A stretch of DNA of 63,188 nucleotides, taken from the IMG/VR virus record IMGVR_UViG_3300045988_166537. The stretch is one strand, 5' to 3'. The notes below the pieces were generated by a model that saw only the letters and a program-made list of their open reading frames with translations, searched no databases and was not told the origin of the DNA. Of the stretch, positions 1-63,188 are shown one piece after another. Made by a program: the position numbers and the translations under genes. This DNA comes from a virus. Position 1 is the first letter of the stretch, and each line of letters opens with the position of its first letter.

Positions 1-55
1 AAGTTTTCATAAATTTATCCACTTGCCTTTTACCTTCGTTTGAATACTTTGCGTA
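1..55. repeat. 55-nt terminal overlap, identical to 63134..63188
   Basis: Exact match of 'aagttttcataaatttatccacttgccttttaccttcgtttgaatactttgcgta' at both window ends. Confidence 0.95.
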
Positions 56-274
56 GTTGGATTCCATCTGATACCTATTCAGTCGGGATTTAAGTTCCGA
101 ATCACTCATACTCTTTACAGATTTGCTCGTATGTGCACGTCTATAATCGTCATGTATAAATGTATTACGTTCCTTTGCAGCTCTTTTTTTTCCAAATATA
201 TGTTGATACCATTTCATCCCAACTCTTCCGGAATGATAAAGTTCAGATGGGTATACTATATAATATTGTCTCAT
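1..274 (-). CDS. Hypothetical protein, 5' part of a 131-aa gene that crosses the contig junction (continues at 63133..63012)
   Basis: ATG at 274-272 follows AAAGGAGGT. The frame stays open to nt 1 and continues in frame once the 55-nt overlap is removed. The C-terminus is hydrophobic. The gene lies immediately upstream of terL. It is absent from the ORF track because it is split. Confidence 0.7.
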   Translation of the reverse strand, partial: MRQYYIVYPSELYHSGRVGMKWYQHIFGKKRAAKERNTFIHDDYRRAHTSKSVKSMSDSELKSRLNRYQMESNYAKYSNEGKRQVDKFMKT

Positions 275-287
275 CTGGTTACCTCCT

Positions 288-620
288 TTATTCGACAGCG
301 ACGTTAAGTCGCCATTCAAGTTCTGTTATTTGTCTATTGATGGATTCGGTTATTATGGAACTGGTAGGTGGATCAAAAAGTAGACGCACCTTTAAATAGA
401 TGTAGCTTTTTACAGCTTCAAGATTTGTAGAATCTGTTAGATACTCACTCCATGTCGTTGTCTTATCGCTTATGACAAAACCGTTTGGCGGGCCTACGCC
501 TATCTGATTAAGTGAAAAGAACACAGTGTTTATGTGCATTACTACATCCTTATCGAACGGATCGTAGTCCTCTGGTATACCAAGGAGCTTCTTGACGGAT
601 GTTAAGATACTATCGTCCAT
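288..620 (-). CDS. Hypothetical protein (110 aa), possible head-tail connector (gp6-like)
   Basis: Track ORF. The N-terminus 'VKKLLGIPEDYDPFDKDVVMHIN' resembles connector/adaptor proteins. It sits in the packaging cluster. The function call is weak. Confidence 0.4.
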   Translation of the reverse strand: MDDSILTSVKKLLGIPEDYDPFDKDVVMHINTVFFSLNQIGVGPPNGFVISDKTTTWSEYLTDSTNLEAVKSYIYLKVRLLFDPPTSSIITESINRQITELEWRLNVAVE

Positions 621-629
621 ATATACCTC

Positions 630-1058
630 CTATCTCTTCCACGGGCAAGTGTCATATCTTGATCTGGTAATTGGTTCAGATACAAGTAGACCCCTGTCTC
701 CGTAATGTATTGCGTTATGTGTGTTTCTTGTTACTGAAATGAGATACTCTGGATCGAGCAAAATATCAGTTGCTTCCAGAATGTCTATCTTAGAAATTGG
801 ATTCATATGATGTATAAGAATATATTTATCAATCTCATGACCTGGCATAGATAAATCGCACGCATTATCTCGAATAATTACTTTATCTCTAACACTGCGC
901 CATTCTTTTGATTTATAGAAATCCTGATTCAAATATCTATCGAATCCGAATGTGTCTTCCCCCACAATACCAGATAGCTTTAAATATTCAAATCGTTCCT
1001 CAAATGTCGGTATGGTGATTAGCTCTGAATATGTCCTAATCTTCATCGTAGTCATCAC
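630..1058 (-). CDS. HNH endonuclease (142 aa)
   Basis: 'LIHHMNPIS...NTHNAIHYG' reads as an HNH motif. The gene lies next to the terminase genes. The start is ambiguous between GTG 1058, ATG 1055 and ATG 1046. Confidence 0.7.
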   Translation of the reverse strand: MMTTMKIRTYSELITIPTFEERFEYLKLSGIVGEDTFGFDRYLNQDFYKSKEWRSVRDKVIIRDNACDLSMPGHEIDKYILIHHMNPISKIDILEATDILLDPEYLISVTRNTHNAIHYGDRGLLVSEPITRSRYDTCPWKR

Positions 1059-1383
1059 CTACTTCTCCAGAACCAGAGTAGTCCATCATGGCTGCGATAG
1101 CCTGTTTATAAAGTTCATCCTGCTCTTCTGAACTCTTAATACTATCTATCTTCGCCTGGTTCAGTTTTCCTTCTGATCGTAACTTTTCAAGTTCCAACTG
1201 ATACTTTGATGTGCCAAGTTTGAGAAAATGACATATCAATGTATCGGAAGCCGTATTATCACGTATTCTTTGTTCGGCAGTATTCATGGCTAAAGATATG
1301 ATCTGGTTTTCCCTCGCCTCGGGTGTAAGTGCAGGTCTAAAACTTTTAGGCTCTTCTGAGGTAGTTTTCTTGACCTTTGCCAT
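1036..1383 (-). CDS. Hypothetical protein (115 aa), candidate small terminase or DNA-binding protein by position
   Basis: Track ORF 1036..1455 trimmed to the ATG at 1383 ('MAKVKKTT'). It is basic and helical and is the first gene after the non-coding island at 1456-1693. Confidence 0.45.
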   Translation of the reverse strand: MAKVKKTTSEEPKSFRPALTPEARENQIISLAMNTAEQRIRDNTASDTLICHFLKLGTSKYQLELEKLRSEGKLNQAKIDSIKSSEEQDELYKQAIAAMMDYSGSGEVGDDYDED

Positions 1384-1455
1384 GCTATCACCTGCTTTCA
1401 AATATGTTGTTATACACTTAGATGGCATTTGTAAGGACTTATGGGGCCTGTTCAC

Positions 1456-1693
1456 GGATGGTTGGCGAACAAAAAATATGCAAACTTGAAAGGAGTTTTA
1501 CTATAGGGATTTGTATATAGACGGAGGAGTATCTACGTCCCACCACAGGTTATCCCATAAACCCTTGCAAATATCATCTAAGCTGTTTTTCCAAATATTC
1601 CCCCGGGGAATTTTTGAGGAGGCCGGCGATGACGGGAGGGGGTGCATTTTTACAGCCCCCCCCTATGTCTTTTCGCCCTCTATGTTGCGTTAT
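1456..1693. other. Non-coding GC-rich island; candidate cos or late-regulatory region
   Basis: No ORF is present. It contains the palindrome ATTCCCC-C-GGGGAAT (1597-1611), a C8 run (1656-1663) facing GGGAGGGGG (1634-1642), and 'ggccggcg', all within an AT-rich genome. It lies directly upstream of the packaging genes. Confidence 0.3.
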
Positions 1694-1966
1694 TTATGCT
1701 GCATTATCTTCCATTTCCACTTTTTTATATAGATTGAATGGATCTGAAGTGATTATACTGTCTATTGCACGTTCAACTTCTCTATCATATTCAACCTGAG
1801 ACATTCCATCAGAAATGTGGGTAATTCTTCCGAGATAGTTGCATGTATAATAACCTTTTTCTGTGTCAAAGTTATTCCAATCATTGAATTCAGTAATTGG
1901 ATTGAAAGGATTGTCAAAAGTTGTAATAGCAACTCGCTTGTTTGTATTTGCATTGATGCCTGCCAT
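1694..1966 (-). CDS. Hypothetical protein (90 aa)
   Basis: Track ORF. Its start codon follows immediately after the stop codon (1967-1969) of the RNAP-like gene. Confidence 0.7.
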   Translation of the reverse strand: MAGINANTNKRVAITTFDNPFNPITEFNDWNNFDTEKGYYTCNYLGRITHISDGMSQVEYDREVERAIDSIITSDPFNLYKKVEMEDNAA

Positions 1967-4900
1967 TTACTTCACTCCTTTCAAATACTTTGAAACTGTT
2001 GATGTTGAAACGCCAAGTTTGTTTGCAATTTCCTGCAATGTATAGTTAGACGCTGCGAGTGCTTTGATTCTGCTAACTTTCGCTGTACTTAGTTCAGAAG
2101 TCTGTTTTGGCATTGCTCTTTCTCTAAGCTTATCAGCATTTGCATTATTGAGAATACGAACAAGCATGTTATTAGTTATGGCACCAGCCTGAATAGCTTC
2201 CCATTCTTTGTCTGTGATGTTAATTTCTCTGTCTCTTCTTGAAGATGCACCAACATCTATACGACTGGCAACTATAGCCTGCTGAGATGCCTTCTTTATA
2301 TCGCTAACCTTGAGATCCTTATTGTTTGCTTTCTTTTCGCCAACAATAACACTGGCCTTTCTCTGTGCTGCACGCTCCCTCGGTGCATTGAGTTCGGCAG
2401 TATTAAGTTTCTCTTCCAGACTCTTTACCTCTGATGCATACTTCTTCTTAGCCTCTTTTGACATAGCTATATTTTCTATATTTGCATAGTCCAGTCGAGC
2501 TCGGTTGGCCATAGCCTTCATGCTATTAGCATAATCTGCATACAGTAGTTCCATAGGGTGTCTAGCCTTGGATACTAATGTATTAGCATCGTCTGTCTCA
2601 GCCATCTTAGTACTCTGCTGTTTTTTATAGTCCCTTGCATACTCTATGGTACCCGTCTTATCAGTATAGGTTACTTCCTTGGTCACGGGGTCTATATGCT
2701 TAACAGGGGTATACTTCTCTGCTGCTACTGGGTCGTCCTTCTTATACTTGATGGTCTCACCGGATGCGGTCTTGATACTAACCACTCCTGACTTACTCGT
2801 GGGTCGCTTAGGATAGTACAGGTCTTCAGTGGTCTTGTATATAAGTGCACCTTCAGGCTTGCTTGGGTCATACCAATCTTTGCCTTTTTGATTGATCTTT
2901 GGTGTACCTTGTCGCTTTGGTACTGACGTTTCACCCTTGCTTCTCGAAAGAATTGTAGCAGCGCCACCAGCTCTTACAAGATTCCCGTTCTCATCGTATT
3001 TAGGCTGATACTCTTTTCTAAGAGCTGAAATGTTATTGTCATGCTCGCTCTGTTTATAGTCTAGCTTATGTTTCTCAGCATCAATAACTACCATTGAATG
3101 TCTAACTGCTGCTGCAAGCTGATCTTCTCCAGCTCCCGCAAGTGTCATATCTGTAATCAGATTTGAAATTTTCCCCATCTCAGTCTGAGTGTTCTTCATG
3201 ATCCTGTACTCATGGCCATTACGATAGTAGTGCTTCTCTCCATTACTATCTACTTTGCACTCACCGCCATAAGCAACCTTAGGATCAAATCCCTCAAGCC
3301 CCTTCAAAGGCTTTGTAGATGTGATCTTAACTTTTCCACCGGCATCATGCGTTGGAATACACATAGCAGTATCACCATCAAAGTCTGCTCCAGACAATCT
3401 TTCTGCTACTTTGCTGTTAATACCTATGGCATCCTGAACATCACCGCCAAGAAGTTTCTTTGCCTCTTTATAATTGTTGTTTACAGTAAGTATAGGTATC
3501 TCAAATGTTCCACCATGCGGAAATCTGATGAGTGCTAGCTTGGTTCCTGTTTCATAGTTGGGGGCATACACTTCTGTGTCCTTCATTGTTGGAAATGGGA
3601 TAATAACATGATATCTCTGTCCCGGAAGTGCTGCCGCCTGAAGATTAACTGCTGCTGAATCACAGCCCTCCGCAAACTTCTGAAGATAGTGTTTTTTTAT
3701 GACAGGATTCGTAAGGGACATAATCTCGTCATATTCTGCTGCTTTGTCTGCCTTGGCGAGATCTAGCTGCTTTTTTGCCATCGTTACAGACTGCTTACCA
3801 AGAAACTGCGATGGTAGTGCATTTTTCCATTCAGTCCAGTCACCCTGATCAGCTCTTTTATTTATAAGCCCCAGTTTTTCTTCTCCGGTCTTAGCATCTT
3901 TGTACCAATACTGTCCACCCTGGTCAACATCTTTTATAAGAGATCCAAAAGGATTGTCTGGGTCACTCTTTATATCTTTAAGGACTTCCATCTTTGGCAC
4001 GTCTTTTGTTTTATTTGTATTAAATATAACGTCAATGCCATCTGGCATATCGTCAGAATATACTGCCATACCTTTGAGATACTTCTTACCGTCTACCATG
4101 ATACGAACCTGTGCATATTTGGAATCACCAAGGCTAAGGTCTTGGCATCCCCTACGAAGTTCTATTGTTCCGTCCTTTTCTATTCCACCATCTTCGCTAT
4201 AACGAATCATAAGCCGCTTGGAATCAAGACTTTCTGGATATGTAAATTTACGATGGAATGTTTCACCGCCATCTGTTGAAAAATAGTCGGTCAAAGGTTT
4301 GACTTTATCCAGATCATATATTTCTGAATGTGGTATATCTGGTTTAGTAAGAACTTTCTGAGTAGTCATCTGGTTTGAATTAGTCGCCTGTGGAAATCTA
4401 CCATTATATACATGGTATCCTTCTCTTTCCAGAATGGTTAATGCCTGATTCATCTTCTCCTCAGAAATATGAAGCTCACGCTCAACCCCCTTACCGACAT
4501 CAACCATACCCTTCTTATCAACCTGCTCTCTCATGAAATCAGCAGCATTCCTAGCCTGTTTCATTCGACTCTCAGAATCTGCATTGAGTAGTGATCTGAC
4601 TGTGGATTCAGATATGCCCATCTGTCTTCCAATCTCTGTAGCGCCAAGGCCATCTTCTTTGAGTGACTTGGCTCTTGATACATCGAGCATTCTTCTCTCA
4701 TCCTTACAAAGAGACTTCTCAGTTCTATACTGTGTTGTTGTCATACCAAAGGTATTTCTTATATTATCCGGAGTTTCTTCCCAGCCGTCTTTCTTGAGCG
4801 ATTCAACTCTACTCAAAAAATCATCGCCATGCTGATATGGGTTTTCTCCAGACCCCCAAGGATATCTGCCAGAACGCCTTGGCATTCCGTAATGCTCAAG

Positions 4901-4969
4901 AACCTCAGCATCTACAGGTTCTGAACCGCATCCCAAATTTGATTTTATTTCATCTGAAATTGAACTCAT
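1967..4969 (-). CDS. Single-subunit RNA polymerase with two double-psi beta-barrels (YonO-like), 1000 aa
   Basis: The beta-prime-like barrel reads 'RFPHGGTFEIP...SGADFDGDTAMCIPT' (ADFDGD encoded at 3371-3388). The beta-like barrel reads 'DGKKYLKGMAVYSDDMPDGIDVIFNTN' (4013-4093). HTH-like segments lie near aa 105-128 and aa 975-998. Confidence 0.7.
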   Translation of the reverse strand: MSSISDEIKSNLGCGSEPVDAEVLEHYGMPRRSGRYPWGSGENPYQHGDDFLSRVESLKKDGWEETPDNIRNTFGMTTTQYRTEKSLCKDERRMLDVSRAKSLKEDGLGATEIGRQMGISESTVRSLLNADSESRMKQARNAADFMREQVDKKGMVDVGKGVERELHISEEKMNQALTILEREGYHVYNGRFPQATNSNQMTTQKVLTKPDIPHSEIYDLDKVKPLTDYFSTDGGETFHRKFTYPESLDSKRLMIRYSEDGGIEKDGTIELRRGCQDLSLGDSKYAQVRIMVDGKKYLKGMAVYSDDMPDGIDVIFNTNKTKDVPKMEVLKDIKSDPDNPFGSLIKDVDQGGQYWYKDAKTGEEKLGLINKRADQGDWTEWKNALPSQFLGKQSVTMAKKQLDLAKADKAAEYDEIMSLTNPVIKKHYLQKFAEGCDSAAVNLQAAALPGQRYHVIIPFPTMKDTEVYAPNYETGTKLALIRFPHGGTFEIPILTVNNNYKEAKKLLGGDVQDAIGINSKVAERLSGADFDGDTAMCIPTHDAGGKVKITSTKPLKGLEGFDPKVAYGGECKVDSNGEKHYYRNGHEYRIMKNTQTEMGKISNLITDMTLAGAGEDQLAAAVRHSMVVIDAEKHKLDYKQSEHDNNISALRKEYQPKYDENGNLVRAGGAATILSRSKGETSVPKRQGTPKINQKGKDWYDPSKPEGALIYKTTEDLYYPKRPTSKSGVVSIKTASGETIKYKKDDPVAAEKYTPVKHIDPVTKEVTYTDKTGTIEYARDYKKQQSTKMAETDDANTLVSKARHPMELLYADYANSMKAMANRARLDYANIENIAMSKEAKKKYASEVKSLEEKLNTAELNAPRERAAQRKASVIVGEKKANNKDLKVSDIKKASQQAIVASRIDVGASSRRDREINITDKEWEAIQAGAITNNMLVRILNNANADKLRERAMPKQTSELSTAKVSRIKALAASNYTLQEIANKLGVSTSTVSKYLKGVK

Positions 4970-4972
4970 GAT

Positions 4973-5539
4973 TTAAGCAGCCTCCTTTTCTAACTTTTCA
5001 AGAAGTTTGTCGAGGTGAATTATCTTGTCCATGATCGGAGCAATCTCCTCTGCTGTTGGATTATGAACCAGCACTTCATCCTGCTTGTATAGCCGGAGTT
5101 CCATCTCAATGTCGCCAGGAGCAACATGATATTCAAGACAAAATAAAGCAGCATAAACCTCCAGCTGCTCGATATGGTCTTCGATCTTTCCAGACTTACC
5201 AGTTTTTAAATCATGAATTCGTAATACATTATTCTTGAAAGATATGGCATCCGCTGTGCCAAAAAATCTCTCAGAATAAAATAAAACAACCTCTGTACTC
5301 ATCTTGAATCCGATTGCATCATTTACATATGCATTCAGAGTCTTCTTTGTACGAGGTTGTTTAATCCCAAGGTCTATTGTTTCTTTAGCCCATGCATGGA
5401 GCCTTGTTCCAATCTGTGCCATTTTCAGGTTTCGATACACCTCAATTGCTTTGGTATCATCATACCTGAGCCACGAGCTTTTACTCGCCGAGAAAGGCGC
5501 GTGAAGGCCTTCCAGTTTCAAATGCTGATTGAAGTTCAT
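4973..5539 (-). CDS. PD-(D/E)XK (RecB/Cas4-like) nuclease (188 aa)
   Basis: 'GTADAISF...IHDLKTGKS...QLEVYAALF' fits the D / (D/E)xK / QxxxY pattern. Confidence 0.6.
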   Translation of the reverse strand: MNFNQHLKLEGLHAPFSASKSSWLRYDDTKAIEVYRNLKMAQIGTRLHAWAKETIDLGIKQPRTKKTLNAYVNDAIGFKMSTEVVLFYSERFFGTADAISFKNNVLRIHDLKTGKSGKIEDHIEQLEVYAALFCLEYHVAPGDIEMELRLYKQDEVLVHNPTAEEIAPIMDKIIHLDKLLEKLEKEAA

Positions 5540-5804
5540 CTAAAATTTCCTCCTTGTTCTCTGGGTAAATAAAAGCAGCATACGACATCTTATCCATAAG
5601 GTTTACATAGTAATCCTGATTTGGGCGATGGCTTGCTCTTTTGCTCTCTTTACCTTCCAGTGCTGCCCATTTGTCCCTATACAAAATAAGCAGGTCTGGT
5701 ATTCCCTGTCTTTCTGTGGCATCCAGATGTATCACCATACTTCCTGGAAACCGATGTTCAATTTCTTTTTTTAGATCTGCCTTGAATTTTCCTTCAGGTG
5801 TCAC
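5481..5804 (-). CDS. VRR-NUC-type nuclease (107 aa)
   Basis: Track ORF 5481..5936 trimmed to the GTG at 5804, 9 nt after AAGGAGGAA. The longer ORF would run through promoter copy 1. The motif 'GIPDLLILYRDKWAALEGK' is present. Confidence 0.6.
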   Translation of the reverse strand: MTPEGKFKADLKKEIEHRFPGSMVIHLDATERQGIPDLLILYRDKWAALEGKESKRASHRPNQDYYVNLMDKMSYAAFIYPENKEEILDELQSAFETGRPSRAFLGE

Positions 5805-5880
5805 TAAAACATTCCTCCTTTCATTTTCAGAAAGAAAAATAGAAGCACACATAAATATGGCGCTTCTTACCTCTCTCTCT

Positions 5881-5906
5881 ATAAAAGGGGATGTATTTGC
5901 CGCGAG
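5881..5906 (-). promoter_or_regulatory. Conserved promoter-like element, copy 1 (weak variant)
   Basis: Minus strand reads CTCGCG GCAAATACATCCCC TTTTAT. It lies upstream of the VRR-NUC / nuclease / RNAP-like operon. Confidence 0.5.
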
Positions 5907-5990
5907 CAAAAATAATAGGGATTGTGTCTGCTGCAAAAAAAGAAGAGCCGTTGCAAATTTAACGACTCTCCTGATTGAGATAGATTATTT

Positions 5991-6251
5991 TTACTTGTCT
6001 TCTTCATTGTCATAATTATTAATGTATTTGTTCATTTTCATAGCCTTGTTAAAGACATCGTTGTCGTAATTGCACTGTGCTTTGCACCCTTCCCGAAATC
6101 CGTCTTTATGTCCAATGTTGCATCCTATAAGCAATGATATGCTTGCACACACACCGCCGTAGATACCAACAATAATTTCTTCCTTATGCTCCTTAACGTA
6201 CTCCTTTGCTGTCTCATACTTTTTCTTAGTTTTCTCTTTAAAATTACTCAT
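5991..6251 (-). CDS. Small membrane protein (86 aa)
   Basis: Track ORF trimmed to the ATG at 6251 after AAAGGAGGA. It has one TM segment, 'IIVGIYGGVCASISLLIGC'. Confidence 0.7.
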   Translation of the reverse strand: MSNFKEKTKKKYETAKEYVKEHKEEIIVGIYGGVCASISLLIGCNIGHKDGFREGCKAQCNYDNDVFNKAMKMNKYINNYDNEEDK

Positions 6252-6292
6252 AATAAAATCCTCCTTTTGAATCATTAAAAAGTTTCTATCTC

Positions 6293-6318
6293 ATTATATA
6301 AGATGTATTTGCCGCGAA
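6293..6318 (-). promoter_or_regulatory. Conserved promoter-like element, copy 2
   Basis: Minus strand reads TTCGCG GCAAATACATCTTA TATAAT. It lies about 27 nt upstream of the SD of 5991..6251. Confidence 0.7.
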
Positions 6319-6430
6319 TTGTGCAAATACTAACCGATATGTGTCATATTGTCTCGCAACTCCTCTGTATTACCATTAAGTACTTTTGTATAATCAATAC
6401 GTAAACTTAACAGAGAGGAGGTGAAACAAT

Positions 6431-6805
6431 ATGGAGACCTTTAAATACAGAATGAAAGCTAACAATCCTTTGAACAAGCTTATCAATTTCTGCACACGAT
6501 CAAACGGTGCACAATGTTGCAAATGTTATAAGCAAGCCGCCGGTGGTAAACTTGGTAATTTAGGTAAAGCTGTAGCAAAAGAGTTAGATACAGCATACAC
6601 TAAGGGAATATTAACCGGTGCTGGGATTGCCGGTATTTTAATACTTGGAGGGCAGTATGTAGCTGTACCAGCCGCTAAGAAAGTGCATAACTACATAAAT
6701 AGTAAAGTTCATAAAGAACTTCCACCACCCGAGAAAGTCGTATATATTGAGGATTATCGTCATGATGATTCTGACAATAACAACGATAACCAACAATGCA
6801 TGTAA
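6431..6805 (+). CDS. Membrane protein (124 aa), one of only two plus-strand genes (moron-like)
   Basis: GAGAGGAGGTG SD at 6414-6424. A TM segment 'GILTGAGIAGILILGG' is present. A TATAAT at 6389-6394 lies upstream. The gene is flanked by convergent terminators. Confidence 0.7.
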   Translation: METFKYRMKANNPLNKLINFCTRSNGAQCCKCYKQAAGGKLGNLGKAVAKELDTAYTKGILTGAGIAGILILGGQYVAVPAAKKVHNYINSKVHKELPPPEKVVYIEDYRHDDSDNNNDNQQCM

Positions 6806-6899
6806 ATCATTTTGTATTTCTATAGAGAGATAATAAAACTCTCATCTTCTAAAATAGGTAAAATTATTATATTAATATTTGATAGGTTAATATCCCCAT

Positions 6900-6930
6900 G
6901 GACCCAGTACAGCTTTGTTGTATTGGGTCC
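6900..6930 (+). terminator. Hairpin downstream of 6431..6805
   Basis: Arms are GGACCCAGTAC and GTATTGGGTCC (one mismatch), followed by TTAATCTT. The U tract is weak. Confidence 0.4.
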
Positions 6931-6943
6931 TTAATCTTGCCAC

Positions 6944-6982
6944 AAAAAACAAGAGACCCAGCATATTTCTATACTGAGCCTC
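6944..6982 (-). terminator. Intrinsic terminator after 6996..7250
   Basis: Minus RNA reads GAGGCUCAG-N12-CUGGGUCUC followed by UUGUUUUUUGUG. Confidence 0.65.
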
Positions 6983-6995
6983 CCGGTCCTTGATA

Positions 6996-7250
6996 CTATT
7001 TTATTAACTTGTATTCTGATATTCTCTTATGCTCGTACAGTTCATTTAATCTAGCACATATTATGTTTAACTCGTCTTCTGTACTGTCAAATCTAAATAT
7101 TCTCATGTTGTCTTTAATTGACATCTCTGCGGTAACTGTACCGCGTTTAGCTGTCCCTAATACACCCATGATAATGCCTGAAACTTGACCATGCAAAAAA
7201 TCGCAATGCAAACAATCAACTGCAATAATGTGTTTCTGTCTTTCTTCCAT
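6996..7250 (-). CDS. Hypothetical protein (84 aa)
   Basis: Track ORF trimmed to the ATG at 7250 after GAAAGGAGA. Confidence 0.7.
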   Translation of the reverse strand: MEERQKHIIAVDCLHCDFLHGQVSGIIMGVLGTAKRGTVTAEMSIKDNMRIFRFDSTEDELNIICARLNELYEHKRISEYKLIK

Positions 7251-7284
7251 AATGAATCTCCTTTCATGTTTAACAAATAGTTTC

Positions 7285-7310
7285 ATTATAGAAGATGTAT
7301 TTTTCGCGAA
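7285..7310 (-). promoter_or_regulatory. Conserved promoter-like element, copy 3
   Basis: Minus strand reads TTCGCG AAAAATACATCTTC TATAAT, embedded in the palindrome TTTTCGCGAAAA. Confidence 0.7.
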
Positions 7311-7316
7311 AATTTG

Positions 7317-7685
7317 CTAATCAAAACGACACGATGTAATACATTCCGGATAACATTCTGCACCACAATGATTCTTGCATATGGCGGGTTTATATGCCAT
7401 CAGTTTTCTTATCTCTCCTCCAAACATGTCACCTGGATATATTTCATAGCAATCCCAACATACAAACTTATCCATATATTCGTTATAGAATAATGGAGCC
7501 CCACATTTAGGGCAGAATATAGGATATTTTTCATCTCTATCAAGATAAGCTTGACTTGTAGTTAGCTCTTCTTCATCAAACTTTGCATCACAACATGTAC
7601 ATTCATATTTCTTGATTATGGAGTTATATTCTATTTCTCCTTGATCACATTCTGTACAAACCATTCCTACAAGATATTCTTTCAT
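7317..7685 (-). CDS. Multi-zinc-ribbon protein (122 aa)
   Basis: Four CxxC pairs are visible: CTEC, CTCC, CPKC and CWDC. An AAGGAGG SD is present. Confidence 0.75.
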   Translation of the reverse strand: MKEYLVGMVCTECDQGEIEYNSIIKKYECTCCDAKFDEEELTTSQAYLDRDEKYPIFCPKCGAPLFYNEYMDKFVCWDCYEIYPGDMFGGEIRKLMAYKPAICKNHCGAECYPECITSCRFD

Positions 7686-7841
7686 AATTCAAAAACCTCC
7701 TTAACTCTTACTCCTCCGTCTACTAGTTACTAACTATACTGCAATTATACTTTGACGACTGTAAAAACTAAAGAGATTTTATAATATATTATAGCTTTGT
7801 AAAGTTCGTTTCCGAGATGATAAATTTTGCTGAAAACAGCC

Positions 7842-8126
7842 CTCTGCCCGGATGCCCACTTTTATTTCCCATTTATATATATTTATATAATATTTTTTTC
7901 ATATTAATTTAAGAAAAAAAGTGGGAAAGTGGGCAGAAACCCCGCAAACCCGCATAAATACTAGGTTTTTCGCTGCCCACTTTTGTTTTTAAAAGTGGGC
8001 AAAGTGGGCAGAAAAGTGGGCAAATGGCCACTTTTTACAAAATTTTTGGGTCTGCTACCGCCTCAAAAATGGGCAAAACACCCACAAAACCGGGCAGAAG
8101 CCCAGATATTTTTGCAAAAGTGGGCA
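7842..8126. repeat. Iteron array (AAGTGGGCA) with an AT-rich core; candidate replication origin or multi-site protein-binding locus
   Basis: Direct copies start at 7919, 7927, 7993, 8002, 8014, 8067 and 8118. Inverted copies start at 7853, 7974 and 8025. The outer inverted pair is CTCTGCCCGG (7842) / CCGGGCAGA (8090). An AT-rich stretch spans 7866-7918. The interval is non-coding. Confidence 0.6.
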
Positions 8127-8140
8127 GAGATTTTTTGCTT

Positions 8141-8587
8141 TTATTTAGAGGTTGTGTAGCAACGTATACTCATTGAACCATTATCTTTGGCGTCCCAACT
8201 GATATCAAGTTCATACCTTCCATCGGCATCGAGATATCTAGCACTACCACCATCATCAGCACATACGTATTTTTCACGATCGGTAAAAATGTTACCAGCA
8301 CTTACCTTATCATTATATGCTTTATAATCATCTTGACTTGCTGGAACGACATTAGCTGTATATCTATCGCTCCTGTCAAACATAATCGACACATTTGCAT
8401 CCGAAAACATACTATTTATATCAGGTAACATAGCAGATATTTTTGAGTCTTCACTCTCACTCTCCGTACTGACACTCGCACTACTACCATTACCATCTGA
8501 ACCAGCATTATTACTATCACCACCGCATCCAACAAGTCCAACACACATAGCTCCAACTAACAAACCTATAAATAATCTCTTTTTCAT
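8141..8587 (-). CDS. Lipoprotein (148 aa)
   Basis: The signal peptide with lipobox reads 'MKKRLFIGLLVGAMCVGLVGCGG'. A GAGGAGG SD is present. Confidence 0.8.
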   Translation of the reverse strand: MKKRLFIGLLVGAMCVGLVGCGGDSNNAGSDGNGSSASVSTESESEDSKISAMLPDINSMFSDANVSIMFDRSDRYTANVVPASQDDYKAYNDKVSAGNIFTDREKYVCADDGGSARYLDADGRYELDISWDAKDNGSMSIRCYTTSK

Positions 8588-8623
8588 AAAAATCTCCTCC
8601 TCTGAAAATATAAGACTATTATA

Positions 8624-8884
8624 CTATTCGCCTACGCTATCATCAACCTGCAAATACTCATAATCGTCAGGATCAATCCAGCACCTGACAACCTCGTATC
8701 TTCTCAGAAATAGCTTGTCACCGCGCCACAACTGTCTACGTATACTACCTCGCGCTATTCCCAAAAACCTGGCCAAATGCGCTTCACTCATGATCCCAGC
8801 ACAACTACCATTATTATGTTGATCGTATACAATATAAGCCCTCATCACTGTATGCCCATCCCTACGCAATTTCATCACCACCAT
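8624..8884 (-). CDS. HTH DNA-binding protein (about 86 aa; start uncertain)
   Basis: 'SEAHLARFLGIARGSIRRQL' is helix-turn-helix-like. Candidate starts are 8896, 8884 and 8875. Confidence 0.55.
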   Translation of the reverse strand: MVVMKLRRDGHTVMRAYIVYDQHNNGSCAGIMSEAHLARFLGIARGSIRRQLWRGDKLFLRRYEVVRCWIDPDDYEYLQVDDSVGE

Positions 8885-9068
8885 TCTTCTCTGCATATAA
8901 ACACTCGGTCCTGAATTTGCAAAAAGAGCAGGCAAGCCCTCGTGAAAGAGTCTTACACTTACTCATCAAAGCCGTCTTATCTCTATGTAACTGCAAGACC
9001 TGCCCCTGTAATTTTTTAATCTCTTCATCTCTCAAAGTCGCTTTTACAATCTTTTTCCGTATATCCAT
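8862..9068 (-). CDS. Hypothetical protein (68 aa)
   Basis: Track ORF with a coiled-coil-like N-terminus. Confidence 0.55.
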   Translation of the reverse strand: MDIRKKIVKATLRDEEIKKLQGQVLQLHRDKTALMSKCKTLSRGLACSFCKFRTECLYAEKNGGDEIA

Positions 9069-9089
9069 GTTTTTATCGCCTAACCTTTT

Positions 9090-9200
9090 CTAATAAAATA
9101 AATAAAGCGCCAATGACGTAATCATCAGCGCAAAATCAATTATCACCGCAACAGCCAGCAAAACCGATCTGGCGGTCTCACTCAGTTCCTTCTTCTCCAT
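9090..9200 (-). CDS. Small membrane peptide (36 aa)
   Basis: Track ORF 9090..9275 trimmed to the ATG at 9200 after GAGGAGGAC. It has one TM segment. Confidence 0.45.
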   Translation of the reverse strand: MEKKELSETARSVLLAVAVIIDFALMITSLALYLFY

Positions 9201-9405
9201 TTTTGTCCTCCTCTGTATCATCATAATGATCCATGAATGCTCGAAAATCTTCAATACATGAATCACATAAATCACACTCTACTGCTATGAGGTTATTTAT
9301 GTTTACTACATCTATCCCCCTAGTGATAGAGCCTTCGCAGTTCCACTTTACTCTATTTTTCTCATAGAACTTACCACACCTATCACATTTTCTCGCCATT
9401 GACAT
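9178..9405 (-). CDS. Zinc-ribbon protein (75 aa)
   Basis: 'CDRCGK...CDLCDSC' is present. The ATG at 9405 lies 9 nt after GGAGGA. Confidence 0.65.
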   Translation of the reverse strand: MSMARKCDRCGKFYEKNRVKWNCEGSITRGIDVVNINNLIAVECDLCDSCIEDFRAFMDHYDDTEEDKNGEEGTE

Positions 9406-9410
9406 AAATA

Positions 9411-9815
9411 TCATTCCTCCATTTCTATATACTCAAGTGAATCAACCACTTCCTTGCTATAGAACCAATTTGTCCAAGGACTCTCAGACCAGTATTTCTG
9501 TGAATACACAGTACCATTCCATTCCTGTACATCTTTAATAACTGTGACTCTGGATACTTTCTCATCGGTATCCTGTTCAAGAGCCTCTACCTCTTTTACT
9601 ATAGAATCATGTTTCATCTGATATTCGGCGATCGTTTTGTCAATTGCATAATGATTCGTCACTATCATAACAAGCGAAAAGATTGCACCCACACCCGACA
9701 ACGTAATAAATACAGCGCCTATAATAGACATCCAATCTATACATTCGTTGTATGCAATTACAGATAATACGATCGACGCCACCAAAACTACTACAAATAT
9801 AATTGTCCAAATCAT
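9411..9815 (-). CDS. Membrane protein (134 aa)
   Basis: Track ORF with two N-terminal TM segments and an AGGAGGA SD. Confidence 0.75.
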   Translation of the reverse strand: MIWTIIFVVVLVASIVLSVIAYNECIDWMSIIGAVFITLSGVGAIFSLVMIVTNHYAIDKTIAEYQMKHDSIVKEVEALEQDTDEKVSRVTVIKDVQEWNGTVYSQKYWSESPWTNWFYSKEVVDSLEYIEMEE

Positions 9816-9924
9816 AATTTATCCTCCTAATATGTAATATTCATTTTTCTAATAAACTCACGAATGCGATCAAAACAATGTATCGCAAGGTAAGCTATAA
9901 GCAACAGGAAAATAATTAACAGTT

Positions 9925-10569
9925 TCATATATGATCACCGCCCCCTTCCGTATCTGTAGTATTAACCTTGCACTTTATCATTGTCATTCTTTCATCAAGG
10001 GCTTTTCTCTTTGCTGCCCATTCTTCGGCAAGGCATTCGACATCCGGTGATAATCTTCCCACGGTATACATCATAGTAATTAGAAGGGCGCGACGCTCTT
10101 TATCTAGCATATATTCAGCAACCTTGAGATCGTCCTCTGTACCTGCCAATAGTTCATGAAATGGTTTTGTAATTTTATCCTCAATATCATCTATACCCTT
10201 TATCCTCTCAATACCTTCAGGATGTTTATTATTATGGGCTGCTATATATTCGGACATGTCTTTAAAATTTATATTTCGCGTCCTCTCTATAGCCTGTTTT
10301 GCCTTTAATAGTTGATCGTATGGACTATCATCAGAATTATGCCGCCACTCGATGTGAGCATACACACTTTTATGTTTCCTCAACCTCCTACTTAGCCAGA
10401 CAAAACCTTCTAATATCCCGCTCACAATCCAAATTGGAATGAAACAGGCTATTACTATTGGCCAAAATAGAATATATAAAGGGTCATACTCTTCATCCAT
10501 CATTTTTGATATAAAACAACCGATCACTGCATAAAACATTATCACTACAATACTAATTATTATCTTCAT
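9925..10569 (-). CDS. Membrane protein (214 aa)
   Basis: Track ORF with two N-terminal TM segments. Confidence 0.75.
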   Translation of the reverse strand: MKIIISIVVIMFYAVIGCFISKMMDEEYDPLYILFWPIVIACFIPIWIVSGILEGFVWLSRRLRKHKSVYAHIEWRHNSDDSPYDQLLKAKQAIERTRNINFKDMSEYIAAHNNKHPEGIERIKGIDDIEDKITKPFHELLAGTEDDLKVAEYMLDKERRALLITMMYTVGRLSPDVECLAEEWAAKRKALDERMTMIKCKVNTTDTEGGGDHI

Positions 10570-11328
10570 GAGCCGTCCTCCTTATCTTTTCACCCCACTC
10601 GGGATGTTCCTTAGCATATTCTCTGGTATCATAGACTTTCACACATTCGCCATCGATTATAGGAAAAGAGTCTGTCTGATCTGTGCCCTCTTCGGTCTCC
10701 TTTTTCTTTGAATCCGCAACAGGATAACAAAATACTCCATTCTTACGTAGCCCTTCTAACTGCTCTTTAGTCAACTTAATGCCAGCTGATTTGAGAATAT
10801 CAAACACCTGTTTGATATCACCAGTCATTTCTGGTATCGATTCTTTTACCTCGCTGGTAATCAACTCTGAATATGGCAAACTCTCAATCCACTTGCAGAA
10901 CTCTCGCCACTCATCCAGCTTATGATTCTTACGCTGCCTATAGATATTAGCCAACACCTCGTAATTCAACATAACATTACGAGTCTGGTTGTAGCTGCTT
11001 GGAAGGAGCTGTATCATCTGCCACCAAAATTTTTTACGCTGGGCTATGACATGTTTTCTTTCTGAGTCTGTTAAATCTGTTCTTTTTAATTTTTCATCAG
11101 CAGCAAGATATAATCTCCTAGCGAAATTTAACTCATAACAAACATCAAATTCAACTCTATGTTTGTAATAAGGGGCATCCTCGCCTATTAGAGCAATATC
11201 GTCACTATCTATTATGGCTAACTGCTCAGTTGAAAAATCCTCCAGTGTAAACTCCTTCTCCTGAATCTTATGCATGGTACTACAGCTGTTAGCCACAGTA
11301 CCTACCTTATATGTATCAAATTCTTTCC
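10553..11328 (-). CDS. ThyX (Thy1)-like protein, exon 2 (aa 113-370 of the spliced product)
   Basis: The frame stays open upstream of the track ORF start through 'KEFDTYKVGTVANSCSTMH'. It joins exon 1 to give '...ITAPLYWWKEFDTYKVGT...'. Confidence 0.75.
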
Positions 11329-11913
11329 CATTAATGGACTATCTTTTACCCACTAAAAATAGTGAGGACACCATTTCGGTTTTCATGAGCTTCGTTTCCT
11401 AAAACCCAGCTACGTATCAATAGTAGCCCTACTCCCCCGCCCAGAAGGCATAGGGGATAGTCTCTACAGGTTCATTTCAAACACACATGTTAAATATAAA
11501 ACTTTAATCCAAATCTAAACTATAGCCTTCAATCTCGGCTTTAATTTCAAGCTGGTACAAATATTGCCCCATAGCACTTGCTTGTGATTTCCACTGCTCC
11601 ATGGGACACTTCGGTTTAAAATCAAGCTTACCAGCCTCTCTCTTTATGATCATCGAATGGAGTTTATTATATTTATCCTTAACAAAATAATATTCTCCAA
11701 TAGCTCTACTCTTATAATCATCAGATTTTAGTAATTCAATAATCTTATCAAATGCCATAATAATTGCCTCCTTAAAATAATAAATTCTTAGTTCAAAAGT
11801 TATATGTGTGTTTGAAATGTTTCCCACGGGATTCCAATGGGCGGTTCCCCGTTAGCCATAAAATATGACCCCTGCCGATAAGCAGGAAAAGTGTTTCATT
11901 GGCAGAAAGAACT
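11329..11913 (-). ncRNA. Group I (IA-like) self-splicing intron, 585 nt
   Basis: The 5' exon ends in U (11914). The guide 5'-UUCUUUCUGCCAAU (11911-11898) pairs with the 5' exon AUUGGU (P1, with U.G) and with the 3' exon GAAAGAA (P10). An R-like GUAGAGACUAUC lies at 11467-11456 and an S-like AAGAUAGUCC at 11345-11336. The terminal G is at 11329. Confidence 0.85.
11504..11758 (-). CDS. Intron-encoded ORF (84 aa), no recognisable homing-endonuclease motif
   Basis: It has its own SD, TAAGGAGGC. The ORF is looped out by a perfect 16-bp stem (11819-11804 with 11488-11473). Confidence 0.6.
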   Translation of the reverse strand: MAFDKIIELLKSDDYKSRAIGEYYFVKDKYNKLHSMIIKREAGKLDFKPKCPMEQWKSQASAMGQYLYQLEIKAEIEGYSLDLD

Positions 11914-12250
11914 ACCAATATAAAGGCGCTGTGATTCTCACATATACAGGAATCATTCGCATATACTTCCTATGCTCTGTACCTGCATCTGAAAGCTTCT
12001 GCATGAGAGAGTGGTCGTCGTTACCCAACTCAAAGTATCCCTCAACATATTCTACGCGTTCACCTTTTAAGTCTTCTTCTGTAGGATCATCAATCTTATA
12101 CCGATTACATGGCTCGCCGATTTCTCTACGAAAATAATGCCCATGACTACTATCACTCTTCTCCCATGAATTCATAGGATTCCTCATGCCCTCTATCACA
12201 AATTCCATCTGCTCTGGACTCGCCAGAACCACGTGCTCTAAATTAATCAT
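11914..12250 (-). CDS. ThyX (Thy1)-like protein, exon 1 (aa 1-112 plus 1 nt)
   Basis: The track ORF 11912..12250 ends at a TAG created by the first intron bases. 'GTEHRKYMRMIPVYVRITAPLYW' resembles the ThyX core preceding the RHR motif. Confidence 0.75.
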
Positions 12251-12744
12251 TCTTTTTCCTCCTTACAATAATGGTCTCTAGGTAGATACACTATTTCATC
12301 ATTTCTATTTGTTACCTGAACCCAATCAATAGGCTCTTTCTCTAACCCTAATTTTCCAGAATACTTAACAAGCTCATCTTTCATTGCAATATTATCTAAG
12401 ATAGTAGCAATTGCTTTCGCTAGTTCTAAACTTTCGCCTTTCCAATATGCTGCATAAACATCATTATCTTTGTTGTATCCTTCAACTCTATACACTGCTT
12501 TCTTTTCATTGTCCGGGAATATGTAGTTTAAAAATGGATCGTCTAAAAACCTGATGTTTTCTGGATATACCGTGTGTATAGTTCCATCCTCAAGTTCAAC
12601 AATCGCTGATACTGATATTGTTTGTCTTCCATAAATCGGTGACGTATTGGTATCACACCAGCGATGAAATAATGCCTTTACTTCCTCGTCACCGGCCGTC
12701 ACATAACAGGGGCGTAAAGGTACCTCGATTTTTAATTCTGACAT
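12247..12744 (-). CDS. Hypothetical protein (165 aa)
   Basis: Track ORF trimmed to the ATG at 12744 after GGAAGGAGGAAAAAG. Confidence 0.7.
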   Translation of the reverse strand: MSELKIEVPLRPCYVTAGDEEVKALFHRWCDTNTSPIYGRQTISVSAIVELEDGTIHTVYPENIRFLDDPFLNYIFPDNEKKAVYRVEGYNKDNDVYAAYWKGESLELAKAIATILDNIAMKDELVKYSGKLGLEKEPIDWVQVTNRNDEIVYLPRDHYCKEEKE

Positions 12745-13040
12745 TTTTCTTTTTCCTCCTTCCCACACATTTGTCGAAGTAATACCTTTTGATATTCGAG
12801 TAATTCCAACCCGCATACTTTCTCCACGAACAAAACGGGATTTTCTTTGGCGGCGTATATGTCTATTAGTTTGTTAACCCTTCCATCCTTTATCTCAACG
12901 TCATACCCACTCAACTTAGCTACAATATCACTGGTTGTCTTTTTACCACGAGCAGTACATACTGGCACTCCATCTACACAAATAACGTTCACTCGTTTAC
13001 TCATATATTGTGGGACTCTGTATACTTTTATTTCACTCAT
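12732..13040 (-). CDS. Hypothetical protein (102 aa)
   Basis: Track ORF. Confidence 0.65.
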   Translation of the reverse strand: MSEIKVYRVPQYMSKRVNVICVDGVPVCTARGKKTTSDIVAKLSGYDVEIKDGRVNKLIDIYAAKENPVLFVEKVCGLELLEYQKVLLRQMCGKEEKEKCQN

Positions 13041-13362
13041 CTGCTATTCTCTCCTTTGCCGTGCGTATAATATCTGTGCATATACTTAACAATTTCTCTT
13101 CGGAACAATTGCTATCGGTTACCCCAAGCTCAAGTTGTTTCATTGAGCCAATACGAACCTTCAAAAACACACAATTGTTCGGGTAAATGCCTATAGATAT
13201 CGAGCAGTTATTCTCTTTTGCCAATCTATATAAAGCTGGTAAAATCACGCTTCCCTCTTGTTCAACCTCTCTTGGCATCTTCTTCTCGATATTATCAAGC
13301 CTATCAGATATCTTCTCAATACCTTTTAGAAGTTTCTTGTCATACTCATCATGTGTTGCCAT
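13033..13362 (-). CDS. Hypothetical protein (109 aa)
   Basis: Track ORF with an AAGGAGGAG SD. Confidence 0.7.
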   Translation of the reverse strand: MATHDEYDKKLLKGIEKISDRLDNIEKKMPREVEQEGSVILPALYRLAKENNCSISIGIYPNNCVFLKVRIGSMKQLELGVTDSNCSEEKLLSICTDIIRTAKERIADE

Positions 13363-13364
13363 AT

Positions 13365-13613
13365 CTATCTCCTCCTTATTTGATTCTGTTTTAAGAAATA
13401 TAGTAGTTCTATAAAATTATTATCGGGTTTTCCGTATTCGTGTTCGTCCAACAATATAGCTTTCTTACATTGAGGACAATGCACCCAACGACTAAGCAAG
13501 CATCCATTTTTATGATGGATGGAATATATCTGGTCCATGCCAGCCAAAAATACAACTTTACAGTCATTACACCTACAAAATCGTTTGCATCCACTATTAC
13601 CTACTTCTATCAT
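13365..13613 (-). CDS. Zinc-finger protein (82 aa)
   Basis: 'CKRFCRCNDC...CPQC' is present. Confidence 0.65.
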   Translation of the reverse strand: MIEVGNSGCKRFCRCNDCKVVFLAGMDQIYSIHHKNGCLLSRWVHCPQCKKAILLDEHEYGKPDNNFIELLYFLKQNQIRRR

Positions 13614-13999
13614 TATCCATCCTCTCTACTCACAATCTTGACCTTATGTCCAAGCTTCTCCTCTATCTCCTCAAGAGTCATTTCCTTAGGAGATGCATAT
13701 TTGACTATAGTGTCAGTTATGCTATTAGACGGATCCCACAGAGTAACATCACCATACCCCACATCAATAGTTATTCGAGGACACTCATATATAATATCTG
13801 CTGAGCTAGCTCCCCTGAATTTAAAATCCTCATAAAGAGGCAAAAGAATGTCTTTTAAAGTCACCTCATGAATATTGCCGAAGTCATCTACCTCCTCATA
13901 TACGAGACATAAACGATATTCATCGTCCCATTCTTCTGTTTCGACCTTCGTTAAAGAAGCATCCTTCAATTTTCTGTTGTTTATGTTGTTCAGTTTCAT
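13613..13999 (-). CDS. Hypothetical protein (128 aa)
   Basis: Track ORF with an AGGAGGAG SD. Confidence 0.7.
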   Translation of the reverse strand: MKLNNINNRKLKDASLTKVETEEWDDEYRLCLVYEEVDDFGNIHEVTLKDILLPLYEDFKFRGASSADIIYECPRITIDVGYGDVTLWDPSNSITDTIVKYASPKEMTLEEIEEKLGHKVKIVSREDG

Positions 14000-14013
14000 A
14001 TTTATCTCCTCCT

Positions 14014-14055
14014 AAAAATATAAAAAGAAGAGAATCCTCATTTGAAGACCCTCTT
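14014..14055 (-). terminator. Intrinsic terminator after 14067..14246
   Basis: Minus RNA reads AAGAGGGUCUUCA-AA-UGAGGAUUCUCUU followed by CUUUUUAUAUUUUU. Confidence 0.65.
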
Positions 14056-14066
14056 CTAATTTTAAG

Positions 14067-14246
14067 TTATCTCTGTGCTACATTTTTCCACTGTTCATTT
14101 ATAGTTATCATCCTGTCATCTGCACTCATAAATATTAGTGCCATTCTCATGCATTTAGCACTCTGCTTCATACTTTCAATACCACCTCTAGCTACAAGTT
14201 CACTAGACCTCTCTATAAAATGATTACTTATTAATTTTTGTAACAT
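14067..14246 (-). CDS. Hypothetical protein (59 aa), not in the ORF track
   Basis: ATG at 14246 after AAAGGAGTG and TAA at 14067. It lies between promoter copy 4 and a terminator. Confidence 0.6.
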   Translation of the reverse strand: MLQKLISNHFIERSSELVARGGIESMKQSAKCMRMALIFMSADDRMITINEQWKNVAQR

Positions 14247-14263
14247 AGTTCATCACTCCTTTC

Positions 14264-14289
14264 ACTATAGAGCATGTAGACTACGCGAA
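14264..14289 (-). promoter_or_regulatory. Conserved promoter-like element, copy 4
   Basis: Minus strand reads TTCGCG TAGTCTACATGCTC TATAGT. The hexamer lies 1 nt from the SD. Confidence 0.65.
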
Positions 14290-14311
14290 AATTTTAGAAA
14301 AATATGCACTT

Positions 14312-14596
14312 TTAGTACTCACTTGGGAATAAAATCGTCGTGACACTCCTATCCCGCTCGGTAATTATCCATATTTTGCCGTATTTTTCATCTTCATACA
14401 TCGCCAAAATACGATCATCACCATTTTTTACGGCTTTATCGTTCATTTTTGCATCATCAGGACGTATATTCCCCCAGTCGCAGGTCTCATACCGCTTGAA
14501 TGACACAAGAATAAACTTAATAAAGCCAGGATTGTGTTCCATCTTGGCGGCAACCCCGGCTGTAACTACGACCTGACCAGTCTCAAATTTATCCAT
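14312..14596 (-). CDS. Conserved phage/plasmid protein of unknown function (94 aa)
   Basis: Trimmed to the ATG at 14596 after GGGGGAGGTG. 'CDWGNI...KIWIITERDRSVTTILFPSEY' is a pattern I recognise from plasmid and phage hypothetical proteins. Confidence 0.65.
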   Translation of the reverse strand: MDKFETGQVVVTAGVAAKMEHNPGFIKFILVSFKRYETCDWGNIRPDDAKMNDKAVKNGDDRILAMYEDEKYGKIWIITERDRSVTTILFPSEY

Positions 14597-14598
14597 TT

Positions 14599-14844
14599 TT
14601 AGCACCTCCCCCATACAAACTCGCTAAGTTCTTTGTATTCGTTACCATTAAGCAAAAATAAATGTCCACTGCATATCAAATTATGTCCTCTTGTTGAATA
14701 TGAACCGTCTATACTGGTCTTCCTACCACAAATGACACAAGTATACAGATCATCGCCGTCGTATCGTCCTACTCTTCCAGTTTTTTTGAACTGTGCTACA
14801 TTTGCAGCATCAACTTCTTTGTACTTATCTATATTTTTTATCAT
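14599..14844 (-). CDS. Zinc-binding protein (81 aa)
   Basis: Trimmed to the ATG at 14844 after AGAGGAGGA. 'CVICGRK...CSGH' is present. Confidence 0.65.
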   Translation of the reverse strand: MIKNIDKYKEVDAANVAQFKKTGRVGRYDGDDLYTCVICGRKTSIDGSYSTRGHNLICSGHLFLLNGNEYKELSEFVWGRC

Positions 14845-14858
14845 GAATATTCCTCCTC

Positions 14859-15023
14859 TTATGCCCAATACCAAATATAAACAGTGTATATTGCTTTACC
14901 TGTTTTATCGATTACACACGACGAAGTATCTACCTTCTCGATACGTGTGTTAGGATCGGATATATATTTATTAACTGTTGCTTCTACTTCAGCTCTGCTA
15001 CCAGATATAATTTTAAATTTCAT
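14859..15023 (-). CDS. Hypothetical protein (54 aa), not in the ORF track
   Basis: ATG at 15023 after GAGGAGGAG and TAA at 14859. Confidence 0.5.
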   Translation of the reverse strand: MKFKIISGSRAEVEATVNKYISDPNTRIEKVDTSSCVIDKTGKAIYTVYIWYWA

Positions 15024-15025
15024 AC

Positions 15026-15265
15026 CTACAACTCCTCCTCTATAATGGTGATACTAAGATTCTCTATAACGGTCACTGCACTAACCCCATCTGGTCTATT
15101 TGCTAAGGCTCTCTCAAACTTTTCTCTATATTTTTTATGATTAAACTGGTTGACAATGCAAAAATCGTGCAATAGCTGCATCTTCTCGCTAATAAGAGCC
15201 TCTTCCGCAAGACTCCTATGCCTATGCATATCATAATTCTTTCTTTTCTTCTCTTTTGTCTGCAT
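15026..15265 (-). CDS. Hypothetical protein (79 aa)
   Basis: Track ORF with an AAGGAGGAG SD. Confidence 0.7.
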   Translation of the reverse strand: MQTKEKKRKNYDMHRHRSLAEEALISEKMQLLHDFCIVNQFNHKKYREKFERALANRPDGVSAVTVIENLSITIIEEEL

Positions 15266-15296
15266 AAAAACTCCTCCTTAAATATGCAAAACCTTG

Positions 15297-15470
15297 CTAC
15301 TTCTGTTCTTTTATGTTTTCATCTTTCTCATAATATGTAGGTTTATGAGAATCGATATTGCATGGATTAGTCAAACAAGGATTGCACGGATCCTTCCAAT
15401 CTTCTATATCCCGATGCTTACAAGTCTTACAATATTCATGAAAATATACTTCTTTATAATCTCCGATCAT
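15297..15470 (-). CDS. Cys-rich small protein (57 aa), not in the ORF track
   Basis: ATG at 15470 after GAGGAGGAA. 'CKTCKH...CNPCLTNPC' is present. It replaces the antisense track ORF 15294..15554. Confidence 0.55.
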   Translation of the reverse strand: MIGDYKEVYFHEYCKTCKHRDIEDWKDPCNPCLTNPCNIDSHKPTYYEKDENIKEQK

Positions 15471-15472
15471 CG

Positions 15473-15745
15473 CTATTCCTCCTCATATAACCGTGGTTTA
15501 CCATCACTATCAAGTAGAACTGTTATTGTATTTGAATATTGTCGGGTTGTATAAAAATACATAACCCTAGTTGTTTTATCGACTAAAACTTCATATTCGC
15601 CATATTCAGGCATTTTGCCTGATTCGACAATGTTAAACACATTTCCAATGTCTGATTCAGTTGCATCTGCCACATCAATTGTGCTACAGCCAATACAAAA
15701 CACCAACGATGCAGCGACAATCACACACATTAATATCTTCTTCAT
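15473..15745 (-). CDS. Lipoprotein (90 aa)
   Basis: Trimmed to the ATG at 15745. The lipobox signal reads 'MKKILMCVIVAASLVFCIGCST'. Confidence 0.7.
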   Translation of the reverse strand: MKKILMCVIVAASLVFCIGCSTIDVADATESDIGNVFNIVESGKMPEYGEYEVLVDKTTRVMYFYTTRQYSNTITVLLDSDGKPRLYEEE

Positions 15746-15963
15746 TCCTCTGCTCCTAACTGAAACTGAATATGCACCCAATTTATGAGTGTATCCTCAA
15801 TATGTACCCATTCATCCATCTCTCTCAGGTCACTCATGCTAAACACGTATGTAAACCGCTCTCTCCCTCGTCGGAATACAAAACGCTGACCATCTACCAA
15901 ACTGTCGTAATCCATACGTACCTCTATCCCGTATTTACGACAAAATAAGATTAATTTTCGCAT
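15742..15963 (-). CDS. Hypothetical protein (73 aa)
   Basis: Track ORF. ATGA overlap with the next gene. Confidence 0.65.
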   Translation of the reverse strand: MRKLILFCRKYGIEVRMDYDSLVDGQRFVFRRGRERFTYVFSMSDLREMDEWVHIEDTLINWVHIQFQLGAEE

Positions 15964-15964
15964 A

Positions 15965-16243
15965 TCACGCCTCCTCTAACTTGCCAAACTGTTTTTCATA
16001 TGCCTTATAGTCACGTTTAAGTAGCATATCTTGAGCTTTTTTTTCGGTCACCGCACGACCATGCCCATCAAAAACAACAAGCCAATTACCATTCTTGCTT
16101 TTATACAGTCCGGTATCGTACGTAACGCATGTAAACCCACCAAAAATCGGGTGATTTACTTCATATTCATATCTGAACTTATTCGATATAAGCTCCATCT
16201 TGTTAGTGTCATATTTCTTTTTATTTATTATGTATACTCCCAT
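15965..16243 (-). CDS. Hypothetical protein (92 aa)
   Basis: Track ORF. Confidence 0.65.
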   Translation of the reverse strand: MGVYIINKKKYDTNKMELISNKFRYEYEVNHPIFGGFTCVTYDTGLYKSKNGNWLVVFDGHGRAVTEKKAQDMLLKRDYKAYEKQFGKLEEA

Positions 16244-16245
16244 GA

Positions 16246-16470
16246 TTATTCAACTCCTTCCTCTTTAAACATGCGAACAATTATTTCCAGCACATCTTTA
16301 TCCGCCGGCGCTATACAGTATATCGTCTGATTTAATACGACATCAGATACCATCATACGATCATATACGTATGGATTTATTGCTATAATATCGGCACCAG
16401 TGTATTCATCTGAGATTTTTACCCATTTGGTGCATGACGATGCTAATTCCAAAACGTCCCTTACTGTCAT
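16246..16470 (-). CDS. Hypothetical protein (74 aa)
   Basis: Trimmed to the ATG at 16470 after AGGAAGGAGAAG. Confidence 0.6.
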   Translation of the reverse strand: MTVRDVLELASSCTKWVKISDEYTGADIIAINPYVYDRMMVSDVVLNQTIYCIAPADKDVLEIIVRMFKEEGVE

Positions 16471-16487
16471 TTCTACTCTTCTCCTTC

Positions 16488-16655
16488 CTACTCGTTGTCC
16501 AGCATCTGTTTTGTATATTTTATATTTGTTCGTAAGTCGTCGCTTGTACGAAACGACATATAGCCTGGCATAAGCGACAAGCAACCCTGCATCTCATCTA
16601 TTGCTGACATGATTGTTCGTTGGTTTATCAAAATCTGTCTTGATATTTCGTCCAT
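16488..16655 (-). CDS. Hypothetical protein (55 aa), not in the ORF track
   Basis: ATG at 16655 after AAGGGGGT and TAG at 16488. Confidence 0.5.
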   Translation of the reverse strand: MDEISRQILINQRTIMSAIDEMQGCLSLMPGYMSFRTSDDLRTNIKYTKQMLDNE

Positions 16656-16669
16656 GTCATTACCCCCTT

Positions 16670-16990
16670 CTAATCAATATAATCATCAAAAATCGTTATT
16701 GTAGGAAGATCGCCCGCATCGTCTTCATCATAGACTATGAACCCATATTTAGTTCCTTCCTGAGTCCGTATCAAACCCATAAGCTGCTCCAAAGAATTAA
16801 TATCAATGGTCCAGCGATCATCGGGCTTTTCTTTTTGCGTCTCTATAACATTCCCAGTCCGAATATCATGTATGTTCACCGGGTACTTTTTCATTCGCTT
16901 CTCCAATACACATCCTGGTATCGGTGGCTCAGCATTATCCGGAATATTATGACGATAATCGTCGCTCACCCTTGAAACTACGAATTTCAT
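16670..16990 (-). CDS. Hypothetical protein (106 aa)
   Basis: Track ORF with an AAGGAGTAAG SD. Confidence 0.7.
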   Translation of the reverse strand: MKFVVSRVSDDYRHNIPDNAEPPIPGCVLEKRMKKYPVNIHDIRTGNVIETQKEKPDDRWTIDINSLEQLMGLIRTQEGTKYGFIVYDEDDAGDLPTITIFDDYID

Positions 16991-17008
16991 AATTAACTTA
17001 CTCCTTTA

Positions 17009-17221
17009 TTACCTTTTCTTTATGAGTCCCTGTTCCATACCTACGGCAAGAATCACCAAGGCCTGTAACATATCGTAATACCACTTACTACTACCACGTG
17101 GATGAACATAGATTAGTAGTTGTCTGTATTTTACGGACTCATATGCTTTTTCTACGAACTGCCTGTCCCAATCTGATAGGGGATGTTCTAAATAACCCTC
17201 AACAAACTCTACGATAGTCAT
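17009..17221 (-). CDS. Hypothetical protein (70 aa)
   Basis: Trimmed to the ATG at 17221 after GAAAGGA. Confidence 0.6.
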   Translation of the reverse strand: MTIVEFVEGYLEHPLSDWDRQFVEKAYESVKYRQLLIYVHPRGSSKWYYDMLQALVILAVGMEQGLIKKR

Positions 17222-17235
17222 AAATATCATCCTTT

Positions 17236-17913
17236 CTACAACTTTCTACTCTTCCGTTCATCATATTCTTCTTTAGATATCTCAATCCACTTTCCCTCTT
17301 CATCGCCTTCTGGTTCTCTGAAGAATCTATCGATTTCAATTTTTTCCTGCTGACCATTCTCAGTTTTAATTGCATAAAATACTCCAACAGTATCAGAATC
17401 ACCATTCTTTTTGTCTGTTAGGAAATCCTCGCAATAAACCTTAATCGGCTTACTCGGCATATATGGCATCGTTATAGGAAACATTGCGTCAACGACACAA
17501 CTACCCAGACCCGAAGTGTATATGATACGCGGGTCATTAATGTCGACACAATACGATCTGTCATTGTCTCTGTATTTGATTGCTCCATCAGGATATACCT
17601 TCTTAAATAACGAAGGCATTCGTTTACACTGATACCATTTGAAACCGTCACTGTCATGCCATGTGCACGTATCCCAAATATCATCAGTATCCTCTATAGG
17701 TGTCAATGGCTTACCGTCTATGAGTCTGTTGAGGATACTCTGCGTCATTTTTATACTGAATCCTGAATGCCCATCTCCACATAAACTTTCAAATGCCTTT
17801 AGTGCACTCCCATAACAAGCACACCCATAATCAAACTCCCCCCTCTTTTTATCAGGGTTCTCTTTTCTACATGCAATCTCAACTTCTTTTCTTGCCCAAT
17901 CTAACATATTCAT
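17236..17913 (-). CDS. Hypothetical protein (225 aa)
   Basis: Track ORF with an AAGGAGGAG SD. Confidence 0.75.
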   Translation of the reverse strand: MNMLDWARKEVEIACRKENPDKKRGEFDYGCACYGSALKAFESLCGDGHSGFSIKMTQSILNRLIDGKPLTPIEDTDDIWDTCTWHDSDGFKWYQCKRMPSLFKKVYPDGAIKYRDNDRSYCVDINDPRIIYTSGLGSCVVDAMFPITMPYMPSKPIKVYCEDFLTDKKNGDSDTVGVFYAIKTENGQQEKIEIDRFFREPEGDEEGKWIEISKEEYDERKSRKL

Positions 17914-17930
17914 TTCTAATCTCCTCCTTG

Positions 17931-17973
17931 AAAAAATAAAAGAGCCTGAACTAAATATCAGTCCAGACCCTCT
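17931..17973 (-). terminator. Intrinsic terminator after 17978..18142
   Basis: The minus RNA stem needs G.U pairs, so it is strand-specific. It is followed by UUUUAUUUUUUC. Confidence 0.6.
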
Positions 17974-17977
17974 CGTC

Positions 17978-18142
17978 TTATTTTTTAAATTTGTTCTTGA
18001 TACGATTTACCTGTATCTTAGCTTTGTCTTTAAGCTCCGGATGCAAAGTCACAAGCCCAGTAATACCTACTACCGCTGGTACTATGACCTGTCCAATCCA
18101 AAGTCTTACTTCTCTAGCTGTTTCTCTCTGTCTGTAAGTCAT
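17978..18142 (-). CDS. Small membrane protein (54 aa), not in the ORF track
   Basis: ATG at 18142 after GAGGAGGTG. The TM segment reads 'WIGQVIVPAVVGITGLV'. TAA at 17978. Confidence 0.6.
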   Translation of the reverse strand: MTYRQRETAREVRLWIGQVIVPAVVGITGLVTLHPELKDKAKIQVNRIKNKFKK

Positions 18143-18157
18143 ATCGATCACCTCCTC

Positions 18158-18183
18158 ATTATAGAGGTTGTAAATATCGCGAC
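18158..18183 (-). promoter_or_regulatory. Conserved promoter-like element, copy 5
   Basis: Minus strand reads GTCGCG ATATTTACAACCTC TATAAT. The hexamer abuts the SD GAGGAGG. Confidence 0.65.
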
Positions 18184-18228
18184 CAAAATAAAAGAAGAGT
18201 CAATGTTTCCAAAGACCCTTCTCTGTTG

Positions 18229-18450
18229 TTAATAGAAATAATTACTTAATATAAATACCTTATACATGTCATAACAGTACTTAACCACGCTATCAACCGG
18301 ATAACCCGTACGTATCTTTTCTGTTATTTCATCAATGCTATACTCAAATTTTTTACCATCGTTTTCGATGATTATATTGAGTACGTCATCCCTGATTGCA
18401 CAAAATATACTTCCGATTATTCTCGGTTTTAGTGCCTTTTGTACTGCCAT
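18229..18450 (-). CDS. Hypothetical protein (73 aa); the start region is disrupted by a (TA)6 tract
   Basis: Track ORF with no SD of its own. The well-placed SD and ATG (18492-18477) are out of frame with it. Confidence 0.55.
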   Translation of the reverse strand: MAVQKALKPRIIGSIFCAIRDDVLNIIIENDGKKFEYSIDEITEKIRTGYPVDSVVKYCYDMYKVFILSNYFY

Positions 18451-18492
18451 ACTATATATATATATTCATAGTCTGTCATATACTTCACCTCC

Positions 18493-18518
18493 ACTATAGA
18501 GGCTGTTCTTTACGCGAA
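18493..18518 (-). promoter_or_regulatory. Conserved promoter-like element, copy 6
   Basis: Minus strand reads TTCGCG TAAAGAACAGCCTC TATAGT. It overlaps the stop codon of 18494..18814. Confidence 0.65.
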
Positions 18519-18814
18519 TTTAATAAAACTCGTCCTTCTCTTTTAAAATATATACGCATTACATAATCCCTATAAAGTCTGAGTATTATGTTAATTAAAT
18601 AATCCAAATGCATATACTCGATAGTATCTACGTCGTAATATTTGTAATACTCTGTAGTGCCATACGTTATGGTTATTTTTAAAAAGTCATCAAAAAGCTC
18701 ACATTTGATATTTCCAAACACAAAACGTGATAACTCCCTTTCAAGTACATCCTTACAATCGGACCAGTTTTTTACTGAGAAAAACATCCCCGACGACTTG
18801 TCTAATTCATCCAT
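18494..18814 (-). CDS. Hypothetical protein (106 aa)
   Basis: Trimmed to the ATG at 18814 after TAGGAGGAT. Confidence 0.65.
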   Translation of the reverse strand: MDELDKSSGMFFSVKNWSDCKDVLERELSRFVFGNIKCELFDDFLKITITYGTTEYYKYYDVDTIEYMHLDYLINIILRLYRDYVMRIYFKREGRVLLNSRKEQPL

Positions 18815-18822
18815 ATATCCTC

Positions 18823-20088
18823 CTATATATGTAACCATCTGCTTTCATTGAATTTCTTCTTATTGTTAATAGCTTTGCTGATTGCTATATCGATACTGGC
18901 CCTACTCTTCAGATGATAGTAATATAAATCAACAAACTTGGTATTCAGTCTATCAATTCGTCCTGCCGCCTGTTCCATAACCTTGTACGAGTAGTTCTGT
19001 GAGTAAAATATAATCGTATCGGTATCAACACAATTCCATCCCTCACACCCAGCCGTATACTGAACCAAATATACCCATCGCTCTGTATGCGGTATCTCCT
19101 GATGAGCATGTCCATTCCACTCAGCAAGCTCAAACCTGTCATCATCCATATATATCTCAAATATACTCTTTAGTATCTCCAGCTCATAATCAAAGTTATA
19201 AAATATAATGCATTTAGGGTGTTTTTCATACAGCTCCAACACCTTAGTCTGTCGTGTTTCATCGCTATTTACTACTTTTCTCAGCAAATAACATAACTCC
19301 GACGCATTCTCTATTGGTTTGTTCTCATATATATTCCATCTATCTTTGAATAATGACTTATACAGTTTCATGTCATACTCAGCGAAGACGTCTTCATGAT
19401 GCTGCACCGTAGATCGGTCAAATGGCATATCCACCAGCAGTCTCTCTCTGAGTCGTATAAGCCTACCAGTGTTAACATACCTATCAATCTTTGGGAACTT
19501 GGAAAACCTCGAATATATAACATGCTCATGGATAAACTCAGTCTTATTTCTATAAAAGCCATTAGCCAAAAATACAGGCAAATAATCCATCCATGTATCG
19601 CCGGGTGTGGCGGACAGTAATATCCATTCATTCGACTTTGTTATCTTCAGGAAGGCTTTTACCCAAGTCCCGTAACCAACCACTCGCTGCTCATCAAATA
19701 TAAAAAAAGCACCCTGAATATCAGAGTACTTCTTTACATTATTCCAGCTATCCACAACTATTTTGTTGCCGTTGGTTTTATTTAGTTTTGGGTTGGTTGA
19801 CATCATAAATGGGGCCATCTCATCCTCCCATTCATGAGTATCTCGTTTTCTTGCAGTGGTTATAATATATAAATCCTTAGGTCTCTTTTTCACAGGATGA
19901 TAGCCGGACTTATCAATCCGACCACCACTCTGTTGAAAAAAGTAATATAATCCAGTCCTACTCTTGCCAGAACCAGTGCCTCCACATAATATGCAACCAT
20001 TGTGCATCTTAGCGAGGGCTATCTGCTGATGAGGACGCAGAAATTCTTTGTCTTTAGTCACCGTCCACTGTGTCACCTCTTTAATCAA
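18823..20088 (-). CDS. SF2 (DEAD/SNF2-like) helicase (421 aa)
   Basis: Walker A reads 'GGTGSGKSRT', motif II 'FIFDEQR', motif III 'LSATPG', and the C-terminal arginine motif 'QAAGRIDR'. Confidence 0.75.
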   Translation of the reverse strand: MIKEVTQWTVTKDKEFLRPHQQIALAKMHNGCILCGGTGSGKSRTGLYYFFQQSGGRIDKSGYHPVKKRPKDLYIITTARKRDTHEWEDEMAPFMMSTNPKLNKTNGNKIVVDSWNNVKKYSDIQGAFFIFDEQRVVGYGTWVKAFLKITKSNEWILLSATPGDTWMDYLPVFLANGFYRNKTEFIHEHVIYSRFSKFPKIDRYVNTGRLIRLRERLLVDMPFDRSTVQHHEDVFAEYDMKLYKSLFKDRWNIYENKPIENASELCYLLRKVVNSDETRQTKVLELYEKHPKCIIFYNFDYELEILKSIFEIYMDDDRFELAEWNGHAHQEIPHTERWVYLVQYTAGCEGWNCVDTDTIIFYSQNYSYKVMEQAAGRIDRLNTKFVDLYYYHLKSRASIDIAISKAINNKKKFNESRWLHI

Positions 20089-20587
20089 GCTTATACTCTA
20101 TCATGCTTAGAATGAGCTCAACACTACTCCTTGTCCGCTCACTTAACTGCATATATTTTTTGTGGTCATCATACCACTTAAATACCCCAGCCAAATCACC
20201 AGACCGCCATGAAAATGACCACCAGTCGCAAATCATCTCGATGATATATTCGTCAGGCATGTCAAGCGCTACTATGCCTTCAGTTGGATCATCGTTTATA
20301 AGAACCCAATACTGCCAATGATGTGGATTGACGTGAATATGATGAAGCCATGCACGCCTAAACTCTTCAACTACTGCATAAGATCTATTCCCACCATAGA
20401 AGTACTTGTCATAGGCATCATATTCCTCATCCGAATACTTTGATGTATCATGATTAAGCAGATTTGCTTTCAAGTTGGGATACTTGCTTATTTTGAGCAC
20501 GTCATCGTAATTATCCAAAAGCCACGTATAAGCTTTCATAACTGCAACCTTATGCTCTTTAATATATTTGTCATACTCCTTACTCAT
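20081..20587 (-). CDS. Hypothetical protein (168 aa), His-rich 'HHIHVNPHHWQYW' motif
   Basis: Trimmed to the ATG at 20587 after GAAGGAGGTG. Confidence 0.65.
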   Translation of the reverse strand: MSKEYDKYIKEHKVAVMKAYTWLLDNYDDVLKISKYPNLKANLLNHDTSKYSDEEYDAYDKYFYGGNRSYAVVEEFRRAWLHHIHVNPHHWQYWVLINDDPTEGIVALDMPDEYIIEMICDWWSFSWRSGDLAGVFKWYDDHKKYMQLSERTRSSVELILSMIEYKLD

Positions 20588-20837
20588 GCTTGTCACCTCC
20601 TTCAACCGGGTGAGTTAGGTTACGTTTAAGGTCTATACTCATCCGCTGTAAAGTCTCTATAAACATGTCCATTTCTGCAAAACTCACAAATCCTAAATAT
20701 AAAGGTTCGCCATTAGGTGCATCCTTTGCTACGGCACCATTGTTATAGGTGAACTCACAGGTAGCAAGCTGCTTTGTCTCAGCCAAACCGACACATACGC
20801 CCGTTACTGCTGTATCAAGATTGTTTCCAGACATCAT
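20580..20837 (-). CDS. Hypothetical protein (85 aa)
   Basis: Trimmed to the ATG at 20837 after GGGGAGGAA. Confidence 0.6.
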   Translation of the reverse strand: MMSGNNLDTAVTGVCVGLAETKQLATCEFTYNNGAVAKDAPNGEPLYLGFVSFAEMDMFIETLQRMSIDLKRNLTHPVEGGDKHE

Positions 20838-20841
20838 AATC

Positions 20842-21975
20842 TTATTCCTCCCCATCCGAGTTGTTCGTTTCATCTTCCGGCGGAGTCATATACTTACCCC
20901 AAGGATATTTGCCTGATCTTATACCTTCTTTTTTCTTCTTGCAATCTGATTCAGCTTCTTCTCTCTTTCGCTTATCTGCAACACGCTTAGCAACCTTGTT
21001 GACCAGTTCTTTCCATTTCTGCCTAGTGAGCCCTGACCATATTTTATTCTGTCCCCGGCATTCATCAATCATTCCAACGATTTCCTTCTCGACCTCGTCT
21101 GAAACAGCCTGATCAGTCATCATGATGTCTTTCTTGGCATCTTTCTTATCCGCAATATAATACGTTACTGGTACATATTTCTTGAATACCTCATAGTAGT
21201 TACCCTTATTGCCGAACATCTTCTTGGCAACAGCCATAGCAAAACCTTTCTCAGGATCGTACCTATCGTTTTCCCCAGCCCTAACCATAGTTTTTGTTCC
21301 GTCCTTCCAAAGTATGACAGTTACTCGATCACTGAATATAACATCCTTTATGTTTAATCTAACATCACAATTCATAGTTTTTTCCTCCTTTATATATGCA
21401 ATAGCATTCGGGATTATTTTGCCGACAGGAATGCAATACTGTCTAAGTATTTCGTCGTTTAAATGATCTATTTCTTTCGCAAATGAAAAATCAATCAAAC
21501 CATAAGGCATGTTATCCGCCTTTTCCTGAGCTTCTTCCATCTTTGCTATATAATCTTCTGGATAGTTCACCGCTTTCGCCCCATATACAGAATTAAGTAG
21601 CATCTTTCTAGCATGCCCAAATTCTATATTCTTGAAAATAGCTGCTTCCTGTTCCACTCTATGAAATACTTCTTCCATAAACTTACTCAACAAGAAGAAC
21701 TTCTTTCCGTCTGGGGCCATCCGATGTCCAACCTCCCAATCCAACATAGCACTGGTAGGAGAATTATGATAATACAGCATATCAATTGCTCTAAGACCTC
21801 TTGTGTCGGCAACCCCGCATACAAAATTTATATTATATGGTCCAATTCGTACCCTGTTGCCAGCCCTAACAATATATAATGTTGTATCGACTGGATGCGT
21901 CATCACCCAATCCCTAGCTGCACGAATGAATCTACATCTACTCTCGCTACAGTTAATTACGACAACAATATTCAT
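20842..21975 (-). CDS. Hypothetical protein (377 aa)
   Basis: Track ORF with an AAGGAGGAG SD. It carries the conserved phage segment 'VTVILWKDGTKTMVRAGENDRYDPEKGFAMAVAKK'. Confidence 0.75.
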   Translation of the reverse strand: MNIVVVINCSESRCRFIRAARDWVMTHPVDTTLYIVRAGNRVRIGPYNINFVCGVADTRGLRAIDMLYYHNSPTSAMLDWEVGHRMAPDGKKFFLLSKFMEEVFHRVEQEAAIFKNIEFGHARKMLLNSVYGAKAVNYPEDYIAKMEEAQEKADNMPYGLIDFSFAKEIDHLNDEILRQYCIPVGKIIPNAIAYIKEEKTMNCDVRLNIKDVIFSDRVTVILWKDGTKTMVRAGENDRYDPEKGFAMAVAKKMFGNKGNYYEVFKKYVPVTYYIADKKDAKKDIMMTDQAVSDEVEKEIVGMIDECRGQNKIWSGLTRQKWKELVNKVAKRVADKRKREEAESDCKKKKEGIRSGKYPWGKYMTPPEDETNNSDGEE

Positions 21976-21990
21976 AAAAATCTCCTCCTT

Positions 21991-22031
21991 AAAATATAAA
22001 AGAGACCTAGCATATTGCTACGCTAAGTCTC
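21991..22031 (-). terminator. Intrinsic terminator after the SSB gene
   Basis: Minus RNA reads GAGACUUAGC-N10-GCUAGGUCUC followed by UUUUAUAUUUU. Confidence 0.65.
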
Positions 22032-22051
22032 GTGTGATCTATTCTTATATA

Positions 22052-22555
22052 TTACTTGAATGGCAATTCATCCTCATCGTCAGGTGCCTCTTCCTCTGCA
22101 AAACGCTGAGCAAATCTATCGATGTCCTGCTCCACATACAACCTATCAAGATATGCAGTACGACCAGTCTTGCCATTTACTGTCCAATCGTAAGGGCGAA
22201 TGTCCATATCTACCCTCTTTATTGTCATACGATCAAGAGAATATGCTTCATCCTCTGAAAGGTTTCTCCTATTTTTACCGCTTACCAGATATATGTCCGG
22301 ACCATACTCATTGAATTTAACTTTGACACGTAATGACATACGCGGATCATCGTCTGGATCAACTCCAGGTTTTATCTTTACATTCCATCCATTACTTACA
22401 AGTACATCTGCCATTTCTTTATCTGGTATAATTAACTGGAAGTTTCGGTCGCCTTCTCTATTGTAATCACCCCCCCTTCCTTCAAAATTCCTAAATATAA
22501 TTCTTGCATCGTCGATTATTAATCTCCCAGTTTTCTTTTCAATCTTTAATTCCAT
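22052..22555 (-). CDS. Single-stranded DNA-binding protein (T7 gp2.5-like / DUF2815-like), 167 aa
   Basis: It has the acidic C-terminal tail 'EEEAPDDEDELPFK', typical of SSB tails ending in an aromatic residue. It sits in the replication module. Confidence 0.55.
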   Translation of the reverse strand: MELKIEKKTGRLIIDDARIIFRNFEGRGGDYNREGDRNFQLIIPDKEMADVLVSNGWNVKIKPGVDPDDDPRMSLRVKVKFNEYGPDIYLVSGKNRRNLSEDEAYSLDRMTIKRVDMDIRPYDWTVNGKTGRTAYLDRLYVEQDIDRFAQRFAEEEAPDDEDELPFK

Positions 22556-22577
22556 TGTTTTATTCTCCTTTTTTTGT

Positions 22578-22613
22578 AAAAAATAAAGAGAGTCTAAGTT
22601 TCCCTAGACCCCC
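22578..22613 (-). terminator. Intrinsic terminator after 22620..22832
   Basis: Minus RNA reads GGGGGUCUAGG-GAAA-CUUAGACUCUC followed by UUUAUUUUUU. Confidence 0.6.
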
Positions 22614-22619
22614 TAATTG

Positions 22620-22832
22620 TTATTTCATGCCTTTTTTGACACCACGAATAAACGATGATATCCCTACGATAAGAAAATATGGCCACAGTATAACCGCCAA
22701 TATAGTCTCAACCATTCCAAACTTACCTTCATCAAAATCCGTTTGTGTTGATGCTATTATCATGACTATGATCAATATTCCTGCTACCACACATCCAATC
22801 AGTAAATACCACTGTATTAAATGTAATATCAT
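22620..22832 (-). CDS. Small membrane protein (70 aa, 2 TM)
   Basis: Track ORF with a GAGGAGGTG SD. Confidence 0.75.
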   Translation of the reverse strand: MILHLIQWYLLIGCVVAGILIIVMIIASTQTDFDEGKFGMVETILAVILWPYFLIVGISSFIRGVKKGMK

Positions 22833-22846
22833 AAAATCACCTCCTC

Positions 22847-22872
22847 ATTATAGAGGCTGTAATCTACGCGAT
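22847..22872 (-). promoter_or_regulatory. Conserved promoter-like element, copy 7
   Basis: Minus strand reads ATCGCG TAGATTACAGCCTC TATAAT. It overlaps the last codons and stop of the polymerase gene, and the hexamer abuts the SD. Confidence 0.65.
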
Positions 22873-25800
22873 ACTCTGTTTGAACGGTATATCACCAGTT
22901 ACTCCAGGTGGAATATACATAAAATCCATAGGCGGGTCAGTACATACATATGGATCATCCGAAGCAAACTGCTCAAAATCACCATACTTAGATATTTCTG
23001 CTATTGCTGCATCTACCTGTTTTCTGTAGAACGACTTGTCTATAGCGTTCTCTTTTCCGATCTGTCTCACCATCTCAGATTCAAGCCATCTATATCCAGT
23101 TGATCCCGATGCCGCATAGTTCTTGCCATTATCCACACGATATAGCACACCGCCATTCTCGCCAGTCAATATCGGTGTAAACTGACCAACCCTTCCTACA
23201 AACTGTAGGTTGTGACCCGGTTCAATATCCTCAGCAAGTTTCTTAGCCTCAGGCTCAAACATTATATCTGATATCTTACCTTTCTTATAGTCACTCTCGA
23301 GTTTATCAAGCTGCTTCTCAAGCTCACTCACGTCCGGAAGTTTTTCATTGATGTCCAAATATAAAGCTCCCTTGGATACTGAAAATGTCTCACACATGTC
23401 ATCAAATACTATTGGTTCATGGCTGAACAGAGTCTTGAATACATATGGGACTGCAAACTGCTTACCTGTAGCTGTCCATTCTCCACCATGCTCAGTATTA
23501 TCACCTGGCACATAACCATACATCCTCTGACAATCTTCTGGCGACTTGTATTTTGCAATATATACCGCATCGTTTACAAGGCACATCTTTTCATATGTAG
23601 CCTCATGCTCAAATGTGTATCCGTACCTCTTACCAAAGTCCATAACGAACTTGATAATCTCTGGTGTTGCATCTGGTATCTTGATTGAGTCTGTCTTGAT
23701 ATGAGCAACCTTGAATCCACGCTCCATAACTGCATGCTTGAGATCTATCATGAACAGTGCTCCACGCTTTGCCACTATATTATCGACATTTCTATTATCT
23801 CTGAACGGATTGTCAAAACCTGCGGCTGTCAAACCATAAACTGAATTAATAGCTGTCTTGAGTGCATTTGCCAAGTCCTTATGACTCAATTCACCGTTCT
23901 TAACTTTCTCAATATACGGTCTGAGCTTACCATCCATCATTTGGTCAACTTCATCCCATGCTTTATGTTTAATACTTACACGTCCCTCTACAATATCACG
24001 GAATGCTCTAGTGTATCTGACACCAAATAAACATTCTGCTATTATTGTATGCGGATGCATTGAAGCAATATCAAGCAATGCTACGTTGCCATACATGCCA
24101 GGAAAACCCTGAGCAAAGCCACCCTCTTTTGGGTCTTCTCCTCTGTACATTGACTTGCCAAATTCATGCGTATAGCCTGGGAAATATGGAAGTAAGCTGT
24201 CCTCTTTGAACGGTACTTCTGCATGTGGCGGATTATGTGGCGCTGCCATCATCTCCGGACATGTATCTTTTAGAAATAACAGCACATCAGGCGGAAGCTC
24301 TTTCACTGGCTGCGACAAATCCCTATACATGAATTCGCTCTGAGGTTTTCTATTCTTGCCAAATATAATTCTTGTAGTCAGAGTATTTGTTGTATCGTTA
24401 GCGGTCATCTCAGCCAAATCTGCCAGAATCTGCCTTGCTGTCCAGTCTGCCTTTAAATAATAAAATGCTGCCTCTGTGGATATAACATCGTTATCACAAT
24501 ATTCAGCAACTTTCACCCATAGTTCCTTTGGTACAGGCTTATCCCATTCTAATCCAAGCTCCTGGTGTTTGATCCTCAGTAATAACTTTCTGAGTTCATC
24601 ACTTATCTTAGATTTTGGGTCGTGAGCAACCTTTGACATCTCTATCTCGAGCTTCTTCAAACTCTTTTTATTGGTAGACGATGCAAAATCATAAATATCA
24701 GTGTACGATATGTTATACGCCTCGCCAAAGAATGCGTTATTATCATGATTTATTATCCTCTGTGATAATCTGTAGAGCTGCTCGTTGTCATATCCCATCA
24801 TAATTGCAAACAGAATATGATTATCGTATCGCCTACAGTTAAATCCGATCAGCCTATACCCAGTTATCAACTTCTCAATATCTATAGGCTTTGGATTGAT
24901 CATACGAACCATCGAATTTCCTTCACCAGCAATCTCCCAGTTCACCAAGCATAAGTTCGGAAATATCTCTATATCATAAAATGCTATAGGTTTCTCCGTG
25001 TCCTCAGTATTTTCAGAAGGTTCATCCGACTTGAACTTCATTTCTTTTACCTGCTTAATACAAAAGTCTGCATTATTTGTACTTGACATGGCAAACGCCA
25101 GCACAGCGTCGAACATATCACTTACGTCATAATGCAGACCTTGATTATAAGCATCGTCTAATATTTGTCGTATAAAACAAATACTGGGCTTAGTAGCTGG
25201 GTGTATCTCTTTATTGAGATTCCTTTTTATCAGCTGTCTAAGCCCTCGCTCGCTCTTTATTTTATCTTTTCCTACCGTGTTTTTCTCCTCCTTCAAAGGT
25301 AATCCAGAGTTAATAGTCGCTATAGGAATATCGTTACACTTGGTAAGCATACGTCTTAATGAACTATTACCCGTAAATACCTTTATTTCAATATCCTCAT
25401 CATAAATACGACTAAGCATTGAAACGTCCCCATCATAAATATAATGAAGATGTATGCCAGCTCCACTCTTACTGAGTTCTGCATATGTAGCAGGCCACTT
25501 ACTTGCCGCTTCAAGATTTCTCTCGAAGGATTTTTTACCATCATCTCCTTTTTTATCGAAGTCTATACCTATCAGATTAGTTTTGACATCTTGGACTTTC
25601 ACGTAATGCAGTTTATGAGTATCGAGCTCTTTCAGTTTAGTTTTACACTTATCCCATGATATCGTCGGAGTTTCGTTACTTGACGCATATTGCGCTGGAC
25701 AATCCGCGAGTTCATCGTCAAGTAAACTATGTTGTTCTTTAAACCTCAACCATGCAGGAATACTCGTTTCAGCAACTTCTGTCTTCTCTGTAGGTTCCTC

Positions 25801-27102
25801 ACGCTCAAAAATATCAGTTCTAAATCCAGTATAGTAACTTCTTACCCTCGCGCCGTCATCAAGTGCTATACGATCAGAATACTCTCTGAAATAGTTCTTG
25901 AGTTCTTCTTTGAAACTTCTCTGAGAATATGGATAAGGCACCTTTGCATCATCACAATACAACTTGTACATTTCCCACGCCTCTTTGAGTGTTGTACTGT
26001 CATGCTTCTTAAATACATGGTATGCACTCAATATAAAGTTGTAGAAATCATTTGACGCTCCCAGCATCGCAACTGGCACATAGTCGTCATATCTTCCTGG
26101 ATTTTCCAAATATACTTCCTTGCAATGCCAGGCAATAGCCCCAAGCTCAAACTTAACTTTTGCCATCGCCTCTTTGTATTCTTTTTGGCTGAGCTTATCC
26201 CCTGATGGAGATACATCTATCAGACGTCTTAACAAACCCGATTTACCATCGGTGATCCTTACTGGTTTGTTTGTACCCATGATAAGAAAACACTTAAAAC
26301 TGTTTGTATATGTACTTTTGAACTTCTCGTTTACCGTCATCTGCTCATGTGACACCAAACTGTTTATCTTCGTGTTATCCTCAATCCTGGATAGATCGCC
26401 GTCATGCTCTATTGCTACAAGCGGATTCGATCTGAATGCCTCCAGAGCAAATACATTCGTAGCAGAACCCAATGCCTTTGAATCAAATACCGAATAATAC
26501 CCATCAAATAACATCTGAATAATATTCAAAACTGTTGATTTACCTGTTCCGGCAGCACCATACAACACTACAAACTTCTGAATAGTCTTGCTATCGCCAG
26601 TTATGATCGAACCGATAGCCCATTCAATCTTGCGACGCTCCTCCTCAGAATATAAAGTAGATAATAGCTTATCCCATGATGAATAGTCGCCCGCCTCAAG
26701 AGGATACGGCAGTCGTTTACTTGCATAATCCTCTTTTCTGGCGGCATCATTTGAAAATATAAGTTTTTCATCCAACATATGGAACGAATCTCTGGACTGT
26801 TTCTGACAATATTTATGAAACTTATCAATCATCCCAGTATCGGCATCCCACATATACATAGGTTTTGCTAAATCTGTAAATCTGTCTCTATTCTCCTCAT
26901 AATATGTTTTTATTTCCTGATCTATGAGACGGACAACATCTTCTTCATCAGTCGACCAAAGTTTATGTTCTTCGTCCCATATAGCGTAGAAATCCTGACC
27001 GCGAATCATGAGATCCTTACTCTTCTTGATGATGAATTTAGGATATATCTCAACCTCGCCACGTTTGGGCGATCTGGTTGCGATAGTCATAAAATCTAAC
27101 AT
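22864..27102 (-). CDS. SF3 helicase - AEP primase - family B DNA polymerase fusion (1412 aa)
   Basis: The helicase part has Walker A 'GAAGTGKST', Walker B 'VAIEHDGD' and 'LIMGTN...SGLLRR'. The AEP part has 'GIDFD' and 'SKSGAGIHLHY'. The PolB part has ExoI 'FYDIEIF', ExoII 'FNCRRYDNHIL', ExoIII 'YCDNDV', motif A 'DIASMHPH', motif B 'KTAINSVYG' and motif C 'IKTDSI'. Confidence 0.8.
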   Translation of the reverse strand: MLDFMTIATRSPKRGEVEIYPKFIIKKSKDLMIRGQDFYAIWDEEHKLWSTDEEDVVRLIDQEIKTYYEENRDRFTDLAKPMYMWDADTGMIDKFHKYCQKQSRDSFHMLDEKLIFSNDAARKEDYASKRLPYPLEAGDYSSWDKLLSTLYSEEERRKIEWAIGSIITGDSKTIQKFVVLYGAAGTGKSTVLNIIQMLFDGYYSVFDSKALGSATNVFALEAFRSNPLVAIEHDGDLSRIEDNTKINSLVSHEQMTVNEKFKSTYTNSFKCFLIMGTNKPVRITDGKSGLLRRLIDVSPSGDKLSQKEYKEAMAKVKFELGAIAWHCKEVYLENPGRYDDYVPVAMLGASNDFYNFILSAYHVFKKHDSTTLKEAWEMYKLYCDDAKVPYPYSQRSFKEELKNYFREYSDRIALDDGARVRSYYTGFRTDIFEREEPTEKTEVAETSIPAWLRFKEQHSLLDDELADCPAQYASSNETPTISWDKCKTKLKELDTHKLHYVKVQDVKTNLIGIDFDKKGDDGKKSFERNLEAASKWPATYAELSKSGAGIHLHYIYDGDVSMLSRIYDEDIEIKVFTGNSSLRRMLTKCNDIPIATINSGLPLKEEKNTVGKDKIKSERGLRQLIKRNLNKEIHPATKPSICFIRQILDDAYNQGLHYDVSDMFDAVLAFAMSSTNNADFCIKQVKEMKFKSDEPSENTEDTEKPIAFYDIEIFPNLCLVNWEIAGEGNSMVRMINPKPIDIEKLITGYRLIGFNCRRYDNHILFAIMMGYDNEQLYRLSQRIINHDNNAFFGEAYNISYTDIYDFASSTNKKSLKKLEIEMSKVAHDPKSKISDELRKLLLRIKHQELGLEWDKPVPKELWVKVAEYCDNDVISTEAAFYYLKADWTARQILADLAEMTANDTTNTLTTRIIFGKNRKPQSEFMYRDLSQPVKELPPDVLLFLKDTCPEMMAAPHNPPHAEVPFKEDSLLPYFPGYTHEFGKSMYRGEDPKEGGFAQGFPGMYGNVALLDIASMHPHTIIAECLFGVRYTRAFRDIVEGRVSIKHKAWDEVDQMMDGKLRPYIEKVKNGELSHKDLANALKTAINSVYGLTAAGFDNPFRDNRNVDNIVAKRGALFMIDLKHAVMERGFKVAHIKTDSIKIPDATPEIIKFVMDFGKRYGYTFEHEATYEKMCLVNDAVYIAKYKSPEDCQRMYGYVPGDNTEHGGEWTATGKQFAVPYVFKTLFSHEPIVFDDMCETFSVSKGALYLDINEKLPDVSELEKQLDKLESDYKKGKISDIMFEPEAKKLAEDIEPGHNLQFVGRVGQFTPILTGENGGVLYRVDNGKNYAASGSTGYRWLESEMVRQIGKENAIDKSFYRKQVDAAIAEISKYGDFEQFASDDPYVCTDPPMDFMYIPPGVTGDIPFKQSIA

Positions 27103-27132
27103 ACTCACCACCCTCTCTTTTCATTATTTGAT

Positions 27133-27678
27133 TCACGATATACTATCAAGAAACCAACACATCTGTATCCATATTTCCTCACGTCTGAGATCTTCTCGGC
27201 AATTTGGAATTGTGAATAATCCGCCCTTACCATCTCGATCATATTTTCTGTCGAGAAATGTATCTGTTATCTCATGTACGAGTCGAACGTCAAAACATCT
27301 ATCATGCATTCCCTGTAATCCCAGACTGGATATCATCTGCCAGAACCACTGACCTGTACGATTTCCTATCTGTGGATTATCCATGATCGTCCGCTCACAT
27401 CTTAATGAAAGTGCAACCATCATTTCTAAGATATTACATGGCTCAGATACCAAGTCTGGCATAGACGTATCATAACCATTAGCAAACATGAATTCCTTGC
27501 GAAGATCTATACCATCACTTGCCCTATTCTCATCTCTTGCCATTACTGCATAGAATTCCTTAGAATATAAAAAAGAAAGCAGCTTATTGTAAGAGACTTC
27601 CCTACCAAACCGCTTTCCGCAGACTATATTACATAGCCATTTGAAATAATCTTCTCGAAACTTATCATCTAAATACAT
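27133..27678 (-). CDS. Hypothetical protein (181 aa)
   Basis: Trimmed to the ATG at 27678 after GAGAGGAGGAC. TAATG overlap with the upstream gene. Confidence 0.7.
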   Translation of the reverse strand: MYLDDKFREDYFKWLCNIVCGKRFGREVSYNKLLSFLYSKEFYAVMARDENRASDGIDLRKEFMFANGYDTSMPDLVSEPCNILEMMVALSLRCERTIMDNPQIGNRTGQWFWQMISSLGLQGMHDRCFDVRLVHEITDTFLDRKYDRDGKGGLFTIPNCREDLRREEIWIQMCWFLDSIS

Positions 27679-28181
27679 TAGTCCTCCTCTCCAGAGTTGC
27701 ACTGAAGTATCTGATAATCCATCTCAAGGCGATCATTTCTTACATACACTACATCTGGCTCCTCTGGATTCTCACCGAAATGATCTATGAATTCTCTGCC
27801 GACTGTGTTGGCGATGTCGTCTACATTCACTCCATATGTATCAGTCAGAATATCATCGCCATACCACATGAGTACTGTGCACTCGTTCTCTGCCTTATTA
27901 CCATACTCTTCAGGTTCGATGATGTATGGAAGAATACTGTTGTCTTTATCTTCCGCCAAATCATCATCTGCTGACTCGGTATCGTATGTATCCACAAGAC
28001 CACAGTATGTTACGTTCTCCTCAGCTAACTCAACTTCCTCTTTTTTTTTACGCTGAAATACTTCCTTCACAGATGCAATCTCGTCATCTGCTATCTTTCT
28101 GTACTTTTCTCTTGCTATAAACCAAGAAGCCACAGCACCTACCGCAACTCCTAATGAAAATGTCAATACTTTATTGTTCAT
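27678..28181 (-). CDS. Membrane-anchored hypothetical protein (167 aa)
   Basis: Track ORF with an N-terminal TM segment and a GTAGGAGGAAC SD. Confidence 0.7.
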   Translation of the reverse strand: MNNKVLTFSLGVAVGAVASWFIAREKYRKIADDEIASVKEVFQRKKKEEVELAEENVTYCGLVDTYDTESADDDLAEDKDNSILPYIIEPEEYGNKAENECTVLMWYGDDILTDTYGVNVDDIANTVGREFIDHFGENPEEPDVVYVRNDRLEMDYQILQCNSGEED

Positions 28182-28196
28182 ATGTGTTCCTCCTAC

Positions 28197-28234
28197 ATAA
28201 AAACAACCCTCAGCGTCCTATAAACAACTGAGGG
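28197..28234 (-). terminator. Intrinsic terminator after 28288..29226
   Basis: The stem is CCCTCAG-N14-CTGAGGG, followed on the minus strand by TTGTTTTTAT. Confidence 0.7.
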
Positions 28235-28287
28235 TAATCAAATATATCTCTGTACCAATCACCTGACCCGTAAGAGTCAAAACCTCT

Positions 28288-29226
28288 TCATGCACATACA
28301 TAATCGGTAATTGGCCCGTCTACATTGAAATCCAACAATACCGCCTTCTCATATCCATTAACGAATCTACGTTTAGCAGCATTGTTGACATCAAATATGC
28401 CGAAATCCACAAAATTGTCACCGATTGGATTCTTCTCATCATAAATCCAGCCAACCTCATGGCCGATCTTAGTTCCCTGGAAACCAAGCATACTGAATAC
28501 ATCATTCAGATATAAATATCCCTGTGCTTTGAGCTTTTCGTTCGCCCAGTTCTGCTGCTGTCTGAGGAACCATAACGTCTGCTCTGGGTCATCATTCCAG
28601 CCAGTATTGCCACAGTCAAATATTCTTGTATATGCCGATAGTGTATTTGGATCTACAACATCATATTCCTCGGTAACAACTGTCTGAGTACCATCTTCAT
28701 TCTGCACCACAGTCTCCATGGTATTGTGCTGGATATTGTATCTGAGTTCCTGATCCACTTCTTTTCCGAACTTCTCAACAACTCTGTTTCTATACTCCTT
28801 GAATGACTTATTTACAGTCATATAAGCAGTAGCAAGAGCTGCATTTCTCTGTCTGAGAATCCTGTTAGATGTAACTATGCTACCTATTGATAATGCGCCA
28901 AGCAATATGGATGGCCCATAGAGCTTCGTAAGCTCCCAACCAGTCTGCATATAGATAGTTGTAAGGCCCTTCTTACAGTCCTTCATCGTGTACTCTGTCT
29001 CTTCGCCGTCTTCGATAGCCTTGATATCTTCATGAACAGAATCTAGCTTATTATGAGATTCCTCCATAACATCGTCAAGTTTTCTTGTAGCCACGCATGC
29101 CCATATTGCGCTGCCTACCGTACCTACTACTCCAACGATCATGCATATCTCCGGGCTATGCTGCCTGGTCTTAAATATAGCTTTATTGGCTGCTACTGCC
29201 ATCTTTGAGAAAAATTTACTCTTCAT
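28288..29226 (-). CDS. Membrane protein, paralogue A of a three-member family (DUF6353-like), 312 aa
   Basis: It shares a two-TM hairpin, 'NRILRQRNAALATAY...EYRNRVVEKFG' and 'GHEVGW' blocks with 31457..32266 and 32432..33253. Confidence 0.7.
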   Translation of the reverse strand: MKSKFFSKMAVAANKAIFKTRQHSPEICMIVGVVGTVGSAIWACVATRKLDDVMEESHNKLDSVHEDIKAIEDGEETEYTMKDCKKGLTTIYMQTGWELTKLYGPSILLGALSIGSIVTSNRILRQRNAALATAYMTVNKSFKEYRNRVVEKFGKEVDQELRYNIQHNTMETVVQNEDGTQTVVTEEYDVVDPNTLSAYTRIFDCGNTGWNDDPEQTLWFLRQQQNWANEKLKAQGYLYLNDVFSMLGFQGTKIGHEVGWIYDEKNPIGDNFVDFGIFDVNNAAKRRFVNGYEKAVLLDFNVDGPITDYVCA

Positions 29227-29599
29227 TTGTATTGTCCTCCTTTAATACATTTCTACAAAGCATACAGCCGTGTTGTCTCAGTGCGTCAACGGCGTCATCG
29301 TATGCTTTCTTACCCTTTTCACGAGGAAAAAGTTCCTTGCCAGCCGCAATCTCCCCACCAAGTGCCGCATAACCACAAATATCAATGTAGTTATCATCCT
29401 TATATACACCACTTGAGTTTCTGGCTACCTTCATAAGGATCATCATATTAGCAACGTCTGTGCTGCTGATTTCTCTGTTAAGATATGTGCTCCAAAATGC
29501 CGCTATGTTTGCAAAGTTATCCTCCGCATTACCGTATGTACCCTGTCGTTCACCATTTATAATGGTTTTTGCCTTATCTAAAATATCATTCTTATCCAT
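29216..29599 (-). CDS. Conserved phage protein (DUF6378-like), 127 aa
   Basis: 'GERQGTYGNAEDNFANIAAFWSTYL...DVANMMILMKVAR' is a pattern I recognise from phage hypothetical proteins. Confidence 0.6.
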   Translation of the reverse strand: MDKNDILDKAKTIINGERQGTYGNAEDNFANIAAFWSTYLNREISSTDVANMMILMKVARNSSGVYKDDNYIDICGYAALGGEIAAGKELFPREKGKKAYDDAVDALRQHGCMLCRNVLKEDNTNEE

Positions 29600-29602
29600 G
29601 TT

Positions 29603-30223
29603 CTACCTCCTGAGTGCCTTTGCTCTAGGCAACTTTATGTAATATCCGTCTCTTATGCGGACCACCTCTGCGTCTCTGAGGCTTGTCCATCCATAATCGT
29701 TGTATGTATAATCGCACGTAACACCTGCCAGATCATACATATCACCTATCGATACCTGATGATACTCGTCCAGAATATCTTCCATATGCGCCAGTACATC
29801 TTCTGCTGATCCACGATGCTCAAATATCAAGTCGTCGTAGTCACTGTCAGATCTACTATCCACATATCTTCGTTCTCTTGACGAATCACTATATGACCTG
29901 TATGACACATAATCCGATCGCAAACTACCCGATTTCTTTGTATGTCCGGTCTCGCCATACAGAATCATGTCAATACCATTGGTAACAATATCCGATATAG
30001 CTTTCTTAAATGCCGGGATAAGAACCTCAAAAACAACATACGACTTTACATGCTTCACGTCATCACTAATGATTGCGTCCGTGAGTTTTCGACCCTTGTT
30101 CTCTTTTCGTACGACCTTTCCAGAAACAACTTTCTGTACTTCTTTCTTATTCGGTTCTTCAGCTTTTTTCTCTGCCTCGATTCTAGCTCTATGGGAATTA
30201 CTTGGTAATTTAACTTCAGCCAT
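29603..30223 (-). CDS. Hypothetical protein (206 aa)
   Basis: Track ORF with a TAGGAGGAG SD. Confidence 0.7.
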   Translation of the reverse strand: MAEVKLPSNSHRARIEAEKKAEEPNKKEVQKVVSGKVVRKENKGRKLTDAIISDDVKHVKSYVVFEVLIPAFKKAISDIVTNGIDMILYGETGHTKKSGSLRSDYVSYRSYSDSSRERRYVDSRSDSDYDDLIFEHRGSAEDVLAHMEDILDEYHQVSIGDMYDLAGVTCDYTYNDYGWTSLRDAEVVRIRDGYYIKLPRAKALRR

Positions 30224-30232
30224 AGTCTCCTC

Positions 30233-30430
30233 CTAACTAAACTTTAACAGCTTACCTGGCAATGTTATCTTTGTATTTGCTGTTCGGTTATTATATTTTT
30301 TAAACTGGTAACTAAGATTGCTCTTAGCTTTTGCCTCTGATGGAGCCTCAGTCTGCCCTGTCCAGTTGTTGACTATGCACCTATCAAACTCCATCACTGG
30401 ACCTCTGTATAAATATCTTGCCATAGGCAT
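30233..30430 (-). CDS. Hypothetical protein (65 aa)
   Basis: Track ORF with an AAGGAGGAC SD. Confidence 0.65.
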   Translation of the reverse strand: MPMARYLYRGPVMEFDRCIVNNWTGQTEAPSEAKAKSNLSYQFKKYNNRTANTKITLPGKLLKFS

Positions 30431-30438
30431 GTCCTCCT

Positions 30439-30987
30439 TTATAACAACGCGGTACGTGCTATACCGGGCGAACTGTTTGCTGCTATCGACGATGATATGG
30501 ACTGATATATCTTGGATATGTTACTCAAATCTGTGTTGTACTTCTCCAAAATATCATCCAGATCATTGTTGAACTTAGTCAGCACAGCCTCTTTGGCTTC
30601 CTTGCGTATTTCATTGGAAAGTCTATCCCTGTCTATCTTTGCTACCTCTGTGGCGACCCTTGTCTTTACAGCAGCACTTACATCTGAATATGACTTGTAC
30701 ACCTCATCAGATACCTGTTTGCTGATGTCAGCCTTTATCGCACCTATTGCTTCTTTTGTTGCTGACGTTACCGCCTTGACTGCGGCTTTATCAGCGGCCT
30801 TAGCAACCGCCTTATTTACAACAGTTTCAGACAGCTCTATCTCAGATGAATCAATTACCTGATCGACAGTCCTATCCAGCTTTCTTGCAAGTTTTCTCAT
30901 CTTCAGCGTAGAACCAATAGCAAAGCCTGTGCCAATAAGTCCTACTACCACACCCATCAAACTTCCCACATTTATTTCTATCTTCAT
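30439..30987 (-). CDS. Membrane-anchored helical protein (182 aa)
   Basis: Track ORF 30439..31044 trimmed to the ATG at 30987 after TAGGAGGAA. The longer form would include the terminator hairpin. Confidence 0.7.
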   Translation of the reverse strand: MKIEINVGSLMGVVVGLIGTGFAIGSTLKMRKLARKLDRTVDQVIDSSEIELSETVVNKAVAKAADKAAVKAVTSATKEAIGAIKADISKQVSDEVYKSYSDVSAAVKTRVATEVAKIDRDRLSNEIRKEAKEAVLTKFNNDLDDILEKYNTDLSNISKIYQSISSSIAANSSPGIARTALL

Positions 30988-31010
30988 GACGTTTCCTCCT
31001 AAAAATATGC

Positions 31011-31050
31011 AAAATAAAAAGGAGAACACCTTGTAATAAGGCATCCTCCT
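31011..31050 (-). terminator. Intrinsic terminator after 31076..31381
   Basis: Minus RNA reads AGGAGGAUGCCUU-AUUAC-AAGGUGUUCUCCU followed by UUUUAUUUU. Confidence 0.65.
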
Positions 31051-31075
31051 TGCTTTGACTATGTCGTAAATAACT

Positions 31076-31381
31076 CTACTTAGCCTTTTTCATGTCGACA
31101 ACTGTCTCTTCGTCCTCGTCGATTTCATCTTCTGGCTCAGGCAGTTTCTCAACCTTGTAACCCTTCTTCTCCAGATTCTTGATCCTCCTCTGAAGTATCT
31201 CATTTCTTCTTGATATAGCAAATGCGACTAATCCGCCGACTGCTGCTATTCCAAGTCCAATAACGATTCCTCCAGCTGTAGATCCGCCCTCTGTTGAATC
31301 AGTGTTATCATAGTTTGACTCGCTAACCTCGTTTACCTCATTCTCCATCTCTGTGTTCATGATTTCTTCGTTGTTCTCCAT
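31076..31381 (-). CDS. Small membrane protein (101 aa)
   Basis: It has an acidic N-terminus, one TM segment and a charged C-terminus. A TAGGAGGAT SD is present. Confidence 0.75.
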   Translation of the reverse strand: MENNEEIMNTEMENEVNEVSESNYDNTDSTEGGSTAGGIVIGLGIAAVGGLVAFAISRRNEILQRRIKNLEKKGYKVEKLPEPEDEIDEDEETVVDMKKAK

Positions 31382-31424
31382 AGTTTTATCCTCCTAAAAT
31401 ATAATTTATTTGACTTATAGTCTC

Positions 31425-31450
31425 ATAATATGACTTGTAATTTTCGCGAA
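31425..31450 (-). promoter_or_regulatory. Conserved promoter-like element, copy 8
   Basis: Minus strand reads TTCGCG AAAATTACAAGTCA TATTAT. It lies about 40 nt upstream of the ATG. Confidence 0.7.
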
Positions 31451-31456
31451 TTTGCA

Positions 31457-32266
31457 TCAGTGATACATGGAATATTCGTACCTCGGAGCTACACGATAGC
31501 CTATTCCAAGACACGGACGACCATCCTTTGCAATATCACCAGTGATATCTAGCTGAATGAGTCCATCTCTACTTACATTCCAGCCAATCTCATCACCGAT
31601 TGATGTCCTTTCCAACCCAATCTTATCGTAGAAGTCGTTCAAAGATACATAGTCACAACTATTCAGTATCTCATTCAGGTCATTTACTGCTGCGCGAAGT
31701 GTTTCTCTGTCGGATTTAAAATATCTTTGAGATATATAATCCAGACAAAGCTGCTCTCCGTCCCCCGCTACGATAACCTGTGTATTTGGCGCTGGTGCTT
31801 TCTCGATTTTATCTTTAACAACTGCCTTTGCTATCTCTTTCTCTTTTTCCTCACCAATAGTCTCGATAACCTTGTTCTTATACTCATGCAATGCTGCTTC
31901 AGACATAGAGTATGCTGTAGCTATAGCTGCATTCCGCTTAGCATTCACATTGTTGGCACATATAATACATACCACTGATGTGGTGAACGATATAGCTGTT
32001 GGAATGTAGCACTTCCACGTTGCCTGTATGATTTCTTTCTTTGTGAGCTCCACTTCTACAGGGATATCTTCGACCTCTTCCTCCATGAGCTCGTTTATCT
32101 TGGCCTCTTTTACCTCTTCGACTTTCTTATTTGCAGCTATTGTGCCTTTGATAGCAAATATAACTGCACCTGCTGCTGATGTAATCCCCAAGCCTATCAG
32201 TATTGCAGGGCTATTTTTTCCAGCTTTGTTAGCCATTTTATTTATGGCTTTCGTGAATTTATTCAT
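31457..32266 (-). CDS. Membrane protein, paralogue B (DUF6353-like), 269 aa
   Basis: Trimmed to the ATG at 32266 after GAAGGAGAA. 'NVNAKRNAAIATAY...EYKNKVIETIG' and 'GDEIGW' are present. Confidence 0.7.
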   Translation of the reverse strand: MNKFTKAINKMANKAGKNSPAILIGLGITSAAGAVIFAIKGTIAANKKVEEVKEAKINELMEEEVEDIPVEVELTKKEIIQATWKCYIPTAISFTTSVVCIICANNVNAKRNAAIATAYSMSEAALHEYKNKVIETIGEEKEKEIAKAVVKDKIEKAPAPNTQVIVAGDGEQLCLDYISQRYFKSDRETLRAAVNDLNEILNSCDYVSLNDFYDKIGLERTSIGDEIGWNVSRDGLIQLDITGDIAKDGRPCLGIGYRVAPRYEYSMYH

Positions 32267-32426
32267 CGCAATTCTCCTTCTCAATTCTATTCATGGCTTC
32301 GTTTACCTTAGCTTCAACCATCTCTTCAGTCTGCTTCTCCTGCACATGATCTGATAACATAGATATACCAAAACTTAACACTGGTACGACCATTCCTAAT
32401 ATTTTTAACCACTTATTATTCTTCAT
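32259..32426 (-). CDS. Small membrane protein (55 aa)
   Basis: Trimmed to the ATG at 32426 after CAAGGAGGT. It has one TM segment. Confidence 0.6.
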   Translation of the reverse strand: MKNNKWLKILGMVVPVLSFGISMLSDHVQEKQTEEMVEAKVNEAMNRIEKENCDE

Positions 32427-32431
32427 TCCGT

Positions 32432-33253
32432 TTACCTCCTTGCGTCTCTCGAAAAAGATTCTATTGTGTAATCGCCTGATACCGAAACATATGACGCGTC
32501 TCGCCATTCGTCCAGGGCATCTTCATCTGGCCCATACATATAATCCACCTCATATATTGGTTCGCCATTCATTATCTCCTTTGTTTTTCTATGATGAATG
32601 TCGATCCAATACATACCACTATCAATACTCCAACCAATGTCATCACCATTTGAAATTGGTGAAAGGCCTACAAACTCTAACCATTCATTAAAAGTTACGT
32701 ATCCACGCATTACATAATTACGATTGATGTGGTACTCAGCATCCATGAGTTCCCGCTCGTACATATCAAAATGCTGATTGGAAATAGGTTCATAGAAATG
32801 GAATATCTTATCTGGAGTCGTAGCGCCTATCTGATGATAATTGCAATATTCCCTGATGACGTCGCCCATTATCTCCTTATCAACATCTTCACCATATCTC
32901 TTTACAACTTCTCCGCGATACTGAGCTAAGGTTTCCCTTACCATTGTGTATGCTGCCATAAGCTGTGCCTGTCTCTGATGGTTAATGACATTTGAACCAA
33001 TGATACAAGCAATAGTTGACACTGCGATAACACCTGTTGGAACATAAACTGGTGTTGCAATAACTATTTTTTCCTTAGTTGTGAGTGGCTCGCCTTTCCG
33101 AAGTTCTTCTTTCTTCAGTTTCCTCATTGCTTTGGGTGTTTCTTTCGCTGCAAATATACCCGTAGCAATAACACCCACTGTGCCTAATACTGTAAGTATC
33201 GTGGGCGAATGTTTTCGTACAAATATCTTTGCACATGGTACTAATCCTTTCAT
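32432..33253 (-). CDS. Membrane protein, paralogue C (DUF6353-like), 273 aa
   Basis: Trimmed to the ATG at 33253 after AAAGGAGGA. 'NVINHQRQAQLMAAY...QYRGEVVKRYG' and 'GDDIGW' are present. Confidence 0.7.
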   Translation of the reverse strand: MKGLVPCAKIFVRKHSPTILTVLGTVGVIATGIFAAKETPKAMRKLKKEELRKGEPLTTKEKIVIATPVYVPTGVIAVSTIACIIGSNVINHQRQAQLMAAYTMVRETLAQYRGEVVKRYGEDVDKEIMGDVIREYCNYHQIGATTPDKIFHFYEPISNQHFDMYERELMDAEYHINRNYVMRGYVTFNEWLEFVGLSPISNGDDIGWSIDSGMYWIDIHHRKTKEIMNGEPIYEVDYMYGPDEDALDEWRDASYVSVSGDYTIESFSRDARR

Positions 33254-33280
33254 ATAAATTCCTCCTTTAAAGATGTATTT

Positions 33281-33318
33281 ATAAAAATAAAAGACCCAAT
33301 GCATTAAGCACCGAGTCC
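33281..33318 (-). terminator. Intrinsic terminator after 33326..33493
   Basis: Minus RNA reads GGACUCGGUGC-UUAAU-GCAUUGGGUCUU followed by UUAUUUUUAU. Confidence 0.6.
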
Positions 33319-33325
33319 TCTATAA

Positions 33326-33493
33326 TTATCTTCTTCTGTTTATCAATTTAACAATTAACCAGATAATAAATCCTATACATACGATCACATCGCTGAATAC
33401 CAGTATAAACATACTACCACCTACACTGACGGCAATCACTGTAACCGCTATTAAAATCAATGCAATCATTAGTAACAGTAATATTAAAAACAT
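33326..33493 (-). CDS. Hydrophobic peptide (55 aa, 2 TM)
   Basis: Trimmed to the ATG at 33493 after GAAGGAGGTG. Confidence 0.65.
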   Translation of the reverse strand: MFLILLLLMIALILIAVTVIAVSVGGSMFILVFSDVIVCIGFIIWLIVKLINRRR

Positions 33494-33509
33494 AATTGTC
33501 ACCTCCTTC

Positions 33510-33535
33510 ATTATAGAGACCGTAAAACTCGCGAA
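33510..33535 (-). promoter_or_regulatory. Conserved promoter-like element, copy 9
   Basis: Minus strand reads TTCGCG AGTTTTACGGTCTC TATAAT. The hexamer lies 2 nt from the SD. Confidence 0.65.
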
Positions 33536-33537
33536 TC

Positions 33538-33580
33538 CAAAAATAAAAGTGAGAAATCTATGATTTCATAGACCTCCCAC
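33538..33580 (-). terminator. Intrinsic terminator after 33588..33803
   Basis: Minus RNA reads GUGGGAGGUCUAUGA-AA-UCAUAGAUUUCUCAC followed by UUUUAUUUUUGG. Confidence 0.7.
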
Positions 33581-33587
33581 CTTTGTT

Positions 33588-33803
33588 CTAATGATTCCGC
33601 CATACATCTTCTCTAGCGAAAAACATCGGTATTGCTATAGCTGTCAAGAATACTGAACCTGTTCCATCTCCAGTAGCTAATATTACTATAAGACCTACTA
33701 GTAACATGCACAATGCAAATATCTTATTACGCCATGTCCGCTGTAAGTTCATAACTATACGCTCCCATAATGTCAGTTTTCGTTCTTTTGCTAAAGTCCT
33801 CAT
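33588..33803 (-). CDS. Small membrane protein (71 aa, 2 TM)
   Basis: Track ORF with an AAGGAGGAA SD. Confidence 0.75.
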   Translation of the reverse strand: MRTLAKERKLTLWERIVMNLQRTWRNKIFALCMLLVGLIVILATGDGTGSVFLTAIAIPMFFAREDVWRNH

Positions 33804-33831
33804 CTGTCATTCCTCCTTAAAATATATGTTC

Positions 33832-33857
33832 ATAAAGGGGGATGCAATTTTCGCGAA
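33832..33857 (-). promoter_or_regulatory. Conserved promoter-like element, copy 10 (weak hexamer)
   Basis: Minus strand reads TTCGCG AAAATTGCATCCCC CTTTAT. Confidence 0.55.
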
Positions 33858-34139
33858 TTATGTAAGATTCATATAAAAACGTTTATAATATGTCATTGTC
33901 TTGGTAGTTATATGAATGTATACCCTGGCACAGGGCGCAATGCCGATATACGATTCATACCCAAAATAATCAGTCAGCATAACCATGTCTCGAATAGTTA
34001 CTCTTGAATCGCCCCGCAACTTACTTTTCGCAGTAGATAAATTTACTTGCCAGATATCAGCTAGTTGTTGATATGTTAAATGCAATTTTTTCTTCATATC
34101 GAGCAGTACATCTATAAGTTTTTCTGTTTCCGTATCCAT
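33858..34139 (-). CDS. XRE-like HTH protein (93 aa)
   Basis: Trimmed to the ATG at 34139 after AGGAGGGA. 'LTYQQLADIWQVNLSTAKSKLRG' is HTH-like. Confidence 0.6.
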   Translation of the reverse strand: MDTETEKLIDVLLDMKKKLHLTYQQLADIWQVNLSTAKSKLRGDSRVTIRDMVMLTDYFGYESYIGIAPCARVYIHITTKTMTYYKRFYMNLT

Positions 34140-34140
34140 T

Positions 34141-34500
34141 TCAAATATCCCTCCTGTCAAAACAGGTCTCCCATCTTGCTCTTGGTAATGGCTTCATCCG
34201 TAATGCATGCATGATTTGCCTTACTGTCACTGTGGGATAATGTCCATCACTACGCAATCCGGCACGGTCATCAAAAAATTGCTTAAACCCTTCTGCAAGA
34301 TATATGCTATCTACCAACCAGGGATCTATCTCACCCCACCAAGTTCGCTTTGTATCAGGGTCGTATCTTTGCTGGATGACCGCCAATCCCAGATTCTCTA
34401 TCAAATATAAAGTACATCGATCATATACCGGATGATCACAAGCATATATAACCCCATACATAGATGTATAGTGTCTTGGCTTTTCATAGTGATATCTCAT
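34141..34500 (-). CDS. Hypothetical protein (119 aa)
   Basis: Track ORF with a TAGGAGGAAAAC SD. Confidence 0.7.
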   Translation of the reverse strand: MRYHYEKPRHYTSMYGVIYACDHPVYDRCTLYLIENLGLAVIQQRYDPDTKRTWWGEIDPWLVDSIYLAEGFKQFFDDRAGLRSDGHYPTVTVRQIMHALRMKPLPRARWETCFDRRDI

Positions 34501-34510
34501 GTTTTCCTCC

Positions 34511-34549
34511 TAAAATAAAAAGAAAGAGCCCTTGCTAAGAGCCCTCTCT
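34511..34549 (-). terminator. Intrinsic terminator after 34569..34952
   Basis: Minus RNA reads AGAGGGCUCUU-AGC-AAGGGCUCUUU followed by CUUUUUAUUUUA. Confidence 0.7.
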
Positions 34550-34568
34550 CATTTTGGTTCTGTCCTAA

Positions 34569-34952
34569 TTACTTTCTTTTAAAACTTGTGATTTCTCTCC
34601 ACGCCTGCTTTCCAGATTCAGTTGAAGCGATATTTCCTTCTGTCTCAAATTTGACATTTGTTATGACCCCCCAGATCAAAAGACCAGCATTAGCCAGTAT
34701 TCCAATTCCTGTCAGAGCATGTCCGATCCATCTACTGTGCTTTTCAGATTTATCTGATTCAGCTTTAAGCGCAAGCTCAGCTTCACTCTTAGCTCTATCA
34801 GCCTCAATCTTCTCAAGCTCAATGTATTTGTCGGTAAGCTCTCCAATTCCTCGAACTGCTGGATTGTAGTCTTCTGAATTCATGTCGATATCATTCAAAG
34901 CATCAATCTCTTCCAGAATCTCACCTTTTAACTTCTCCTTAACTTCCTGCAT
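34569..34952 (-). CDS. Coiled-coil membrane protein (127 aa)
   Basis: Track ORF with an AAGGAGGAT SD. The TM segment reads 'LTGIGILANAGLLIWGVI'. Confidence 0.75.
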   Translation of the reverse strand: MQEVKEKLKGEILEEIDALNDIDMNSEDYNPAVRGIGELTDKYIELEKIEADRAKSEAELALKAESDKSEKHSRWIGHALTGIGILANAGLLIWGVITNVKFETEGNIASTESGKQAWREITSFKRK

Positions 34953-34992
34953 AGTAAAATCCTCCTTAAAAATATAATTTTCCTACATTACC

Positions 34993-35018
34993 ATAATAGG
35001 ACCTGTTATTTGCGCGAA
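34993..35018 (-). promoter_or_regulatory. Conserved promoter-like element, copy 11
   Basis: Minus strand reads TTCGCG CAAATAACAGGTCC TATTAT. The TTCGCG lies within the last codons of 35006..35230. Confidence 0.7.
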
Positions 35019-35230
35019 TCGTCTCTGAGTAAAATGATACGTTTCTTGTCCAATAAAAGCTTATTTGTTGGAATCATAACATGTACTGAATATTGCTCTG
35101 GCTCATTCTCTGGGTCTGTCTGTTCCATTGAAAAACACCCATATACAGTCTTTCTGTTGCGTATATACTTTTCAATACAAGTTCCTACAATAGTCCCAAT
35201 GGCTATTACTACACAATCTAACCACCACAT
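35006..35230 (-). CDS. Small membrane protein (74 aa)
   Basis: Track ORF with a GGAAGGAGGGGG SD and an N-terminal TM segment. Confidence 0.7.
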   Translation of the reverse strand: MWWLDCVVIAIGTIVGTCIEKYIRNRKTVYGCFSMEQTDPENEPEQYSVHVMIPTNKLLLDKKRIILLRDDSRK

Positions 35231-35291
35231 ACTATCCCCCTCCTTCCTATGGTTATATAAATATATATTATTTCTCCGTCACCTGTGTACG

Positions 35292-35326
35292 GAAAATAAA
35301 AGGAAGAGCCTCTTAAGACTCCTCCT
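35292..35326 (-). terminator. Intrinsic terminator after 35313..35558
   Basis: Minus RNA reads GGAGGAGUCUU-AAGAGGCUCUUCC followed by UUUUAUUUUC. The stop codon lies inside the stem. Confidence 0.6.
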
Positions 35327-35558
35327 CTATAAATATAACTGATCCTTGAATTTTTGTTTTATACAATGTTTTTCCTAGAAGTTTTGCCATTCTATTTGCT
35401 GAAATAATTGTGGTGCAGGTTATGCAAACCTTATCAGCCCCCACGAAAGTTTCGTCCATTCCATAAATCGTAAACTTTCTGGAGTTGATGAAATCACATA
35501 TATCAACCGCAAAAATCGTATCTGCAAAAATTGTAATGTTTTTCTTTCTATTAAACAT
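35313..35558 (-). CDS. Hypothetical protein (81 aa)
   Basis: Track ORF with an AAGGAGGAG SD. Confidence 0.7.
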   Translation of the reverse strand: MFNRKKNITIFADTIFAVDICDFINSRKFTIYGMDETFVGADKVCITCTTIISANRMAKLLGKTLYKTKIQGSVIFIEEES

Positions 35559-35598
35559 AACTACTCCTCCTTAAATAAAAAATCTTAATCAATATTTC

Positions 35599-35624
35599 AT
35601 TATAGGAGTTGTTATTCTCGCGAA
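35599..35624 (-). promoter_or_regulatory. Conserved promoter-like element, copy 12
   Basis: Minus strand reads TTCGCG AGAATAACAACTCC TATAAT. It starts inside the U tract of the preceding terminator. Confidence 0.7.
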
Positions 35625-35654
35625 AATAAAAAGAGGACTCCATGTGGAATCCTC
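35622..35654 (-). terminator. Intrinsic terminator after 35662..35838
   Basis: Minus RNA reads GAGGAUUCCA-CA-UGGAGUCCUC followed by UUUUUAUUUUC. Confidence 0.7.
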
Positions 35655-35661
35655 GTCTTTT

Positions 35662-35838
35662 CTACTTACTATAAATCTTCTCTTCAAGTCCTGCTACCGT
35701 TCCCTGTAATTCTATCAATGTGTCTGTAAGTAACTCGATTAATTCGTCCTGAGCTTTAACCTTAGTCTCCAACTCACTTACTTTCCCAATTAACTTGCCT
35801 ACTTCGCATTTTAACTTGATATAATTATTCTCGTCCAT
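35662..35838 (-). CDS. Coiled-coil protein (58 aa), not in the ORF track
   Basis: ATG at 35838 after AAGGAGGAA and TAG at 35662. Heptad-like 'KVSELETKVKAQDELIELL' is present. Confidence 0.6.
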   Translation of the reverse strand: MDENNYIKLKCEVGKLIGKVSELETKVKAQDELIELLTDTLIELQGTVAGLEEKIYSK

Positions 35839-35873
35839 AATAGTTTCCTCCTTAAATGAAAGTTTATTGTTTC

Positions 35874-35899
35874 ATTATAGGAGCTGTAGATTACGCGAA
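35874..35899 (-). promoter_or_regulatory. Conserved promoter-like element, copy 13
   Basis: Minus strand reads TTCGCG TAATCTACAGCTCC TATAAT. Confidence 0.7.
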
Positions 35900-35901
35900 T
35901 A

Positions 35902-36048
35902 TTATTTGTTAGTTTTTGTGTAATGACGTTCTGCTATAGCTCGCTTCTCACCATCAAAATATGCATATCGCAATATTATCTCAGTATCGGTTTCTATGCG
36001 TCCGCCAGTTAGCTTGTCGTCAGTTGTTACATCTTTATTACACATCAT
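35902..36048 (-). CDS. Hypothetical protein (48 aa), not in the ORF track
   Basis: ATG at 36048 after GGAGGTGA and TAA at 35902. It is preceded by a canonical SigA-type promoter. Confidence 0.45.
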   Translation of the reverse strand: MMCNKDVTTDDKLTGGRIETDTEIILRYAYFDGEKRAIAERHYTKTNK

Positions 36049-36072
36049 ATAATCACCTCCTAGTGTATCGTG

Positions 36073-36100
36073 ATTATAACATCATACAGATAAAAGACAA
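36073..36100 (-). promoter_or_regulatory. Canonical sigma-70/SigA-type promoter
   Basis: Minus strand reads TTGTCT, 16 nt, then TATAAT, with a TGT immediately upstream (TGTTATAAT, an extended -10). It lacks the TTCGCG element. Confidence 0.5.
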
Positions 36101-36112
36101 GACTTGGCAACA

Positions 36113-36152
36113 GGAAAAAACAAAGGAGTTGTTAAAAATATCAACAACCCCT
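36113..36152 (-). terminator. Intrinsic terminator after 36165..36458
   Basis: Minus RNA reads AGGGGUUGUUGA-UAUUU-UUAACAACUCCU followed by UUGUUUUUUCC. Confidence 0.7.
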
Positions 36153-36164
36153 CTGCACTGCATC

Positions 36165-36458
36165 TTATAGTATTATCTCATACATACCTTTCTCGTAAGC
36201 ATTATATATTATTATTGGTGGTAGTCTCCTACCATCAAATTCAATATTCACCTCTAATCCGTCCACAGTTCTTGGTTTTATGACTGTTGTTGTCTTTCCA
36301 TCTGGATCAATAACAACCACTCCCCAATAGTCCAGACCATCTACAAAGCAAATATCGAATCTCTGATATTCGTCTACCCAATCAATGTTTAATCCGATAC
36401 CTACGTGCGTAGATTTCTGCGATACTGTTACAAATGTTGCCTTGTTTACTGCTTCCAT
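36165..36458 (-). CDS. Hypothetical protein (97 aa)
   Basis: Track ORF with an AAGGAGGAA SD. Confidence 0.7.
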   Translation of the reverse strand: MEAVNKATFVTVSQKSTHVGIGLNIDWVDEYQRFDICFVDGLDYWGVVVIDPDGKTTTVIKPRTVDGLEVNIEFDGRRLPPIIIYNAYEKGMYEIIL

Positions 36459-36484
36459 AACAATTCCTCCTTTGTTTTTTATTC

Positions 36485-36510
36485 ATATAAGAGGTTGTTA
36501 TTTTCGCGTC
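36485..36510 (-). promoter_or_regulatory. Conserved promoter-like element, copy 14 (variant)
   Basis: Minus strand reads GACGCG AAAATAACAACCTC TTATAT. The CGCG lies within the last codons of 36498..36917. Confidence 0.55.
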
Positions 36511-36917
36511 TTATTTAGTATCCAGAAGAACTTTCTGTATCTATCGTAATACGTATCTTTTGAACAAGGGATGCTCATACGGGTAACCAACGTATTGTAC
36601 GGCACCCCCTCTGTCACACCATATAAAATATAATCGGCAAGTTCATCATCCGCCTGCTCAGCCGCATCTCTTACAAGGTTCATACGTTCTGAGAAAAACG
36701 CTTTTGCCTCAGCGCACTTCGCTGTCGGATCACCATGTATATACGTTCTACCTATACTTGCGAGTGCATCTGGTCTTTGACTTAACCCGTTCAGTGAAAT
36801 ATATGCACTATGCCATATAGGATATTGCAAACAAAAATGCTTGAGTTCATAGTATCTGTGCTTCTCAATCCAATACTTACTATTTTGTGAAATATTAGCT
36901 CTTATTGTTGTACTCAT
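36498..36917 (-). CDS. Putative transcription regulator (sigma region-4 / RinA-ArpU-like), 139 aa
   Basis: Trimmed to the ATG at 36917. 'KYWIEKHRYYELKHFCLQYPIW' and the C-terminal 'YNTLVTRMSIPCSKDTYYDRYRKFFW' resemble phage late-activator families. The call is weak. Confidence 0.35.
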   Translation of the reverse strand: MSTTIRANISQNSKYWIEKHRYYELKHFCLQYPIWHSAYISLNGLSQRPDALASIGRTYIHGDPTAKCAEAKAFFSERMNLVRDAAEQADDELADYILYGVTEGVPYNTLVTRMSIPCSKDTYYDRYRKFFWILNKTRK

Positions 36918-37183
36918 ATCTTTCGTTCCCCCTTCCAAACATATCCCGTCTCTTCATACAATTTCTTTGGAGAAATATAGAAGTTGATACGTCCATGACT
37001 TATCCTTAGATCATCCAGTTCTGTTACAACTTTTCCATCTCGAGTCGCTATCCCTATTGGTAGCCACCCTTTGATAATCCCAGCACGAACCCAAGTAGCA
37101 TCTTTATGATATACTTTGGCTGCCACAGCTACTGGGACCGATCCAGCTGTGAATTCAATTATCTTTTCTTCTGTACCATCCAT
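36914..37183 (-). CDS. Small HTH DNA-binding protein (Xis/regulator-like), 89 aa
   Basis: Trimmed to the ATG at 37183 after AAAGGAGGT. 'VAVAAKVYHKDATWVRAGIIKGWLPIGIA' is HTH-like. Confidence 0.5.
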   Translation of the reverse strand: MDGTEEKIIEFTAGSVPVAVAAKVYHKDATWVRAGIIKGWLPIGIATRDGKVVTELDDLRISHGRINFYISPKKLYEETGYVWKGERKI

Positions 37184-37263
37184 CTGAGTACCTCCTTTCA
37201 CCCACAATTCTAGGCTACCAAATACCAGTTTGTTAAACGGACTCAAGTGGTAAAATTTTCCAG

Positions 37264-37587
37264 CTATTTGTCTTTTCCAAAATCTTTCTTCCATTCCTTG
37301 ATGGTCGTCTCTGTTGGATAGTCCTCAAACCCTAAAGTGTCCGGCGTGATCAGTCCTTCGACTACTCCATTGATAATCTCCGCCTCATATTGTTTGAAAG
37401 GGAAAATATCTTCGGTAATACTTCTGTGCACTTTGCCACAAACCCTACACTTGTAGCGCTTTATGTCTATATATCTGCTTTTATGCCCCTGCAACCGTAC
37501 TATACGCTTGATTTTATCGTAATATCGTAGTTCTCCCCCACATTCTGGACAAAATTTTGCTCCGTCAAGAATCATAAAATACCCCAT
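37264..37587 (-). CDS. Zinc-ribbon protein (107 aa)
   Basis: 'CPECGGEL...CRVCGK' is present. It is divergent from the integrase gene. Confidence 0.65.
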   Translation of the reverse strand: MGYFMILDGAKFCPECGGELRYYDKIKRIVRLQGHKSRYIDIKRYKCRVCGKVHRSITEDIFPFKQYEAEIINGVVEGLITPDTLGFEDYPTETTIKEWKKDFGKDK

Positions 37588-37704
37588 TTTTCTAATCTAG
37601 GATACGAAATGGAACCCTAAATTTCGGCAATTGTACTAATTGTAAGATCGTACATCTTAGTATATGCTAACACCCACAATCTTACTCAGAGAGGAGAAAT
37701 AAAA

Positions 37705-38934
37705 ATGCTTATAAAGTGTCCTGAATGCGAACTACAAGTGAGTGATAAGGCAATGAATTGTCCACATTGCGGATATCCCATAACAAGCAGTACTCCTGTT
37801 AGGAAAACTTCAAAAAAGAAACACCCGAAACTGCCAAATGGTTTTGGACAGATCTCGGAATTGAGTGACTCAAGACTTAGAAATAAATATAGAGTAATGG
37901 TTACCGTAGGACGGGATACTGTAACTATGAGATATAAGACAAAAATACTAGGCTATTACCCAACATATAACAAAGCCTATGCTGCCTTGGTGGAATATAA
38001 TAAAAATCCGTATGATCTGGATAATGATATTACCGTTGCTGAATTATATGAAAAATGGTCCACTCAGTATTTTGAAGAATTAAAAAGCCCATCGAGTGAA
38101 CGTACAATAAAAGCCGCTTGGAATTATTGTTCATCTATCTATAATATGAAAGCTCGAAATGTACGTGCAAGACATATTAAGGGATGTATGACCGATGGTA
38201 TATACGAATATCGCGGTCAGATAAGGCATGCCTCCCCCGAAACCCAAAGTCGAATTAAATCCATGTTTAATCTGATGTTTGATTATGCATTGGAATACGA
38301 GATTGCAGATAGAAATTATGCCAGAACCTTCAACATTCCTGATGATGTACAAAAGGCAAAAACAAAACAAACCTCGGGGCATATACCATTTACCCAGGAA
38401 GAAATGGATAAACTCTGGGACAACTTGTATAAGGTGCCGTACATTGATATAGTCATAATTCAATGTTATTCAGGATGGCGTCCTCAAGAATTAGGGTTAA
38501 TTAAACTCGAAAATGTAGATCTTGAAAACGGATACATGATTGGTGGCATGAAAACTGAAGCTGGTGAAAATAGAACGGTTCCAATTCATTCAAAAATAAA
38601 AGAACTTGTCGTAGCAAGATATAACCAAGCTAAGGATATGGGGAGCGAATATTTGTTAAATTGTACAGACACCGTAACGCATAGGTATTCTTGGAAATTA
38701 ACATATGATAAATATAGGCATCGGTTTGACAAGATTCGTGATCAGTTAGAACTTAATCCAGATCACAGAGCGCATGACCCAAGAAAACATTTTGTAACTA
38801 TGGCTAAAAAAGCTGAAGTAGATCAATACGCGATCAAGTACATTGTAGGGCATAAGATAAATGACATAACAGAGCGTGTATATACACAAAGAGAACCTGA
38901 GTGGTTGAAAAATGAAATAGAAAAAATAAAATAG
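37705..38934 (+). CDS. int: Tyrosine integrase with an N-terminal zinc ribbon (409 aa)
   Basis: The N-terminus reads 'CPECE...CPHCGYP'. The C-terminal catalytic region reads 'RAHDPRKHFVT...GHKINDITERVYT' (R..HxxR..Y pattern). A GAGAGGAGAAA SD is present. Confidence 0.85.
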   Translation: MLIKCPECELQVSDKAMNCPHCGYPITSSTPVRKTSKKKHPKLPNGFGQISELSDSRLRNKYRVMVTVGRDTVTMRYKTKILGYYPTYNKAYAALVEYNKNPYDLDNDITVAELYEKWSTQYFEELKSPSSERTIKAAWNYCSSIYNMKARNVRARHIKGCMTDGIYEYRGQIRHASPETQSRIKSMFNLMFDYALEYEIADRNYARTFNIPDDVQKAKTKQTSGHIPFTQEEMDKLWDNLYKVPYIDIVIIQCYSGWRPQELGLIKLENVDLENGYMIGGMKTEAGENRTVPIHSKIKELVVARYNQAKDMGSEYLLNCTDTVTHRYSWKLTYDKYRHRFDKIRDQLELNPDHRAHDPRKHFVTMAKKAEVDQYAIKYIVGHKINDITERVYTQREPEWLKNEIEKIK

Positions 38935-38947
38935 GATGCGATTTTGC

Positions 38948-39023
38948 TGTACGAATAATGTTGTAGGAACAGTGTAGGAATATTGTACGAATAGACTACT
39001 ATTTTGTACTTTTTATTCCTACA
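38948..39023. other. Candidate attP arm-type integrase-binding repeats
   Basis: TGTACGAATA occurs at 38948 and 38984. TGTAGGAA occurs at 38962 and 38973, spaced 11-14 bp. The inverted TTCCTACA lies at 39016. All sit in the non-coding gap between int and the endolysin. Confidence 0.5.
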
Positions 39024-39190
39024 CCATACCATTAAAAAGCCTTATTTTAAGCCAAATATTAGAACTTACCAGCGTTAGCAGCTTCCTCAACAGATGCTGT
39101 AAGTCCTTTATTTTCAACGATTGTAGGCGTTAATAGTATGCATATTGTAATAATACACCACTTTTTACCCCATTTTGATGCTATCGTTGA

Positions 39191-40111
39191 CTATCTAGCC
39201 ATCAATTCATTGACTCGCTTCTGGATCTTTTCCGGGTCGTATCCAGCTTTCTTGAGCTTGGTCTTGCGCTCTTCGCCGTTCCCCCATTTACCGGCAATTA
39301 CCTCTCGTGCAATCTCGTCGGTAGACTTTACATGAGAAGCCTTTACCTGCTTGTTGACTTCATTCTGCACCTTATTGTAGTCGTATCCAGCCTTAGTCAA
39401 CTTCGACTTTCTAACGTCGCCGTTCCCCCATTTGCCTGCGAGGACTTCCTTTGCTATCGTTGCAATGGACTTCTTCTTTGTGGTTGGTTTGGTTGTTGAC
39501 GAAACTGCGGTCTTAACTCCTGCATATTTCTGCCATGTCGTCTTAGATATGTATGCCTTGTTGAGGTCAAGATCGCCATTATAGCCGTCGAGTCGTCCAT
39601 GGGAAGAGTACTGCCTGATAATGCAGTTATAAGAGCCTTCATTCCAAGGAGTCTTCTGGAATCCAGTATCGTTATCATCTGCATACTGAGCTATCCAGAG
39701 TGGGTATCCAGCAGACTTAACTCTATCCATCGATGACTTCTGAATATATATGAAAGGTTTGATCCCCGTCCGCTTATGGACATAGTTGCACCATGACTCG
39801 CACCACTCTGTATCATCTCTGCCAAATCTAGGATTGTTGTCGGCTTCCCAATCAAGGGCTATGATCCCCTTACCTATGAACTTCTTTATCTTACCTAAGA
39901 AGAAATCTGCCTCCTTCTTGACGTCCCCTCCATTTGCATAGTGATACATACCCAGTAAGCGTCCAAGTTTGAGCGTCTTGTTAGCATGGTCATTGAAACA
40001 CCTATTGAAGTAGTCTGATCCCTCGGTAGCCTTGACTATTATAAAGTCACAAGCCACCTTAGAGAGGTTAATGCCATCCTGATGCGCTGATATATCTATT
40101 CCATTCATCAA
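39191..40111 (-). CDS. Endolysin: GH25 muramidase with two CW_7 (Cpl-7-type) cell-wall-binding repeats (306 aa)
   Basis: The N-terminus 'GIDISAHQDGINL...DFIIVKATEG' is GH25-like. The C-terminal duplicate reads 'IAKEVLAGKWGNGDVRKSKLTKAGYDYNKVQNEVN' / 'IAREVIAGKWGNGEERKTKLKKAGYDPEKIQKRVN'. Confidence 0.85.
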   Translation of the reverse strand: MMNGIDISAHQDGINLSKVACDFIIVKATEGSDYFNRCFNDHANKTLKLGRLLGMYHYANGGDVKKEADFFLGKIKKFIGKGIIALDWEADNNPRFGRDDTEWCESWCNYVHKRTGIKPFIYIQKSSMDRVKSAGYPLWIAQYADDNDTGFQKTPWNEGSYNCIIRQYSSHGRLDGYNGDLDLNKAYISKTTWQKYAGVKTAVSSTTKPTTKKKSIATIAKEVLAGKWGNGDVRKSKLTKAGYDYNKVQNEVNKQVKASHVKSTDEIAREVIAGKWGNGEERKTKLKKAGYDPEKIQKRVNELMAR

Positions 40112-40419
40112 AAATCACTCTCCTTTTTCCAAAAGCGCTTGAACATTTCTATGAGTTTTTCCCAACCGAACATGCAAATATAAGCAATAAGAAAAGATGC
40201 AAACAGAATAGCTACCGGGTAATACCACATGAGTGCGATATTATAATATGAAAGAACCCCAAATAAAAAGACCTCACATACAATGATGCTCGTGATGAGT
40301 ACCTGTAGTGAGGTTGGTATCTTTTTAAGGAATCCTAATTCCTTTGTAAACTGTGTGATGACTGTGATCACAGTGCATATAATCGCAACTGCGATAAGTA
40401 ATAATGAAATTTTCTCCAT
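40108..40419 (-). CDS. Putative holin (103 aa, 3 TM)
   Basis: It has three hydrophobic helices and a charged C-terminus. An ATGA overlap joins it to the endolysin start. Confidence 0.6.
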   Translation of the reverse strand: MEKISLLLIAVAIICTVITVITQFTKELGFLKKIPTSLQVLITSIIVCEVFLFGVLSYYNIALMWYYPVAILFASFLIAYICMFGWEKLIEMFKRFWKKESDF

Positions 40420-40425
40420 TTTAAT

Positions 40426-40749
40426 CTACTCCTTTCCGTGATCATTTGGCGTAATGGGGAGTTTGTCAATCTCATCCATAACCCGCTCGGCAGTACCATT
40501 ACCGCCAAGTTTTTTATAGGGCTCATATAAATAATTCTTGAGATTGTCATACTCGTCCATCGTTATATATGTAGGCGAACGTGCAAGATAACTTTTTCCT
40601 AAGTACAATATCCGGTCATGCGCCAAGCCCATCAGCATTTCTGACTGAGCGTCTTTTTTATCTGATTTTTTAAGCAAAAACGCCCATAATCCAGATGACG
40701 CCAGTACCGCAACGATGACAGGCACTATTATATGTATCAATATGCTCAT
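40426..40749 (-). CDS. Lysis-cassette membrane protein (107 aa), possible holin or antiholin
   Basis: It has a single N-terminal TM segment. It lies between the fibre genes and the holin. Confidence 0.4.
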   Translation of the reverse strand: MSILIHIIVPVIVAVLASSGLWAFLLKKSDKKDAQSEMLMGLAHDRILYLGKSYLARSPTYITMDEYDNLKNYLYEPYKKLGGNGTAERVMDEIDKLPITPNDHGKE

Positions 40750-40769
40750 ATCTTTCTATCCTTTCCGAC

Positions 40770-42230
40770 TTATGCTATTCTGATTGCCTGGATGTAACTG
40801 TTAATAGTGCGCAATGCCGCACCACTTGACTGTATTCCCTGAAGGTTGAGTTTTGTTGATGTTTTCAAGTTCGCAATATATGAGCACTGTACACTTGTTA
40901 CTCCTTTTGTTGTTCCGGCTATATTCATCTGCTGGCTCTCTCTGAAGTAGTCGGTAGATGATGTGGCAAATCGGGCACCCCTCTGTCCATTAGCGGCACT
41001 ATTAAACAGTACTGTACCATTAACAACGTATTTTCCTGCTGGCAACGTAACTGATGCGCCTGTATCTGTCCAAGTACCTGAGCTCATGGATTTTGCACCA
41101 ACGTTTTTTGTTATTACTTCACCTAAAACATTATCATTGTGGTACATCGTACCATCTCTATCAACTCGGAATGTCAGCTTACTGTTTTCATCCTGTATCC
41201 AAATAACTGGTTTACCATCTTCATCACAGAGTATTAACCCTGCTCCACCAGCGCCCATACTTAGTCCAGTTTTGCTGATTATTCGACTTGCATTTATTAC
41301 CCAATCGCCGATATTTGTGATCACATCGAACTTAGCCCCATCAGCGTTAATGTTTACTTTTTCTTCTGACTGAACCTTACCGTTATTGTCAACTGTACTG
41401 CTATATGCTGATATTCCTCTTTTGGCGAGAGCTATATAGGTCACAGGATAATTTACAGTTGTTCCGTTTATTTCAACAGAATCCCATTCCCCATATGTAT
41501 ACTGCTCACCGGTCGGTGTTATACCGTATCGCTCCCGAATTGGTGTTGCTGATTCTTCACCCATCACAAATGGGTCCCTAGATTTAACAAGAAAAAATGC
41601 CAAACCTTTTTGCATCAATGCAAGATTGGAACCTATGCATAATTCACTATACTCACTAATATCTTTCTTCAATGCACCATCGTATACCGTTTTTACAACA
41701 CCGACTCCTTGTACCAACCCTTCATCAGAAATATCCCAATTACCTATACAACCGCGTTTTGCTTTGATTGCCGCTCCCTCTATAGATCCAGTAGCCTTGA
41801 TGGTCTGTGCAAATAAGTCACTAACATCTATCTGAGCAGCCTTAATACTTCCGGTAGTAATCTTTGCGCCATCGATGGTTGTAGTGTTAGCAGTATAGAT
41901 ATTGTCAGATATGGCCTTTGCCGCATTCTGAGCATTGTTTGCTTTATTCCATGCTGACTTAGCCGCTTCGTAGCTGCTCGACTTCGATACATCTGAGTAA
42001 CTGAATGTCTTGCCATCGCTCATAATAGTCAGATCAACAAAATATAAGGTATTTGTAGAGCCATCCGTATAAGACGGCTCTGTCGTCTTCCAATTACCCC
42101 CAGGATTGATAGTTGTAGGTTTAGCCGGTGCTGTAGCTGTGGATGATTGAAGTAGATAATACCTTGTTACACTCTTGACATCCTTGACATTAAATATGGT
42201 TATTTCTGCCTTGGCTTTGATAGTAGCCAT
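40770..42230 (-). CDS. Tail fibre / receptor-binding protein (486 aa)
   Basis: It is the last structural gene. The N-terminus 'MATIKAKAEITIFNVKDV' is shared with 42243..43319. Confidence 0.6.
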   Translation of the reverse strand: MATIKAKAEITIFNVKDVKSVTRYYLLQSSTATAPAKPTTINPGGNWKTTEPSYTDGSTNTLYFVDLTIMSDGKTFSYSDVSKSSSYEAAKSAWNKANNAQNAAKAISDNIYTANTTTIDGAKITTGSIKAAQIDVSDLFAQTIKATGSIEGAAIKAKRGCIGNWDISDEGLVQGVGVVKTVYDGALKKDISEYSELCIGSNLALMQKGLAFFLVKSRDPFVMGEESATPIRERYGITPTGEQYTYGEWDSVEINGTTVNYPVTYIALAKRGISAYSSTVDNNGKVQSEEKVNINADGAKFDVITNIGDWVINASRIISKTGLSMGAGGAGLILCDEDGKPVIWIQDENSKLTFRVDRDGTMYHNDNVLGEVITKNVGAKSMSSGTWTDTGASVTLPAGKYVVNGTVLFNSAANGQRGARFATSSTDYFRESQQMNIAGTTKGVTSVQCSYIANLKTSTKLNLQGIQSSGAALRTINSYIQAIRIA

Positions 42231-42242
42231 AGAAACACCCCC

Positions 42243-43319
42243 TTACGCTTCAAGCTGACATGTGTAAGCCTGAGAGTTGTCCACAGCCCCAGCAGTAACC
42301 GTATACGTCTTTGATGTAGATACAAGTGTTGCCCCTTTATACCATTTTATTGTTCCAAGTCCAGATACAGTTCCATTATCAGCTATTGTCTGTTCGGTGC
42401 TTCCTTTAAATACATGTGCTGTAAGCACGGTAGAACCGGTATTATTTTTAAAGATAATGCCATTGCTTGATGTGATTGTTACAGTTATTGCGTCTGCTCC
42501 TGCATTACCTTGAGGTCCCCGTGGTCCTGTTGCTCCAGTATCCCCCTGTGGTCCTGTTGGACCTGTAGCTCCTTTATCGCCCTTAGCACCTGTTTCACCT
42601 TTAATTCTCGCCCATGTATATGAACTGACGGTTGCTGGGTCTGCCTGGTTATAATCAGTACATGTACCGATATACATTCCAACATCTTCACCTGAGTTTG
42701 ATGTGAATGTCTTGCCGCCATCATTTGAGTACTTTACATGGAAGTATGGGGTCTTGCCGTTTGCTCCCGCTGCACCAGGAGTACCATTTGTACCATCTTT
42801 TACTGTCTGGGTATGTGTGCCGTCTTTATCGGTGATGGTTATGGTTGTCACACCATTAGCTTTGGTAACTGATACAGTTGGGGATACCCCCTGAGGACCC
42901 TGTGGTCCGGTTGGGCCTGTAGCTCCTTTATCGCCCTTAGCACCTGTAGCTCCTGTCTTTGCTACTGCAAATGAGAACTTCTTGTTGATAGTTACACCGT
43001 CAACAACAACTGGGACAGTCGCTTCGCATGCGGTTGTCAGCTTTGCTGTCAGAGTAAACGTGATTGTAACTTTTGAAGTTCCACTGTTGCTTACCTCAGC
43101 CGTCACACCTGTTGGACATACGATTGCCTTAGCATCTACTGTAACAACGGAACACATGTTATTACCGCAATATGCTGCTGCATCTGTTGTGCATTTAGAA
43201 CCGGCCGCAGCTCCCTGCGTGTCCCCAAGAAATGTATACCCCTCGCTTGACAGCACAACGTTATATGCGTCTGACACATCAAGCACTGTAATCTGATCTG
43301 CTGCTTTTATTGTTGCCAT
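42243..43319 (-). CDS. Collagen-like tail fibre protein (358 aa)
   Basis: There are two G-X-Y tracts: 'GATGAKGDKGATGPTGPQGPQG' and 'GETGAKGDKGATGPTGPQGDTGATGPRGPQGNAG'. Confidence 0.7.
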   Translation of the reverse strand: MATIKAADQITVLDVSDAYNVVLSSEGYTFLGDTQGAAAGSKCTTDAAAYCGNNMCSVVTVDAKAIVCPTGVTAEVSNSGTSKVTITFTLTAKLTTACEATVPVVVDGVTINKKFSFAVAKTGATGAKGDKGATGPTGPQGPQGVSPTVSVTKANGVTTITITDKDGTHTQTVKDGTNGTPGAAGANGKTPYFHVKYSNDGGKTFTSNSGEDVGMYIGTCTDYNQADPATVSSYTWARIKGETGAKGDKGATGPTGPQGDTGATGPRGPQGNAGADAITVTITSSNGIIFKNNTGSTVLTAHVFKGSTEQTIADNGTVSGLGTIKWYKGATLVSTSKTYTVTAGAVDNSQAYTCQLEA

Positions 43320-43337
43320 AGATTATTTTCCTCCTCA

Positions 43338-44804
43338 TTAATCTGTTATTAATTCACACATGAAAGTCACCTTTGTATCTACATCATCCGGTGTGAGTAC
43401 AAAAGAAAAACCACCATTTTCTATTCGAGAGTCGGTGGATAATATGATTCCATATGTTTCTTCTTCAAGCCTCTGCCATTTCCACTGAATATATGCAGAG
43501 TTTCCATATACCTCGTGTAATCTGTCTATATCGGTTATCCTATCTTTTCCATGATATATGACAACCGATAACACCGTGGATACTGCATTATTCTTAAACA
43601 CGATACCTCTTGATGATTCTATTCTCAGGAGTGTGGTTATCTCATCTCTGACATTATCAACATCCTGTTTTATGTCGCTTATAACGTTTTCTATATTCTG
43701 CTTGCCAAGGGTGAATTTATCTGCCGATATAGCAAGATGGGATTCCCCCTTATTATCCACATAGAACATTATGAAATTGTCAGAATCACCAACGTTTATC
43801 TGACCATCGCTTCCGAGATATGTTCCCCGGGAGATATTACTCATACTCTCCTTTGTGCCAGAGTATAAACCGCCATCCACTATGTGCCAGCCGCCTATTG
43901 TTGCTCCAAATGCTACAAGATCGTCAACGGCTATCTTAGTTGCTGTGATAGACTTGGCTCTGATCACACCGCCATCAAGGCTATTGTAATCCGTCTGCTC
44001 TTTCTCTACTGTGTTACCATCGGTATTCAGCTTGTAATACAGGCCATCTTCTCCTTTGATAACCAGCTTATCTGCTATGACTGTACCACCCTTGATACTG
44101 TCACCAAGGATAGTTACACCAACCAATGTGCCGGTTATCTGCTGATCGCCAACCACGACATTTTCTATCAAACCGCTTTTTGCAAAGAACTGCTCCAGAG
44201 CTGCCTTACCAATATTGGCAAAATCTATCTGTGCATACTTTATATCAGCCAGTTTTGCATCAAGCTTCCCGGTTTGAAGTTCTTCTATGGTTGCATCATT
44301 AGCAGTGAGTTTCTCATGTATGCTGACATTGTCCACTTCAAGTTCCTTGATGCTAGCATTATTAGCTGTAAGTTTCTCATTTATAGTGACATTATCTGCT
44401 TTGAGATCTTTTATATCGGCTTCTGTAACTGCCAATTTACCGGATATCTCTACGTTATCAGACTTGAGATTCTCTATATCTGCATTTATTGCCTTGAGAT
44501 CGCCAATATTCGCCTTATCAGCAACAACTTCAGTAAGTGCTTTAACGTCATCGCTTCGAGCTGATGGTGAAGATATATTGCCCATTATTGTTGCTGTATG
44601 ATCCTTAACAAGAACCATTACCCGCTCAAGACTGTGCACATCTGCCATAGATGTAACCGGGGTGAGTATCTCGGAACCATCAAGTCGTACATATGGGGTA
44701 CCGTTCTGCATCACTACCGTGCCGTACATGGTCGTCCCATCCTGCGTTTTTGTATCCTTGGTTGCCTTAACAAATTTAGATACAAGATCCGCCGATAATT
44801 GCAT
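43338..44804 (-). CDS. Tail fibre / baseplate protein with a repeated coiled-coil stalk (488 aa)
   Basis: A periodicity of about 21 aa is visible in 'ADIENLKSDNVEISGKLAVTEADIKDLKADNVTINEKLTANNASIKELEVDNVSIHEKLTANDATIEEL'. Confidence 0.6.
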   Translation of the reverse strand: MQLSADLVSKFVKATKDTKTQDGTTMYGTVVMQNGTPYVRLDGSEILTPVTSMADVHSLERVMVLVKDHTATIMGNISSPSARSDDVKALTEVVADKANIGDLKAINADIENLKSDNVEISGKLAVTEADIKDLKADNVTINEKLTANNASIKELEVDNVSIHEKLTANDATIEELQTGKLDAKLADIKYAQIDFANIGKAALEQFFAKSGLIENVVVGDQQITGTLVGVTILGDSIKGGTVIADKLVIKGEDGLYYKLNTDGNTVEKEQTDYNSLDGGVIRAKSITATKIAVDDLVAFGATIGGWHIVDGGLYSGTKESMSNISRGTYLGSDGQINVGDSDNFIMFYVDNKGESHLAISADKFTLGKQNIENVISDIKQDVDNVRDEITTLLRIESSRGIVFKNNAVSTVLSVVIYHGKDRITDIDRLHEVYGNSAYIQWKWQRLEEETYGIILSTDSRIENGGFSFVLTPDDVDTKVTFMCELITD

Positions 44805-44810
44805 GACTCA

Positions 44811-45872
44811 TCACCCCCATAAACTATTTGTATATATTGCCTTTTCTGTGACAACGCATCCTGTTGTACACTTGATAGACTGACTTATGATTTTTGCTTT
44901 CTGATTGAGTATCCCTGCCCTTTCATAATTAAGCAGAACACAATCCCCAACCCGAACTGGATAATACCCATGGGAATAACTCACAGTATATTCTAGTGTA
45001 GACAGTGTTTTTAACAACTGCCTTGCATATTCGTCAATCTGTGCTTTTGTTGGATTCCCTGTAAGCGACGGATTCGTCACTCTGCGAATTATTTCCCGCC
45101 CACGATTCACTGTAGATATCGGGCTATTCGGGTCGTTGTTGACCACTCTTGTCTGATATGTGAGATTGTTTCCTGAATACAGTATCTCCACAACATTTGG
45201 TATCCCATAAAGGTCCCTGCTGATGGTTATACTTGGTAAAAGTATAGAACTGTTGCTATCGTCGAAAATAACAACCGGTTGTAATGCTGTAACCTCCTGC
45301 ACTGGCCTAAAACATATCTGTCCCAGATCGTCAAGTTCGTACTCGTACTTCGCATTACTGCTCAGATCTTTCAGGAACGTTAGCCAGTTGTCGTCCGTAT
45401 TAGAAACAAAATCCACTTCCAATTTCTTATTGTCTGTGCACTCTATCACCGGCGCCCTCGCATGTGACTTGGTTAGTGAGCACACATTGTCCATTATCGG
45501 TTCACCCTTCCGTATAGAAAAGCCAAGTGGAGGCGGATTTTCTTTCAACTCGATAAGCGGTGTATATGCATCTACAGATACGCTTTTTGCCTTACCATCA
45601 AACTCTTCTGATGGCGTCTGAACCATATGCGTCCCCAATGGAAACCGTTCACGTATCCCATTTTGAATTGTGACGAGGTATGTCCTTATGTAACATTCCC
45701 CAATACTCTCTGATAAATCAAAAGACGCTGAGCCAAGTGTATCAGCATCAGCGTCCCTCGATATTGTTGCACCCATCTTCACGTTCATAAGCCGTTCGGT
45801 ATCCCGCCATGTCGCAGGATCGACAATGTAGTATTCGTATGTCTGCTGCATTGGTTTTGTCCAATCAGGCAT
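44811..45872 (-). CDS. Tail-associated (Tal-like) baseplate protein (353 aa)
   Basis: It follows the Dit-like gene after the tape measure. The call rests on synteny. Confidence 0.5.
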   Translation of the reverse strand: MPDWTKPMQQTYEYYIVDPATWRDTERLMNVKMGATISRDADADTLGSASFDLSESIGECYIRTYLVTIQNGIRERFPLGTHMVQTPSEEFDGKAKSVSVDAYTPLIELKENPPPLGFSIRKGEPIMDNVCSLTKSHARAPVIECTDNKKLEVDFVSNTDDNWLTFLKDLSSNAKYEYELDDLGQICFRPVQEVTALQPVVIFDDSNSSILLPSITISRDLYGIPNVVEILYSGNNLTYQTRVVNNDPNSPISTVNRGREIIRRVTNPSLTGNPTKAQIDEYARQLLKTLSTLEYTVSYSHGYYPVRVGDCVLLNYERAGILNQKAKIISQSIKCTTGCVVTEKAIYTNSLWG

Positions 45873-45873
45873 A

Positions 45874-48495
45874 TCACTTACCCCCTTCGACTCGTGTTAC
45901 ACTGAACTGTACCGGTGTAGTTAACTCGCAATGTGTCTGGCTGTAGGATACAGAAATGCTTGCCCAGTAACCTGTACCGGACGGTTCTCTTACATATACG
46001 TCGTTAAGCCATCTTGTAAGCTCCCGGATCATTGAAAGCGTATCTTTATCATTGTGCGGTATGACTACATTCCAGTTCGATGTATGCCCTATCTGTGTTC
46101 CGTAATAGCTGACAGGATGCTCTCTACCAGCATATTCAAGTAACTCTGTATCTGGATTAAAGCTATCTGAGATGTCAATATTATAAGGAAGTCTGAGCAT
46201 CTTGCATGTCCATGCAGGTTCCTCCAAAGCATCCCCATCTCCACCCGAAGCATCATATGATCCCCACTGTTCATCCCACTGGATTATTACAGCAGTTTCT
46301 CCGACATCTTCTGCTACATCTGCATAACTGACTACCCCCGTGTTCTGATCTATTGCAATTATCCTATAACTTGCCGTGTCAAGAGCCGGATGCTGGTCTG
46401 GCACTGAAATACCCATTGTATTTGCTACGCCTGTTTCTATTTCTGTAAAGGTGCCGTCAAACTCTCTTCTGTACACTGATAGCAATACATCGACTGCAAG
46501 TTCTTCGTTCTCATCAACGCACCATGGACTGATAATTGCTGTGAGTGTTTCTGGGTCGATTACTATTGACGCATCTGGGGATAACTTGTTTTCTTCCCAT
46601 TCCACAGTCATTTCTATGGTATCTGTCGCAGTAAGCCCAGAATCTAATGCTACAACACAGTTGATCGTATAAGTATGACCACTTTCAAAATCTATGTTGT
46701 TAGCGCTCAGTGTAATGGCAGTTCTGTTGTCGTCATATTCTACACCGTCCTTGGATGTCTGCGGAGTTCCACTGTAATACTTATTGAATATCACATCCCC
46801 TGCATATACCGTTTTGAAGTTACCCAAGTTGTCCATTGTCTGGTATGTATCATTTGATGATATTGTCACACTCGCACTTATGAGTTTCTGTGTATCAGGC
46901 TGAGTTGTACATTCAAGTACTATTGGGAACGATGTGATCTCAGTGATTGGTTCATTATTTTTATTACTTAACGTAAGCTGTACTGTTGGCTGTGCATACA
47001 CTTTCACTTCTCTGGTTATTGACCAGTCGCCGTATTCTCCGGTAACACCTGCTGTTCGGATTGACCATTTTATCACTGTGTCTTTCGTATAGTTCTTTGT
47101 ATCTATAGTATAAACACTGTTTGTATCGTCCTTGCCAATATATTTGTCCAAGTTTATTGTCGGCTGTGATACACCATCGATACTCAAATTAAGCTGCGCA
47201 TGTGACTGGTCTGACCCATCCTCTGAATTCTGAACCCAATAAAGTAAGATCTTCTCGCCTATACCTAACACAGTCTTATTTGACCATGTTGTTGGGGCAG
47301 ATGGTTTGGTTCCTAGAGCAACTGTATATGTTCCCGTCGTCCAGTTTGATGAGCCGGCACTATTAGTTACTCTGACTCTGAAATAATACCTTGTTCCTGT
47401 TGTAAGCCCTGTTATCTCGGCATGATTTACATTTGCATCAACGGATGTAGAACTTACCGCATTAGAACTGTCAAAGTACTCTTTCTTTTCAGTGTATTCT
47501 ATTTCATATTTCTCGGCCTGTGCGACCTTGTCCCAGCTTATGTATGCTGATGTTTCTGTAAGAGCTTTTACACTCGTGATCTTTTTTATCTTACCTGGTG
47601 CAGACTTTATATCATATGTCCATTCGCCCCATTCACCGGTTATACTTGTCTTCGAGCTCACTACATTGATGGCTCTACATCTTACATCATAGCTACAGCC
47701 AGCATCCACAGTGATCGTTATTGATGCCTTGGATGCTTTTACCTCTGCTGTAACTATCTTTGCTTTTTTCTTATCTTTGAGTATATAGAATGACACTTTA
47801 TCACACTTAGAATCTGTGATGTTGTCGATGCTTGCTGTGAGCTTGTACTGGTCTATGGATACCGTAGGTGCCCCTAGAGTCTCCGGGTTGTTTACTCCCT
47901 CGACGCTTCGTATAACCGATACAGCATCCCCAGTCCAGTAACTCTTAGTTACCTGTTTTGTGGTCTTTCCAGATTTTACATTTTCCTTATACGTTTTAGA
48001 CACCGGTTTGACCACACATTTCATTCTTATGGCATTACTTGGAGGGGTGTATGTGGCGTTCTTGACTTTGACATCCGATGCACCGCCATCAAACCACACA
48101 CCATCTCCACTACTGTAATACCAATGCACACTGTAATGGTCAGTATTTGCAATGGGTATCAGTGCTTTCTTTCCATTATCAGCATTCTTGAGGTGTTTCA
48201 TAGACACCGTACTATTCAGGTTCTTTGTACCTGATTTATTCTTGCCTAACCTCGCATTGTTACCTTTTATATCGGCAACCTTCCACGTATCATTCTTCAC
48301 ATCTGAACTGACCTTAACACCATTGGTGAACTGCACGATCTCCGACTCGAGATAATCAAAAGATACAACAGAACCCACGAGAACATATTTGGACTTGGTA
48401 TAAACCTTAGGCTCTGCAAACTCCCATGTAGCAAAATATGTATTATCGGTTCCAGTCTGTTTGGTAACCTTGAGGTTTGTGACTTTCTTACCCAT
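45874..48495 (-). CDS. Distal tail protein (Dit-like C-terminus) with fibronectin type III insertions (873 aa)
   Basis: The FN3 signature reads 'SAYISWDKVAQAEKYEIEY...GLTTGTRYYFRVRVTNSAGSS'. It lies immediately downstream of the tape measure. Confidence 0.6.
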   Translation of the reverse strand: MGKKVTNLKVTKQTGTDNTYFATWEFAEPKVYTKSKYVLVGSVVSFDYLESEIVQFTNGVKVSSDVKNDTWKVADIKGNNARLGKNKSGTKNLNSTVSMKHLKNADNGKKALIPIANTDHYSVHWYYSSGDGVWFDGGASDVKVKNATYTPPSNAIRMKCVVKPVSKTYKENVKSGKTTKQVTKSYWTGDAVSVIRSVEGVNNPETLGAPTVSIDQYKLTASIDNITDSKCDKVSFYILKDKKKAKIVTAEVKASKASITITVDAGCSYDVRCRAINVVSSKTSITGEWGEWTYDIKSAPGKIKKITSVKALTETSAYISWDKVAQAEKYEIEYTEKKEYFDSSNAVSSTSVDANVNHAEITGLTTGTRYYFRVRVTNSAGSSNWTTGTYTVALGTKPSAPTTWSNKTVLGIGEKILLYWVQNSEDGSDQSHAQLNLSIDGVSQPTINLDKYIGKDDTNSVYTIDTKNYTKDTVIKWSIRTAGVTGEYGDWSITREVKVYAQPTVQLTLSNKNNEPITEITSFPIVLECTTQPDTQKLISASVTISSNDTYQTMDNLGNFKTVYAGDVIFNKYYSGTPQTSKDGVEYDDNRTAITLSANNIDFESGHTYTINCVVALDSGLTATDTIEMTVEWEENKLSPDASIVIDPETLTAIISPWCVDENEELAVDVLLSVYRREFDGTFTEIETGVANTMGISVPDQHPALDTASYRIIAIDQNTGVVSYADVAEDVGETAVIIQWDEQWGSYDASGGDGDALEEPAWTCKMLRLPYNIDISDSFNPDTELLEYAGREHPVSYYGTQIGHTSNWNVVIPHNDKDTLSMIRELTRWLNDVYVREPSGTGYWASISVSYSQTHCELTTPVQFSVTRVEGGK

Positions 48496-48497
48496 GC

Positions 48498-51400
48498 TTA
48501 TGCCCTCCTCTCCACTACAGCTGCTCGTACTAACTGTTCGACAACAGATGCGATATTGCTTCCGTCGTCATAAGTTATTCCGTTCACGTTATATGTATTT
48601 CCTGGAGTCTGATTTATGTTCTTTGCCAATCGGTCAATAGCGTCTATAACATCAGAATTTACATTTTGATTATTTCTTCGATTGGCTATCATATCTATTG
48701 TTCCTGAACCGACACCTGTAAACATCAGTGGGTTTCTGTTGAGCATACTGTTGATAGCATCCATACTGCTTGTCACATTACCCATATCAACCACTGGTGT
48801 TATTGTTGGCTCGTAATCAAGGTCGAGATTCAGCGCATCTGAAATCATTGACATTACCGTTCCGGCCTTGTCTATGACAGTATTGGATATATTACTTATA
48901 GCACTATACACAGACTGTCCACCTCGTATAACACCATTTGCCATACCTTCTGGAAGATACTGTCCAAGCCTGTCAAACACCTTTGAAGGTGAGTGAATCT
49001 GTAATACAATTCTTGCAATCTGTGGTAACCGGTTAGCCATTCTACGAACAGCCTTAACTGCTTTATCGGCATTGTCATCGATTCCCAGTGCCATACCTTC
49101 CATAAGATAACCACCAACTTTGTAGAAGTTATCTTTGTAATCGGCGACTTTATTGACACTGTCGTCTGCAACTGTTCCTGCTGCTGATGCTACTTCCCCA
49201 GATTTATTACTGATTCCTTTCTTGAATACAATCATCGCTGAACTACCAGCATTCTCCCACTTCTGCTTTCTGCCATTTACTTTGTTTATCATATTGTCAA
49301 TAAATGTGGTTATGACAGAGGAAGCCTTATCTCCTGCATCACCGAAAGCGTTCACAAAGTTATCCAGACTGATCGTACCTATATCATTGAGACTTGCTGT
49401 GAACTGAGAAAGTCCATCCGCGTCAAATGTTGTCATCTTTTCTACGAAGGAATATAGAGTACTTATTTCATCTGTCACTGTTCCTAGCTGGTCAGTATCT
49501 ACACCTGAAATATTAGCTGAATAATTGTTAAGATGTGAACCCCATGTTTCGAGAGCACTTCCAAGAGAATCAAGACAATCAAATGAATCGTCATTCAATC
49601 CAGAAATCTGTTTCTGAAGATTTACCATCATCTGTCCAGCATTGTCAGCGGCATTTACTGCATCGTCACTGATTTTTCCGCTTACACTATTAGAGAAACC
49701 AACCAACGCATTGCCAAATGATACAATGTTTTCGCCAAATGAACCTAAACTGTTACTATCTACAAACCAATCCACGATTCCACCACTTGTTGGCACGGTG
49801 TTGTTAAGTGACACCATCATGTCACCAATTCGCTTTGCATTATCGACTGCGTCTTTGTCCAGCGACCCCTTATCTGTCTTACCTGCTACTATGTTACTGA
49901 AATCAACAAGAGCACCGCCGAAGTCCTTGAGATTAGCACCAAATGTACTGAGGTTTTTCTCACCGATAAAACACTGCCATACTCCGCCTTGTGCAGGTAT
50001 CTTATCATTCAACGCGGCCATGATCTCACCGCACTTTGCAGCATTGTCTACCGCGTCTTTGTCAACTCCACCATTTTGAACTATGGTGTTTGAGAATGCG
50101 ACTATAGCATTTCCAAAAGCTGTGATACCATCAGAGAATGCACTCATGTCCTTTTCACCCATGATTTTCTGCGCCCATCCACCAGAACGCGGTATAGACT
50201 TCTGGAGTTCTGCCAGCACCTTTCCGGCATTTGCTGCTACGGTTACCGAATCGCCATCCACTTTCCCCTTTGTCGCATTTGAGAATGCCACTACAGCATC
50301 GCCATAAGCGGCTAAATCTAGGGCAAGCTGATCGTAGTCAACTCCACCCCCAAGGAACTTTGCAAGGCTATCCAACAAACTGGCTGCTGTGAGCAACAGA
50401 AGTGTCTCTGCCAGCGCCTTAGCACCTTCCATGGCTGTTGGCTCTATAGTTGAAAGTCCGTCTATGAATGGGGCAAGATTCGTTATAAAATCAGACAGAT
50501 TTGTAGCTATGTTTGGTAAATGATCGGTAGCATACTCAGCAAAAGTGCCAATTAATGCCCCAAGGAACCCGCCTATAGCATTCCCTACCATCGGCAATAT
50601 TTCAGCACCTTCTGATAGCAGCCATTTAAGCCCTGGTAATTGTGCCAATGCTCCTATTGCAGATATTACTAATGTAAGTTCAGCAATAACCACCCCTACT
50701 GCTACAACTCCAACCATTGCTGCCGGAGCTAATAATGCACAAGCCGCCAATGCCACCATCAAAGCAGTTAATAAGCCAATGCCGGCAATACCATTGATAA
50801 GGGTTTCTGTGTCTATTGTTTTCAACGCATCAATAACACTCTGGAATAATGATGCAAAGAAATTTACAACTGATGTAACCAATTCAGGAATATGCTCAGA
50901 TAGTGTATCAAGGATTTTTACAAGAAGTGATATCACTAATGAAACTATTTGCGGCGCATATTCTATCAACGTATTCAATCCAGCGACTATTAATTTGTAA
51001 AAACATTCCGCTATTGCTACGGCACAATCACCTATTCCGGCCAGTATATCAGGAATCAGCGATGTTAAACCCGAAACAAACACAGAAATAGCCCCTATCG
51101 CAGCAGTTGCTTGGGTTGCCCCTGTAACTGCCAATGTACTAATCGATGTTGCCACTAACAGTAATCCTGCGGCGCACGCTATAGCACCAACCCCGATCAA
51201 TGTCAATGACGCACCTAATAATAGTAATCCTGGTACTACTGGTGCTATAAGTAACCCAGTAACCCCAAGTACCGTAAACACACCAGCTAACATCAGAAGA
51301 CTTTTTCCTATTTCTGTGAGTTTCATATCACCAAAAGCCTTGACCACTGGGCATAAAATGGCTAGAGCTGCTGATGCCACCAATAATGCTGCTGAGCCGC

Positions 51401-54400
51401 TTAATGTACCATTCATACAATTAAGTGCAGTTGCTACTGCTGCTAATAATACAGTAATACTGATAATCCCTTTTGATAGATTATCGTCGGTTTCATCGCC
51501 CAAAGTGATAACCGCATTACTCACTATTGTTAGTGCCCCAGCAACCGCTAATAGGCCAACGCCTATTCCCAATATATTTTTGGGCATATTTTTTAGTGCT
51601 ATTGTAAGTGCTGCAAGCATTCCAGCAACACCCGCAAGTCCTTTGCCGATCTGCTCCCATTCCATATTGGAAAACTGCTTACATACATCGGCAACTATTT
51701 CCAAGCCGCCAGCTAATACTACTACCCCTAATGCACCAGCAGTCATTTTTGCACCATTGTTTGATAATTCTATTGATAATCCAACCAAAACAGCAAGTAG
51801 TGCTGATACACTGACAAGTCCTTTAGCAATTTCTTCCCAACTCATCGCACCAAAATCGCTACATACTGATGTAAGAATTTTCAAGGCCGCTGAAAGTAAT
51901 ATTATACCTACAGAGCCTTTTATCATCTTTGTCTCATTTTCGCTTAAAACCATCGACGCGGCAATAAGTCCACCTAATATAACGGTTATTCCAGTAAGCC
52001 CTCTAGCTAATTCATCCCAGCTTAAACCACTGATATTTACACATGCTGTCGAAAGTACCTTGATTGCTTCTGCTAAAAGCACTATACCAACGGACCCTTT
52101 TACCATCTTTGTATCGTTGTTTCCGAGAATAACAGAAACTGCGACTAACTCGCCAAGAAGAATGGTTACTCCACTCAACCCTTTACTTAGTTCTACCCAC
52201 GACAAAGATGACATTTTTTTCACCGCAGATGACAAAATTAATATCGCTGCGGACATTCCAACCATCAGGATCGCTGCTTTTCCGGCACCTGTATAGTCAC
52301 CATCTATTTTGTTGAATGTCCACATTGCTGCCATTAATTCCGTAGCCATAGTAGTTATGGCACCTAATGCTACAGCGAGTTTTTTAGGATTTATCAATGA
52401 CAAAACAACTATCGATGCTGTAAGAATTGCTATTGCAGACGCTATTGTAAGCAACGTCTTAGCTTTTAAGGTTTTCTGATACTCCTCAAAACATGCACGC
52501 ACAGAGTCTAAAACCGACGTTATTCCATTAAACATCTTACCTAATGATCCGAACATTCCTTTTGCGGAATTTGTCATACCAGACATATCTGATACAGCCT
52601 TCTTAACATTATTAACAAAAAGCAAAATACCAACTAATATTCCGGATATAACACTACTATCGAATATATCTAAAAAATGCTCAAAAGACGAATCAGCATC
52701 AACAAATCCGAAGGCATCCGCTAATGCAGTTCCGATTTTTTTACCAATCGATACTACTTTTTCACCTATTTTTGATCCAATATCCCAGACATTTTCGAGA
52801 AGTTTCAGAAAATCTTCAATTGTTGGAAAATGCATTTTAGTAGTAATTTTTTTTATAAATCCGCCGAATATATTTCCTATCTGAACTACCTTGTCCTTTA
52901 TCACTTCAAAAGATGGTAATTTAGCAATTTCTTTTATTCCATTGCCCAGTTTTTTCACATTAGTTATAATTTTCGCTATGTGTGGTAATACTGCGTCTAG
53001 TGCTTTTCCAACTGCATCGCTGACATTTACAGTTTCATGGAATTTTACCAAAAAATCACCGATTGTCGCAGTAACGGATAATATATCTATGTCAAAATAT
53101 TTTAATACTCCGCTGATCAACTTGAATGCGATTTTTAATCCGCCACTTGTTATATCGCTTACTATCTGAATAAGTGCAATAAAACCTTTTATAGTTCTCT
53201 TCAATTTATCAAATTTTTCATCGTTAATTACCAAATATTCTGATAAATCGCGAATACGTTCTATTAACTTATACACGACACTTTCTGTGCCGCTACCAGT
53301 CGACACAAACATTTCTGAAAAAGCCTGTTTGAATGCCTTAGCAACCTGCGTTGCACCTTTTACTGCATTCTGGAAAGACTCTATGAGAAGCTCTTTGCCA
53401 CTTGGTTTATTCAGGCTCGCTATCAGCTCACTAATCGGAGTACCTGTCTTTTCTGCCTGTGTTGCAAGATCTCGAAGTGTCTTTATCTGGTCTTTGGTAA
53501 GCCCCAATGTCTCTGCTTCTTTATCTGACAGACCTGCCATGGCCTCTGTGAGCTCATCTGCACTCAACGTGCAATCGGACCAATTATGCCCATTACGCTC
53601 CCAAACTTTATTAACCAAAGCCTGTACCTGGGCATAGTCGTAATTAGCTGCGGTGAGTGCCTTTATTCTTTCCTCACCATTACCAAAATCACCCCGAATG
53701 GTCTTTGACACAACATCGTTGAAGTATTCAACCTTATCGGTTATATCCTGTGTTGATTCAGATGCTTTGGATGTGACATTTGTAAGGCGCTTCAATGTAT
53801 CTATGATTAGGCCGCCTGACAGTTTTCCTTTTGCAAATATGTTCGCGAGTGAACCATACTTTTTCAGTAGTGCATCTACATTTATACCCTGCTCTTTAGC
53901 CACATCTTTGAGCTTTTCTGTAAATGTTTCTTCTGTTACTCCAGCTTCACCTATCTTATTCATGAGATTATCCCATTTTGAAGTTAAGTCACTGAACAGT
54001 GTTTTTGGATTGATCTTGTTTACCAATGTGTTTGCATAAGTAATCAACTTAGATACACCCTTGGATGCACTATCGACAAATGGTAATGTTATTTCCTTAA
54101 TATCGTTAATTTTTAATCTTATTGTATTGAGTAATTCAACTAATGGACCATTCTGCTTTATAAGTGGTTCATAGAAGTTTGCTCCTATTTTTGCCAGTGC
54201 CGATTTAACATTAGCAAAGGCGCCCTCTACAGTTTCATTAGCTTTCTTGGCATGCTGACCATACTCTTTGAACATTACTTCTGAGAAAGTATTAAAATCA
54301 ATCTCACCTTTTGATACTTTGTCTCGAATATCTGCTTCGGTAGTATTAAGCGCTTTAGCCAATGTTGCTGCGACATTCATACCACGACCAGAAAGCTGAA

Positions 54401-55037
54401 GTAACTGATCGCCCATCATCCTTCCCTGACCAGAAATTTGGGTATATATACGACCTATATCTTCGTAGCTACTTCCAGTCATTGCCGCCAGGCCGGATAT
54501 ACCTAACAATGCATGTTTCATGCCGTCACCAGCCCGCATACCAGAAGCCGCAAGCTGAGCTGCTACACCTGCCGCTGCATCAAGGCTATAAGCAGTTCCG
54601 GATACACCATAGTCAACATCGTCCATTATTGCTGCTACCTGTTTTGCATCATTATCCAACAATCCCATAAGCTTGAAGTTTGCCTGGTCAAGTTTCATGG
54701 CTCTGCTGAGACCGCCGCCTGATATAGCCTGCTCAACGAAGTTTTTTGCTTTGGTAACGGACGTCATGACAGTGTTTGTAAGGTTCTGCACAACCTGCAT
54801 TCCAGCTATACCCATAACTGAAAATCGCTTCCTGAGGTATTCGACATTCGATATGAGACTGTCAAATGACACGCTCTTGGCAGCGCTGTCTATAGCTTGA
54901 AAACTTTTCTCAGAACCTCTAAGCTGAAGTTTTTCTTTTAATCTATCCAATGATGTCATGGTTGTTTTGACATTAGTTTCAAAGTTTTTGTTGTCAAATT
55001 TCATCTCAACAACTTTTTCGTCGATTGTGTTACTCAT
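48498..55037 (-). CDS. Tail tape measure protein (2179 aa)
   Basis: Called on size, position and long hydrophobic/helical repeats. Trimmed to the ATG at 55037 (ATGA overlap with the upstream stop). Confidence 0.85.
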   Translation of the reverse strand: MSNTIDEKVVEMKFDNKNFETNVKTTMTSLDRLKEKLQLRGSEKSFQAIDSAAKSVSFDSLISNVEYLRKRFSVMGIAGMQVVQNLTNTVMTSVTKAKNFVEQAISGGGLSRAMKLDQANFKLMGLLDNDAKQVAAIMDDVDYGVSGTAYSLDAAAGVAAQLAASGMRAGDGMKHALLGISGLAAMTGSSYEDIGRIYTQISGQGRMMGDQLLQLSGRGMNVAATLAKALNTTEADIRDKVSKGEIDFNTFSEVMFKEYGQHAKKANETVEGAFANVKSALAKIGANFYEPLIKQNGPLVELLNTIRLKINDIKEITLPFVDSASKGVSKLITYANTLVNKINPKTLFSDLTSKWDNLMNKIGEAGVTEETFTEKLKDVAKEQGINVDALLKKYGSLANIFAKGKLSGGLIIDTLKRLTNVTSKASESTQDITDKVEYFNDVVSKTIRGDFGNGEERIKALTAANYDYAQVQALVNKVWERNGHNWSDCTLSADELTEAMAGLSDKEAETLGLTKDQIKTLRDLATQAEKTGTPISELIASLNKPSGKELLIESFQNAVKGATQVAKAFKQAFSEMFVSTGSGTESVVYKLIERIRDLSEYLVINDEKFDKLKRTIKGFIALIQIVSDITSGGLKIAFKLISGVLKYFDIDILSVTATIGDFLVKFHETVNVSDAVGKALDAVLPHIAKIITNVKKLGNGIKEIAKLPSFEVIKDKVVQIGNIFGGFIKKITTKMHFPTIEDFLKLLENVWDIGSKIGEKVVSIGKKIGTALADAFGFVDADSSFEHFLDIFDSSVISGILVGILLFVNNVKKAVSDMSGMTNSAKGMFGSLGKMFNGITSVLDSVRACFEEYQKTLKAKTLLTIASAIAILTASIVVLSLINPKKLAVALGAITTMATELMAAMWTFNKIDGDYTGAGKAAILMVGMSAAILILSSAVKKMSSLSWVELSKGLSGVTILLGELVAVSVILGNNDTKMVKGSVGIVLLAEAIKVLSTACVNISGLSWDELARGLTGITVILGGLIAASMVLSENETKMIKGSVGIILLSAALKILTSVCSDFGAMSWEEIAKGLVSVSALLAVLVGLSIELSNNGAKMTAGALGVVVLAGGLEIVADVCKQFSNMEWEQIGKGLAGVAGMLAALTIALKNMPKNILGIGVGLLAVAGALTIVSNAVITLGDETDDNLSKGIISITVLLAAVATALNCMNGTLSGSAALLVASAALAILCPVVKAFGDMKLTEIGKSLLMLAGVFTVLGVTGLLIAPVVPGLLLLGASLTLIGVGAIACAAGLLLVATSISTLAVTGATQATAAIGAISVFVSGLTSLIPDILAGIGDCAVAIAECFYKLIVAGLNTLIEYAPQIVSLVISLLVKILDTLSEHIPELVTSVVNFFASLFQSVIDALKTIDTETLINGIAGIGLLTALMVALAACALLAPAAMVGVVAVGVVIAELTLVISAIGALAQLPGLKWLLSEGAEILPMVGNAIGGFLGALIGTFAEYATDHLPNIATNLSDFITNLAPFIDGLSTIEPTAMEGAKALAETLLLLTAASLLDSLAKFLGGGVDYDQLALDLAAYGDAVVAFSNATKGKVDGDSVTVAANAGKVLAELQKSIPRSGGWAQKIMGEKDMSAFSDGITAFGNAIVAFSNTIVQNGGVDKDAVDNAAKCGEIMAALNDKIPAQGGVWQCFIGEKNLSTFGANLKDFGGALVDFSNIVAGKTDKGSLDKDAVDNAKRIGDMMVSLNNTVPTSGGIVDWFVDSNSLGSFGENIVSFGNALVGFSNSVSGKISDDAVNAADNAGQMMVNLQKQISGLNDDSFDCLDSLGSALETWGSHLNNYSANISGVDTDQLGTVTDEISTLYSFVEKMTTFDADGLSQFTASLNDIGTISLDNFVNAFGDAGDKASSVITTFIDNMINKVNGRKQKWENAGSSAMIVFKKGISNKSGEVASAAGTVADDSVNKVADYKDNFYKVGGYLMEGMALGIDDNADKAVKAVRRMANRLPQIARIVLQIHSPSKVFDRLGQYLPEGMANGVIRGGQSVYSAISNISNTVIDKAGTVMSMISDALNLDLDYEPTITPVVDMGNVTSSMDAINSMLNRNPLMFTGVGSGTIDMIANRRNNQNVNSDVIDAIDRLAKNINQTPGNTYNVNGITYDDGSNIASVVEQLVRAAVVERRA

Positions 55038-55417
55038 CCGCTTATCACATCCTTCCATGCATCATTTGCTATTTGGTCAAAAATAGGCTGGATAGCAGGA
55101 TTGATATAATCTCTTCCTTCTACCCAGCCCCCAGTACCGGTTCCGTGCCCGTATTGTAGTATCACAGCTATTGGAACCCCTTCATTCACATTTGAATTTA
55201 AAAAAGAGATTGTAGCTGTTCCGTTCTGGTTTTCTATCTTGTAATACCATGAGTTGGCGGTTTCTCCTGAGTCCACAGGTGTTGCTGAAGCCAATGCTTC
55301 TACCCCAGCTCTGCCATACTTGTTGAGCTTTCCAAGATGTATTCCTTCTTTGGCTCGTTCAAGAAAACTCGTAAGTTTTGAGAAGTCGCCTTTCTGCTTA
55401 AACTGAATAGCACTCAT
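55034..55417 (-). CDS. HK97 gp10-like protein (127 aa)
   Basis: 'GVEALASATPVDSGETANSWYYKIE' resembles the gp10-family motif. Its position just before the tape measure is unusual. Confidence 0.45.
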   Translation of the reverse strand: MSAIQFKQKGDFSKLTSFLERAKEGIHLGKLNKYGRAGVEALASATPVDSGETANSWYYKIENQNGTATISFLNSNVNEGVPIAVILQYGHGTGTGGWVEGRDYINPAIQPIFDQIANDAWKDVISG

Positions 55418-55434
55418 ACAATCCCCCTATCTGG

Positions 55435-55983
55435 TCACCCCTTCGTGTGCCATTTTCTTTTTCTTTCTGCATTCAGCTTTGCATAGTAATTCAGAGTCTC
55501 TGCTTCCGACCGTTTTTTCTGTGGTTTGTTCTCTTCCTCGAATATCTTGAGTAATGTCATTAGTCGATTGAGGTGCCATTTCTCGCATTCAATGGGAACA
55601 CCAAGACTAAACATGCAGAAATATAAATACTCTGATGTTATGAACTTGCTATTATGTTTTTTGGTCGTAGTCATTTCATTGAATGTTGTTGCGGTCATGG
55701 GGTCATTAATATAAGAAGAGATTTCTTCTATATTTCGCTGAGATAAAGCGAGAAACACTGAATCTTTCACATTTTTTGTGATTGTCATGCATTTGAAATA
55801 GTCAAGTATTTCTGTTGCCGAGTGCTGAAGTTTTGGGTCGAGATACGCTTTGTGATGCTTCTTTTCCCATTTTGAAAGTGACACCAAGGAGTGCTCCATC
55901 TGTATCGTGGTTTCTGGAATCCACAAAAACTGATTTGTATTCTCATTGAATACTTCAGTTTTTGGTACGGTAATCTGAAGCAC
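55435..55983 (-). CDS. Tail assembly chaperone-region protein (182 aa)
   Basis: GTG start at 55983 after GAGGGGTGA. It lies between the tail tube and the tape measure. Confidence 0.5.
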   Translation of the reverse strand: MLQITVPKTEVFNENTNQFLWIPETTIQMEHSLVSLSKWEKKHHKAYLDPKLQHSATEILDYFKCMTITKNVKDSVFLALSQRNIEEISSYINDPMTATTFNEMTTTKKHNSKFITSEYLYFCMFSLGVPIECEKWHLNRLMTLLKIFEEENKPQKKRSEAETLNYYAKLNAERKRKWHTKG

Positions 55984-56000
55984 TCTGGATCACCCCTCTA

Positions 56001-56432
56001 TTACATGCTTGCTAATACGTTTGCCGTATTATTCGTAGCTGTTTTTTTCATTTCCTCTGACACCTTTTTAGGCATGATACCGTTTATAAAAGCTGCCCCT
56101 GCCTCGTCATTAGTAGCCAGCTCCATAAAAAGCTGATCGTACATTGGTGTCGCAATAAAATTAAGATAAAGCGGATTTCCTTTCTCATCTGTCTTACGGA
56201 ATGACTTACCATCTGGGGCAAGCTCGCCATATGATTTGCAGATAACCTCCTTGAACACCTTGATAATCTCGGTGGTGTCCTTTGCATCTACAATCTTCTG
56301 AAGGAGCTTATCTAAACCACCCTTTTCTGAAAGTGTCATCTCTGTAAGCTCTGCTTCGCTTAGGTGGAAGTATTCATCCTGCTTGATCTTGTTTCCTTCG
56401 TAATCTTCATATTCAAATGTCTTCTTTAACAT
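56001..56432 (-). CDS. Tail assembly chaperone (143 aa)
   Basis: It lies immediately after the major tail gene and is acidic. The call rests on synteny. Confidence 0.5.
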   Translation of the reverse strand: MLKKTFEYEDYEGNKIKQDEYFHLSEAELTEMTLSEKGGLDKLLQKIVDAKDTTEIIKVFKEVICKSYGELAPDGKSFRKTDEKGNPLYLNFIATPMYDQLFMELATNDEAGAAFINGIMPKKVSEEMKKTATNNTANVLASM

Positions 56433-56517
56433 ATTGTTTCCTCCTTAATAAAAAGTCCCCAACACATCTGATCTGACATGCTGGGGGCTACAAAAATTCA
56501 TTATTGCAGACAGAACA

Positions 56518-57189
56518 CTATGCTGCCTGTGCTTCTGTGATGATCTGTGCGATCTCGTCTGGAAGTGGGAGTCTTGGATCTGTGGTCGCATCGCCGTAAA
56601 GAACCTTCTCGATAGCTGCCATAGCTGCCTCTCCAACATCAACACTTGAGATCTCAAGGTATGCTGTAGACTTACTGCCCGTTACAGCAACTGGTGTTGT
56701 TGAAAGCTCATATGACATTGTAGATGCCTCTGGGCTCTCGTTTGTTGATGAGTGAGTCTTGGATGATGGCTTTGCCACTGCTCCATAGATAATATGGATC
56801 TTGTATCCATATTCATCCTTCTTGGTATCGTTTCCCAGGATTGTCTGGTAAGTCATACCAAATGTCTTTCTGTCCTGCTGACGGATTGTTACACCCTTTG
56901 CAATTGTTTTCTTACCATCACAGGCATCAAACTCATCTGGTGTGGTATAACACTCAACTGTAGCTCCGAAGTCCTCTGCTGAATACAGTGAAAGATACTT
57001 CTGATTATCTGCATAGATCTTAGTCTCTTCTCCGCCTGATGGGTTCTCAGCTACTGAAGAAAGACCATTCCATGCTACTCCATTTGGGTATGCACCAGTT
57101 TCATCCTGAAGGTATAATCCACCCTTGGATACGCCTGTCTCATAAAACTTCTGTCCCATTGCATCCCAAACCATTGCTTTATTTGCCAT
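56518..57189 (-). CDS. Major tail (tube) protein (223 aa)
   Basis: Track ORF trimmed to the ATG at 57189 after AAAGGAGAT. 'GVSKGGLYL...GVAWNGLSSVAENPSGGE...YTTPDEFDACDG' matches the siphovirus tail-tube pattern. Confidence 0.7.
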   Translation of the reverse strand: MANKAMVWDAMGQKFYETGVSKGGLYLQDETGAYPNGVAWNGLSSVAENPSGGEETKIYADNQKYLSLYSAEDFGATVECYTTPDEFDACDGKKTIAKGVTIRQQDRKTFGMTYQTILGNDTKKDEYGYKIHIIYGAVAKPSSKTHSSTNESPEASTMSYELSTTPVAVTGSKSTAYLEISSVDVGEAAMAAIEKVLYGDATTDPRLPLPDEIAQIITEAQAA

Positions 57190-57205
57190 AGTTTTATCTC
57201 CTTTT

Positions 57206-57508
57206 CTAACAATATAGTGTGAATACGTTGTGATGAAGGTTAGACGCCCGATAATGCCTGTCATGGGTGCAGTAAGGCACCTCAAGCAGTTTTTCTACCA
57301 CCGGAATATCTGGATCTTTGGAAATCACAACTATTTCATAGCAATAAAAAACGGAGTAATTTGAGTTGTCAGCTCTTTTACTCCGTATGTTTGTTCTTTG
57401 ATATCTAATTGCAGGATATGACATTTTTAACGTCTCAGGGGGTTCGTAATACACGTTCGTACTGCCCAATAACTCAACGAGTAGGGCGTGCAGTTCAAGT
57501 CTGCTCAT
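57206..57508 (-). CDS. Head-tail joining / tail completion protein (100 aa)
   Basis: Called on position. 'VYYEPPETLKMSYPAIRY' is DUF3168-like. Confidence 0.45.
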   Translation of the reverse strand: MSRLELHALLVELLGSTNVYYEPPETLKMSYPAIRYQRTNIRSKRADNSNYSVFYCYEIVVISKDPDIPVVEKLLEVPYCTHDRHYRASNLHHNVFTLYC

Positions 57509-57827
57509 CTTCTGTATACACCTCCCCGATTGTCAAAAAAAGTCTAGGGTACTGAGAAGCATCAATCTTATCGACCTGCCACTTAGTACCCATATACTCT
57601 GCATATATGATGTTTGAGCAATTCTCAATGAGGCGTGGATCTGTCAGTATAGACAGGGTGACATCATACTTAATGTTCCTGTTAATACTCTCTCCAGATG
57701 ACTGCCTTCGATAATAATTATTCATAGCATCGCCATAATAATTACGGGCATATATCTTTTCTTCCCAGTACCCGGGTTTAGTCTCAACAGTTTTTGAATA
57801 CCCTATTTCACCATACCATTTAGCCAT
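57495..57827 (-). CDS. Head-tail joining protein (110 aa)
   Basis: It lies between the capsid and tail genes. Confidence 0.4.
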   Translation of the reverse strand: MAKWYGEIGYSKTVETKPGYWEEKIYARNYYGDAMNNYYRRQSSGESINRNIKYDVTLSILTDPRLIENCSNIIYAEYMGTKWQVDKIDASQYPRLFLTIGEVYTEDEQT

Positions 57828-57849
57828 TTTGAATTTCTCCTTATCTGAT

Positions 57850-58137
57850 CTACTCAGACTTAACTGTTGCCAGCTTAGCTGTGGTAGATGTAGTTGAATC
57901 TGTAGTTACATACGTAACTGTAGCAACATTTTTCTTAACCTCGCATGATACAGGGAGATACTGAATGCCTGTGGCATCAACAATAACCATTCCCTTGATG
58001 AATGCGTCCTGAAGATCTGTTGCATTGATCTTCTCAGTACAGTCTGCATCTGCATATGCAAATGTGTCAGCCGCCTTTGTATAAACTTTTCGTGCGGCTA
58101 CATTTGTATCTGTGGAATTCATGAAAATCTTATCCAT
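57850..58137 (-). CDS. Hypothetical head protein (95 aa)
   Basis: It lies immediately downstream of the capsid gene. Confidence 0.4.
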   Translation of the reverse strand: MDKIFMNSTDTNVAARKVYTKAADTFAYADADCTEKINATDLQDAFIKGMVIVDATGIQYLPVSCEVKKNVATVTYVTTDSTTSTTAKLATVKSE

Positions 58138-58160
58138 TTCTGTATTCTCCTTTCATCGAC

Positions 58161-59978
58161 TTAGGCTACTGGCTCCTCGAGAGCGATAGCTGAGTATGGC
58201 TTTGTGAGGGCTCCTGATATACGTGTCTCAAGCAGGTACTTGTATCTGTTGAAGTCAATATCGAAATCATCAAACTTTGTAACCTCGCCGCCCTTTGTAG
58301 CACCAAATGTGTAATCTGTAAGATTTACAAAGATGCCAAGGAGCTTATGCTTCTTAGACTTATCATCAACTCTAGTGAGTCCCTCAAACTGCTCTACGGT
58401 ATGGATCTCGTTTACGTTGAGTGCTGCTGCAAGATCGGCCTTTGAACTGTAGATTCTTCTACCATTCAGATCTCTTGCAAGGAGCATTACGTTGAGTGCA
58501 TGTGGTGTGCAGTAGTAATCTGGTGTACCGGATCCCTTGAACTGCTCTCTTGAGTACAGGGCAGCCTCGATAAGTGCCTCAGCGTAAATATAATTCTCAC
58601 TGAAGTTAGCACCTGTGTTTGTACCCTGGAGCTTAGTCTTAGCGGCTGCAAAATCAACATCCTTCTTGATACAGTACAGCTCGTCATCATGCCAAATCGA
58701 TCTGATATGATCTTCATGGATCTTATCAGGATCACCGTCATCTCTGCCGTCACCGACAAGTGCTGCCAGAGCAAGAGTCTCGTCAAGAGAATGTCTCATA
58801 AGATTCCACTGATACGAAACTACATCGAAATCTGTGATGTCAGCTATGTCATCTCTCTGAAGCTCGTCCTTGATGTACACTGTCTGTGGATCTGTTGTTC
58901 TGCTAAGCAACTTAATCTGATTACCATCTGTCTTGTAGTCACCCTTCTTCTGATAACCCTGTGAAAGGGCCTTCTGTCTTGCATCAGCGTTTCTTGTCCT
59001 GATTCTGGTAAAAGGCGCCTTATGAATCTTGCTCATTACAGCGCCAATCCATGTCTGATCTCTCTCAAGAGTATCTGGCTCACCCTTCTTAATAAGTTCA
59101 AACTCTGGAAAGAGCTGCTCGACATCCTCATCTGCGAAAGCTCCATGTGCAAGAGTATCCTTGTGCTCTGCAACATAGTCTTTAAGTGCCTGTCTGAATG
59201 ATCCAACATTACTCTGCTTTGCAGCCTTGATAATTGCTACCTCGTCTGAATGAGTAAGCGCTGTTCCCTCAGACATCTCTGCCTGATCGAATACGTTATG
59301 CTTGATTGTTCCCATTTCTCCATCTCCTTCTTTATTATCTTTTTTTGCCTGAGAAACTGCTGTTCCAACTAAGAAATCAACAACTTTCTTCTGCTCTTCA
59401 TTTAATGTGTTATAAACATCCTCTACAGTCTTGTCGTCATCAGACTTACCTTCTGACTGCTCTGGCGTCTTTGTGTCCTTGTTATCCTCCACTGTTTTCT
59501 CCTTTTCTGTCTTGTCGTCTGAGTGATAGAGCACTAAACCTGCAACATCGTAATTTGCAACGAACGCATCGTCTTCTCCATCACCATGTGCTATTGCCCA
59601 ATCGATAGTTGCCCCCGGATTAGCCCCTGCTAATACCAGGCTCAATTCCCTGATGATTCCGTGAACCACATTAGATCCTGCATGTTTCAACTTGTTCGCG
59701 TATATAGACAGAGACCTTACATCCCCATGCTTAACTAATTCCTTTGCGCGCTGTCCTTCCTCGGTGTTATTGAAGACACCGTACGCATACACACCATCTT
59801 CTCGGTTTTCGAGTACGGCATGTCCTAATACAGAATTCACCGAATCATGATCATGGTTCCAGACAATAGGAACTGTCACACCATCCTGATCTTTAAACGC
59901 GTCTTTCTTTATGGTTCGACCATCACTACACACAAGATCATTTCGTGTAGCCCAACCACCAAAATCGTATTTACCCAT
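58161..59978 (-). CDS. Prohead protease (HK97 / S78-like) fused to an HK97-fold major capsid protein (605 aa)
   Basis: The N-terminus 'VPIVWNHDHDSVNSVLGHA...LSIYA...IRELSLVLAGANPGA' is protease-like. An acidic linker is followed by a roughly 330-aa capsid-like C-terminus. The gene follows the portal gene. Confidence 0.7.
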   Translation of the reverse strand: MGKYDFGGWATRNDLVCSDGRTIKKDAFKDQDGVTVPIVWNHDHDSVNSVLGHAVLENREDGVYAYGVFNNTEEGQRAKELVKHGDVRSLSIYANKLKHAGSNVVHGIIRELSLVLAGANPGATIDWAIAHGDGEDDAFVANYDVAGLVLYHSDDKTEKEKTVEDNKDTKTPEQSEGKSDDDKTVEDVYNTLNEEQKKVVDFLVGTAVSQAKKDNKEGDGEMGTIKHNVFDQAEMSEGTALTHSDEVAIIKAAKQSNVGSFRQALKDYVAEHKDTLAHGAFADEDVEQLFPEFELIKKGEPDTLERDQTWIGAVMSKIHKAPFTRIRTRNADARQKALSQGYQKKGDYKTDGNQIKLLSRTTDPQTVYIKDELQRDDIADITDFDVVSYQWNLMRHSLDETLALAALVGDGRDDGDPDKIHEDHIRSIWHDDELYCIKKDVDFAAAKTKLQGTNTGANFSENYIYAEALIEAALYSREQFKGSGTPDYYCTPHALNVMLLARDLNGRRIYSSKADLAAALNVNEIHTVEQFEGLTRVDDKSKKHKLLGIFVNLTDYTFGATKGGEVTKFDDFDIDFNRYKYLLETRISGALTKPYSAIALEEPVA

Positions 59979-61218
59979 TTTGATTTTCTCCTTCCTGTGT
60001 TGTTTTATTTGTATAATCCTGTGGGGTACTCTCGTTTGGCTGTGCGATATTGCTATTGATAAGCTGATCAGCCTTTGGATCTGGAGAAGGCATCATGCCG
60101 ATGATCTGACGTATCTCATTTGACGTCATTATTTCGTTTCTTGTGAACTTGTCCGCTATTTCTGCAATATTGCTGACTGGGACTAACTTGAATGGGTCTT
60201 TGAAATACGTGATCGACTGCCCCTGTGTTATGGCAGTCTTTGTTAAGAACTTTCGTTTGAACTCATCTGCGATTGCTGATGCGATTGGTTCTATAGTTCT
60301 GCTGTTGTAGTTCAGCATGGTCTTCTCGTCTGCTGTACCATCGAGAATACTCTGAGTAATACCTAGCTGTGCATAAAGCTGTTCCTGAAGAGTCTCTATC
60401 TGCTTCAAAAGATTGTTTTCAAGAGATCTATTAAGCTGCGTTATCTTTTCGGTGCCGTCTGCATAGGCAATTCCATACTTAGATCCAGACAGCTGATCTT
60501 CGATTTCCTGACGTCTCTGATTCGCTTCTTTCCTCTTCTGTTCGGTTTTTATGATGTATGGTAACTGGATTATAAGATCGAGTTTTCCAGATGCCGTCTG
60601 TTCATCAGTTATGTCCAAAAGGCTTAACTTACGAGCAAGACGCTGATAGACTGAGTTATACTCGTTGATTACCGCGTACATCGGATTTTCTATAATCGCA
60701 ACGTTACGCTTAGGAAGGATAATATCCTCTTTTCTACCGGTTCGTTCATTATAGAGTCGAATCTTAACTTTATATGGAAACCATTCTGTGATCTTACCGA
60801 CTCGCATTGATGTGATATCATATGAATCGGTATCAGTCGGATCATAGAGTGTGTCCACAGGAACGACCGCTGCAACCCCTTCATCAAACATCGTGAGAAC
60901 CGTATCTCTTATAAAAGAACGACTTGTCTGATCGATATTTGCCTCAAGGGTAAGGCATGTATTTAGCCCAGTATTCTTTTCAGATTCGAACCGGCCATTA
61001 TCATCCAACTGACAATGTTTGAACCCTATCTGTTCAACATCTATTGCAATCCGGTTGAATATCGAGGTTATTATTGATCGTTCATTCCCTCGAGTTAATC
61101 GCACACGATCAGGTCGTGACGAATAACTGGCCCCCGCCGAATATCCAGATGTTGGGTCTTTATTCATAAATGCATTCCAGCCATTTTTTACCCTTTCGGG
61201 TAATCTGTATGTTGCCAT
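59971..61218 (-). CDS. Portal protein (415 aa)
   Basis: It lies between TerL and the protease-capsid gene and the size fits. The call rests on synteny. Confidence 0.6.
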   Translation of the reverse strand: MATYRLPERVKNGWNAFMNKDPTSGYSAGASYSSRPDRVRLTRGNERSIITSIFNRIAIDVEQIGFKHCQLDDNGRFESEKNTGLNTCLTLEANIDQTSRSFIRDTVLTMFDEGVAAVVPVDTLYDPTDTDSYDITSMRVGKITEWFPYKVKIRLYNERTGRKEDIILPKRNVAIIENPMYAVINEYNSVYQRLARKLSLLDITDEQTASGKLDLIIQLPYIIKTEQKRKEANQRRQEIEDQLSGSKYGIAYADGTEKITQLNRSLENNLLKQIETLQEQLYAQLGITQSILDGTADEKTMLNYNSRTIEPIASAIADEFKRKFLTKTAITQGQSITYFKDPFKLVPVSNIAEIADKFTRNEIMTSNEIRQIIGMMPSPDPKADQLINSNIAQPNESTPQDYTNKTTQEGENQNG

Positions 61219-61229
61219 TCATGTCCTCC

Positions 61230-62999
61230 TTAATCAAAAGCTTCACGATTAAGCTTATATGCAACATAGGCATCCATCATGGCCGCAACTGCATCTATCT
61301 TCTGCTCATATCGTTTCTTCAATAATTTTCTATTACCATTTGTATCCTCGAGGGTTATGCAATTACCCATGGCAAATGTCATAAGTTCCTCATCAAACAA
61401 AAGAAGTCTGTCCTCAGCCAATTTCTTCAACTCGCCAAGAGGTACAGACTCAGTCTTTGCTCCCTGTATTACTTTTTCTATTCCGAACGGACCATTTTCA
61501 CGTTCCCATCTTTCTACAAAATCCCTTGCATTATATGGGTCAAAACCGAACGCTCTTACATCGTAGGAACACTGACAAATGTAACCGTCCAAGTCATCGT
61601 ATACTTGCATCATGTCTAGTACCGTGCCTGGCATTACCATTAGACTGCCTTCCTTTATAAAAGTTTCATATTTCTGACGCATAGCCGCAGGGAGTTTGAA
61701 TAATGTCTTTTCAGTTATATAGTTCCTGGTTTTTATACCAAAAGCCCCTGTTGATAATGGGAATAAAAATGTGAAAGCACAGAAATCATCACCTTGTGAT
61801 AGATCTGCACCCATAGAACAAGGCATCTCCCAGAAATCTCTTTTACGATGTGGAAGTGTCTCATCATAGGTAAAGTAATATGTGTATCCTTCCATAGGGA
61901 TACCGAAACGTTTTGCCAAAATATCATTACGTGTTGCTGGGGCTTTTTCAGCTCTCTCAACATCATCCTGGTATGTATCATATGTAACTGTCTTACCAAG
62001 ATTAGGATTAGCTTTGAGCCACATCTCTGGCTTTGCTACTTCTTCGATGGAGTCGAGTTTATACCACCAGATTGATGTATGTGGTGCACTATACTCGCCC
62101 TTGAGAATCGACATCAATTCCATTTTGATTGTGTCACCGCTGCCGTTACGGACTGTTCCCTCTGAACTAATTGCCACTATGAGATAATCGTTATTGCTCG
62201 TGCTTGCGTCACCCTGTTCTTTAGCAGCTCCCTGTTCAATAGAACCAATAACGTCTTCACGTACATCACCAGACAACCACTCATCTATAGTTGCCACTTT
62301 GATTCTCATTCCCTGAAGAGCATCGATACTCATTGGCCTAATCTCAAGAATCGATCCGGTCAAGAAATTCTGAATACCTTTCTTGGTGCTTGCCAGCTTA
62401 ACTCTACGAGCTTTTGAACCGGTTGTATTCTGTAATGATCCTTCTGTAAGGAATTTATACAATGGTCCTCTAGCCCTAGCTATTGCAGTTCTGAAAGGTG
62501 ACATGACCTCTTCAGCCTGAGCCATTCTTGGCGCAACCGTGACCTGATGTGTCGTTGATTTATCGACATTGAGAAAATAATTCTGGATGCATGATGCATA
62601 CATAGATTTAGCTGCACCTCTGGCAACTATGAGATACTGCTTTCGGACAAGTCGTTTCTTTATGCGTTTCTTTACATACCTGCCGCCATGATTATCTTTA
62701 CCTGGAACATATATACTACGCTCGACAAAGTAGTACCAACCAAATATCTGCTCTGCCCAAAGCTTAAAAGTGAACAGCAAGTGTAGATCCTCACCATTGG
62801 TGAGTGTCAATTCGTTCTCGCAGTAATGTACGAAACCGTTTATGGCCTGGTCGTCATAATAAACTCCAGGATTAGCTATGAGTGCGTCGATTCGGTTCAT
62901 TTCCATCTCTATCTCTTTGCAGACAGGAATTTTACCGGCTATGACATCATCTCGGAACTGACCATAATAAATAGGCGTCGCGGTGTTCGATAAACTCAT
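61230..62999 (-). CDS. terL: Terminase large subunit (589 aa)
   Basis: The Walker A-like motif reads 'IVARGAAKSMY'. Size and position fit, and the C-terminal region is nuclease-like. Confidence 0.8.
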   Translation of the reverse strand: MSLSNTATPIYYGQFRDDVIAGKIPVCKEIEMEMNRIDALIANPGVYYDDQAINGFVHYCENELTLTNGEDLHLLFTFKLWAEQIFGWYYFVERSIYVPGKDNHGGRYVKKRIKKRLVRKQYLIVARGAAKSMYASCIQNYFLNVDKSTTHQVTVAPRMAQAEEVMSPFRTAIARARGPLYKFLTEGSLQNTTGSKARRVKLASTKKGIQNFLTGSILEIRPMSIDALQGMRIKVATIDEWLSGDVREDVIGSIEQGAAKEQGDASTSNNDYLIVAISSEGTVRNGSGDTIKMELMSILKGEYSAPHTSIWWYKLDSIEEVAKPEMWLKANPNLGKTVTYDTYQDDVERAEKAPATRNDILAKRFGIPMEGYTYYFTYDETLPHRKRDFWEMPCSMGADLSQGDDFCAFTFLFPLSTGAFGIKTRNYITEKTLFKLPAAMRQKYETFIKEGSLMVMPGTVLDMMQVYDDLDGYICQCSYDVRAFGFDPYNARDFVERWERENGPFGIEKVIQGAKTESVPLGELKKLAEDRLLLFDEELMTFAMGNCITLEDTNGNRKLLKKRYEQKIDAVAAMMDAYVAYKLNREAFD

Positions 63000-63011
63000 G
63001 ACATCACCTAC

Positions 63012-63188
63012 TTATATAGTAGCGAACTTGACTTTTCCAGCTTTATCTATTATATGAGTAGTTAGCTTACCTATCTTGTCTGCATTCTGAGCAATGGTAA
63101 GGACTGCTCCTGTTACTGTTGTCGCTGTTGCTAAAGTTTTCATAAATTTATCCACTTGCCTTTTACCTTCGTTTGAATACTTTGCGTA
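63012..63188 (-). CDS. 3' part of the junction-spanning 131-aa gene (see 1..274)
   Basis: TAA at 63012-63014. Positions 63134-63188 duplicate 1-55 and the frame is continuous. Confidence 0.7.
   Translation of the reverse strand, partial: YAKYSNEGKRQVDKFMKTLATATTVTGAVLTIAQNADKIGKLTTHIIDKAGKVKFATI
63134..63188. repeat. 55-nt terminal overlap, identical to 1..55
   Basis: Exact match with the window start. Confidence 0.95.

Follow-up and report, generated by a model that had tools for sequence, protein, structure and literature searches.

YonO of Bacillus prophage SPbeta is a processive DNA-dependent RNA polymerase (RNAP) (Forrest et al. 2017, PMC5467207). Its single chain holds two double-psi beta-barrels, of which the beta-like one comes first, and the SPbeta late operon follows directly downstream of yonO. 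A second single-chain two-barrel phage RNAP, the non-virion enzyme P23-45 gp64 of a Thermus phage (P74-26 gp62, PDB 8f5m), has its own conserved promoter motif abutting the start site (Chaban et al. 2024, PMC10770324). The eukaryotic RNA-silencing RNA-dependent RNA polymerases (RdRPs) QDE-1 and RDR2 share this core, use RNA or ssDNA as template and are without helix-turn-helix (HTH) domains. A "phage 1706" group of YonO-like proteins was proposed in silico as polymerases by Ruprich-Robert & Thuriaux 2010 (PMC2919709), and Koert et al. 2021 (bioRxiv 10.1101/842583) described, also in silico, an HTH-flanked "putative RNA polymerase" in a supercluster of actinophage clusters AM, AU, AW, BI, CC, DJ and EL, Lactococcus phage 1706 and Faecalibacterium phage Oengus. 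The promoter-like element and leader stem described below are not mentioned in the published supercluster descriptions, and no biochemical or transcript-mapping data on any phrog_4291-family member were found in the searchable literature.

The sequence analysed here, a 63,188-nt viral DNA (IMG/VR record IMGVR_UViG_3300045988_166537; the window), contains a 1000-aa ORF which we propose, with high confidence in its identity as a polymerase, to encode a single-chain two-barrel DNA-dependent RNAP of the phrog_4291 or 'phage 1706-actinophage supercluster' family. An earlier note, made from the letters alone, had reported this ORF and two RNAP motif blocks. The ORF was recovered on the minus strand with an ATG start and AAAGGAGG just ahead, and every motif coordinate agreed on re-reading: IRFPHGGTFEIPIL at aa 481-494, SGADFDGDTAMCIPT at aa 526-540 (ADFDGD encoded at nt 3371-3388), DGKKYLKGMAVYSDDMPDGIDVIFNTN at aa 293-319 (nt 4013-4093) and the two HTH strings at aa 109-128 and 976-996. 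A profile search matched phrog_4291 over the full length (E=0, 1192 bits). Pfam recognised the HTHs alone, and the majority of 251 GenBank phage records name the homologue 'HTH DNA-binding domain protein'; the claim that routine annotation misses the polymerase therefore stands. The family itself is not unrecognised, since it is covered in silico by phrog_4291 and by both studies cited above, and the protein is a member of a large family already proposed as polymerases in print.

The protein is 38-48% identical to Circum gp98, 1706 orf75 and ReqiPoco6 gp106. The supercluster polymerases likewise carry an HTH at each end and a DxDGD loop, and their genes lie between the same RecB/Cas4 exonuclease upstream and the same small conserved ORF downstream, at the same position, the right genome end adjoining cos. 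Nothing essential differs in the window copy, which comes from a temperate phage (integrase, prophage copies) of gut Clostridia (Lachnospiraceae-type prophages); the gene belongs to a gut prophage. About 10 gene families are common to the whole supercluster, among which the polymerase alone has sequence-specific DNA-binding domains. The ReqiPoco6 record copies for gp106 the 'structural protein' label of 1706 orf75.

Table 1 Features of the polymerase locus and promoter-like elements in the window
Feature	Position	Strand	Remarks
Long-range 29-bp stem	1417..1582	-	arms 1417-1445 / 1554-1582, enclosing UUUUCUCCUUUC
cos site	1620..1672	-	predicted virion DNA right end ~1620, overhang CGCCGGCCT
90-aa partner ORF (phrog_4303)	1694..1966	-	directly downstream of polymerase gene; phrog_4303 2.5e-28
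Polymerase gene	1967..4969	-	proposed 1000-aa single-chain two-barrel RNAP, phrog_4291 family
C-terminal sigma-4-like HTH	1976..2095	-	aa ~959-998
Two helices after catalytic barrel	3068..3190	-	aa 594-634, MGKISNLITDM...VVIDAEKH
Beta-prime-like double-psi beta-barrel	3347..3622	-	aa ~450-541; R482-x-P484-H485 + catalytic loop
Catalytic Asp triad D529-F-D531-G-D533	3371..3385	-	151/151 conserved
Beta-like double-psi beta-barrel	4010..4222	-	aa ~250-320; D266, R289, K299-G300, DMP...D313...N317 motif
N-terminal sigma-4-like HTH	4580..4684	-	aa ~96-130
N-terminal peptide HYGxPRRSGRYPWGSG	4847..4894	-	aa 26-41; invariant, predicted disordered
Cas4/RecB-like PD-(D/E)XK exonuclease	4973..5539	-	operon gene 2; phrog_3953 1e-72; Pfam PDDEXK_1
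VRR-Nuc-like endonuclease	5481..5804	-	operon gene 1; true start GTG 5804
Variant element CTCGCGGCAAATACATCCCCTTTTATAG	5879..5906	-	ahead of polymerase operon; PWM 17.8
Terminator-like hairpin + T-run	5941..5972	-	between upstream gene and polymerase operon
Promoter-like element TTCGCGGCAAATACATCTTATATAAT-GA	6291..6318	-	
Promoter-like element	7283..7310	-	
Promoter-like element, TATAGT form	14262..14289	-	SD begins 3 nt past element
Promoter-like element	18156..18183	-	SD GAGGAGG immediately after
Promoter-like element	18491..18518	-	
Promoter-like element	22845..22872	-	
Promoter-like element	31423..31450	-	
Promoter-like element	33508..33535	-	
Promoter-like element	34991..35018	-	
Promoter-like element	35597..35624	-	
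Promoter-like element	35872..35899	-	

To assess conservation, relatives were clustered at 50% identity and 150 cluster representatives were aligned with the window protein (n=151). Residues R289, K299, G300, R482, P484, D529, D531 and D533 were invariant (151/151) and D266 was kept in 149. Because the residues of the catalytic motifs are invariant while just 80 of the 1000 positions reach ≥97% conservation, the polymerase motifs are not chance. Both barrels are present on one chain, beta-like first, with the universal catalytic residues, as had been claimed. The beta-like barrel is formed in the AF2 model by strands E253-317 and is in register with YonO R266/K271-G272 in a profile alignment. 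Two details required correction. The triad is D529/D531/D533, so that a suggested D530A/D532A control would replace Phe530 and Gly532. The proposed match of K299 to the 'GNKG' lysine is unlikely in view of the distance to the DMP motif and of the YonO residues aligned in register (R266...K271-G272); the register of the beta-like motif was probably shifted. On sequence grounds, R289 is probably the first conserved basic residue of this barrel and K299 probably the second (E. coli beta K1073, QDE-1 K743), and D266 may, judged by spacing, be equivalent to a known barrel residue.

Outside the barrels, M598, G599, N603, D607, D630, K633 and H634 were also 151/151. They lie in two modelled helices (H594-611 and H615-634) that line up with YonO IGEYSNNIT / TIDFAK and are a candidate bridge-helix / trigger-loop base. 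In the N-terminal peptide, S33, G34 and G39 were invariant (151/151) and R35 nearly so (150/151); its pLDDT is <50, and in none of the phages checked does another protein carry it. The HTH-like segments noted near both ends were supported by Pfam: Sigma70_r4_2, GerE and HTH_28 matched at aa 106-128, and the C-terminal HTH matched Sigma70_r4 (7.7e-9) and HTH_38 (1.5e-8), the Sigma70_r4_2 match on the protein having a value of 4.5e-7. Both recognition helices, ES(S/T)(V/I)R at the N-terminus and S(T/S)ST(V/L) at the C-terminus, are kept across phyla.

The AF2 model (pLDDT 78.6, pTM 0.62) was searched with Foldseek, as the earlier note had suggested, and the RNAP fold was recovered. The top 10 PDB matches were without exception single-chain two-barrel RNAPs (QDE-1 5e-7; P74 gp62 1.3e-5; RDR2 2.7e-5 to 1e-2; probability 0.99-1.00), multisubunit RNAP largest subunits came after them, and global TM-scores were low (0.22-0.34). 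Matches in BFVD carried an RdRP annotation. QDE-1 and RDR2 (PDB 7y7t, 5fsw, 7w82, 7roz) were the best structural matches (E 5e-7 to 1e-3, probability 1.0), at just 10-13% identity, and their Pfam family PF05183 gave no match to the polymerase at E ≤1. Membership of the YonO family in the narrow sense was not upheld. HMM searches against YonO detected no similarity, and profile-profile comparison gave a probability of 0.9-2.9% (P ~0.016-0.06) and covered the catalytic barrel alone (aa 458-541 vs 469-547), with RxPH and DxDGD in register and a best score of 32.1, above all 40 shuffles (maximum 29.8). Five conserved blocks occur in the same order in a relaxed, non-significant alignment. YonO shares the universal residues but has no HTHs and has four invariant C-terminal cysteines (C799, C802, C816, C819), whereas the window polymerase has HTHs and no CxxC. 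P23-45 gp64 / P74-26 gp62 also differ, being much smaller (~590 aa), without HTHs, associated with a GC-rich promoter and found in another phage lineage with a different gene neighbourhood. The window protein would be expected to carry out DNA-templated RNA synthesis, by analogy with YonO and P23-45 gp64.

The polymerase gene is third in an operon behind two nuclease genes, in agreement with the earlier reading. The VRR-Nuc-like gene matches phrog_93 (7.9e-12) from aa 45 of the long ORF, is 56% identical to a region of Circum gp96 'VRR-Nuc' and has an SD with its GTG start. The 90-aa partner, the 'conserved hypothetical' of Koert et al. 2021 (bioRxiv 10.1101/842583), follows the RNAP gene in 51/56 genome loci, 77/80 IMG/VR loci, Circum and Lactococcus P1046.

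A promoter-like element accompanies the polymerase gene. The window has five exact copies of TTCGCG-N14-TATAAT where 0.02 would be expected, located from 6.3 to 35.9 kb and without exception on the minus strand; with ≤1 mismatch there are 11 copies, all on the coding strand. Weaker copies beside these likewise keep to the non-structural half and its coding strand. The scan agreed with the claim that the elements are confined to the accessory half, none being found in the late block of the window. The hexamer spacing is 14, G is next after the element in 11/11 copies, and an SD starts 0-3 nt past it in 5/11. Across host phyla the 28-nt consensus is TCGC(R)-N5-TACA-N4-C-TATAAT-G. Among seven RNAP-carrying phage genomes scanned, five, from phages of Clostridia, Arthrobacter (Circum, 8), Gordonia (Avazak, 10), Rhodococcus (ReqiPoco6, 12) and Lactococcus (1706, 7; 15 with the core pattern alone), carry 7-12 copies each, exclusively on the coding strand. 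At least 5 relaxed copies occur in Streptomyces Scap1, and a single copy in MT835495, whose polymerase is 62.7% identical; the three control phages SPbeta, phiC31 and sk1 have 0. In related loci all 162 matches were on the RNAP strand, the opposite strand having 0 (59 vs 0 in 56 genome loci; 103 vs 0 in 80 IMG/VR loci, shuffles 1). The variant ahead of the operon recurs before VRR-Nuc in ~45/56 genome loci, and 45 IMG/VR matches lie just before the operon (-1200 to -700), with just 1 downstream. Actinophage copies are followed by a conserved leader, GAGACCCCTA. One ReqiPoco6 copy sits 8 nt ahead of a tRNA gene, which means that the signal works in the DNA.

On a slight balance of probability, we take the element to be a promoter specific to the polymerase, whose two sigma-4-like HTH domains would recognise it. 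T7-type RNAP promoters are similarly conserved elements of ~23-28 nt, repeated before gene groups and ending at the start site, after which come a purine and then initial transcribed nucleotides that are also conserved, as is proposed here; the T7-type enzyme has an unrelated right-hand fold, whereas recognition by the two-barrel enzyme is proposed to occur via fused HTH domains.

The best-surviving alternative, which we consider unlikely, is a YonO-type division of labour in which host sigma-A RNAP reads the elements for early and middle genes, including the polymerase operon, and the phage enzyme transcribes the packaging, structural and lysis block from a promoter near cos. TATAAT is the universal sigma-A -10 box and is perfect in the element, and induction of a temperate phage must begin with host RNAP; the reader is perhaps host RNAP, possibly with a phage activator. 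Like yonO, the gene directly precedes the late genes when the cos ends are joined, the late block is element-free in the window and relatives, a processive enzyme suits a long late operon, and a conserved structured leader heads it. The view of the elements as host promoters is weakened, however, by their retention with the polymerase gene across host phyla. Phages of Clostridia, Bacilli and four actinobacterial genera all share the box spacing, the TCGCR and TACA boxes are not something that host sigma factors would maintain, and 14-nt spacing with an abutting SD does not fit sigma-70 start-site geometry. Moreover, from the operon to the first late gene the sole conserved sequences are cos and the RNA stem: this interval showed no second repeated promoter motif, and no promoter of any kind was found for the late block. 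The cos sequence recurs at the far right end of the record of Circum, an Arthrobacter phage, and is kept in 30/44 distinct prophage intergenic regions; in the ReqiPoco6 record a 3' cos overhang is annotated at this position. The conserved stem, which lies past cos and ahead of the first late gene, has 29/29 covarying pairs (93.6% paired; 0/500 shuffles). A late-gene role of the polymerase is possible.

It is less likely still that the enzyme is made late, packaged and injected to transcribe early genes from the elements before phage protein synthesis, as a virion polymerase comparable to N4 vRNAP, crAss-like gp66 and P23-45 gp96. In GenBank, 1706 orf75 is labelled 'structural protein' together with orfs 6, 7, 11, 12, 13, 17, 20, 21, 62 and 71, a selective set resembling a virion proteome list, although virion preparations can contain an abundant DNA-binding protein as a contaminant. 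The gene adjoins the late block in the same orientation, in Circum, 1706, Avazak and ReqiPoco6 copies of the element are concentrated where the non-structural arm starts, and the invariant disordered peptide could be a packaging signal. However, the model lacks obvious translocation or ejection domains, and induction of this temperate phage cannot depend on an injected enzyme.

We judge very improbable a role as an RdRP, or as a primer or R-loop synthase acting with the neighbouring nucleases. The closest solved structures (QDE-1, RDR2) are RdRPs, PHROG and some GenBank records give the protein this name, and linkage to the VRR-Nuc and Cas4-like nucleases is constant, with a helicase nearby. 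The RdRP name derives from remote homology only, however; characterised phage members of the fold (YonO, P23-45 gp64, gp96) are all DNA-dependent, the phage genome already supplies a primase-polymerase fusion as well as a helicase, and two sequence-specific HTHs with a promoter-like element point to promoter-directed transcription. That the protein is solely a DNA-binding regulator with a dead or coincidentally polymerase-like core, as HTH-only annotation might suggest, is scarcely credible given universal catalytic residues invariant across 151 clusters at ≤50% identity, a fold search specific to RNAPs and ~800 aa of strongly constrained non-HTH sequence.

In the preferred reading, the polymerase would be the promoter-specific transcriptase of this phage lineage, its HTH domains reading the 28-nt element and RNA synthesis probably starting at the purine directly after it. 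The weaker TTTTAT variant would drive the polymerase's own operon (VRR-Nuc, Cas4-like exonuclease, polymerase and 90-aa partner). Once the cos ends are joined, operon transcription may cross cos, pass the structured leader and enter the promoter-less ~25 kb late block, a conjecture that we hold only tentatively and rather doubt. For the whole chain, from polymerase and own promoters through self-driven operon to late read-through, the chances appear evenly balanced. What is new is the link of the polymerase to the promoter-like element, and this link is testable.

Translation of the window placed the open reading frame and all motif strings read from it in the earlier note at the residues and nucleotides assigned to them there. 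The encoded protein, a putative RNA polymerase of the phrog_4291 family, was aligned with 150 representatives of clusters formed at ≤50% identity. In this 151-sequence alignment R289, K299, G300, R482, P484, D529, D531 and D533 were invariant (151/151) and D266 was retained in 149/151. Only 80 of the 1000 positions reach ≥97% conservation, and near-total invariance at these residues argues that the polymerase motifs are not chance. The eight universal residues of two-barrel polymerases could be recognised (the Asp of the beta-like barrel, two basic residues, R-x-P and D-x-D-x-D), with an order and spacing comparable to those in YonO and QDE-1; D266 would be the universal Asp, as judged from spacing alone. 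Distance to the DMP motif, together with an in-register alignment with YonO R266/K271-G272, indicates that R289 is most likely the first conserved basic residue and K299 the second, which revises the register first proposed for the beta-like barrel. The D530A/D532A double mutant suggested in the earlier note as a negative control would alter a Phe and a Gly, the Asp triad being D529/D531/D533.

An AlphaFold2 model of the window protein, built from a 68-sequence alignment (mean pLDDT 78.6, pTM 0.62), showed two modules rich in beta structure, at aa ~250-320 and ~450-541, with the beta-like barrel first. When the model was compared with the PDB using Foldseek, the top 10 matches were exclusively single-chain two-barrel RNA polymerases, including QDE-1 (E = 5e-7), Thermus phage P74-26 gp62 (1.3e-5) and the RDR2 proteins of maize and Arabidopsis; the largest subunits of multisubunit RNA polymerases ranked next, with weak E-values. 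The top matches in BFVD were viral predicted structures annotated as RdRP. Global TM-scores were in a low range (0.22-0.34) that is expected of multidomain proteins. The specificity of the matches and the invariant residues, rather than a residue-level superposition, support a two-barrel RNA polymerase fold, with the two predicted double-psi beta-barrel domains and the universal residues of that superfamily both present, so that the polymerase interpretation of the earlier note was borne out for both fold and active site. Pfam matches were solely to helix-turn-helix (HTH) domains, at aa ~106-128 and ~959-998 (Sigma70_r4 7.7e-9, HTH_38, Sigma70_r4_2), in agreement with the HTH-like segments previously noticed near each end, and both recognition helices are conserved across phyla. 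Sequence searches of the PDB with the window protein and the family profile likewise returned HTH matches only. A separate N-terminal peptide, HYGxPRRSGRYPWGSG, lies in a region modelled as disordered, is kept across phyla and was exclusive to this protein in each phage checked; it could signal packaging, bind a partner or take part in priming.

The window protein matched phrog_4291 ('RNA-dependent RNA polymerase') over its full length (E = 0, 1192 bits), with aa 20-998 aligned to positions 8-907 of the 909 in the profile. Together with this full-length profile match, the HTH at both termini and the DxDGD loop place it in the phrog_4291 family of the 1706-actinophage supercluster, as does its context, with a RecB/Cas4 exonuclease gene upstream, a small conserved ORF downstream and the right genome end beside cos. 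The family is large: matches in 243 phage records span 80% or more of the window protein, 1236 representatives at 50% identity score E ≤1e-30, and there are more than 8000 clusters at 90% identity as a lower bound. It occurs in 251 isolated phages, many from SEA-PHAGES and with culturable hosts, and in prophages of Lachnospiraceae (gut), Hungatella, Enterocloster and other Clostridia genomes. A further IMG/VR contig, L072 (IMGVR_UViG_3300045988_169034, 77.6 kb), encodes a polymerase 100% identical to that of the window. GenBank names are mostly 'HTH DNA-binding domain protein', with a few entries as 'RNA-dependent RNA polymerase'.

Computational descriptions of the family already exist; what this analysis adds is a promoter-like element that spans phyla and is linked to the gene. 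YonO-like proteins with eight universal residues were listed as a 'phage 1706' family by Ruprich-Robert & Thuriaux 2010 (PMC2919709). Koert et al. 2021 (bioRxiv 10.1101/842583) reported the family in actinophage clusters AM, AU, AW, BI, CC, DJ and EL and in the Lactococcus 1706 / Faecalibacterium group, noted the HTH at both ends, the DxDGD motif and an HHpred match to PF05183 at 95.7%, and called the protein a possible signature RNA polymerase. PF05183 was absent among the best 25 of the 43 Pfam families matching the window protein at E ≤1, all 25 being of HTH type, and from the precomputed Pfam lists of 240 listed homologues, where HTH families were present. No biochemical or transcriptomic study of the phrog_4291 family was found in the literature searched.

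The relation to YonO is distant at the sequence level. HMM searches gave no connection between the two families. With hhalign, the window protein scored a probability of 0.4% against a single YonO sequence, which is uninformative, and 0.9% (E 0.063, 75 columns) against a 42-sequence YonO profile, while the 151-sequence profile reached 2.9% (P 0.016); the profile-profile P values of about 0.016-0.06 fall far below HH-suite confidence. The sole segment aligned was the catalytic barrel (aa 458-541 against 469-547), with RxPH and DxDGD in register, and its score exceeded 40/40 block-shuffled controls. In a relaxed alignment five conserved blocks lined up in order. The YonO family has invariant C-terminal cysteines (C799, C802, C816 and C819) and no HTH, whereas the window protein has six scattered cysteines, no CxxC and an HTH at both ends. 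In view of these differences and the distant similarity, the label 'YonO-like' holds at the level of the whole YonO/RdRP branch and not for the narrow family. No solved YonO structure was found for comparison.

The window belongs to a temperate siphovirus that encodes an integrase, a helicase and a primase-polymerase fusion. The fusion is shared with Circum gp63, Scap1 gp42 and ReqiPoco6 gp72. On the minus strand, the variant element is followed by a VRR-Nuc-like gene, a Cas4-like exonuclease gene, the polymerase gene and phrog_4303, and then by cos, a structured leader, phrog_4259, an HNH gene, phrog_4247, TerL, portal and the remaining late genes. This order from the operon to the late block is conserved in essentially all of the 56 genome loci and 80 IMG/VR loci compared. 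The window carries a 55-bp exact direct repeat at its termini (1-55 and 63134-63188) and was therefore assembled as a circle; an ORF spans the contig junction, between phrog_4247 and the large terminase gene. A tRNA scan of the window gave no match. The early region carries three paralogues of phrog_2152, a family of no assigned function, inside a 5-kb stretch, and the element precedes at least two of them.

Positions of the polymerase operon, its flanking signals and other features in the window
Feature	Position	Strand	Remarks
Variant element (TTTTAT form)	5879-5906	-	before the polymerase operon, right after a terminator-like hairpin
VRR-Nuc-like gene	5804-5481	-	
Polymerase ORF	1967-4969	-	1000 aa, ATG start, AAAGGAGG directly before
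Peptide HYGxPRRSGRYPWGSG	aa 26-41, 4847-4894	-	S33, G34 and G39 in 151/151; R35 in 150/151
90-aa ORF, phrog_4303	1694-1966	-	no Pfam match; directly downstream of the polymerase gene
Predicted cos site	1620-1672	-	ATAGGGGGGGGCTGTAAAAATGCACCCCCTCCCGTCATCGCCGGCCT agrees with the terminal bases of the Circum record (...CATCGCCGGCCT)
29-bp long-range stem	arms 1417-1445 / 1554-1582	-	between cos and the first late gene
Primase-polymerase fusion	22864-27111	-	1415 aa, phrog_4210 E = 0, primase domain N-terminal
Three phrog_2152 paralogues	28288-29226, 31457-32284, 32432-33304	-	E 1e-60 to 1e-78

The phrog_4303 ORF follows the polymerase gene in 51/56 genome loci and 77/80 IMG/VR loci, and also in Circum, ReqiPoco6, 1706 and P1046, so that the pair is kept in Arthrobacter, Rhodococcus and Lactococcus phages. 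Its 90-aa product is a candidate accessory subunit; an AlphaFold2 model made without an alignment (pLDDT 57) was too poor for a fold search. The GC-rich conserved sequence after this ORF was considered as a late promoter and rejected: it coincides with the physical right end of the Circum record, which identifies it as cos and would place the right end of the virion genome at about 1620, just past the small ORF. Of 44 distinct intergenic regions from Clostridia prophages, 30 keep the cos sequence, which, with the Circum match, indicates a packaging site conserved across phyla. With the right end at cos, the polymerase operon and the late genes would be adjacent only once cos is joined. Many IMG/VR contigs break off 150-450 bp past the polymerase gene, where assemblies terminating at cos would be expected to stop. 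Directly left of cos, at 1594-1615, is a palindrome, AATATTCCCCCGGGGAATTTTT, conserved as TTCTCCGGGGG in most relatives, which may be a binding site for terminase or a host factor.

The repeated element, recorded in the earlier note as TTCGCG-N14-TATAAT, was present in the window in five exact copies (0.02 expected) and, with at most one mismatch, in 11 copies, all within 6.3-35.9 kb of the window and on the coding strand. These share the consensus TTCGCG-N5-TACA-N4-C-TATAAT-G, with the trailing G in 11/11, and in 5/11 a Shine-Dalgarno sequence begins 0-3 nt past the element. An unbiased hexamer-dyad search was used on the complete genomes of distant relatives, naive k-mer counts being swamped by coding and low-complexity words, and it recovered the same architecture and spacing. 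Arthrobacter phage Circum has (A/T)TCGCG-TAAAT-TACA-N4-C-TATAAT in 8-9 copies and Lactococcus phage 1706 has TTC(R)CA-TGTTT-TACA-N4-C-TATAGT-A in at least 10; Gordonia phage Avazak has 10 copies, Rhodococcus phage ReqiPoco6 has 12 and Streptomyces phage Scap1 at least 5 under a relaxed pattern. In these relatives every copy belongs to the coding strand of the non-structural arm, and in the actinophages a conserved leader, GAGACCCCTA, comes next. One element of ReqiPoco6 (L069:14568-14675, in the genome of that phage) stops 8 nt short of an annotated tRNA gene, and the element is therefore a DNA-level transcription signal and not a translation signal.

Across the 56 genome loci the polymerase strand had 59 element matches and the opposite strand 0; across the 80 IMG/VR loci (1.16 Mb) the counts were 103 and 0, with 1 in shuffles. 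Of these 103, 45 lie just before the VRR-Nuc gene, 57 further upstream and 1 downstream. The element was absent from three control phages, SPbeta (which carries YonO), phiC31 and sk1, and no copy was found in the late block. The closest annotated relative, MT835495, has one copy but is an unverified scaffold of mixed gene orientation, and so neither supports nor refutes the link between element and polymerase. Literature searches for the motif strings returned unrelated primer matches only.

Sigma-70-type promoters have -35 and -10 hexamers 16-18 nt apart, with the start 5-9 nt after the -10. The -10-like hexamer of the element is a perfect match. The spacing, however, is 14 nt in all copies in all phages, and no TTGACA-like box at 17 nt spacing was found in the element copies. 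A host sigma-70 promoter, the assignment implied in the earlier note, is a poor fit to the 14-nt spacing, the abutting Shine-Dalgarno sequence and boxes that span phyla; this misfit and the cross-phylum conservation favour the reverse assignment, to the phage polymerase. A reader that is not host sigma-70 would have to be phage-encoded and common to the whole supercluster. Among the roughly ten gene families shared across the supercluster, only the polymerase has sequence-specific DNA-binding domains, and its recognition helices are kept across phyla. We therefore favour the reading that the element is the polymerase's own promoter, at which RNA would start at the purine directly after TATAAT.

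Other roles for the polymerase were weighed. The earlier note had pointed to a YonO-type polymerase devoted to late genes, which is possible; the polymerase gene lies directly upstream of the late operon, as does yonO. The polymerase fold and active site on which that proposal drew stand, and the late-gene role becomes just one of several options. Delivery of the polymerase in the virion, as for the packaged phage polymerases N4 vRNAP, crAss gp66 and P23-45 gp96, is also possible, the sole lead being the record label 'structural protein' on 1706 orf75 and on ReqiPoco6 gp106. A role as primase was rejected as unnecessary, since the phage carries the primase-polymerase fusion.

With the element read as the polymerase's own promoter, transcription from the operon promoter would, we conjecture, read through the joined cos into the element-free late block. 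A conserved RNA stem at the start of the late genes fits such read-through. The stem encloses ~108 nt containing an almost invariant, anti-SD-like UUUUCUCCUUUC, with a loop around 1490-1500. Compensatory changes were seen at 29/29 pairs across 26 loci, and 93.6% of cells were paired, compared with 36-48% when the partners were slid; 0/500 shuffles reached the observed values. G.U pairs outnumber A.C pairs by ~4.5:1, which favours an RNA of the coding strand. An Rfam scan of the window, stem included, gave no match. Circum (L065:502-537/663-698) and 1706 (L066:32-65/146-179) also have long inverted repeats of a comparable kind, located between the left genome end and the first late gene. One possible role for the stem is that of a late-operon leader, working through antitermination or control of translation. 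Taken together, we tentatively propose a host-independent system in which a two-barrel RNA polymerase flanked by sigma-4-like HTH domains is paired with a cognate ~28-nt promoter, TCGC(R)-N5-TACA-N4-C-TATAAT-G(+1), the pair having changed little as the phage lineage passed between Actinobacteria and Firmicutes. The 90-aa partner would also be part of the system, as would the structured RNA, whose role may be antitermination or read-through at the joined cos.

YonO alone has been shown to synthesise RNA in a template-dependent manner and to lose this activity when the Asp triad is mutated, and the same study leaves its promoter and any cofactors open (Forrest et al. 2017, PMC5467207). The phylum-spanning element and the built-in HTH domains make promoter recognition by single-chain two-barrel RNA polymerases directly testable, reducing the promoter-finding question to simple experiments. 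If the assignment holds, hundreds of 'HTH DNA-binding domain protein' annotations need correction, and the polymerase-promoter pair could provide an orthogonal expression system for Gram-positives and actinomycetes. The YonO/RdRP branch would then have its first member for which the promoter and its mode of recognition are both known.

Follow-up and report, generated by a model that had tools for sequence, protein, structure and literature searches.

A repeated 28-nt element as the probable promoter of a phage-encoded two-barrel RNA polymerase

A stretch of viral DNA of 63,188 nucleotides (IMG/VR record IMGVR_UViG_3300045988_166537; "the window" hereafter means this whole stretch) carries exactly 14 copies of a 28-nt element, all on the minus (coding) strand between 5.9 and 36.5 kb. 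Judged from the sequence, the elements are probably promoters for the phage's own 1000-aa two-barrel polymerase and not host sigma-A promoters, a reading to which we give a probability of about two in three. We infer this polymerase to be the binding protein, and likewise which of its domains would face each conserved patch. The design recurs in hundreds of related phages, whose hosts are gut Clostridia, Lactococcus and soil Actinobacteria, and would provide a testable promoter consensus for an uncharacterized polymerase family; we found no published description of such phage-polymerase promoters in the literature.

Geometry and placement of the 14 copies

The consensus of the element is TTCGCG-nnAawTACAnyyC-TWTWAT-GA. 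The first-pass annotation had described a box and a hexamer held at a fixed distance, and this description stood: all 14 copies are present with the shared layout, the spacer is 14 nt in 14/14, the box variants CTCGCG, GTCGCG, ATCGCG and GACGCG are all correct, and the hexamers are TATAAT (seven copies), TATAGT and TATTAT (two each) and TTTTAT, CTTTAT and TTATAT (one each). The spacer is itself conserved, as had been noticed, with wACr present and CyC at its end, and CGCG is indeed scarce in the genome (45 occurrences versus 64 to 93 expected), 14 of the 45 lying inside the element. The conserved block also runs 2 nt beyond the hexamer, with G in 13 of 14 copies and then A in 11 of 14, which extends the earlier description.

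The pattern TCGCG-N14-TATAAT with at most one mismatch gave 12 matches (11 on the minus strand) versus 1.17 expected, and in the shuffled-genome control that had been proposed, none of 100 shuffles reached this number. A 28-nt position-weight matrix (PWM) was built from the element, using leave-one-out scoring and 30 Markov simulations as background. The copies scored 27.8 to 39.6 bits (leave-one-out, 19.5 to 38.0), while the next minus-strand site remained below 8 bits, the best plus-strand site reached only 9.3 and the best of the 30 simulations 15.2. Because of this gap between the 14 copies and all other sites in the window, the family is discrete, with equally good matches absent from the other strand and from the background. 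The PWM scan found no further copies at 0 to 5.8 kb or 37 to 63 kb, in agreement with the confinement seen on first reading.

Each copy either lies between genes or overlaps the stop of the gene upstream, never by more than 28 nt, and is followed 12 to 43 nt downstream by an ATG behind a strong Shine-Dalgarno sequence (SD), leaving the earlier suggestion of leaderless messages unsupported. Going down the minus strand, copy 14 (36483-36510; GACGCG-AAAATAACAACCTC-TTATAT-GA, 29.4 bits, predicted start at G 36484) precedes an open reading frame (ORF) at 36165-36458 and a hairpin with T-run at 36156-36120. Copy 13 (35872-35899; TTCGCG-TAATCTACAGCTCC-TATAAT-GA, 38.3 bits) is followed by ORF 35662-35838 and a terminator-like hairpin (35654-35633), and copy 12 (35597-35624; TTCGCG-AGAATAACAACTCC-TATAAT-GA, 38.0 bits), adjoined upstream by a hairpin with T-run, by ORF 35313-35558 and hairpin 35328-35299. 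Copies 11 (34991-35018; TTCGCG-CAAATAACAGGTCC-TATTAT-GG, 34.7 bits) and 10 (33830-33857; TTCGCG-AAAATTGCATCCCC-CTTTAT-GA, 33.7 bits) lie ahead of ORFs 34569-34952 and 33588-33803 and of hairpins 34550-34520 and 33584-33545, respectively. Directly behind the latter, a strong hairpin with T-run, comes copy 9 (33508-33535; TTCGCG-AGTTTTACGGTCTC-TATAAT-GA, 30.1 bits), whose SD GAAGGAGGTGA begins at the first nucleotide past the hexamer. Copy 8 (31423-31450; TTCGCG-AAAATTACAAGTCA-TATTAT-GA, 35.3 bits), with ORF 31076-31381 and hairpin 31051-31019 downstream, is the sole element upstream of a replication block of about 8.5 kb that ends with the primase-polymerase gene.

In copy 7 (22845-22872; ATCGCG-TAGATTACAGCCTC-TATAAT-GA, 36.9 bits), the SD GAGGAGGTGA touches the hexamer, and ORF 22620-22832 and hairpin 22614-22587 follow. 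Similarly placed are the SD GGAGGTGA of copy 6 (18491-18518; TTCGCG-TAAAGAACAGCCTC-TATAGT-GG, 35.1 bits), starting at the first nucleotide past the hexamer, and that of copy 5 (18156-18183; GTCGCG-ATATTTACAACCTC-TATAAT-GA, 35.8 bits), which touches the hexamer ahead of ORF 17978-18142 and hairpin 17974-17938. Copy 4 (14262-14289; TTCGCG-TAGTCTACATGCTC-TATAGT-GA, 33.2 bits), with SD GAAAGGAGTGA directly after it, precedes ORF 14067-14246 and hairpin 14057-14026 and has a counterpart in relatives L001, L005, L010 and L011. Copy 3 (7283-7310; TTCGCG-AAAAATACATCTTC-TATAAT-GA, 39.6 bits), the closest of the 14 to the consensus, is followed by ORF 6996-7250 and hairpin 6985-6950, and copy 2 (6291-6318; TTCGCG-GCAAATACATCTTA-TATAAT-GA, 33.9 bits) by ORF 5991-6251 and hairpin 5972-5941. 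Finally, copy 1 (5879-5906; CTCGCG-GCAAATACATCCCC-TTTTAT-AG, 27.8 bits) lies upstream of the HNH endonuclease-exonuclease-RNA polymerase operon.

Conservation among relatives and hosts

Every tested relative that encodes a polymerase of the 1967-4969 type has the element, in unchanged geometry and with the same preference for one strand. In the gut set (136 phage or prophage loci, 2.1 Mb, polymerase identity of 51 to 100%), 268 matches fell on the coding strand versus 3 on the opposite one. Carriers across phyla were Faecalibacterium phage FP_oengus, Lactococcus phages 1706 and P118, and phages of Arthrobacter, Gordonia, Rhodococcus and Streptomyces. Their polymerases are only 40 to 49% identical; the element geometry is the same, with 0 to 1 non-coding-strand matches per genome. 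The element reads TTCGCG-TAAATTACAnGGGC-TATAAT-GA in Mudcat, GACGCG-AAAAAnnCAGnnTn-CTTTAT-GG in FP_oengus, ATTTTA-nnTTTTACATACCC-TATAAT-GA in P118, TyCACA-nGTTTTACATnnnC-TATAGT-AGA in 1706 and yTCGCA-...ACAcGCCC-TATAAT-GAGACCCCTAyGAAAGG in Scap1, Secretariat and ReqiPoco6; in the Gordonia, Rhodococcus and Streptomyces phages, conservation reaches 17 nt past the hexamer.

Two phages that share hosts with these carriers and lack the polymerase, sk1 and Laroye, gave no element match, their score maxima being 8.3 and 9.2 versus 27 or more and 37 or more for true sites. Early promoters of the form TTGACA-17-TATAAT are annotated in Lactococcus phage sk1, and Laroye, an Arthrobacter phage, infects the host strain of Mudcat, yet both are without the element, which is therefore not a generic host promoter. 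The host profile of 252 phage records with a full-length primase-polymerase was the same as that of the polymerase. Since the polymerase and the remaining supercluster core always occur together, presence and absence cannot single out the reader of the element.

The polymerase and its operon

The candidate reader (1967-4969, minus strand; phrog_4291, E=0) is a single-subunit two-barrel RNA polymerase homologue of 1000 aa, for which Pfam returned only helix-turn-helix (HTH)/sigma-70 region 4-like matches. Its HTHs, at about aa 100-130 (N-terminal) and aa 960-997 (C-terminal), are retained in all lineages compared. The motif ADFDGDT (aa 528-534) is invariant over 28 sequences (alignment A1), and the DFDGD core of this catalytic loop also over 8 cross-phylum sequences (alignment A2). 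The AF2 model (pLDDT 74.8) had RDR2 as top match, followed by the largest subunits of cellular RNA polymerases. Given the invariant core, this fold and the conserved HTHs, the protein looks like a real enzyme, with predicted polymerase activity. An HHpred assignment as an RdRP, with DxDGD, is given in bioRxiv 10.1101/842583. Among the three readings first offered, with no choice made between them, a contiguous, start-spanning promoter read by the phage polymerase is the best supported, with the correction that this polymerase is a QDE-1/YonO-like two-barrel protein with HTHs at both ends and is not T7-like.

The first gene after copy 1 encodes an HNH-type endonuclease (5481-5852, minus strand; phrog_93), probably starting at the ATG 28 nt past the copy 1 hexamer. 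It is followed by a RecB-like exonuclease of the PD-(D/E)XK type (4973-5539, minus strand; phrog_3953, E 1e-72), whose position is unchanged in all relatives, and by the polymerase. In 113 of the 117 related loci, an element copy syntenic with copy 1 precedes the polymerase start by 836 to 1456 nt, supporting the earlier proposal that copy 1 drives this operon. It counts against the polymerase-promoter reading that a temperate phage on induction must somehow make its first polymerase molecules, and no obvious host-type promoter was found for the operon. In the GenBank record of phage 1706, the polymerase homologue orf75 is labeled "structural protein," a label that agrees with possible delivery of the enzyme by the virion, to act at early promoters. 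If the enzyme comes with the virion, the elements would be early promoters; if it is first made by the host, they would be middle promoters.

A further point against this reading is that the HTH recognition helices showed no clean co-variation with the upstream box across the lineages compared; as a single anecdote, P118 has no CGC box and carries SPGSVT where others have SESSVR. Directly downstream of the polymerase, in 8/8 genomes compared, is a conserved 90-aa protein (1694-1966, minus strand; phrog_4303) with the invariant residues T..DNP..P..W..D..GY..R (alignment A3), which may be a partner of the polymerase.

Start sites and competing explanations

The first-pass annotation had pointed to five copies in which the hexamer touches the SD, and this was confirmed: the only SD of these copies begins 0 to 3 nt past the hexamer, and one of them (copy 9) sits directly behind a strong terminator-like hairpin. 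Of 210 sites in relatives, 34 repeat this layout. In FP_oengus, one hexamer is followed after 2 nt by a full-length tRNA (Rfam 47.9 bits), the sole cargo before the next element copy, although the anticodon loop of this tRNA is abnormal and it could instead be made by read-through from the upstream copy. With SDs and a tRNA this close, the first transcribed base would be the conserved G that adjoins the 3' end of the hexamer, or one 1 to 2 nt away.

Such a start bears on a rival that we consider unlikely, in which host sigma-A would use the elements as promoters lacking a -35: the -10 would be the hexamer, and a phage protein on the CGC and ACA patches would recruit host polymerase, much as T4 MotA/AsiA at middle promoters. 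The HTHs of the 1000-aa protein, being sigma-70 region 4-like, could provide this activator. In its favor, 11 of 14 window copies have TATAAT, TATAGT or TATTAT as hexamer, and the actinobacterial and lactococcal phages never depart from TATAAT or TATAGT; host sigma-A could in principle use these perfect or near-perfect sequences, and the center of the upstream box would then fall near -30. The units are also closed by classical hairpin and T-run terminators, which are typical of host polymerase, although T7 polymerase responds to them too. However, the A at hexamer position 2 (the -11A equivalent), the most critical base of a sigma-70 -10, is present in 38% of 210 unique relatives' sites, where TTTTAT is the commonest hexamer, and in 0/13 FP_oengus sites, and the copies have no -35 at 16 to 18 nt from the hexamer. 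Because this A is mostly missing in relatives and there is no -35, the hexamer is, on sequence grounds, not a sigma-70 -10. Sigma-70-type sites are not enriched in the window (57 versus 72 expected; 68 versus 65.5). A start 6 to 8 nt downstream would remove the sole SD of the five window copies and the 34 relatives' sites and truncate the FP_oengus tRNA.

Conservation runs unbroken from the upstream box until 2 nt beyond the hexamer and so includes the transcribed side (GA; GAGACCCCTAC in actinophages), where host promoters need no conserved sequence. The 28-bp design is unchanged in hosts of two phyla, which use different promoters, and among 30 further window proteins no sigma factor, MotA- or AsiA-like protein or other clear transcription factor was detected, so that no candidate reader besides the polymerase emerged. 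The invariant catalytic loop would also argue for polymerizing, beyond mere DNA binding. The same evidence, together with the poor conservation of the upstream palindrome, disfavors the earlier proposal of a host holoenzyme on a -10 hexamer with a MotA-like factor or operator at TTCGCGAA.

Under the preferred reading, the phage polymerase would use its two terminal HTHs as built-in DNA-binding modules and recognize a contiguous block of about 28 bp, in which the CGC box, the ACA patch and C-TWTWAT-G form three conserved patches spaced by roughly one helical turn. The A/T-rich hexamer would melt, and RNA synthesis would begin at the conserved G right after it or 1 to 2 nt off, so that the hexamer would occupy about -6 to -1, the arrangement of a T7-type promoter and not that of a -10 element. 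From each promoter a short early unit would be transcribed, typically a lone small orphan gene closed by a hairpin and T-run, and from the last copy (copy 1) the endonuclease-exonuclease-polymerase operon.

It seems improbable that the elements are instead operators or regulatory sites of a phage DNA-binding protein, for example for global repression of early units in a lysogen. The phage is temperate (integrase at 37705-38934), relatives occur as prophages in Clostridia, and no separate repressor-operator system was recognized among the 30 further proteins. The palindrome TTCGCGAA, which had been called frequent, does occur in 3 of 14 copies, but not in the rest, and is unconserved in relatives (TTCGCA, GACGCG, ATTTTA). 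Moreover, the element is asymmetric and nearly perfectly strand-specific, and it is kept in the strictly lytic Mudcat, Secretariat and 1706. The copies have no other promoter-like signal, sigma-70-type sites not coinciding with them, and many are squeezed between a terminator and an SD, with no room for another promoter.

We regard as very improbable that the block acts in RNA, whether in processing, in 5'-UTR stability or in translation, even though it is restricted to the coding strand close to SDs and the leader GAGACCCCTAyGAAAGG is conserved in the Gordonia, Rhodococcus and Streptomyces phages. The 14 copies have no consistent secondary structure (mean z = -0.04), and several lie directly behind strong terminator hairpins and so would often be untranscribed from upstream. 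The patches are about 10 bp apart, as for recognition of one face of duplex DNA, and an A/T-rich hexamer with a conserved purine after it is how initiation sites are typically laid out.

Genome layout, the repeated element and its cassettes

The window corresponds to the genome of a temperate, siphovirus-type phage of ~63 kb, in which all genes lie on the minus strand except that of the integrase (37705-38934). The structural genes occupy the stretch from 63 to 39 kb (minus), and the remaining modules include a long array of small genes, a helicase, a single-stranded DNA-binding protein and a primase-polymerase (22864-27102, minus), with an operon encoding an endonuclease, an exonuclease and the 1,000-residue RNA polymerase candidate (1967-4969, minus; here "the polymerase") at the far end. 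Relatives are integrated as prophages in Hungatella, Enterocloster, Cuneatibacter and many Lachnospiraceae and Oscillospiraceae assemblies, and therefore the host is probably a member of the gut Clostridia. Directly past the small ORF that follows the polymerase there is a noncoding stretch of ~300 nt (1384-1693, minus) with G8 and C5 runs, which matches the position of the cohesive ends in phages Mudcat and ReqiPoco6. This is probably the cos or packaging site, and the window would accordingly be a circular permutation of the virion DNA. Four short repeats (TTCGTACA, TTCCTACA) found just 3' of the integrase gene (~38955-39030) may be arm-type integrase binding sites of attP. The early region also carries a homologue of Tad3, an inhibitor of type I Thoeris (17236-17913, minus; Pfam E value of 1e-32), and three paralogous DUF6353 genes (32432-33253, 31457-32266 and 28288-29226, all minus); Faecalibacterium phage FP_oengus has three as well.

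The first-pass annotation had described 14 rigid, promoter-like copies of one element confined to the non-structural half. All of them were found again, down to the weak ones at 5881, 33832 and 36485, when the sequence was scanned more loosely and read directly. With at most one mismatch, the pattern TCGCG-N14-TATAAT matched the window 12 times, in 11 cases on the minus strand, while the shuffled control proposed in that annotation gave a mean of 1.17, and none of the 100 shuffles reached 12. A position-weight matrix (PWM) 28 nt wide, made from the 14 copies, scored them at 27.8 to 39.6 bits (19.5 to 38.0 in leave-one-out), against less than 8 for the next position on the coding strand, 9.3 for the best on the other strand and 15.2 for the best of 30 Markov simulations. 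Equally good matches elsewhere or on the opposite strand, which would have spoken against the annotation, were thus absent. The family is discrete, with exactly 14 copies, all on the coding strand and all between 5.9 and 36.5 kb. Its consensus is TTCGCG-nnAawTACAnyyC-TATAAT-GA, with a spacer of 14 nt in every copy and a conservation that extends two bases beyond the hexamer, the first being G in 13 copies and the second A in 11. The tetranucleotide CGCG is indeed scarce, as had been remarked (45 observed versus 64 to 93 expected), and 14 of those 45 are inside the element. One further site (~1487-1514, minus; ACAAATCCC-TATAGT-AA) resembles the motif but is a base longer between ACA and the hexamer; the first gene past the putative cos region lies ~110 nt downstream of it. 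A second, late promoter class downstream of the polymerase, based on this site, was unsupported, as it appeared in near-identical relatives only.

The copies are intergenic or slightly overlap the preceding stop codon, and an ATG with a strong Shine-Dalgarno (SD) follows, at 12 to 43 nt. In 12 of the 14 (5879-36510, minus), the element is followed by one small orphan ORF (55 to 127 amino acids) and then by a hairpin with a T-run; one such cassette has its element at 35872-35899, its ORF at 35662-35838 and its hairpin at 35654-35633 (minus). None of the seven small cassette ORFs scanned had a PHROG match. Terminator-like sites are enriched ~2.5-fold in the window (22 versus 9.3 expected, and 25 versus 8.6). 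Longer blocks, such as the replication block from 31 to 23 kb, have a single upstream copy and none of their own beyond the first hairpin, which implies partial read-through of this hairpin, or attenuation. FP_oengus shows the same cassette structure, with 23 terminator-like hairpins versus 6.7 expected. Its early-region hairpins (2448-8703 of NC_047916.1) form a repeat family of their own, GGAGCTTACGAGAAATCGTAGGCTCT plus a T-run, and several are located just upstream of the next copy of the element. The element itself has no shared structure (mean folding z of -0.04 over the 14 copies), and an explanation by a hairpin or RNA structure was rejected on this value. Any role at the RNA level is very improbable, given the lack of structure and the placement of copies behind terminators.

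Conservation in related phages

We scanned 136 gut phage and prophage loci (2.1 Mb; polymerase identity of 51 to 100%) with the PWM made from the window and found 268 matches on the polymerase-coding strand versus 3 on the other. A copy upstream of the endonuclease-exonuclease-polymerase operon was present in 113 of the 117 loci with enough upstream sequence, 836 to 1,456 nt (median, 871) before the polymerase start, a position that supports the earlier proposal that the first copy drives this operon. The motif accompanied the polymerase gene in all eight complete or near-complete genomes as well.

The same layout was found where the polymerase is only 40 to 49% identical and the hosts belong to another phylum. 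Among the actinobacteriophages, the element reads TTCGCG-TAAATTACAnGGGC-TATAAT-GA in Mudcat (Arthrobacter), TTCGCA-nnnATTACAcGCCC-TATAAT-GAGACCCCTAyGAAAGG in Secretariat (Gordonia), ATCGCA-nAAAAAACACgCCC-TATAAT-GAGACCCCTAyGAAAGG in ReqiPoco6 (Rhodococcus) and CTCGCA-AGTTTTnCAnGCnn-TATAGT-GAGACCCCTAC in Scap1 (Streptomyces). The corresponding sequences are GACGCG-AAAAAnnCAGnnTn-CTTTAT-GG in FP_oengus and, in the Lactococcus phages, ATTTTA-nnTTTTACATACCC-TATAAT-GA in P118 and TyCACA-nGTTTTACATnnnC-TATAGT-AGAAAGAAGG in 1706. In each of these genomes the copies are on the coding strand, with none or one on the opposite strand, and they are grouped where the non-structural arm begins, plus one before the polymerase operon. 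This strand specificity, together with a palindrome that is not conserved, led us to reject a palindromic operator, and we regard it as quite unlikely that the element is an operator at all.

Two phages that lack this polymerase and infect the same hosts as element-bearing phages gave no match: Lactococcus phage sk1, where the best score was 8.3 compared to at least 27 for true sites, and Arthrobacter phage Laroye (9.2 compared to at least 37). The annotated early promoters of sk1 are the canonical TTGACA-17-TATAAT. We consider it very probable that the element is a genuine transcription signal and that it is confined to this group of phages. Judging from these sequence comparisons, it is a property of the polymerase family and not of the window phage or its host, with the polymerase inseparable by distribution from other core genes. 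The primase-polymerase has the same distribution, and hence presence or absence cannot single out the polymerase as the reader; no natural knockout, that is, a relative with the replication module and without the polymerase, was found in the phage collection searched.

The hexamer and the predicted start site

The first-pass annotation had compared the element to the middle promoters of T4, in which a MotA box near -30 replaces the -35 and a TATAAT-like hexamer is located downstream; a true sigma-70 -10 is needed there, and transcription starts 6 to 8 nt after it. The element does share with them a box centered near -30 and a TATAAT-like hexamer, and recognition by host sigma-A with the help of a MotA-like appropriator is the main rival to recognition by the phage polymerase. 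No TTGACA-like -35 was found at 16 to 18 nt, and none of the 14 copies was called by a sigma-70 scan; the box stands at a fixed 14 nt and reads TTCGCG. Sigma-70-type sites were not enriched in the early half of the window (57 versus 72.1 expected, and 68 versus 65.5) or in the early region of FP_oengus (11 versus 9.1), and none of them coincided with any copy of the element.

The relatives provided 210 unique sites, over which C3 G4 C5, A13 C14 A15, C20, T21, T23, A25, T26 and G27 are invariant. The second position of the hexamer, which corresponds to the flipped-out -11A required by sigma-70-type factors, is A in 38% of these sites, T in 53% and G in 9%, whereas the T at position 6 is kept in 94%. 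Among the hexamers TTTTAT comes first, with 86 sites, ahead of TATTAT with 42; TATAAT is found at only 18. The window copies have A at position 2 in 11 of 14 cases, and FP_oengus in none of 13. In the upstream box only CGC is specified, positions 1, 2 and 6 varying within genomes, and the conservation continues unbroken through the "spacer" into the transcribed side, comprising GA everywhere and 17 nt in the phages of Gordonia, Rhodococcus and Streptomyces. The element is a contiguous block across the predicted start, repeated on the coding strand, which in actinophages extends through GAGACCCCTAC; this is a similarity in working to T7-type promoters and not membership of that class. The CGC, ACA and C-TWTWAT-G patches are ~10 bp apart, as would be expected if one protein reads one face of the duplex.

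Five window copies, the same ones singled out before, have an SD that begins 0 to 3 nt after the hexamer and is the only one there, e.g., TATAGT-GGAGGTGA and TATAAT-GAGGAGGTGA. One of them (33508-33535) is directly preceded by a strong hairpin with a T-run, making it unlikely that read-through from upstream serves this copy. An SD at 0 to 5 nt past the hexamer was also found at 34 of the 210 sites of the relatives. In FP_oengus, only 2 nt separate the copy at 2908-2935 from a full-length tRNA (Rfam score of 47.9 bits, with a gathering score of 29), the sole cargo of this copy, since the next one is already at 3032. Other tRNAs were uninformative as rulers, with a gap of 7 nt in ReqiPoco6 and of 37 to 38 nt in four gut loci, so that the 2 nt of FP_oengus are the sole decisive case. 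This tRNA-like gene (2936-3005 of NC_047916.1) has a shortened anticodon loop, with a 2-nt "anticodon" in ARAGORN, and is unannotated in the RefSeq record.

A start 6 to 8 nt downstream of the hexamer would truncate those SDs and the tRNA, while a start at the conserved G (94% of the bases directly after the hexamer are G, followed by purines) would fit all of these cases. The hexamer is, on this pattern of conservation, not a sigma-A -10 element. The predicted arrangement, in which an A/T-rich block to be melted lies immediately before a purine start, matches that of T7-type promoters, although the enzyme is unrelated to that of T7. Several features speak against the MotA analogy: the -11A equivalent can be dispensed with, the hexamer is closely followed by SDs and a tRNA, and no MotA or AsiA homologue, sigma factor, repressor or other clear regulator was found by Pfam and PHROG searches among ~45 window proteins, a set that takes in about half of the small ORFs. 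Since the conserved bases that would be transcribed and the conservation across phyla also argue against it, we consider recognition by host sigma-A improbable.

The two-barrel polymerase as candidate reader

Pfam searches with the polymerase gave only helix-turn-helix (HTH) matches of the sigma-70 region 4 type, at about residues 106 to 128 and 959 to 997, and a sequence search against solved structures produced marginal HTH matches only. In PHROGs it falls into phrog_4291, annotated as "RNA-dependent RNA polymerase" (E value of 0). The motif ADFDGDT (residues 528 to 534) is invariant in an alignment of 28 sequences, and its core DFDGD (529 to 533) also in a cross-phylum alignment of eight. 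An AlphaFold (AF2) model (pLDDT of 74.8) had plant RDR2 as its best match with a probability of 1.0, followed only by the largest subunits of cellular RNA polymerases, with low TM-scores of ~0.23. Fold and loop are thus those of a two-barrel polymerase with a DxDGD metal-binding loop. No near-identical DNA match to the gene was found among deposited phages. The family comprises at least 8,000 clusters at 90% identity in metagenomes and is present in 251 deposited phage genomes, from gut Clostridia, Faecalibacterium and Lactococcus to five actinobacterial genera. A study of shared ancestry between actinobacterial and Firmicutes phages (10.1101/842583) described the protein as the signature gene of a supercluster formed by the Streptomyces BI and Gordonia DJ clusters, related clusters of Arthrobacter and Rhodococcus phages, the Lactococcus 1706-like phages and FP_oengus; it reported the DxDGD catalytic motif, an HTH at each end and an HHpred link to the eukaryotic RdRP family. 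Five distantly related families of YonO-like proteins are distinguished in an older review, and the phage 1706 protein stands for one of them (PMC2919709).

We put at about two in three the probability that the phage polymerase reads the element directly, in which case a very abundant and uncharacterized polymerase family would have a promoter class that is sharply defined, common to the whole family and endowed with a predicted start nucleotide. The case is argued from plausibility: no other conserved core protein carries DNA-binding domains, the catalytic loop of the polymerase does not vary, and the scans of ~45 window proteins offered no other candidate. The HTH helices and the upstream box did not co-vary in any clean pattern across eight lineages; the sole hint was P118, whose elements lack the CGC box and whose N-terminal recognition helix has SPGSVT where the others have SESSVR.

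Promoters of the T7, T3 and SP6 type are rigid, contiguous blocks of ~23 to 28 bp, repeated many times on the coding strand and without the bipartite logic of -35 and -10. In T7 a TATA stretch abuts the purine start GGGAGA, the specificity region is further upstream and the sequence depends on the lineage. The element is alike in being contiguous, repeated on the coding strand and variable among lineages, with TWTWAT abutting GA(R)A or GAGACC. However, its upstream part is longer, with a CGC box at about -24, and HTH domains instead of a specificity loop would probably read it. The polymerase has no match to the T7-type enzymes of Pfam RNA_pol and, with its two-barrel fold and DFDGD loop, is unrelated to the right-hand, Pol A-like T7 family; a T7-like enzyme was ruled out on these grounds. 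Of the earlier suggestion of a T7-style promoter read by the phage polymerase, the contiguous block reaching the predicted start has stood, and the T7-like enzyme has not. The element would work like a T7-class promoter but is excluded from the class by its type of polymerase. With the polymerase as its predicted reader, it would be grouped with the promoters that serve two-barrel phage enzymes of a single subunit (YonO, crAss gp66 and P23-45 gp64/gp96).

Early promoters of the N4 virion RNA polymerase are DNA hairpins. The element would resemble them in serving early transcription by a phage polymerase that may be virion delivered, but it has no significant structure and no conserved stem-loop of the N4 type. 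In Thermus phage P23-45, gp96 (virion) and gp64 (non-virion) are two-barrel polymerases with AT-rich and GC-rich promoter motifs (10.1101/2022.12.01.518664). As is proposed here, a single-polypeptide two-barrel enzyme has its own conserved motif before pre-early or early genes, which is common to relatives encoding the enzyme; of the pair, gp96 arrives with the virion. There is, however, no detectable sequence relationship, gp96 and gp64 lack terminal HTHs and the motifs differ; also, starts and occupancy were measured in P23-45 by ONT-cappable-seq and ChIP-seq, whereas here all are deduced from sequence. YonO of the Bacillus prophage SPbeta has a single mapped start, from which it transcribes the late operon, and the 2017 study expressly did not define the sequence of its promoter (PMC5467207). 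It is likewise a single-chain two-barrel phage polymerase of ~100 kDa, but has no reported HTH domains, and its one start differs from the present 14 copies, which share a clear consensus and occupy the non-structural half. No counterpart to the fused HTHs and the tripartite 28-bp layout was described in the literature searched. The element was not described there either, the papers on 1706 (Garneau 2008) and ReqiPepy6/Poco6 (Summer 2011) being outside that search.

The timing of expression would depend on where the polymerase comes from. Its homologue in phage 1706, orf75 (EU081845.1, 52082-55171), is labeled "structural protein" in GenBank, as are orf62 and orf71 of the non-structural region, and the ReqiPoco6 record (GU580942.1, gp106) copies the label. 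The 1706 label looks like an experimental virion assignment, which suggests that the polymerase was detected in virions. Packaging and injection of the enzyme would turn the elements into true early promoters and account for why they are restricted to the non-structural half. Without packaging they would be middle promoters, and the host polymerase would first have to express the enzyme; we found no convincing host-type promoter for the polymerase operon. A more complete scheme is tentative and, in our opinion, rather doubtful as a whole: a sigma-independent, self-sufficient two-barrel polymerase that uses its own fused HTHs on double-stranded DNA promoters, is packaged in the virion and injected to transcribe the early cassettes and, in temperate members, forms an autocatalytic loop through the copy before its operon. 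If so, silencing the polymerase alone would silence all early promoters in the lysogen, and the transcription strategy, possibly with the lysogeny switch, would be common to thousands of gut Clostridia phages and to actinobacteriophages.

That phages can encode polymerases with promoters of their own is well established (T7, N4 and P23-45), but neither this family nor the distantly related YonO has a known promoter. Given a sharp consensus of 28 bp and a predicted start nucleotide, enzyme activity, promoter recognition and timing become directly testable, several of the hosts being culturable, and the HTHs fused to a minimal two-barrel core are a possible analogue of sigma. Direct recognition by the polymerase would correct the database label "RNA-dependent RNA polymerase," help to annotate transcription units in many gut phages and could provide orthogonal polymerase-promoter pairs for Gram-positive synthetic biology.

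Two minor features accompany the polymerase. Residues 24 to 41 carry the motif L-x-HYG-xx-R-x-SGRYP-[W/Y]-GSG, invariant across phyla except for a Y in place of W in P118, within a stretch predicted to be disordered (pLDDT below 50, residues 1 to 48); it could be a packaging, cleavage or interaction signal. Directly downstream of the polymerase in all eight genomes compared is a gene for a protein of ~85 to 90 amino acids (1694-1966 in the window, minus; phrog_4303, unknown function) with the invariant pattern T..DNP..P..W..D..GY..R, which may be a partner of the polymerase.

Follow-up and report, generated by a model that had tools for sequence, protein, structure and literature searches.

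The window analyzed here, a stretch of viral DNA of 63,188 nucleotides (nt) (IMG/VR record IMGVR_UViG_3300045988_166537), carries on its minus strand a gene with a predicted ThyX fold that is split by a 585-nt insert, within which lies a small open reading frame (ORF):

11914..12250, minus strand: exon 1 of the ThyX-fold gene (112 codons and the first base of Trp113; last base U11914)
11329..11913, minus strand: probable td-like group I intron of subgroup IA (585 nt, with the omega-G, G11329, at its end; without counterpart in the syntenic contig L197)
11504..11758, minus strand: 84-aa ORF of the Sequestin family (PF21825), in the P6a loop, with ribosome-binding site AAGGAGG at 11773-11767
10553..11328, minus strand: exon 2 of the ThyX-fold gene (begins GGAAAGAA; 258 codons and stop)

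As a preliminary description of this DNA had stated, the ORF at 11912..12250 terminates at ...RITAPLYW followed by TAG, while the frame of the ORF at 10553..11296 stays open in the 5' direction, reading KEFDTYKVGTVANSCSTMH; when 11914 is joined to 11328, the translation runs ...APLYW-W-KEFDTYKVGT and the product has 370 aa, from 337 + 776 nt. At the nucleotide level a single junction (11914/11328) can yield W-W-K, and the predicted ligated exons read ...UAU UGG UGG AAA GAA... (...UAUUGGUGGAAAGAA...; CGCCTTTATATTGGT joined to GGAAAGAATTTGATAC). Homologues without the interruption continue past the end of exon 1 at 11914, and an alignment to them, proposed in the same description, found APLYW-W-KEFDTYKVGT invariant across the junction (junction peptide RITAPLYWWKEFDTYKVGT). 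The best 80 viral loci are all uninterrupted, and the joined protein matches phrog_6721 continuously through the junction. L197 aligns to the window as far as 11914 and resumes, contiguously, at 11328, lacking exactly the 585 nt 11913..11329, so that the insert is a presence/absence polymorphism. The peptide at the interrupted site is the most conserved of the whole protein. At the level of sequence, these comparisons establish that the gene is split and fix the exact boundaries of the intron.

The host gene had been called ThyX-like, which holds at the level of the fold, by structure search, but not at that of the Pfam ThyX model, which the protein does not reach. Searches of Pfam (PF02511, Thy1) and NCBIfam, as well as PDB phmmer and PDB profile searches, returned no match, and just 4 of 42 divergent family members reach Pfam Thy1, at E >= 0.001. 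By eye, the ThyX motif RHRxxS is not recognizable in ...WWKEFDTYKVGTVANSCSTMH... of the host protein. Modeling with AlphaFold2 (AF2) on a shallow alignment gave a poor structure (pLDDT 67.5); drawing on more diverse sequences brought the pLDDT to 82.8. With this second model, Foldseek matched 146 PDB chains at E <= 0.001, the top 50 of which are all ThyX (best E 1.1e-6; TM 0.5-0.63, normalized to the target), and phage ThyX proteins match the model in BFVD. Structural modeling thus supports a ThyX fold for the host protein. The literature searched describes no group I intron in thyX.

The predicted RNA elements of the insert are as follows, in 5' to 3' order of the transcript:

11904..11913, minus strand: P10 guide AGUUCUUUCU, pairing with 11328-11319 (GGAAAGAAUU), 10 bp
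11898..11903, minus strand: internal guide sequence GCCAAU, forming P1 with the exon-1 end AUUGGU (11919-11914)
11890..11894, minus strand: P3 5' strand ACACU, pairing with GGUGU (11372-11368); pair types UA/CG/AU and AU/GC
11871..11886, minus strand: hairpin HA (CCUGC/GCAGG), between the P3 5' strand and J3/4; four of four scored pairs compensatory
11855..11869, minus strand: hairpin HB (GUCAUA/UAUGGC), adjoining J3/4 (UAA); insertion hot spot in relatives
11826..11852, minus strand: P4 (ACGGGG/UCCCGU) around the P5 hairpin (11844-11834), matching td block AACGGGGAACC...AAUCCCGUG
11473..11819, minus strand: P6a, a perfect 16-bp stem with the ORF in its loop; 11 of 12 pairs compensatory
11457..11462, minus strand: P7 5' strand GACUAU, within the R element, pairing with AUAGUC (11342-11337, within the S element); invariant
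11434..11456, minus strand: P7.1 hairpin CCCC(U)..GCC/GGC..GGGG; four compensatory pairs
11378..11429, minus strand: P7.2 junction, GG (11429-11428) with CC (11379-11378), enclosing hairpins 11427-11409 and 11408-11386
11368..11372, minus strand: P3 3' strand GGUGU, with CGAAAU just before, as in td
11349..11366, minus strand: P8 hairpin; insertion hot spot in relatives
11329..11342, minus strand: P7 3' strand AUAGUC, then an 8-nt tail CAUUAAUG ending in the omega-G; no P9 hairpin

Several of these elements had been read from the sequence beforehand and were found again: U11914 closes the 5' exon and G11329 the intron, the guide GCCAAU (11903-11898) forms a 6-bp P1 with AUUGGU (11919-11914) that places a U.G pair at the splice site, and the perfect 16-bp stem (11819-11804 with 11488-11473) loops out the ORF. 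Two others needed amendment. P10 is present but longer than claimed, the entire leader (11913-11904) pairing with exon-2 positions +1 to +10; and the R-like (11467-11456) and S-like (11345-11336) elements are present and form P7, but C11456 lies in P7.1, where it covaries with G11434 as C-G/U-A. A P10 of 8 to 13 bp is maintained in all 11 distinct alleles (in L191 in a shifted register), and the U(-1) and omega-G rules are obeyed at all four junctions checked. In a relative lodged in a Toprim gene, the guide GCGUAU faces the exon sequence GACGU (GACGU/GCGU), and two P1 positions are compensatory. For one host-gene group ('KYVFNP...CHDYIH'), no P1 with a U.G pair could be drawn at the junction fixed by protein continuity.

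The core carries the same P7 blocks as the T4 td intron. Subgroup IA is defined by P7.1 and P7.2 between P7 and P3', and both occur here, 99 to 100% paired with 14 compensatory pairs (the P7.2 helices alone are 100% paired, with 10 of 11 pairs compensatory), and align with P7.1 and P7.2 of td. Two features are unusual for subgroup IA: no P9 follows P7', from which only 8 nt lead to the omega-G, and there is no P2 between P1 and P3, whose 5' strand begins 3 nt past the guide; HA and HB sit between that strand and J3/4. P2 and P9 are peripheral helices and not catalytic. The 585-nt RNA has a folding z score of -4.05 against 100 shuffles, beyond what chance would give. Alternative helices drawn by eye (GGUCAC/GUGUCC, GGCAGGGG/CCCCUAUGCC, and a td-like P3 from the 3' strand of HB) were dropped because changes in contigs L084, L093, and L095 break them and because HA, HB, and P7.1 covary.

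The insert is one of a family numbering about 80 copies in viral contigs; in more than 50 contigs the element lies at the codon interrupted here. Copies that lack an ORF measure about 260 nt, the one from L095 roughly 262 nt; inserts are found at three loops, and other introns of the family have GIY-YIG or HNH (HNH_3/NUMOD4) genes in their loops or no ORF. Across 24 aligned members, 96.9% of cells are paired, and sliding the partners lowers this to about 40%. Compensatory changes occur at 41 of the 71 pairs, a level that none of 500 shuffles reached. P3, P5, P6a, and P8 covary across the family; P4 and P7 never vary and hence rest on homology to td rather than on covariation. The family covariance model matches the intron of Enterococcus phage EF1 at 96 and 28 bits and that of Lak phage at 75 bits. 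Run on 7.3 kb of T4, its best match is the 3' core of the td intron (14.9 bits; E 1.5e-4), a weak score though positionally exact, from a model whose E-values are rough. There is also a minor match on td P4, and the helices stand in the same order in the td, EF1, and Lak matches.

The covariance-model check proposed in the preliminary description came out negative, as the Rfam model RF00028 (Intron_gpI) gave no match by gathering score or at E <= 10, and an Rfam scan of the window, the region, seven related loci, and an ORF-less copy likewise returned no group I match. However, RF00028 likewise passes over the T4 td intron, a proven case, so its silence is invalid as a refutation, and T4 nrdB, at 35.7 bits, falls below the 50-bit threshold; a match to this model does not define group I introns. 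The Rfam group I model is blind to the whole td-like clade, such that introns of this kind are systematically missed. Covariation establishes the RNA helices of the element, and the alignments establish its homology to td; together they support the assignment of the insert as a group I intron with a core homologous to those of the T4 td and EF1 introns. We consider it highly probable that 11913..11329 is a subgroup IA, td-type group I intron in the ThyX-fold gene of a gut phage, one that would splice and would carry a Sequestin gene as cargo.

The ORF within the intron, whose kinship had escaped the preliminary description, is not a homing endonuclease by Pfam but a member of PF21825, labeled Sequestin, as a match far above the curated cutoff demonstrates (43.6 bits versus 24.8; E 2.9e-11; profile positions 2-56 of 61). 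Its length lies within the size class of the family, about 60-90 aa. Sequestins are phage sponges shown experimentally to bind 3'cADPR and block type I Thoeris (bioRxiv 10.1101/2025.07.12.664507). In SequestinA, the pocket residues R8, E12, and Q47 are essential or conserved, and R61 is essential by mutagenesis (bioRxiv 10.1101/2025.07.12.664507). R18, E22, and Q59 of the ORF align with the first three and are invariant in our alignment A6, as is the hydrophobic pattern L33/M63/Y66/L70; at the position of R61, the window ORF has Lys73 and free-standing homologues have Arg. Such homologues occur in 96 phages with no intron core adjoining. The gene strand within the intron holds no promoter-like site. 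Among the rows listed in the table of the Sequestin study, neither the window protein nor its IMG/VR contigs appear.

We infer that the ORF would be expressed and act as a sponge. It is rather unlikely, though a reading of real weight, that the intron is genuine and the ORF is something else: an inactive hitchhiker, a binder of another ligand, or a maturase-like or DNA-binding factor of the intron. The Lys at an essential Arg position would fit such a reading, as would an identity to the tested Sequestins of only 17-29%; moreover, 10 of 13 tested members were active and 3 inactive, and none inhibited four other defense systems (bioRxiv 10.1101/2025.07.12.664507). Against it stand the score of the Pfam match, the invariance of the pocket Arg, Glu, and Gln and of the hydrophobic pattern, and the conservation of the ORF itself, which is 89-100% over eight intron copies in at least three host alleles, has a consensus ribosome-binding site, and encodes a protein found in exactly this form on 306 contigs.

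Splicing would follow the standard group I pathway. The guide GCCAAU would pair with the exon-1 end AUUGGU as P1, setting a U.G wobble at the splice site, and an external guanosine bound in P7 would attack after U11914. The adjacent guide would hold exon 2 through the 10-bp P10; the omega-G (G11329) would then enter the G site, and the free 3'-OH of exon 1 would attack after G11329, ligating the exons and restoring the 370-aa protein. The core would comprise P3, P4-P5, P6/P6a, P7, P7.1, P7.2, and P8, and the missing P9 is probably compensated by the long P10. While catalysis and splicing in vivo are predicted from these features, the insert could also be a decayed group I relic that no longer splices, leaving the ThyX-like gene of this phage a pseudogene or a source of two polypeptides. 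The lack of an endonuclease gene and of P9 would suit a relic, as would the missing Rfam match and an exact look-up of the spliced 370-aa protein in a collection of 15 billion proteins, which found none. Yet compensatory changes have preserved the core across dozens of copies that have diverged, the two exons keep an open, shared frame in all copies examined, and P1 and P10 are retained. Since the interruption falls within the protein's most conserved peptide, failure to splice would make the allele null; the intron-bearing allele nevertheless occurs on hundreds of contigs. We consider decay quite improbable.

Two further readings have next to no probability. The public annotation of the locus lists three separate hypothetical proteins, the one enzyme being cut into two of them, as would be expected if the two ORFs were naturally independent genes flanking a small unrelated one (a moron) and the RNA were not processed. 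However, thousands of homologues are single polypeptides with the invariant junction peptide, exon 2 has neither a start codon nor a ribosome-binding site at its conserved region, and the flanks of the small gene are a conserved, covarying ribozyme core; the junction peptide, the covariation, and L197 effectively refute this reading on sequence grounds. An interruption of another type, whether a group II intron, an intein, or translational bypassing, is just as hard to credit, since the size, the structure, and the homology to td fit group I and nothing was found in its favor: in-frame stops exclude an intein, there is neither a reverse transcriptase nor an Rfam match to a group II domain, and 585 nt far exceeds any known bypass.

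If the element is a splicing intron with cargo, as we propose, the Sequestin gene fills the P6a loop, where relatives have a homing endonuclease, and with its own strong ribosome-binding site it would most likely be translated from the pre-mRNA or the excised intron. The predicted Sequestin would probably act as a sponge for the Thoeris signal 3'cADPR and so let the phage escape host immunity. With no endonuclease in this copy, the intron would have spread vertically, by recombination, or via endonucleases acting in trans. More speculatively, introns of this family may use their peripheral loops (HB, P6a, and P8) as bays in which accessory genes of the phage are carried, the cargo of the window copy being an anti-Thoeris Sequestin; we offer this as a possible, still doubtful, generalization. 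The intron would render insertion into a conserved, early-expressed gene harmless and co-express the cargo, and useful cargo would in turn spare an intron that has no endonuclease the usual course of decaying and being lost. The many other small uncharacterized loop ORFs of relatives are often preceded by a common leader, CUCCUAUAAUGAAAGGAG, and might form a reservoir of further anti-defense or accessory genes; when 14 small ORFs from such loops were scanned against Pfam, none scored above threshold. Group I introns in phages, including in thymidylate synthase genes, are classic, gut phages have since proved rich in them, and this intron is itself of a known type, although its host gene family (the ThyX fold) is without precedent in the literature searched. 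The unusual part is the cargo, which comes from an anti-defense family validated by experiment and occupies the place usual for a homing endonuclease; the literature searched describes no anti-defense gene within an intron. If functional, it would make self-splicing introns vehicles or safe harbors for counter-defense genes and not just selfish elements, could explain the persistence of an intron without an endonuclease, and would suggest mining intron loops as a search strategy for new anti-defense genes.

The T4 td intron, of subgroup IA2, lies in the gene of the thymidylate synthase ThyA and encodes I-TevI. It shares with the window intron the blocks AACGGGGAACC / AAUCCCGUG and GACUAUCCC..GGGGAGUAGGG, the series CGAAAC-P3'-P8-J8/7-AUAGUC, the helix order P7-P7.1-P7.2-P3'-P8-P7', an ORF looped out of P6, and a conserved site in a gene of nucleotide metabolism. 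The window intron differs in that its host protein has the unrelated ThyX fold, it lacks P9-P9.2 and an endonuclease, it has no P2 between P1 and P3 but two hairpins after the P3 5' strand, it has an extra hairpin in the P7.2 region, and its cargo is a Sequestin-family gene. The closest annotated RNA relatives are the introns of EF1/EF5 (Enterococcus phage, DNA polymerase III alpha gene) and of Lak megaphages, which, besides their scores of 96 and 75 bits to the family model, show about 80-84% identity over P7-P7.2, arrange P3 in the same way (EF1 with AUGGU/GCCAU), and likewise have an ORF looped out of P6. In contrast to the window intron, they sit in other host genes and have a GIY-YIG-type endonuclease ORF and a P9 hairpin.

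Gut 'Jug' jumbo phages have abundant group I introns that split essential genes, and metatranscriptome reads confirmed about half of the introns tested (Sci Adv 2026, PMC12880540). Those introns lie in other phages and other genes (terL, nrdD, DNA polymerase), and are reported with homing endonucleases or no ORF, whereas anti-defense cargo is not described (PMC12880540). With the Sequestin sponges, including Y16O of T4, the window protein shares a family-model match above threshold, the size class, and the pocket Arg, Glu, and Gln; it departs from them in having Lys where SequestinA has R61 and in being extended by 10 residues at the N terminus, and the described members are free-standing or fused with Tad2 or Acb4, introns going unmentioned (bioRxiv 10.1101/2025.07.12.664507). 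A precedent for a bacterial group I intron with cargo other than a homing endonuclease exists in the IStrons, in which a subgroup IA2 intron carries an IS605 transposase (reviewed in PMC3984707). The cargo of IStrons serves the mobility of the element itself and lies at its 3' end, whereas here the cargo would benefit the phage and lies in the P6a loop.

On the minus strand of the window, ORF 12250..11912 ends in RITAPLYW followed by TAG, and the frame of ORF 11296..10553 stays open further upstream, where it reads KEFDTYKVGTVANSCSTMH. The preliminary description took these to be the halves of a single ThyX-like gene split by a 585-nt group I intron, and all of its coordinates and strings proved correct on recheck. 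Joining 11914 to 11328 gives a product of 370 amino acids. The peptide W-W-K permits only this one nucleotide junction (11914/11328), which makes U the last base of the 5' exon and G (omega-G) that of the insert. The elements of the locus are as follows:

12250..11914, minus strand, exon 1 of the ThyX-like gene
11913..11329, minus strand, 585-nt intron
11758..11504, minus strand, 84-aa ORF in the P6a loop of the intron, with ribosome-binding site AAGGAGG 8 nt upstream
11328..10553, minus strand, exon 2 of the ThyX-like gene

Were the two ORFs naturally separate genes, homologs would be expected as separate proteins, and they are not. The joined protein matches PHROG 6721 continuously across the junction (E = 1e-76), and its relatives among 5.8 billion proteins number in the thousands, those covering the query being single polypeptides in which the junction peptide RITAPLYWWKEFDTYKVGT is invariant. 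The gene is also uninterrupted in the best 80 viral loci. The syntenic contig L197, which aligns with the window on both flanks, encodes an intact homolog (P0001, 94% identical); its alignment ends at window position 11914 and restarts at 11328, with no gap in L197 (3337/3338). The gene is truly split, and the insert is a clean presence/absence polymorphism with boundaries exactly as predicted. It occupies the most conserved peptide of the host-protein family, the typical target site of group I introns and homing endonucleases. The exact spliced protein was not found in the public protein collection, and in the deposited record (Caudoviricetes sp.) all three ORFs are named "hypothetical protein."

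Core motifs of 21 nt and 16 nt from the intron retrieve >100 viral contigs, and profiles of its two halves pair up into 79 copies, >50 of them at the same codon of the same gene, very diverged alleles included. Some copies lack an ORF and measure ~260 nt (related loci L095, L093, L103, and L108). Others carry inserts of 60 to 1,000 nt in three hot spots, the loops of HB (the second of two hairpins, HA and HB, that follow the P3 5' strand), P6a, and P8; in some (L184, L115, L098) two or even three loops are filled simultaneously, and the cargo reaches ~2 kb. Contig L137 has two copies, at 680-940 and 8786-9040, in two genes (the Toprim site and the ThyX-like gene), both with guide GCCAAU and exon end UGGU.

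A helix model that follows td-like logic was scored on 24 nonredundant cores, with inserts replaced by NNNN. Pairing was found in 96.9% of cells, compared to 38-44% when partners were slid; 41 of 71 pairs showed both-sided changes, and none of 500 shuffles reached any of five measures. Covariation extends to P3 (ACACU/GGUGU), HA, HB, P5, P6a, P7.1, the P7.2 junction with its two hairpins, and P8. P4 and P7 are invariant in the family, so their support is homology. The folding z score of the window intron RNA is -4.05. The family covariance model scores the two halves of the window intron at 163 and 80 bits, the intron of Enterococcus phage EF1 at 96 and 28 bits, and a Lak megaphage intron at 75 bits. 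The EF1 intron lies between DNA polymerase III alpha fragments and has a GIY-YIG-like ORF in its P6 loop. In T4, the best match in 7.3 kb is the 3' core of the td (thymidylate synthase) intron (14.9 bits; E = 1.5e-4), which shares sequence blocks visibly with the window family and the same order of P7, P7.1, GAGUAGG, P7.2, CGAAA, P3', P8, J8/7, and P7'. Covariation, td-core homology, and the splice-site helices all support the group I assignment, and by these sequence criteria the insert is very probably a functional td-type intron that restores a ThyX-fold ORF. HA and the U-rich run after it (window 11888-11860, minus strand) were flagged as intrinsic-terminator-like inside the intron. The resemblance is probably incidental to the folded core, but premature termination there, if it happens, would have consequences for splicing and for ORF expression alike.

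Rfam returned no group I match for the window at the gathering score and none at E ≤ 10 for the intron region or an ORF-less relative. In a T4 control (L196, 7550-8565 and 2509-2749), RF00028 missed the td intron entirely, even at E ≤ 1, and scored the nrdB intron at 35.7 bits, under its 50-bit gathering threshold. Because the model is blind to the proven td intron, the negative result for the window carries no weight and leaves the group I reading unaffected; its failure on both T4 introns means that Rfam-based annotation misses td-like phage introns.

P1 at the 5' splice site is as first proposed: AUUGGU pairs with GCCAAU, and the splice-site pair is U.G. P10 is also present, although its extent had been drawn too short: the entire leader AGUUCUUUCU pairs with exon 2 positions +1 to +10. 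Across 11 distinct alleles P10 keeps 8-13 bp, and one lineage shifts the register with a different guide, GUUCAUUUCU, which pairs with exon positions 5-14. Family relatives interrupt a type II topoisomerase-like gene where it encodes the Toprim motif DADVDG. Continuity of the protein fixes the exon boundaries there, and U(-1) and omega-G are again in place; the guide of these relatives, GCGUAU, faces exon GACGU, two compensatory changes from the window. Alleles that use UAC as the Tyr codon have a C.A mismatch in place of the fifth P1 pair, so that compensation is incomplete within the ThyX-like gene. A further interrupted gene (exons ...KYVFNP/...CHDYIH; L102, L132, L100, L178, L097, L123, L114, L190) has GACAAU or GACAGU at the guide-equivalent position, and no P1 with U.G could be drawn at its protein-fixed junction.

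The architecture departs from that of td in several respects. In ThyX-like-gene introns P9 is absent (window 11342-11329): the window has CAUUAAUG alone between P7' and omega-G, and the distance in these introns is 5-8 nt (down to 5 nt in L108); family members in other genes keep the P9 hairpin (compare L144, L132, L102, and L001 2630-2665). The P9-less copies have a P10 of 8-13 bp, and we infer that this unusually long helix takes over 3' splice-site positioning. The P3 5' strand (ACACU) starts 3 nt past the guide (window 11894-11855, minus strand; also L001 1700-1790) and is separated from J3/4 (UAA) by HA and HB, both covarying hairpins. The T4 td intron is arranged differently, with P2 ahead of P3 and the P3 5' strand abutting J3/4; EF1 shares the window arrangement. 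This guide-adjacent P3 may be a topology not previously described for subgroup IA. The P7.2 region has one additional hairpin with the conserved loop UUUUAGGAAACGAAG.

The ThyX-like nature of the host protein stands at the level of fold. Searches of Pfam, NCBIfam, and PDB (phmmer and profile) gave no sequence-level ThyX match, and an RHRxxS signature could not be made out. The family comprises 4,160 clusters at 50% identity, and Pfam Thy1 touches 4 of 42 divergent members, at E ≥ 0.001. AlphaFold2 with a diverse alignment gave a model (pLDDT 82.8, pTM 0.71) for which Foldseek returned 146 PDB chains at E ≤ 0.001 (best E = 1.1e-6), the best 50 all ThyX with TM 0.5-0.63 per target; in a viral structure library, phage ThyX/Thy1 proteins rank next after the family's own uncharacterized members. 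These predictions support a ThyX-like fold, and the label "thymidylate synthase" goes beyond them. A C-terminal extension of ~95 residues (window 10553-10830; ~276-370 of the spliced protein) has pLDDT below 60 and is found in some homologs only, others stopping near residue 270.

The 84-aa ORF is not an endonuclease; it matches Pfam PF21825 (43.6 bits; cutoff 24.8), labeled Sequestin in gene-context annotation. Sequestins are phage sponges shown to bind the Thoeris signal 3'cADPR. Of 13 tested family members, 10 inhibit type I Thoeris, and T4 Y16O belongs to the family; the paper nowhere mentions introns (bioRxiv 10.1101/2025.07.12.664507). An alignment with six Sequestins (Table S1 of that paper) and two free-standing phage homologs shows no variation at R18, E22, and Q59 (R8, E12, and Q47 of the tested member SequestinA); Lys73 occupies the position of SequestinA R61. 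Judged from sequence, the cargo is somewhat more probably than otherwise an active nucleotide-signal sponge. Homologs occur in 96 annotated phages, 91 of which infect Streptococcus; three free-standing ones inspected are ordinary small genes, beside which the intron covariance model found no core. On 200-870 kb contigs the same model found both cores flanking the ORF. The ORF is present in 8 of the 79 intron copies (89-100% identity, at least three host alleles), and the exact protein occurs on 306 contigs, within a window-type intron in 8/8 contexts among the matches listed. No sigma-70-like promoter was found on the gene strand inside the intron; therefore, the ORF is probably translated from pre-mRNA or excised intron, and its expression would be tied to the early nucleotide-metabolism operon.

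Other family loops hold a GIY-YIG+HTH gene (P6, L097) and, in the same ThyX-like gene as the window, an HNH_3/NUMOD4/I-HmuI-like gene (P8, L110). The simplest reading is that a mobile intron's endonuclease bay was refilled with an antidefense gene. Many P6a loops (L084, L085, L090, L133, L140, L141, L146, L165, L174, L191, L195) contain a conserved ORF of ~233 aa, marked by two zinc-finger-like CxC...CGC repeats and, near its C terminus, by the motif RFDFAIF...YNGxQHY. No Pfam model matches this ORF, which could be a homing endonuclease of an unclassified kind, perhaps of PD-(D/E)XK type. P8-loop ORFs of 134-293 aa (L177, L113, L193, L185, L125) belong to Pfam DUF7211, with N terminus M..Y..HHGVKGQKWGVR. 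A common leader of ~40 nt, CGAAAAnnACAnCTCCTATAATGAAAGGAG(A)GTGATnTnTATG, precedes 23 different small ORFs in HB, P6a, and P8 loops of 19 related introns (L089 at ~7210, L087, L127, L131, L125, L184, L177, L115, L162, L182, L130, L124, L155, L142). Within this leader lie a TATAAT box and the strands of a CUCCU/AGGAG hairpin that could cover the Shine-Dalgarno sequence. The leader looks like a shared cassette boundary or expression signal; the window ORF is without it.

The identical intron and ORF occur on 200-870 kb contigs (L198-L205), whose great length suggests prophages, and in Oscillospiraceae and Lachnospiraceae MAGs (see also L209 and L210), in which the core motif is likewise present. 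Therefore, the 63-kb window probably represents a temperate phage or prophage whose hosts are gut Clostridia. Group I introns are well known in phages, gut phages specifically (PMC3984707; PMC12880540). Our literature search located neither a group I intron in a thyX-type gene nor an antidefense gene carried within such an intron. The nearest precedent for nonendonuclease cargo in a group I intron is provided by IStrons.
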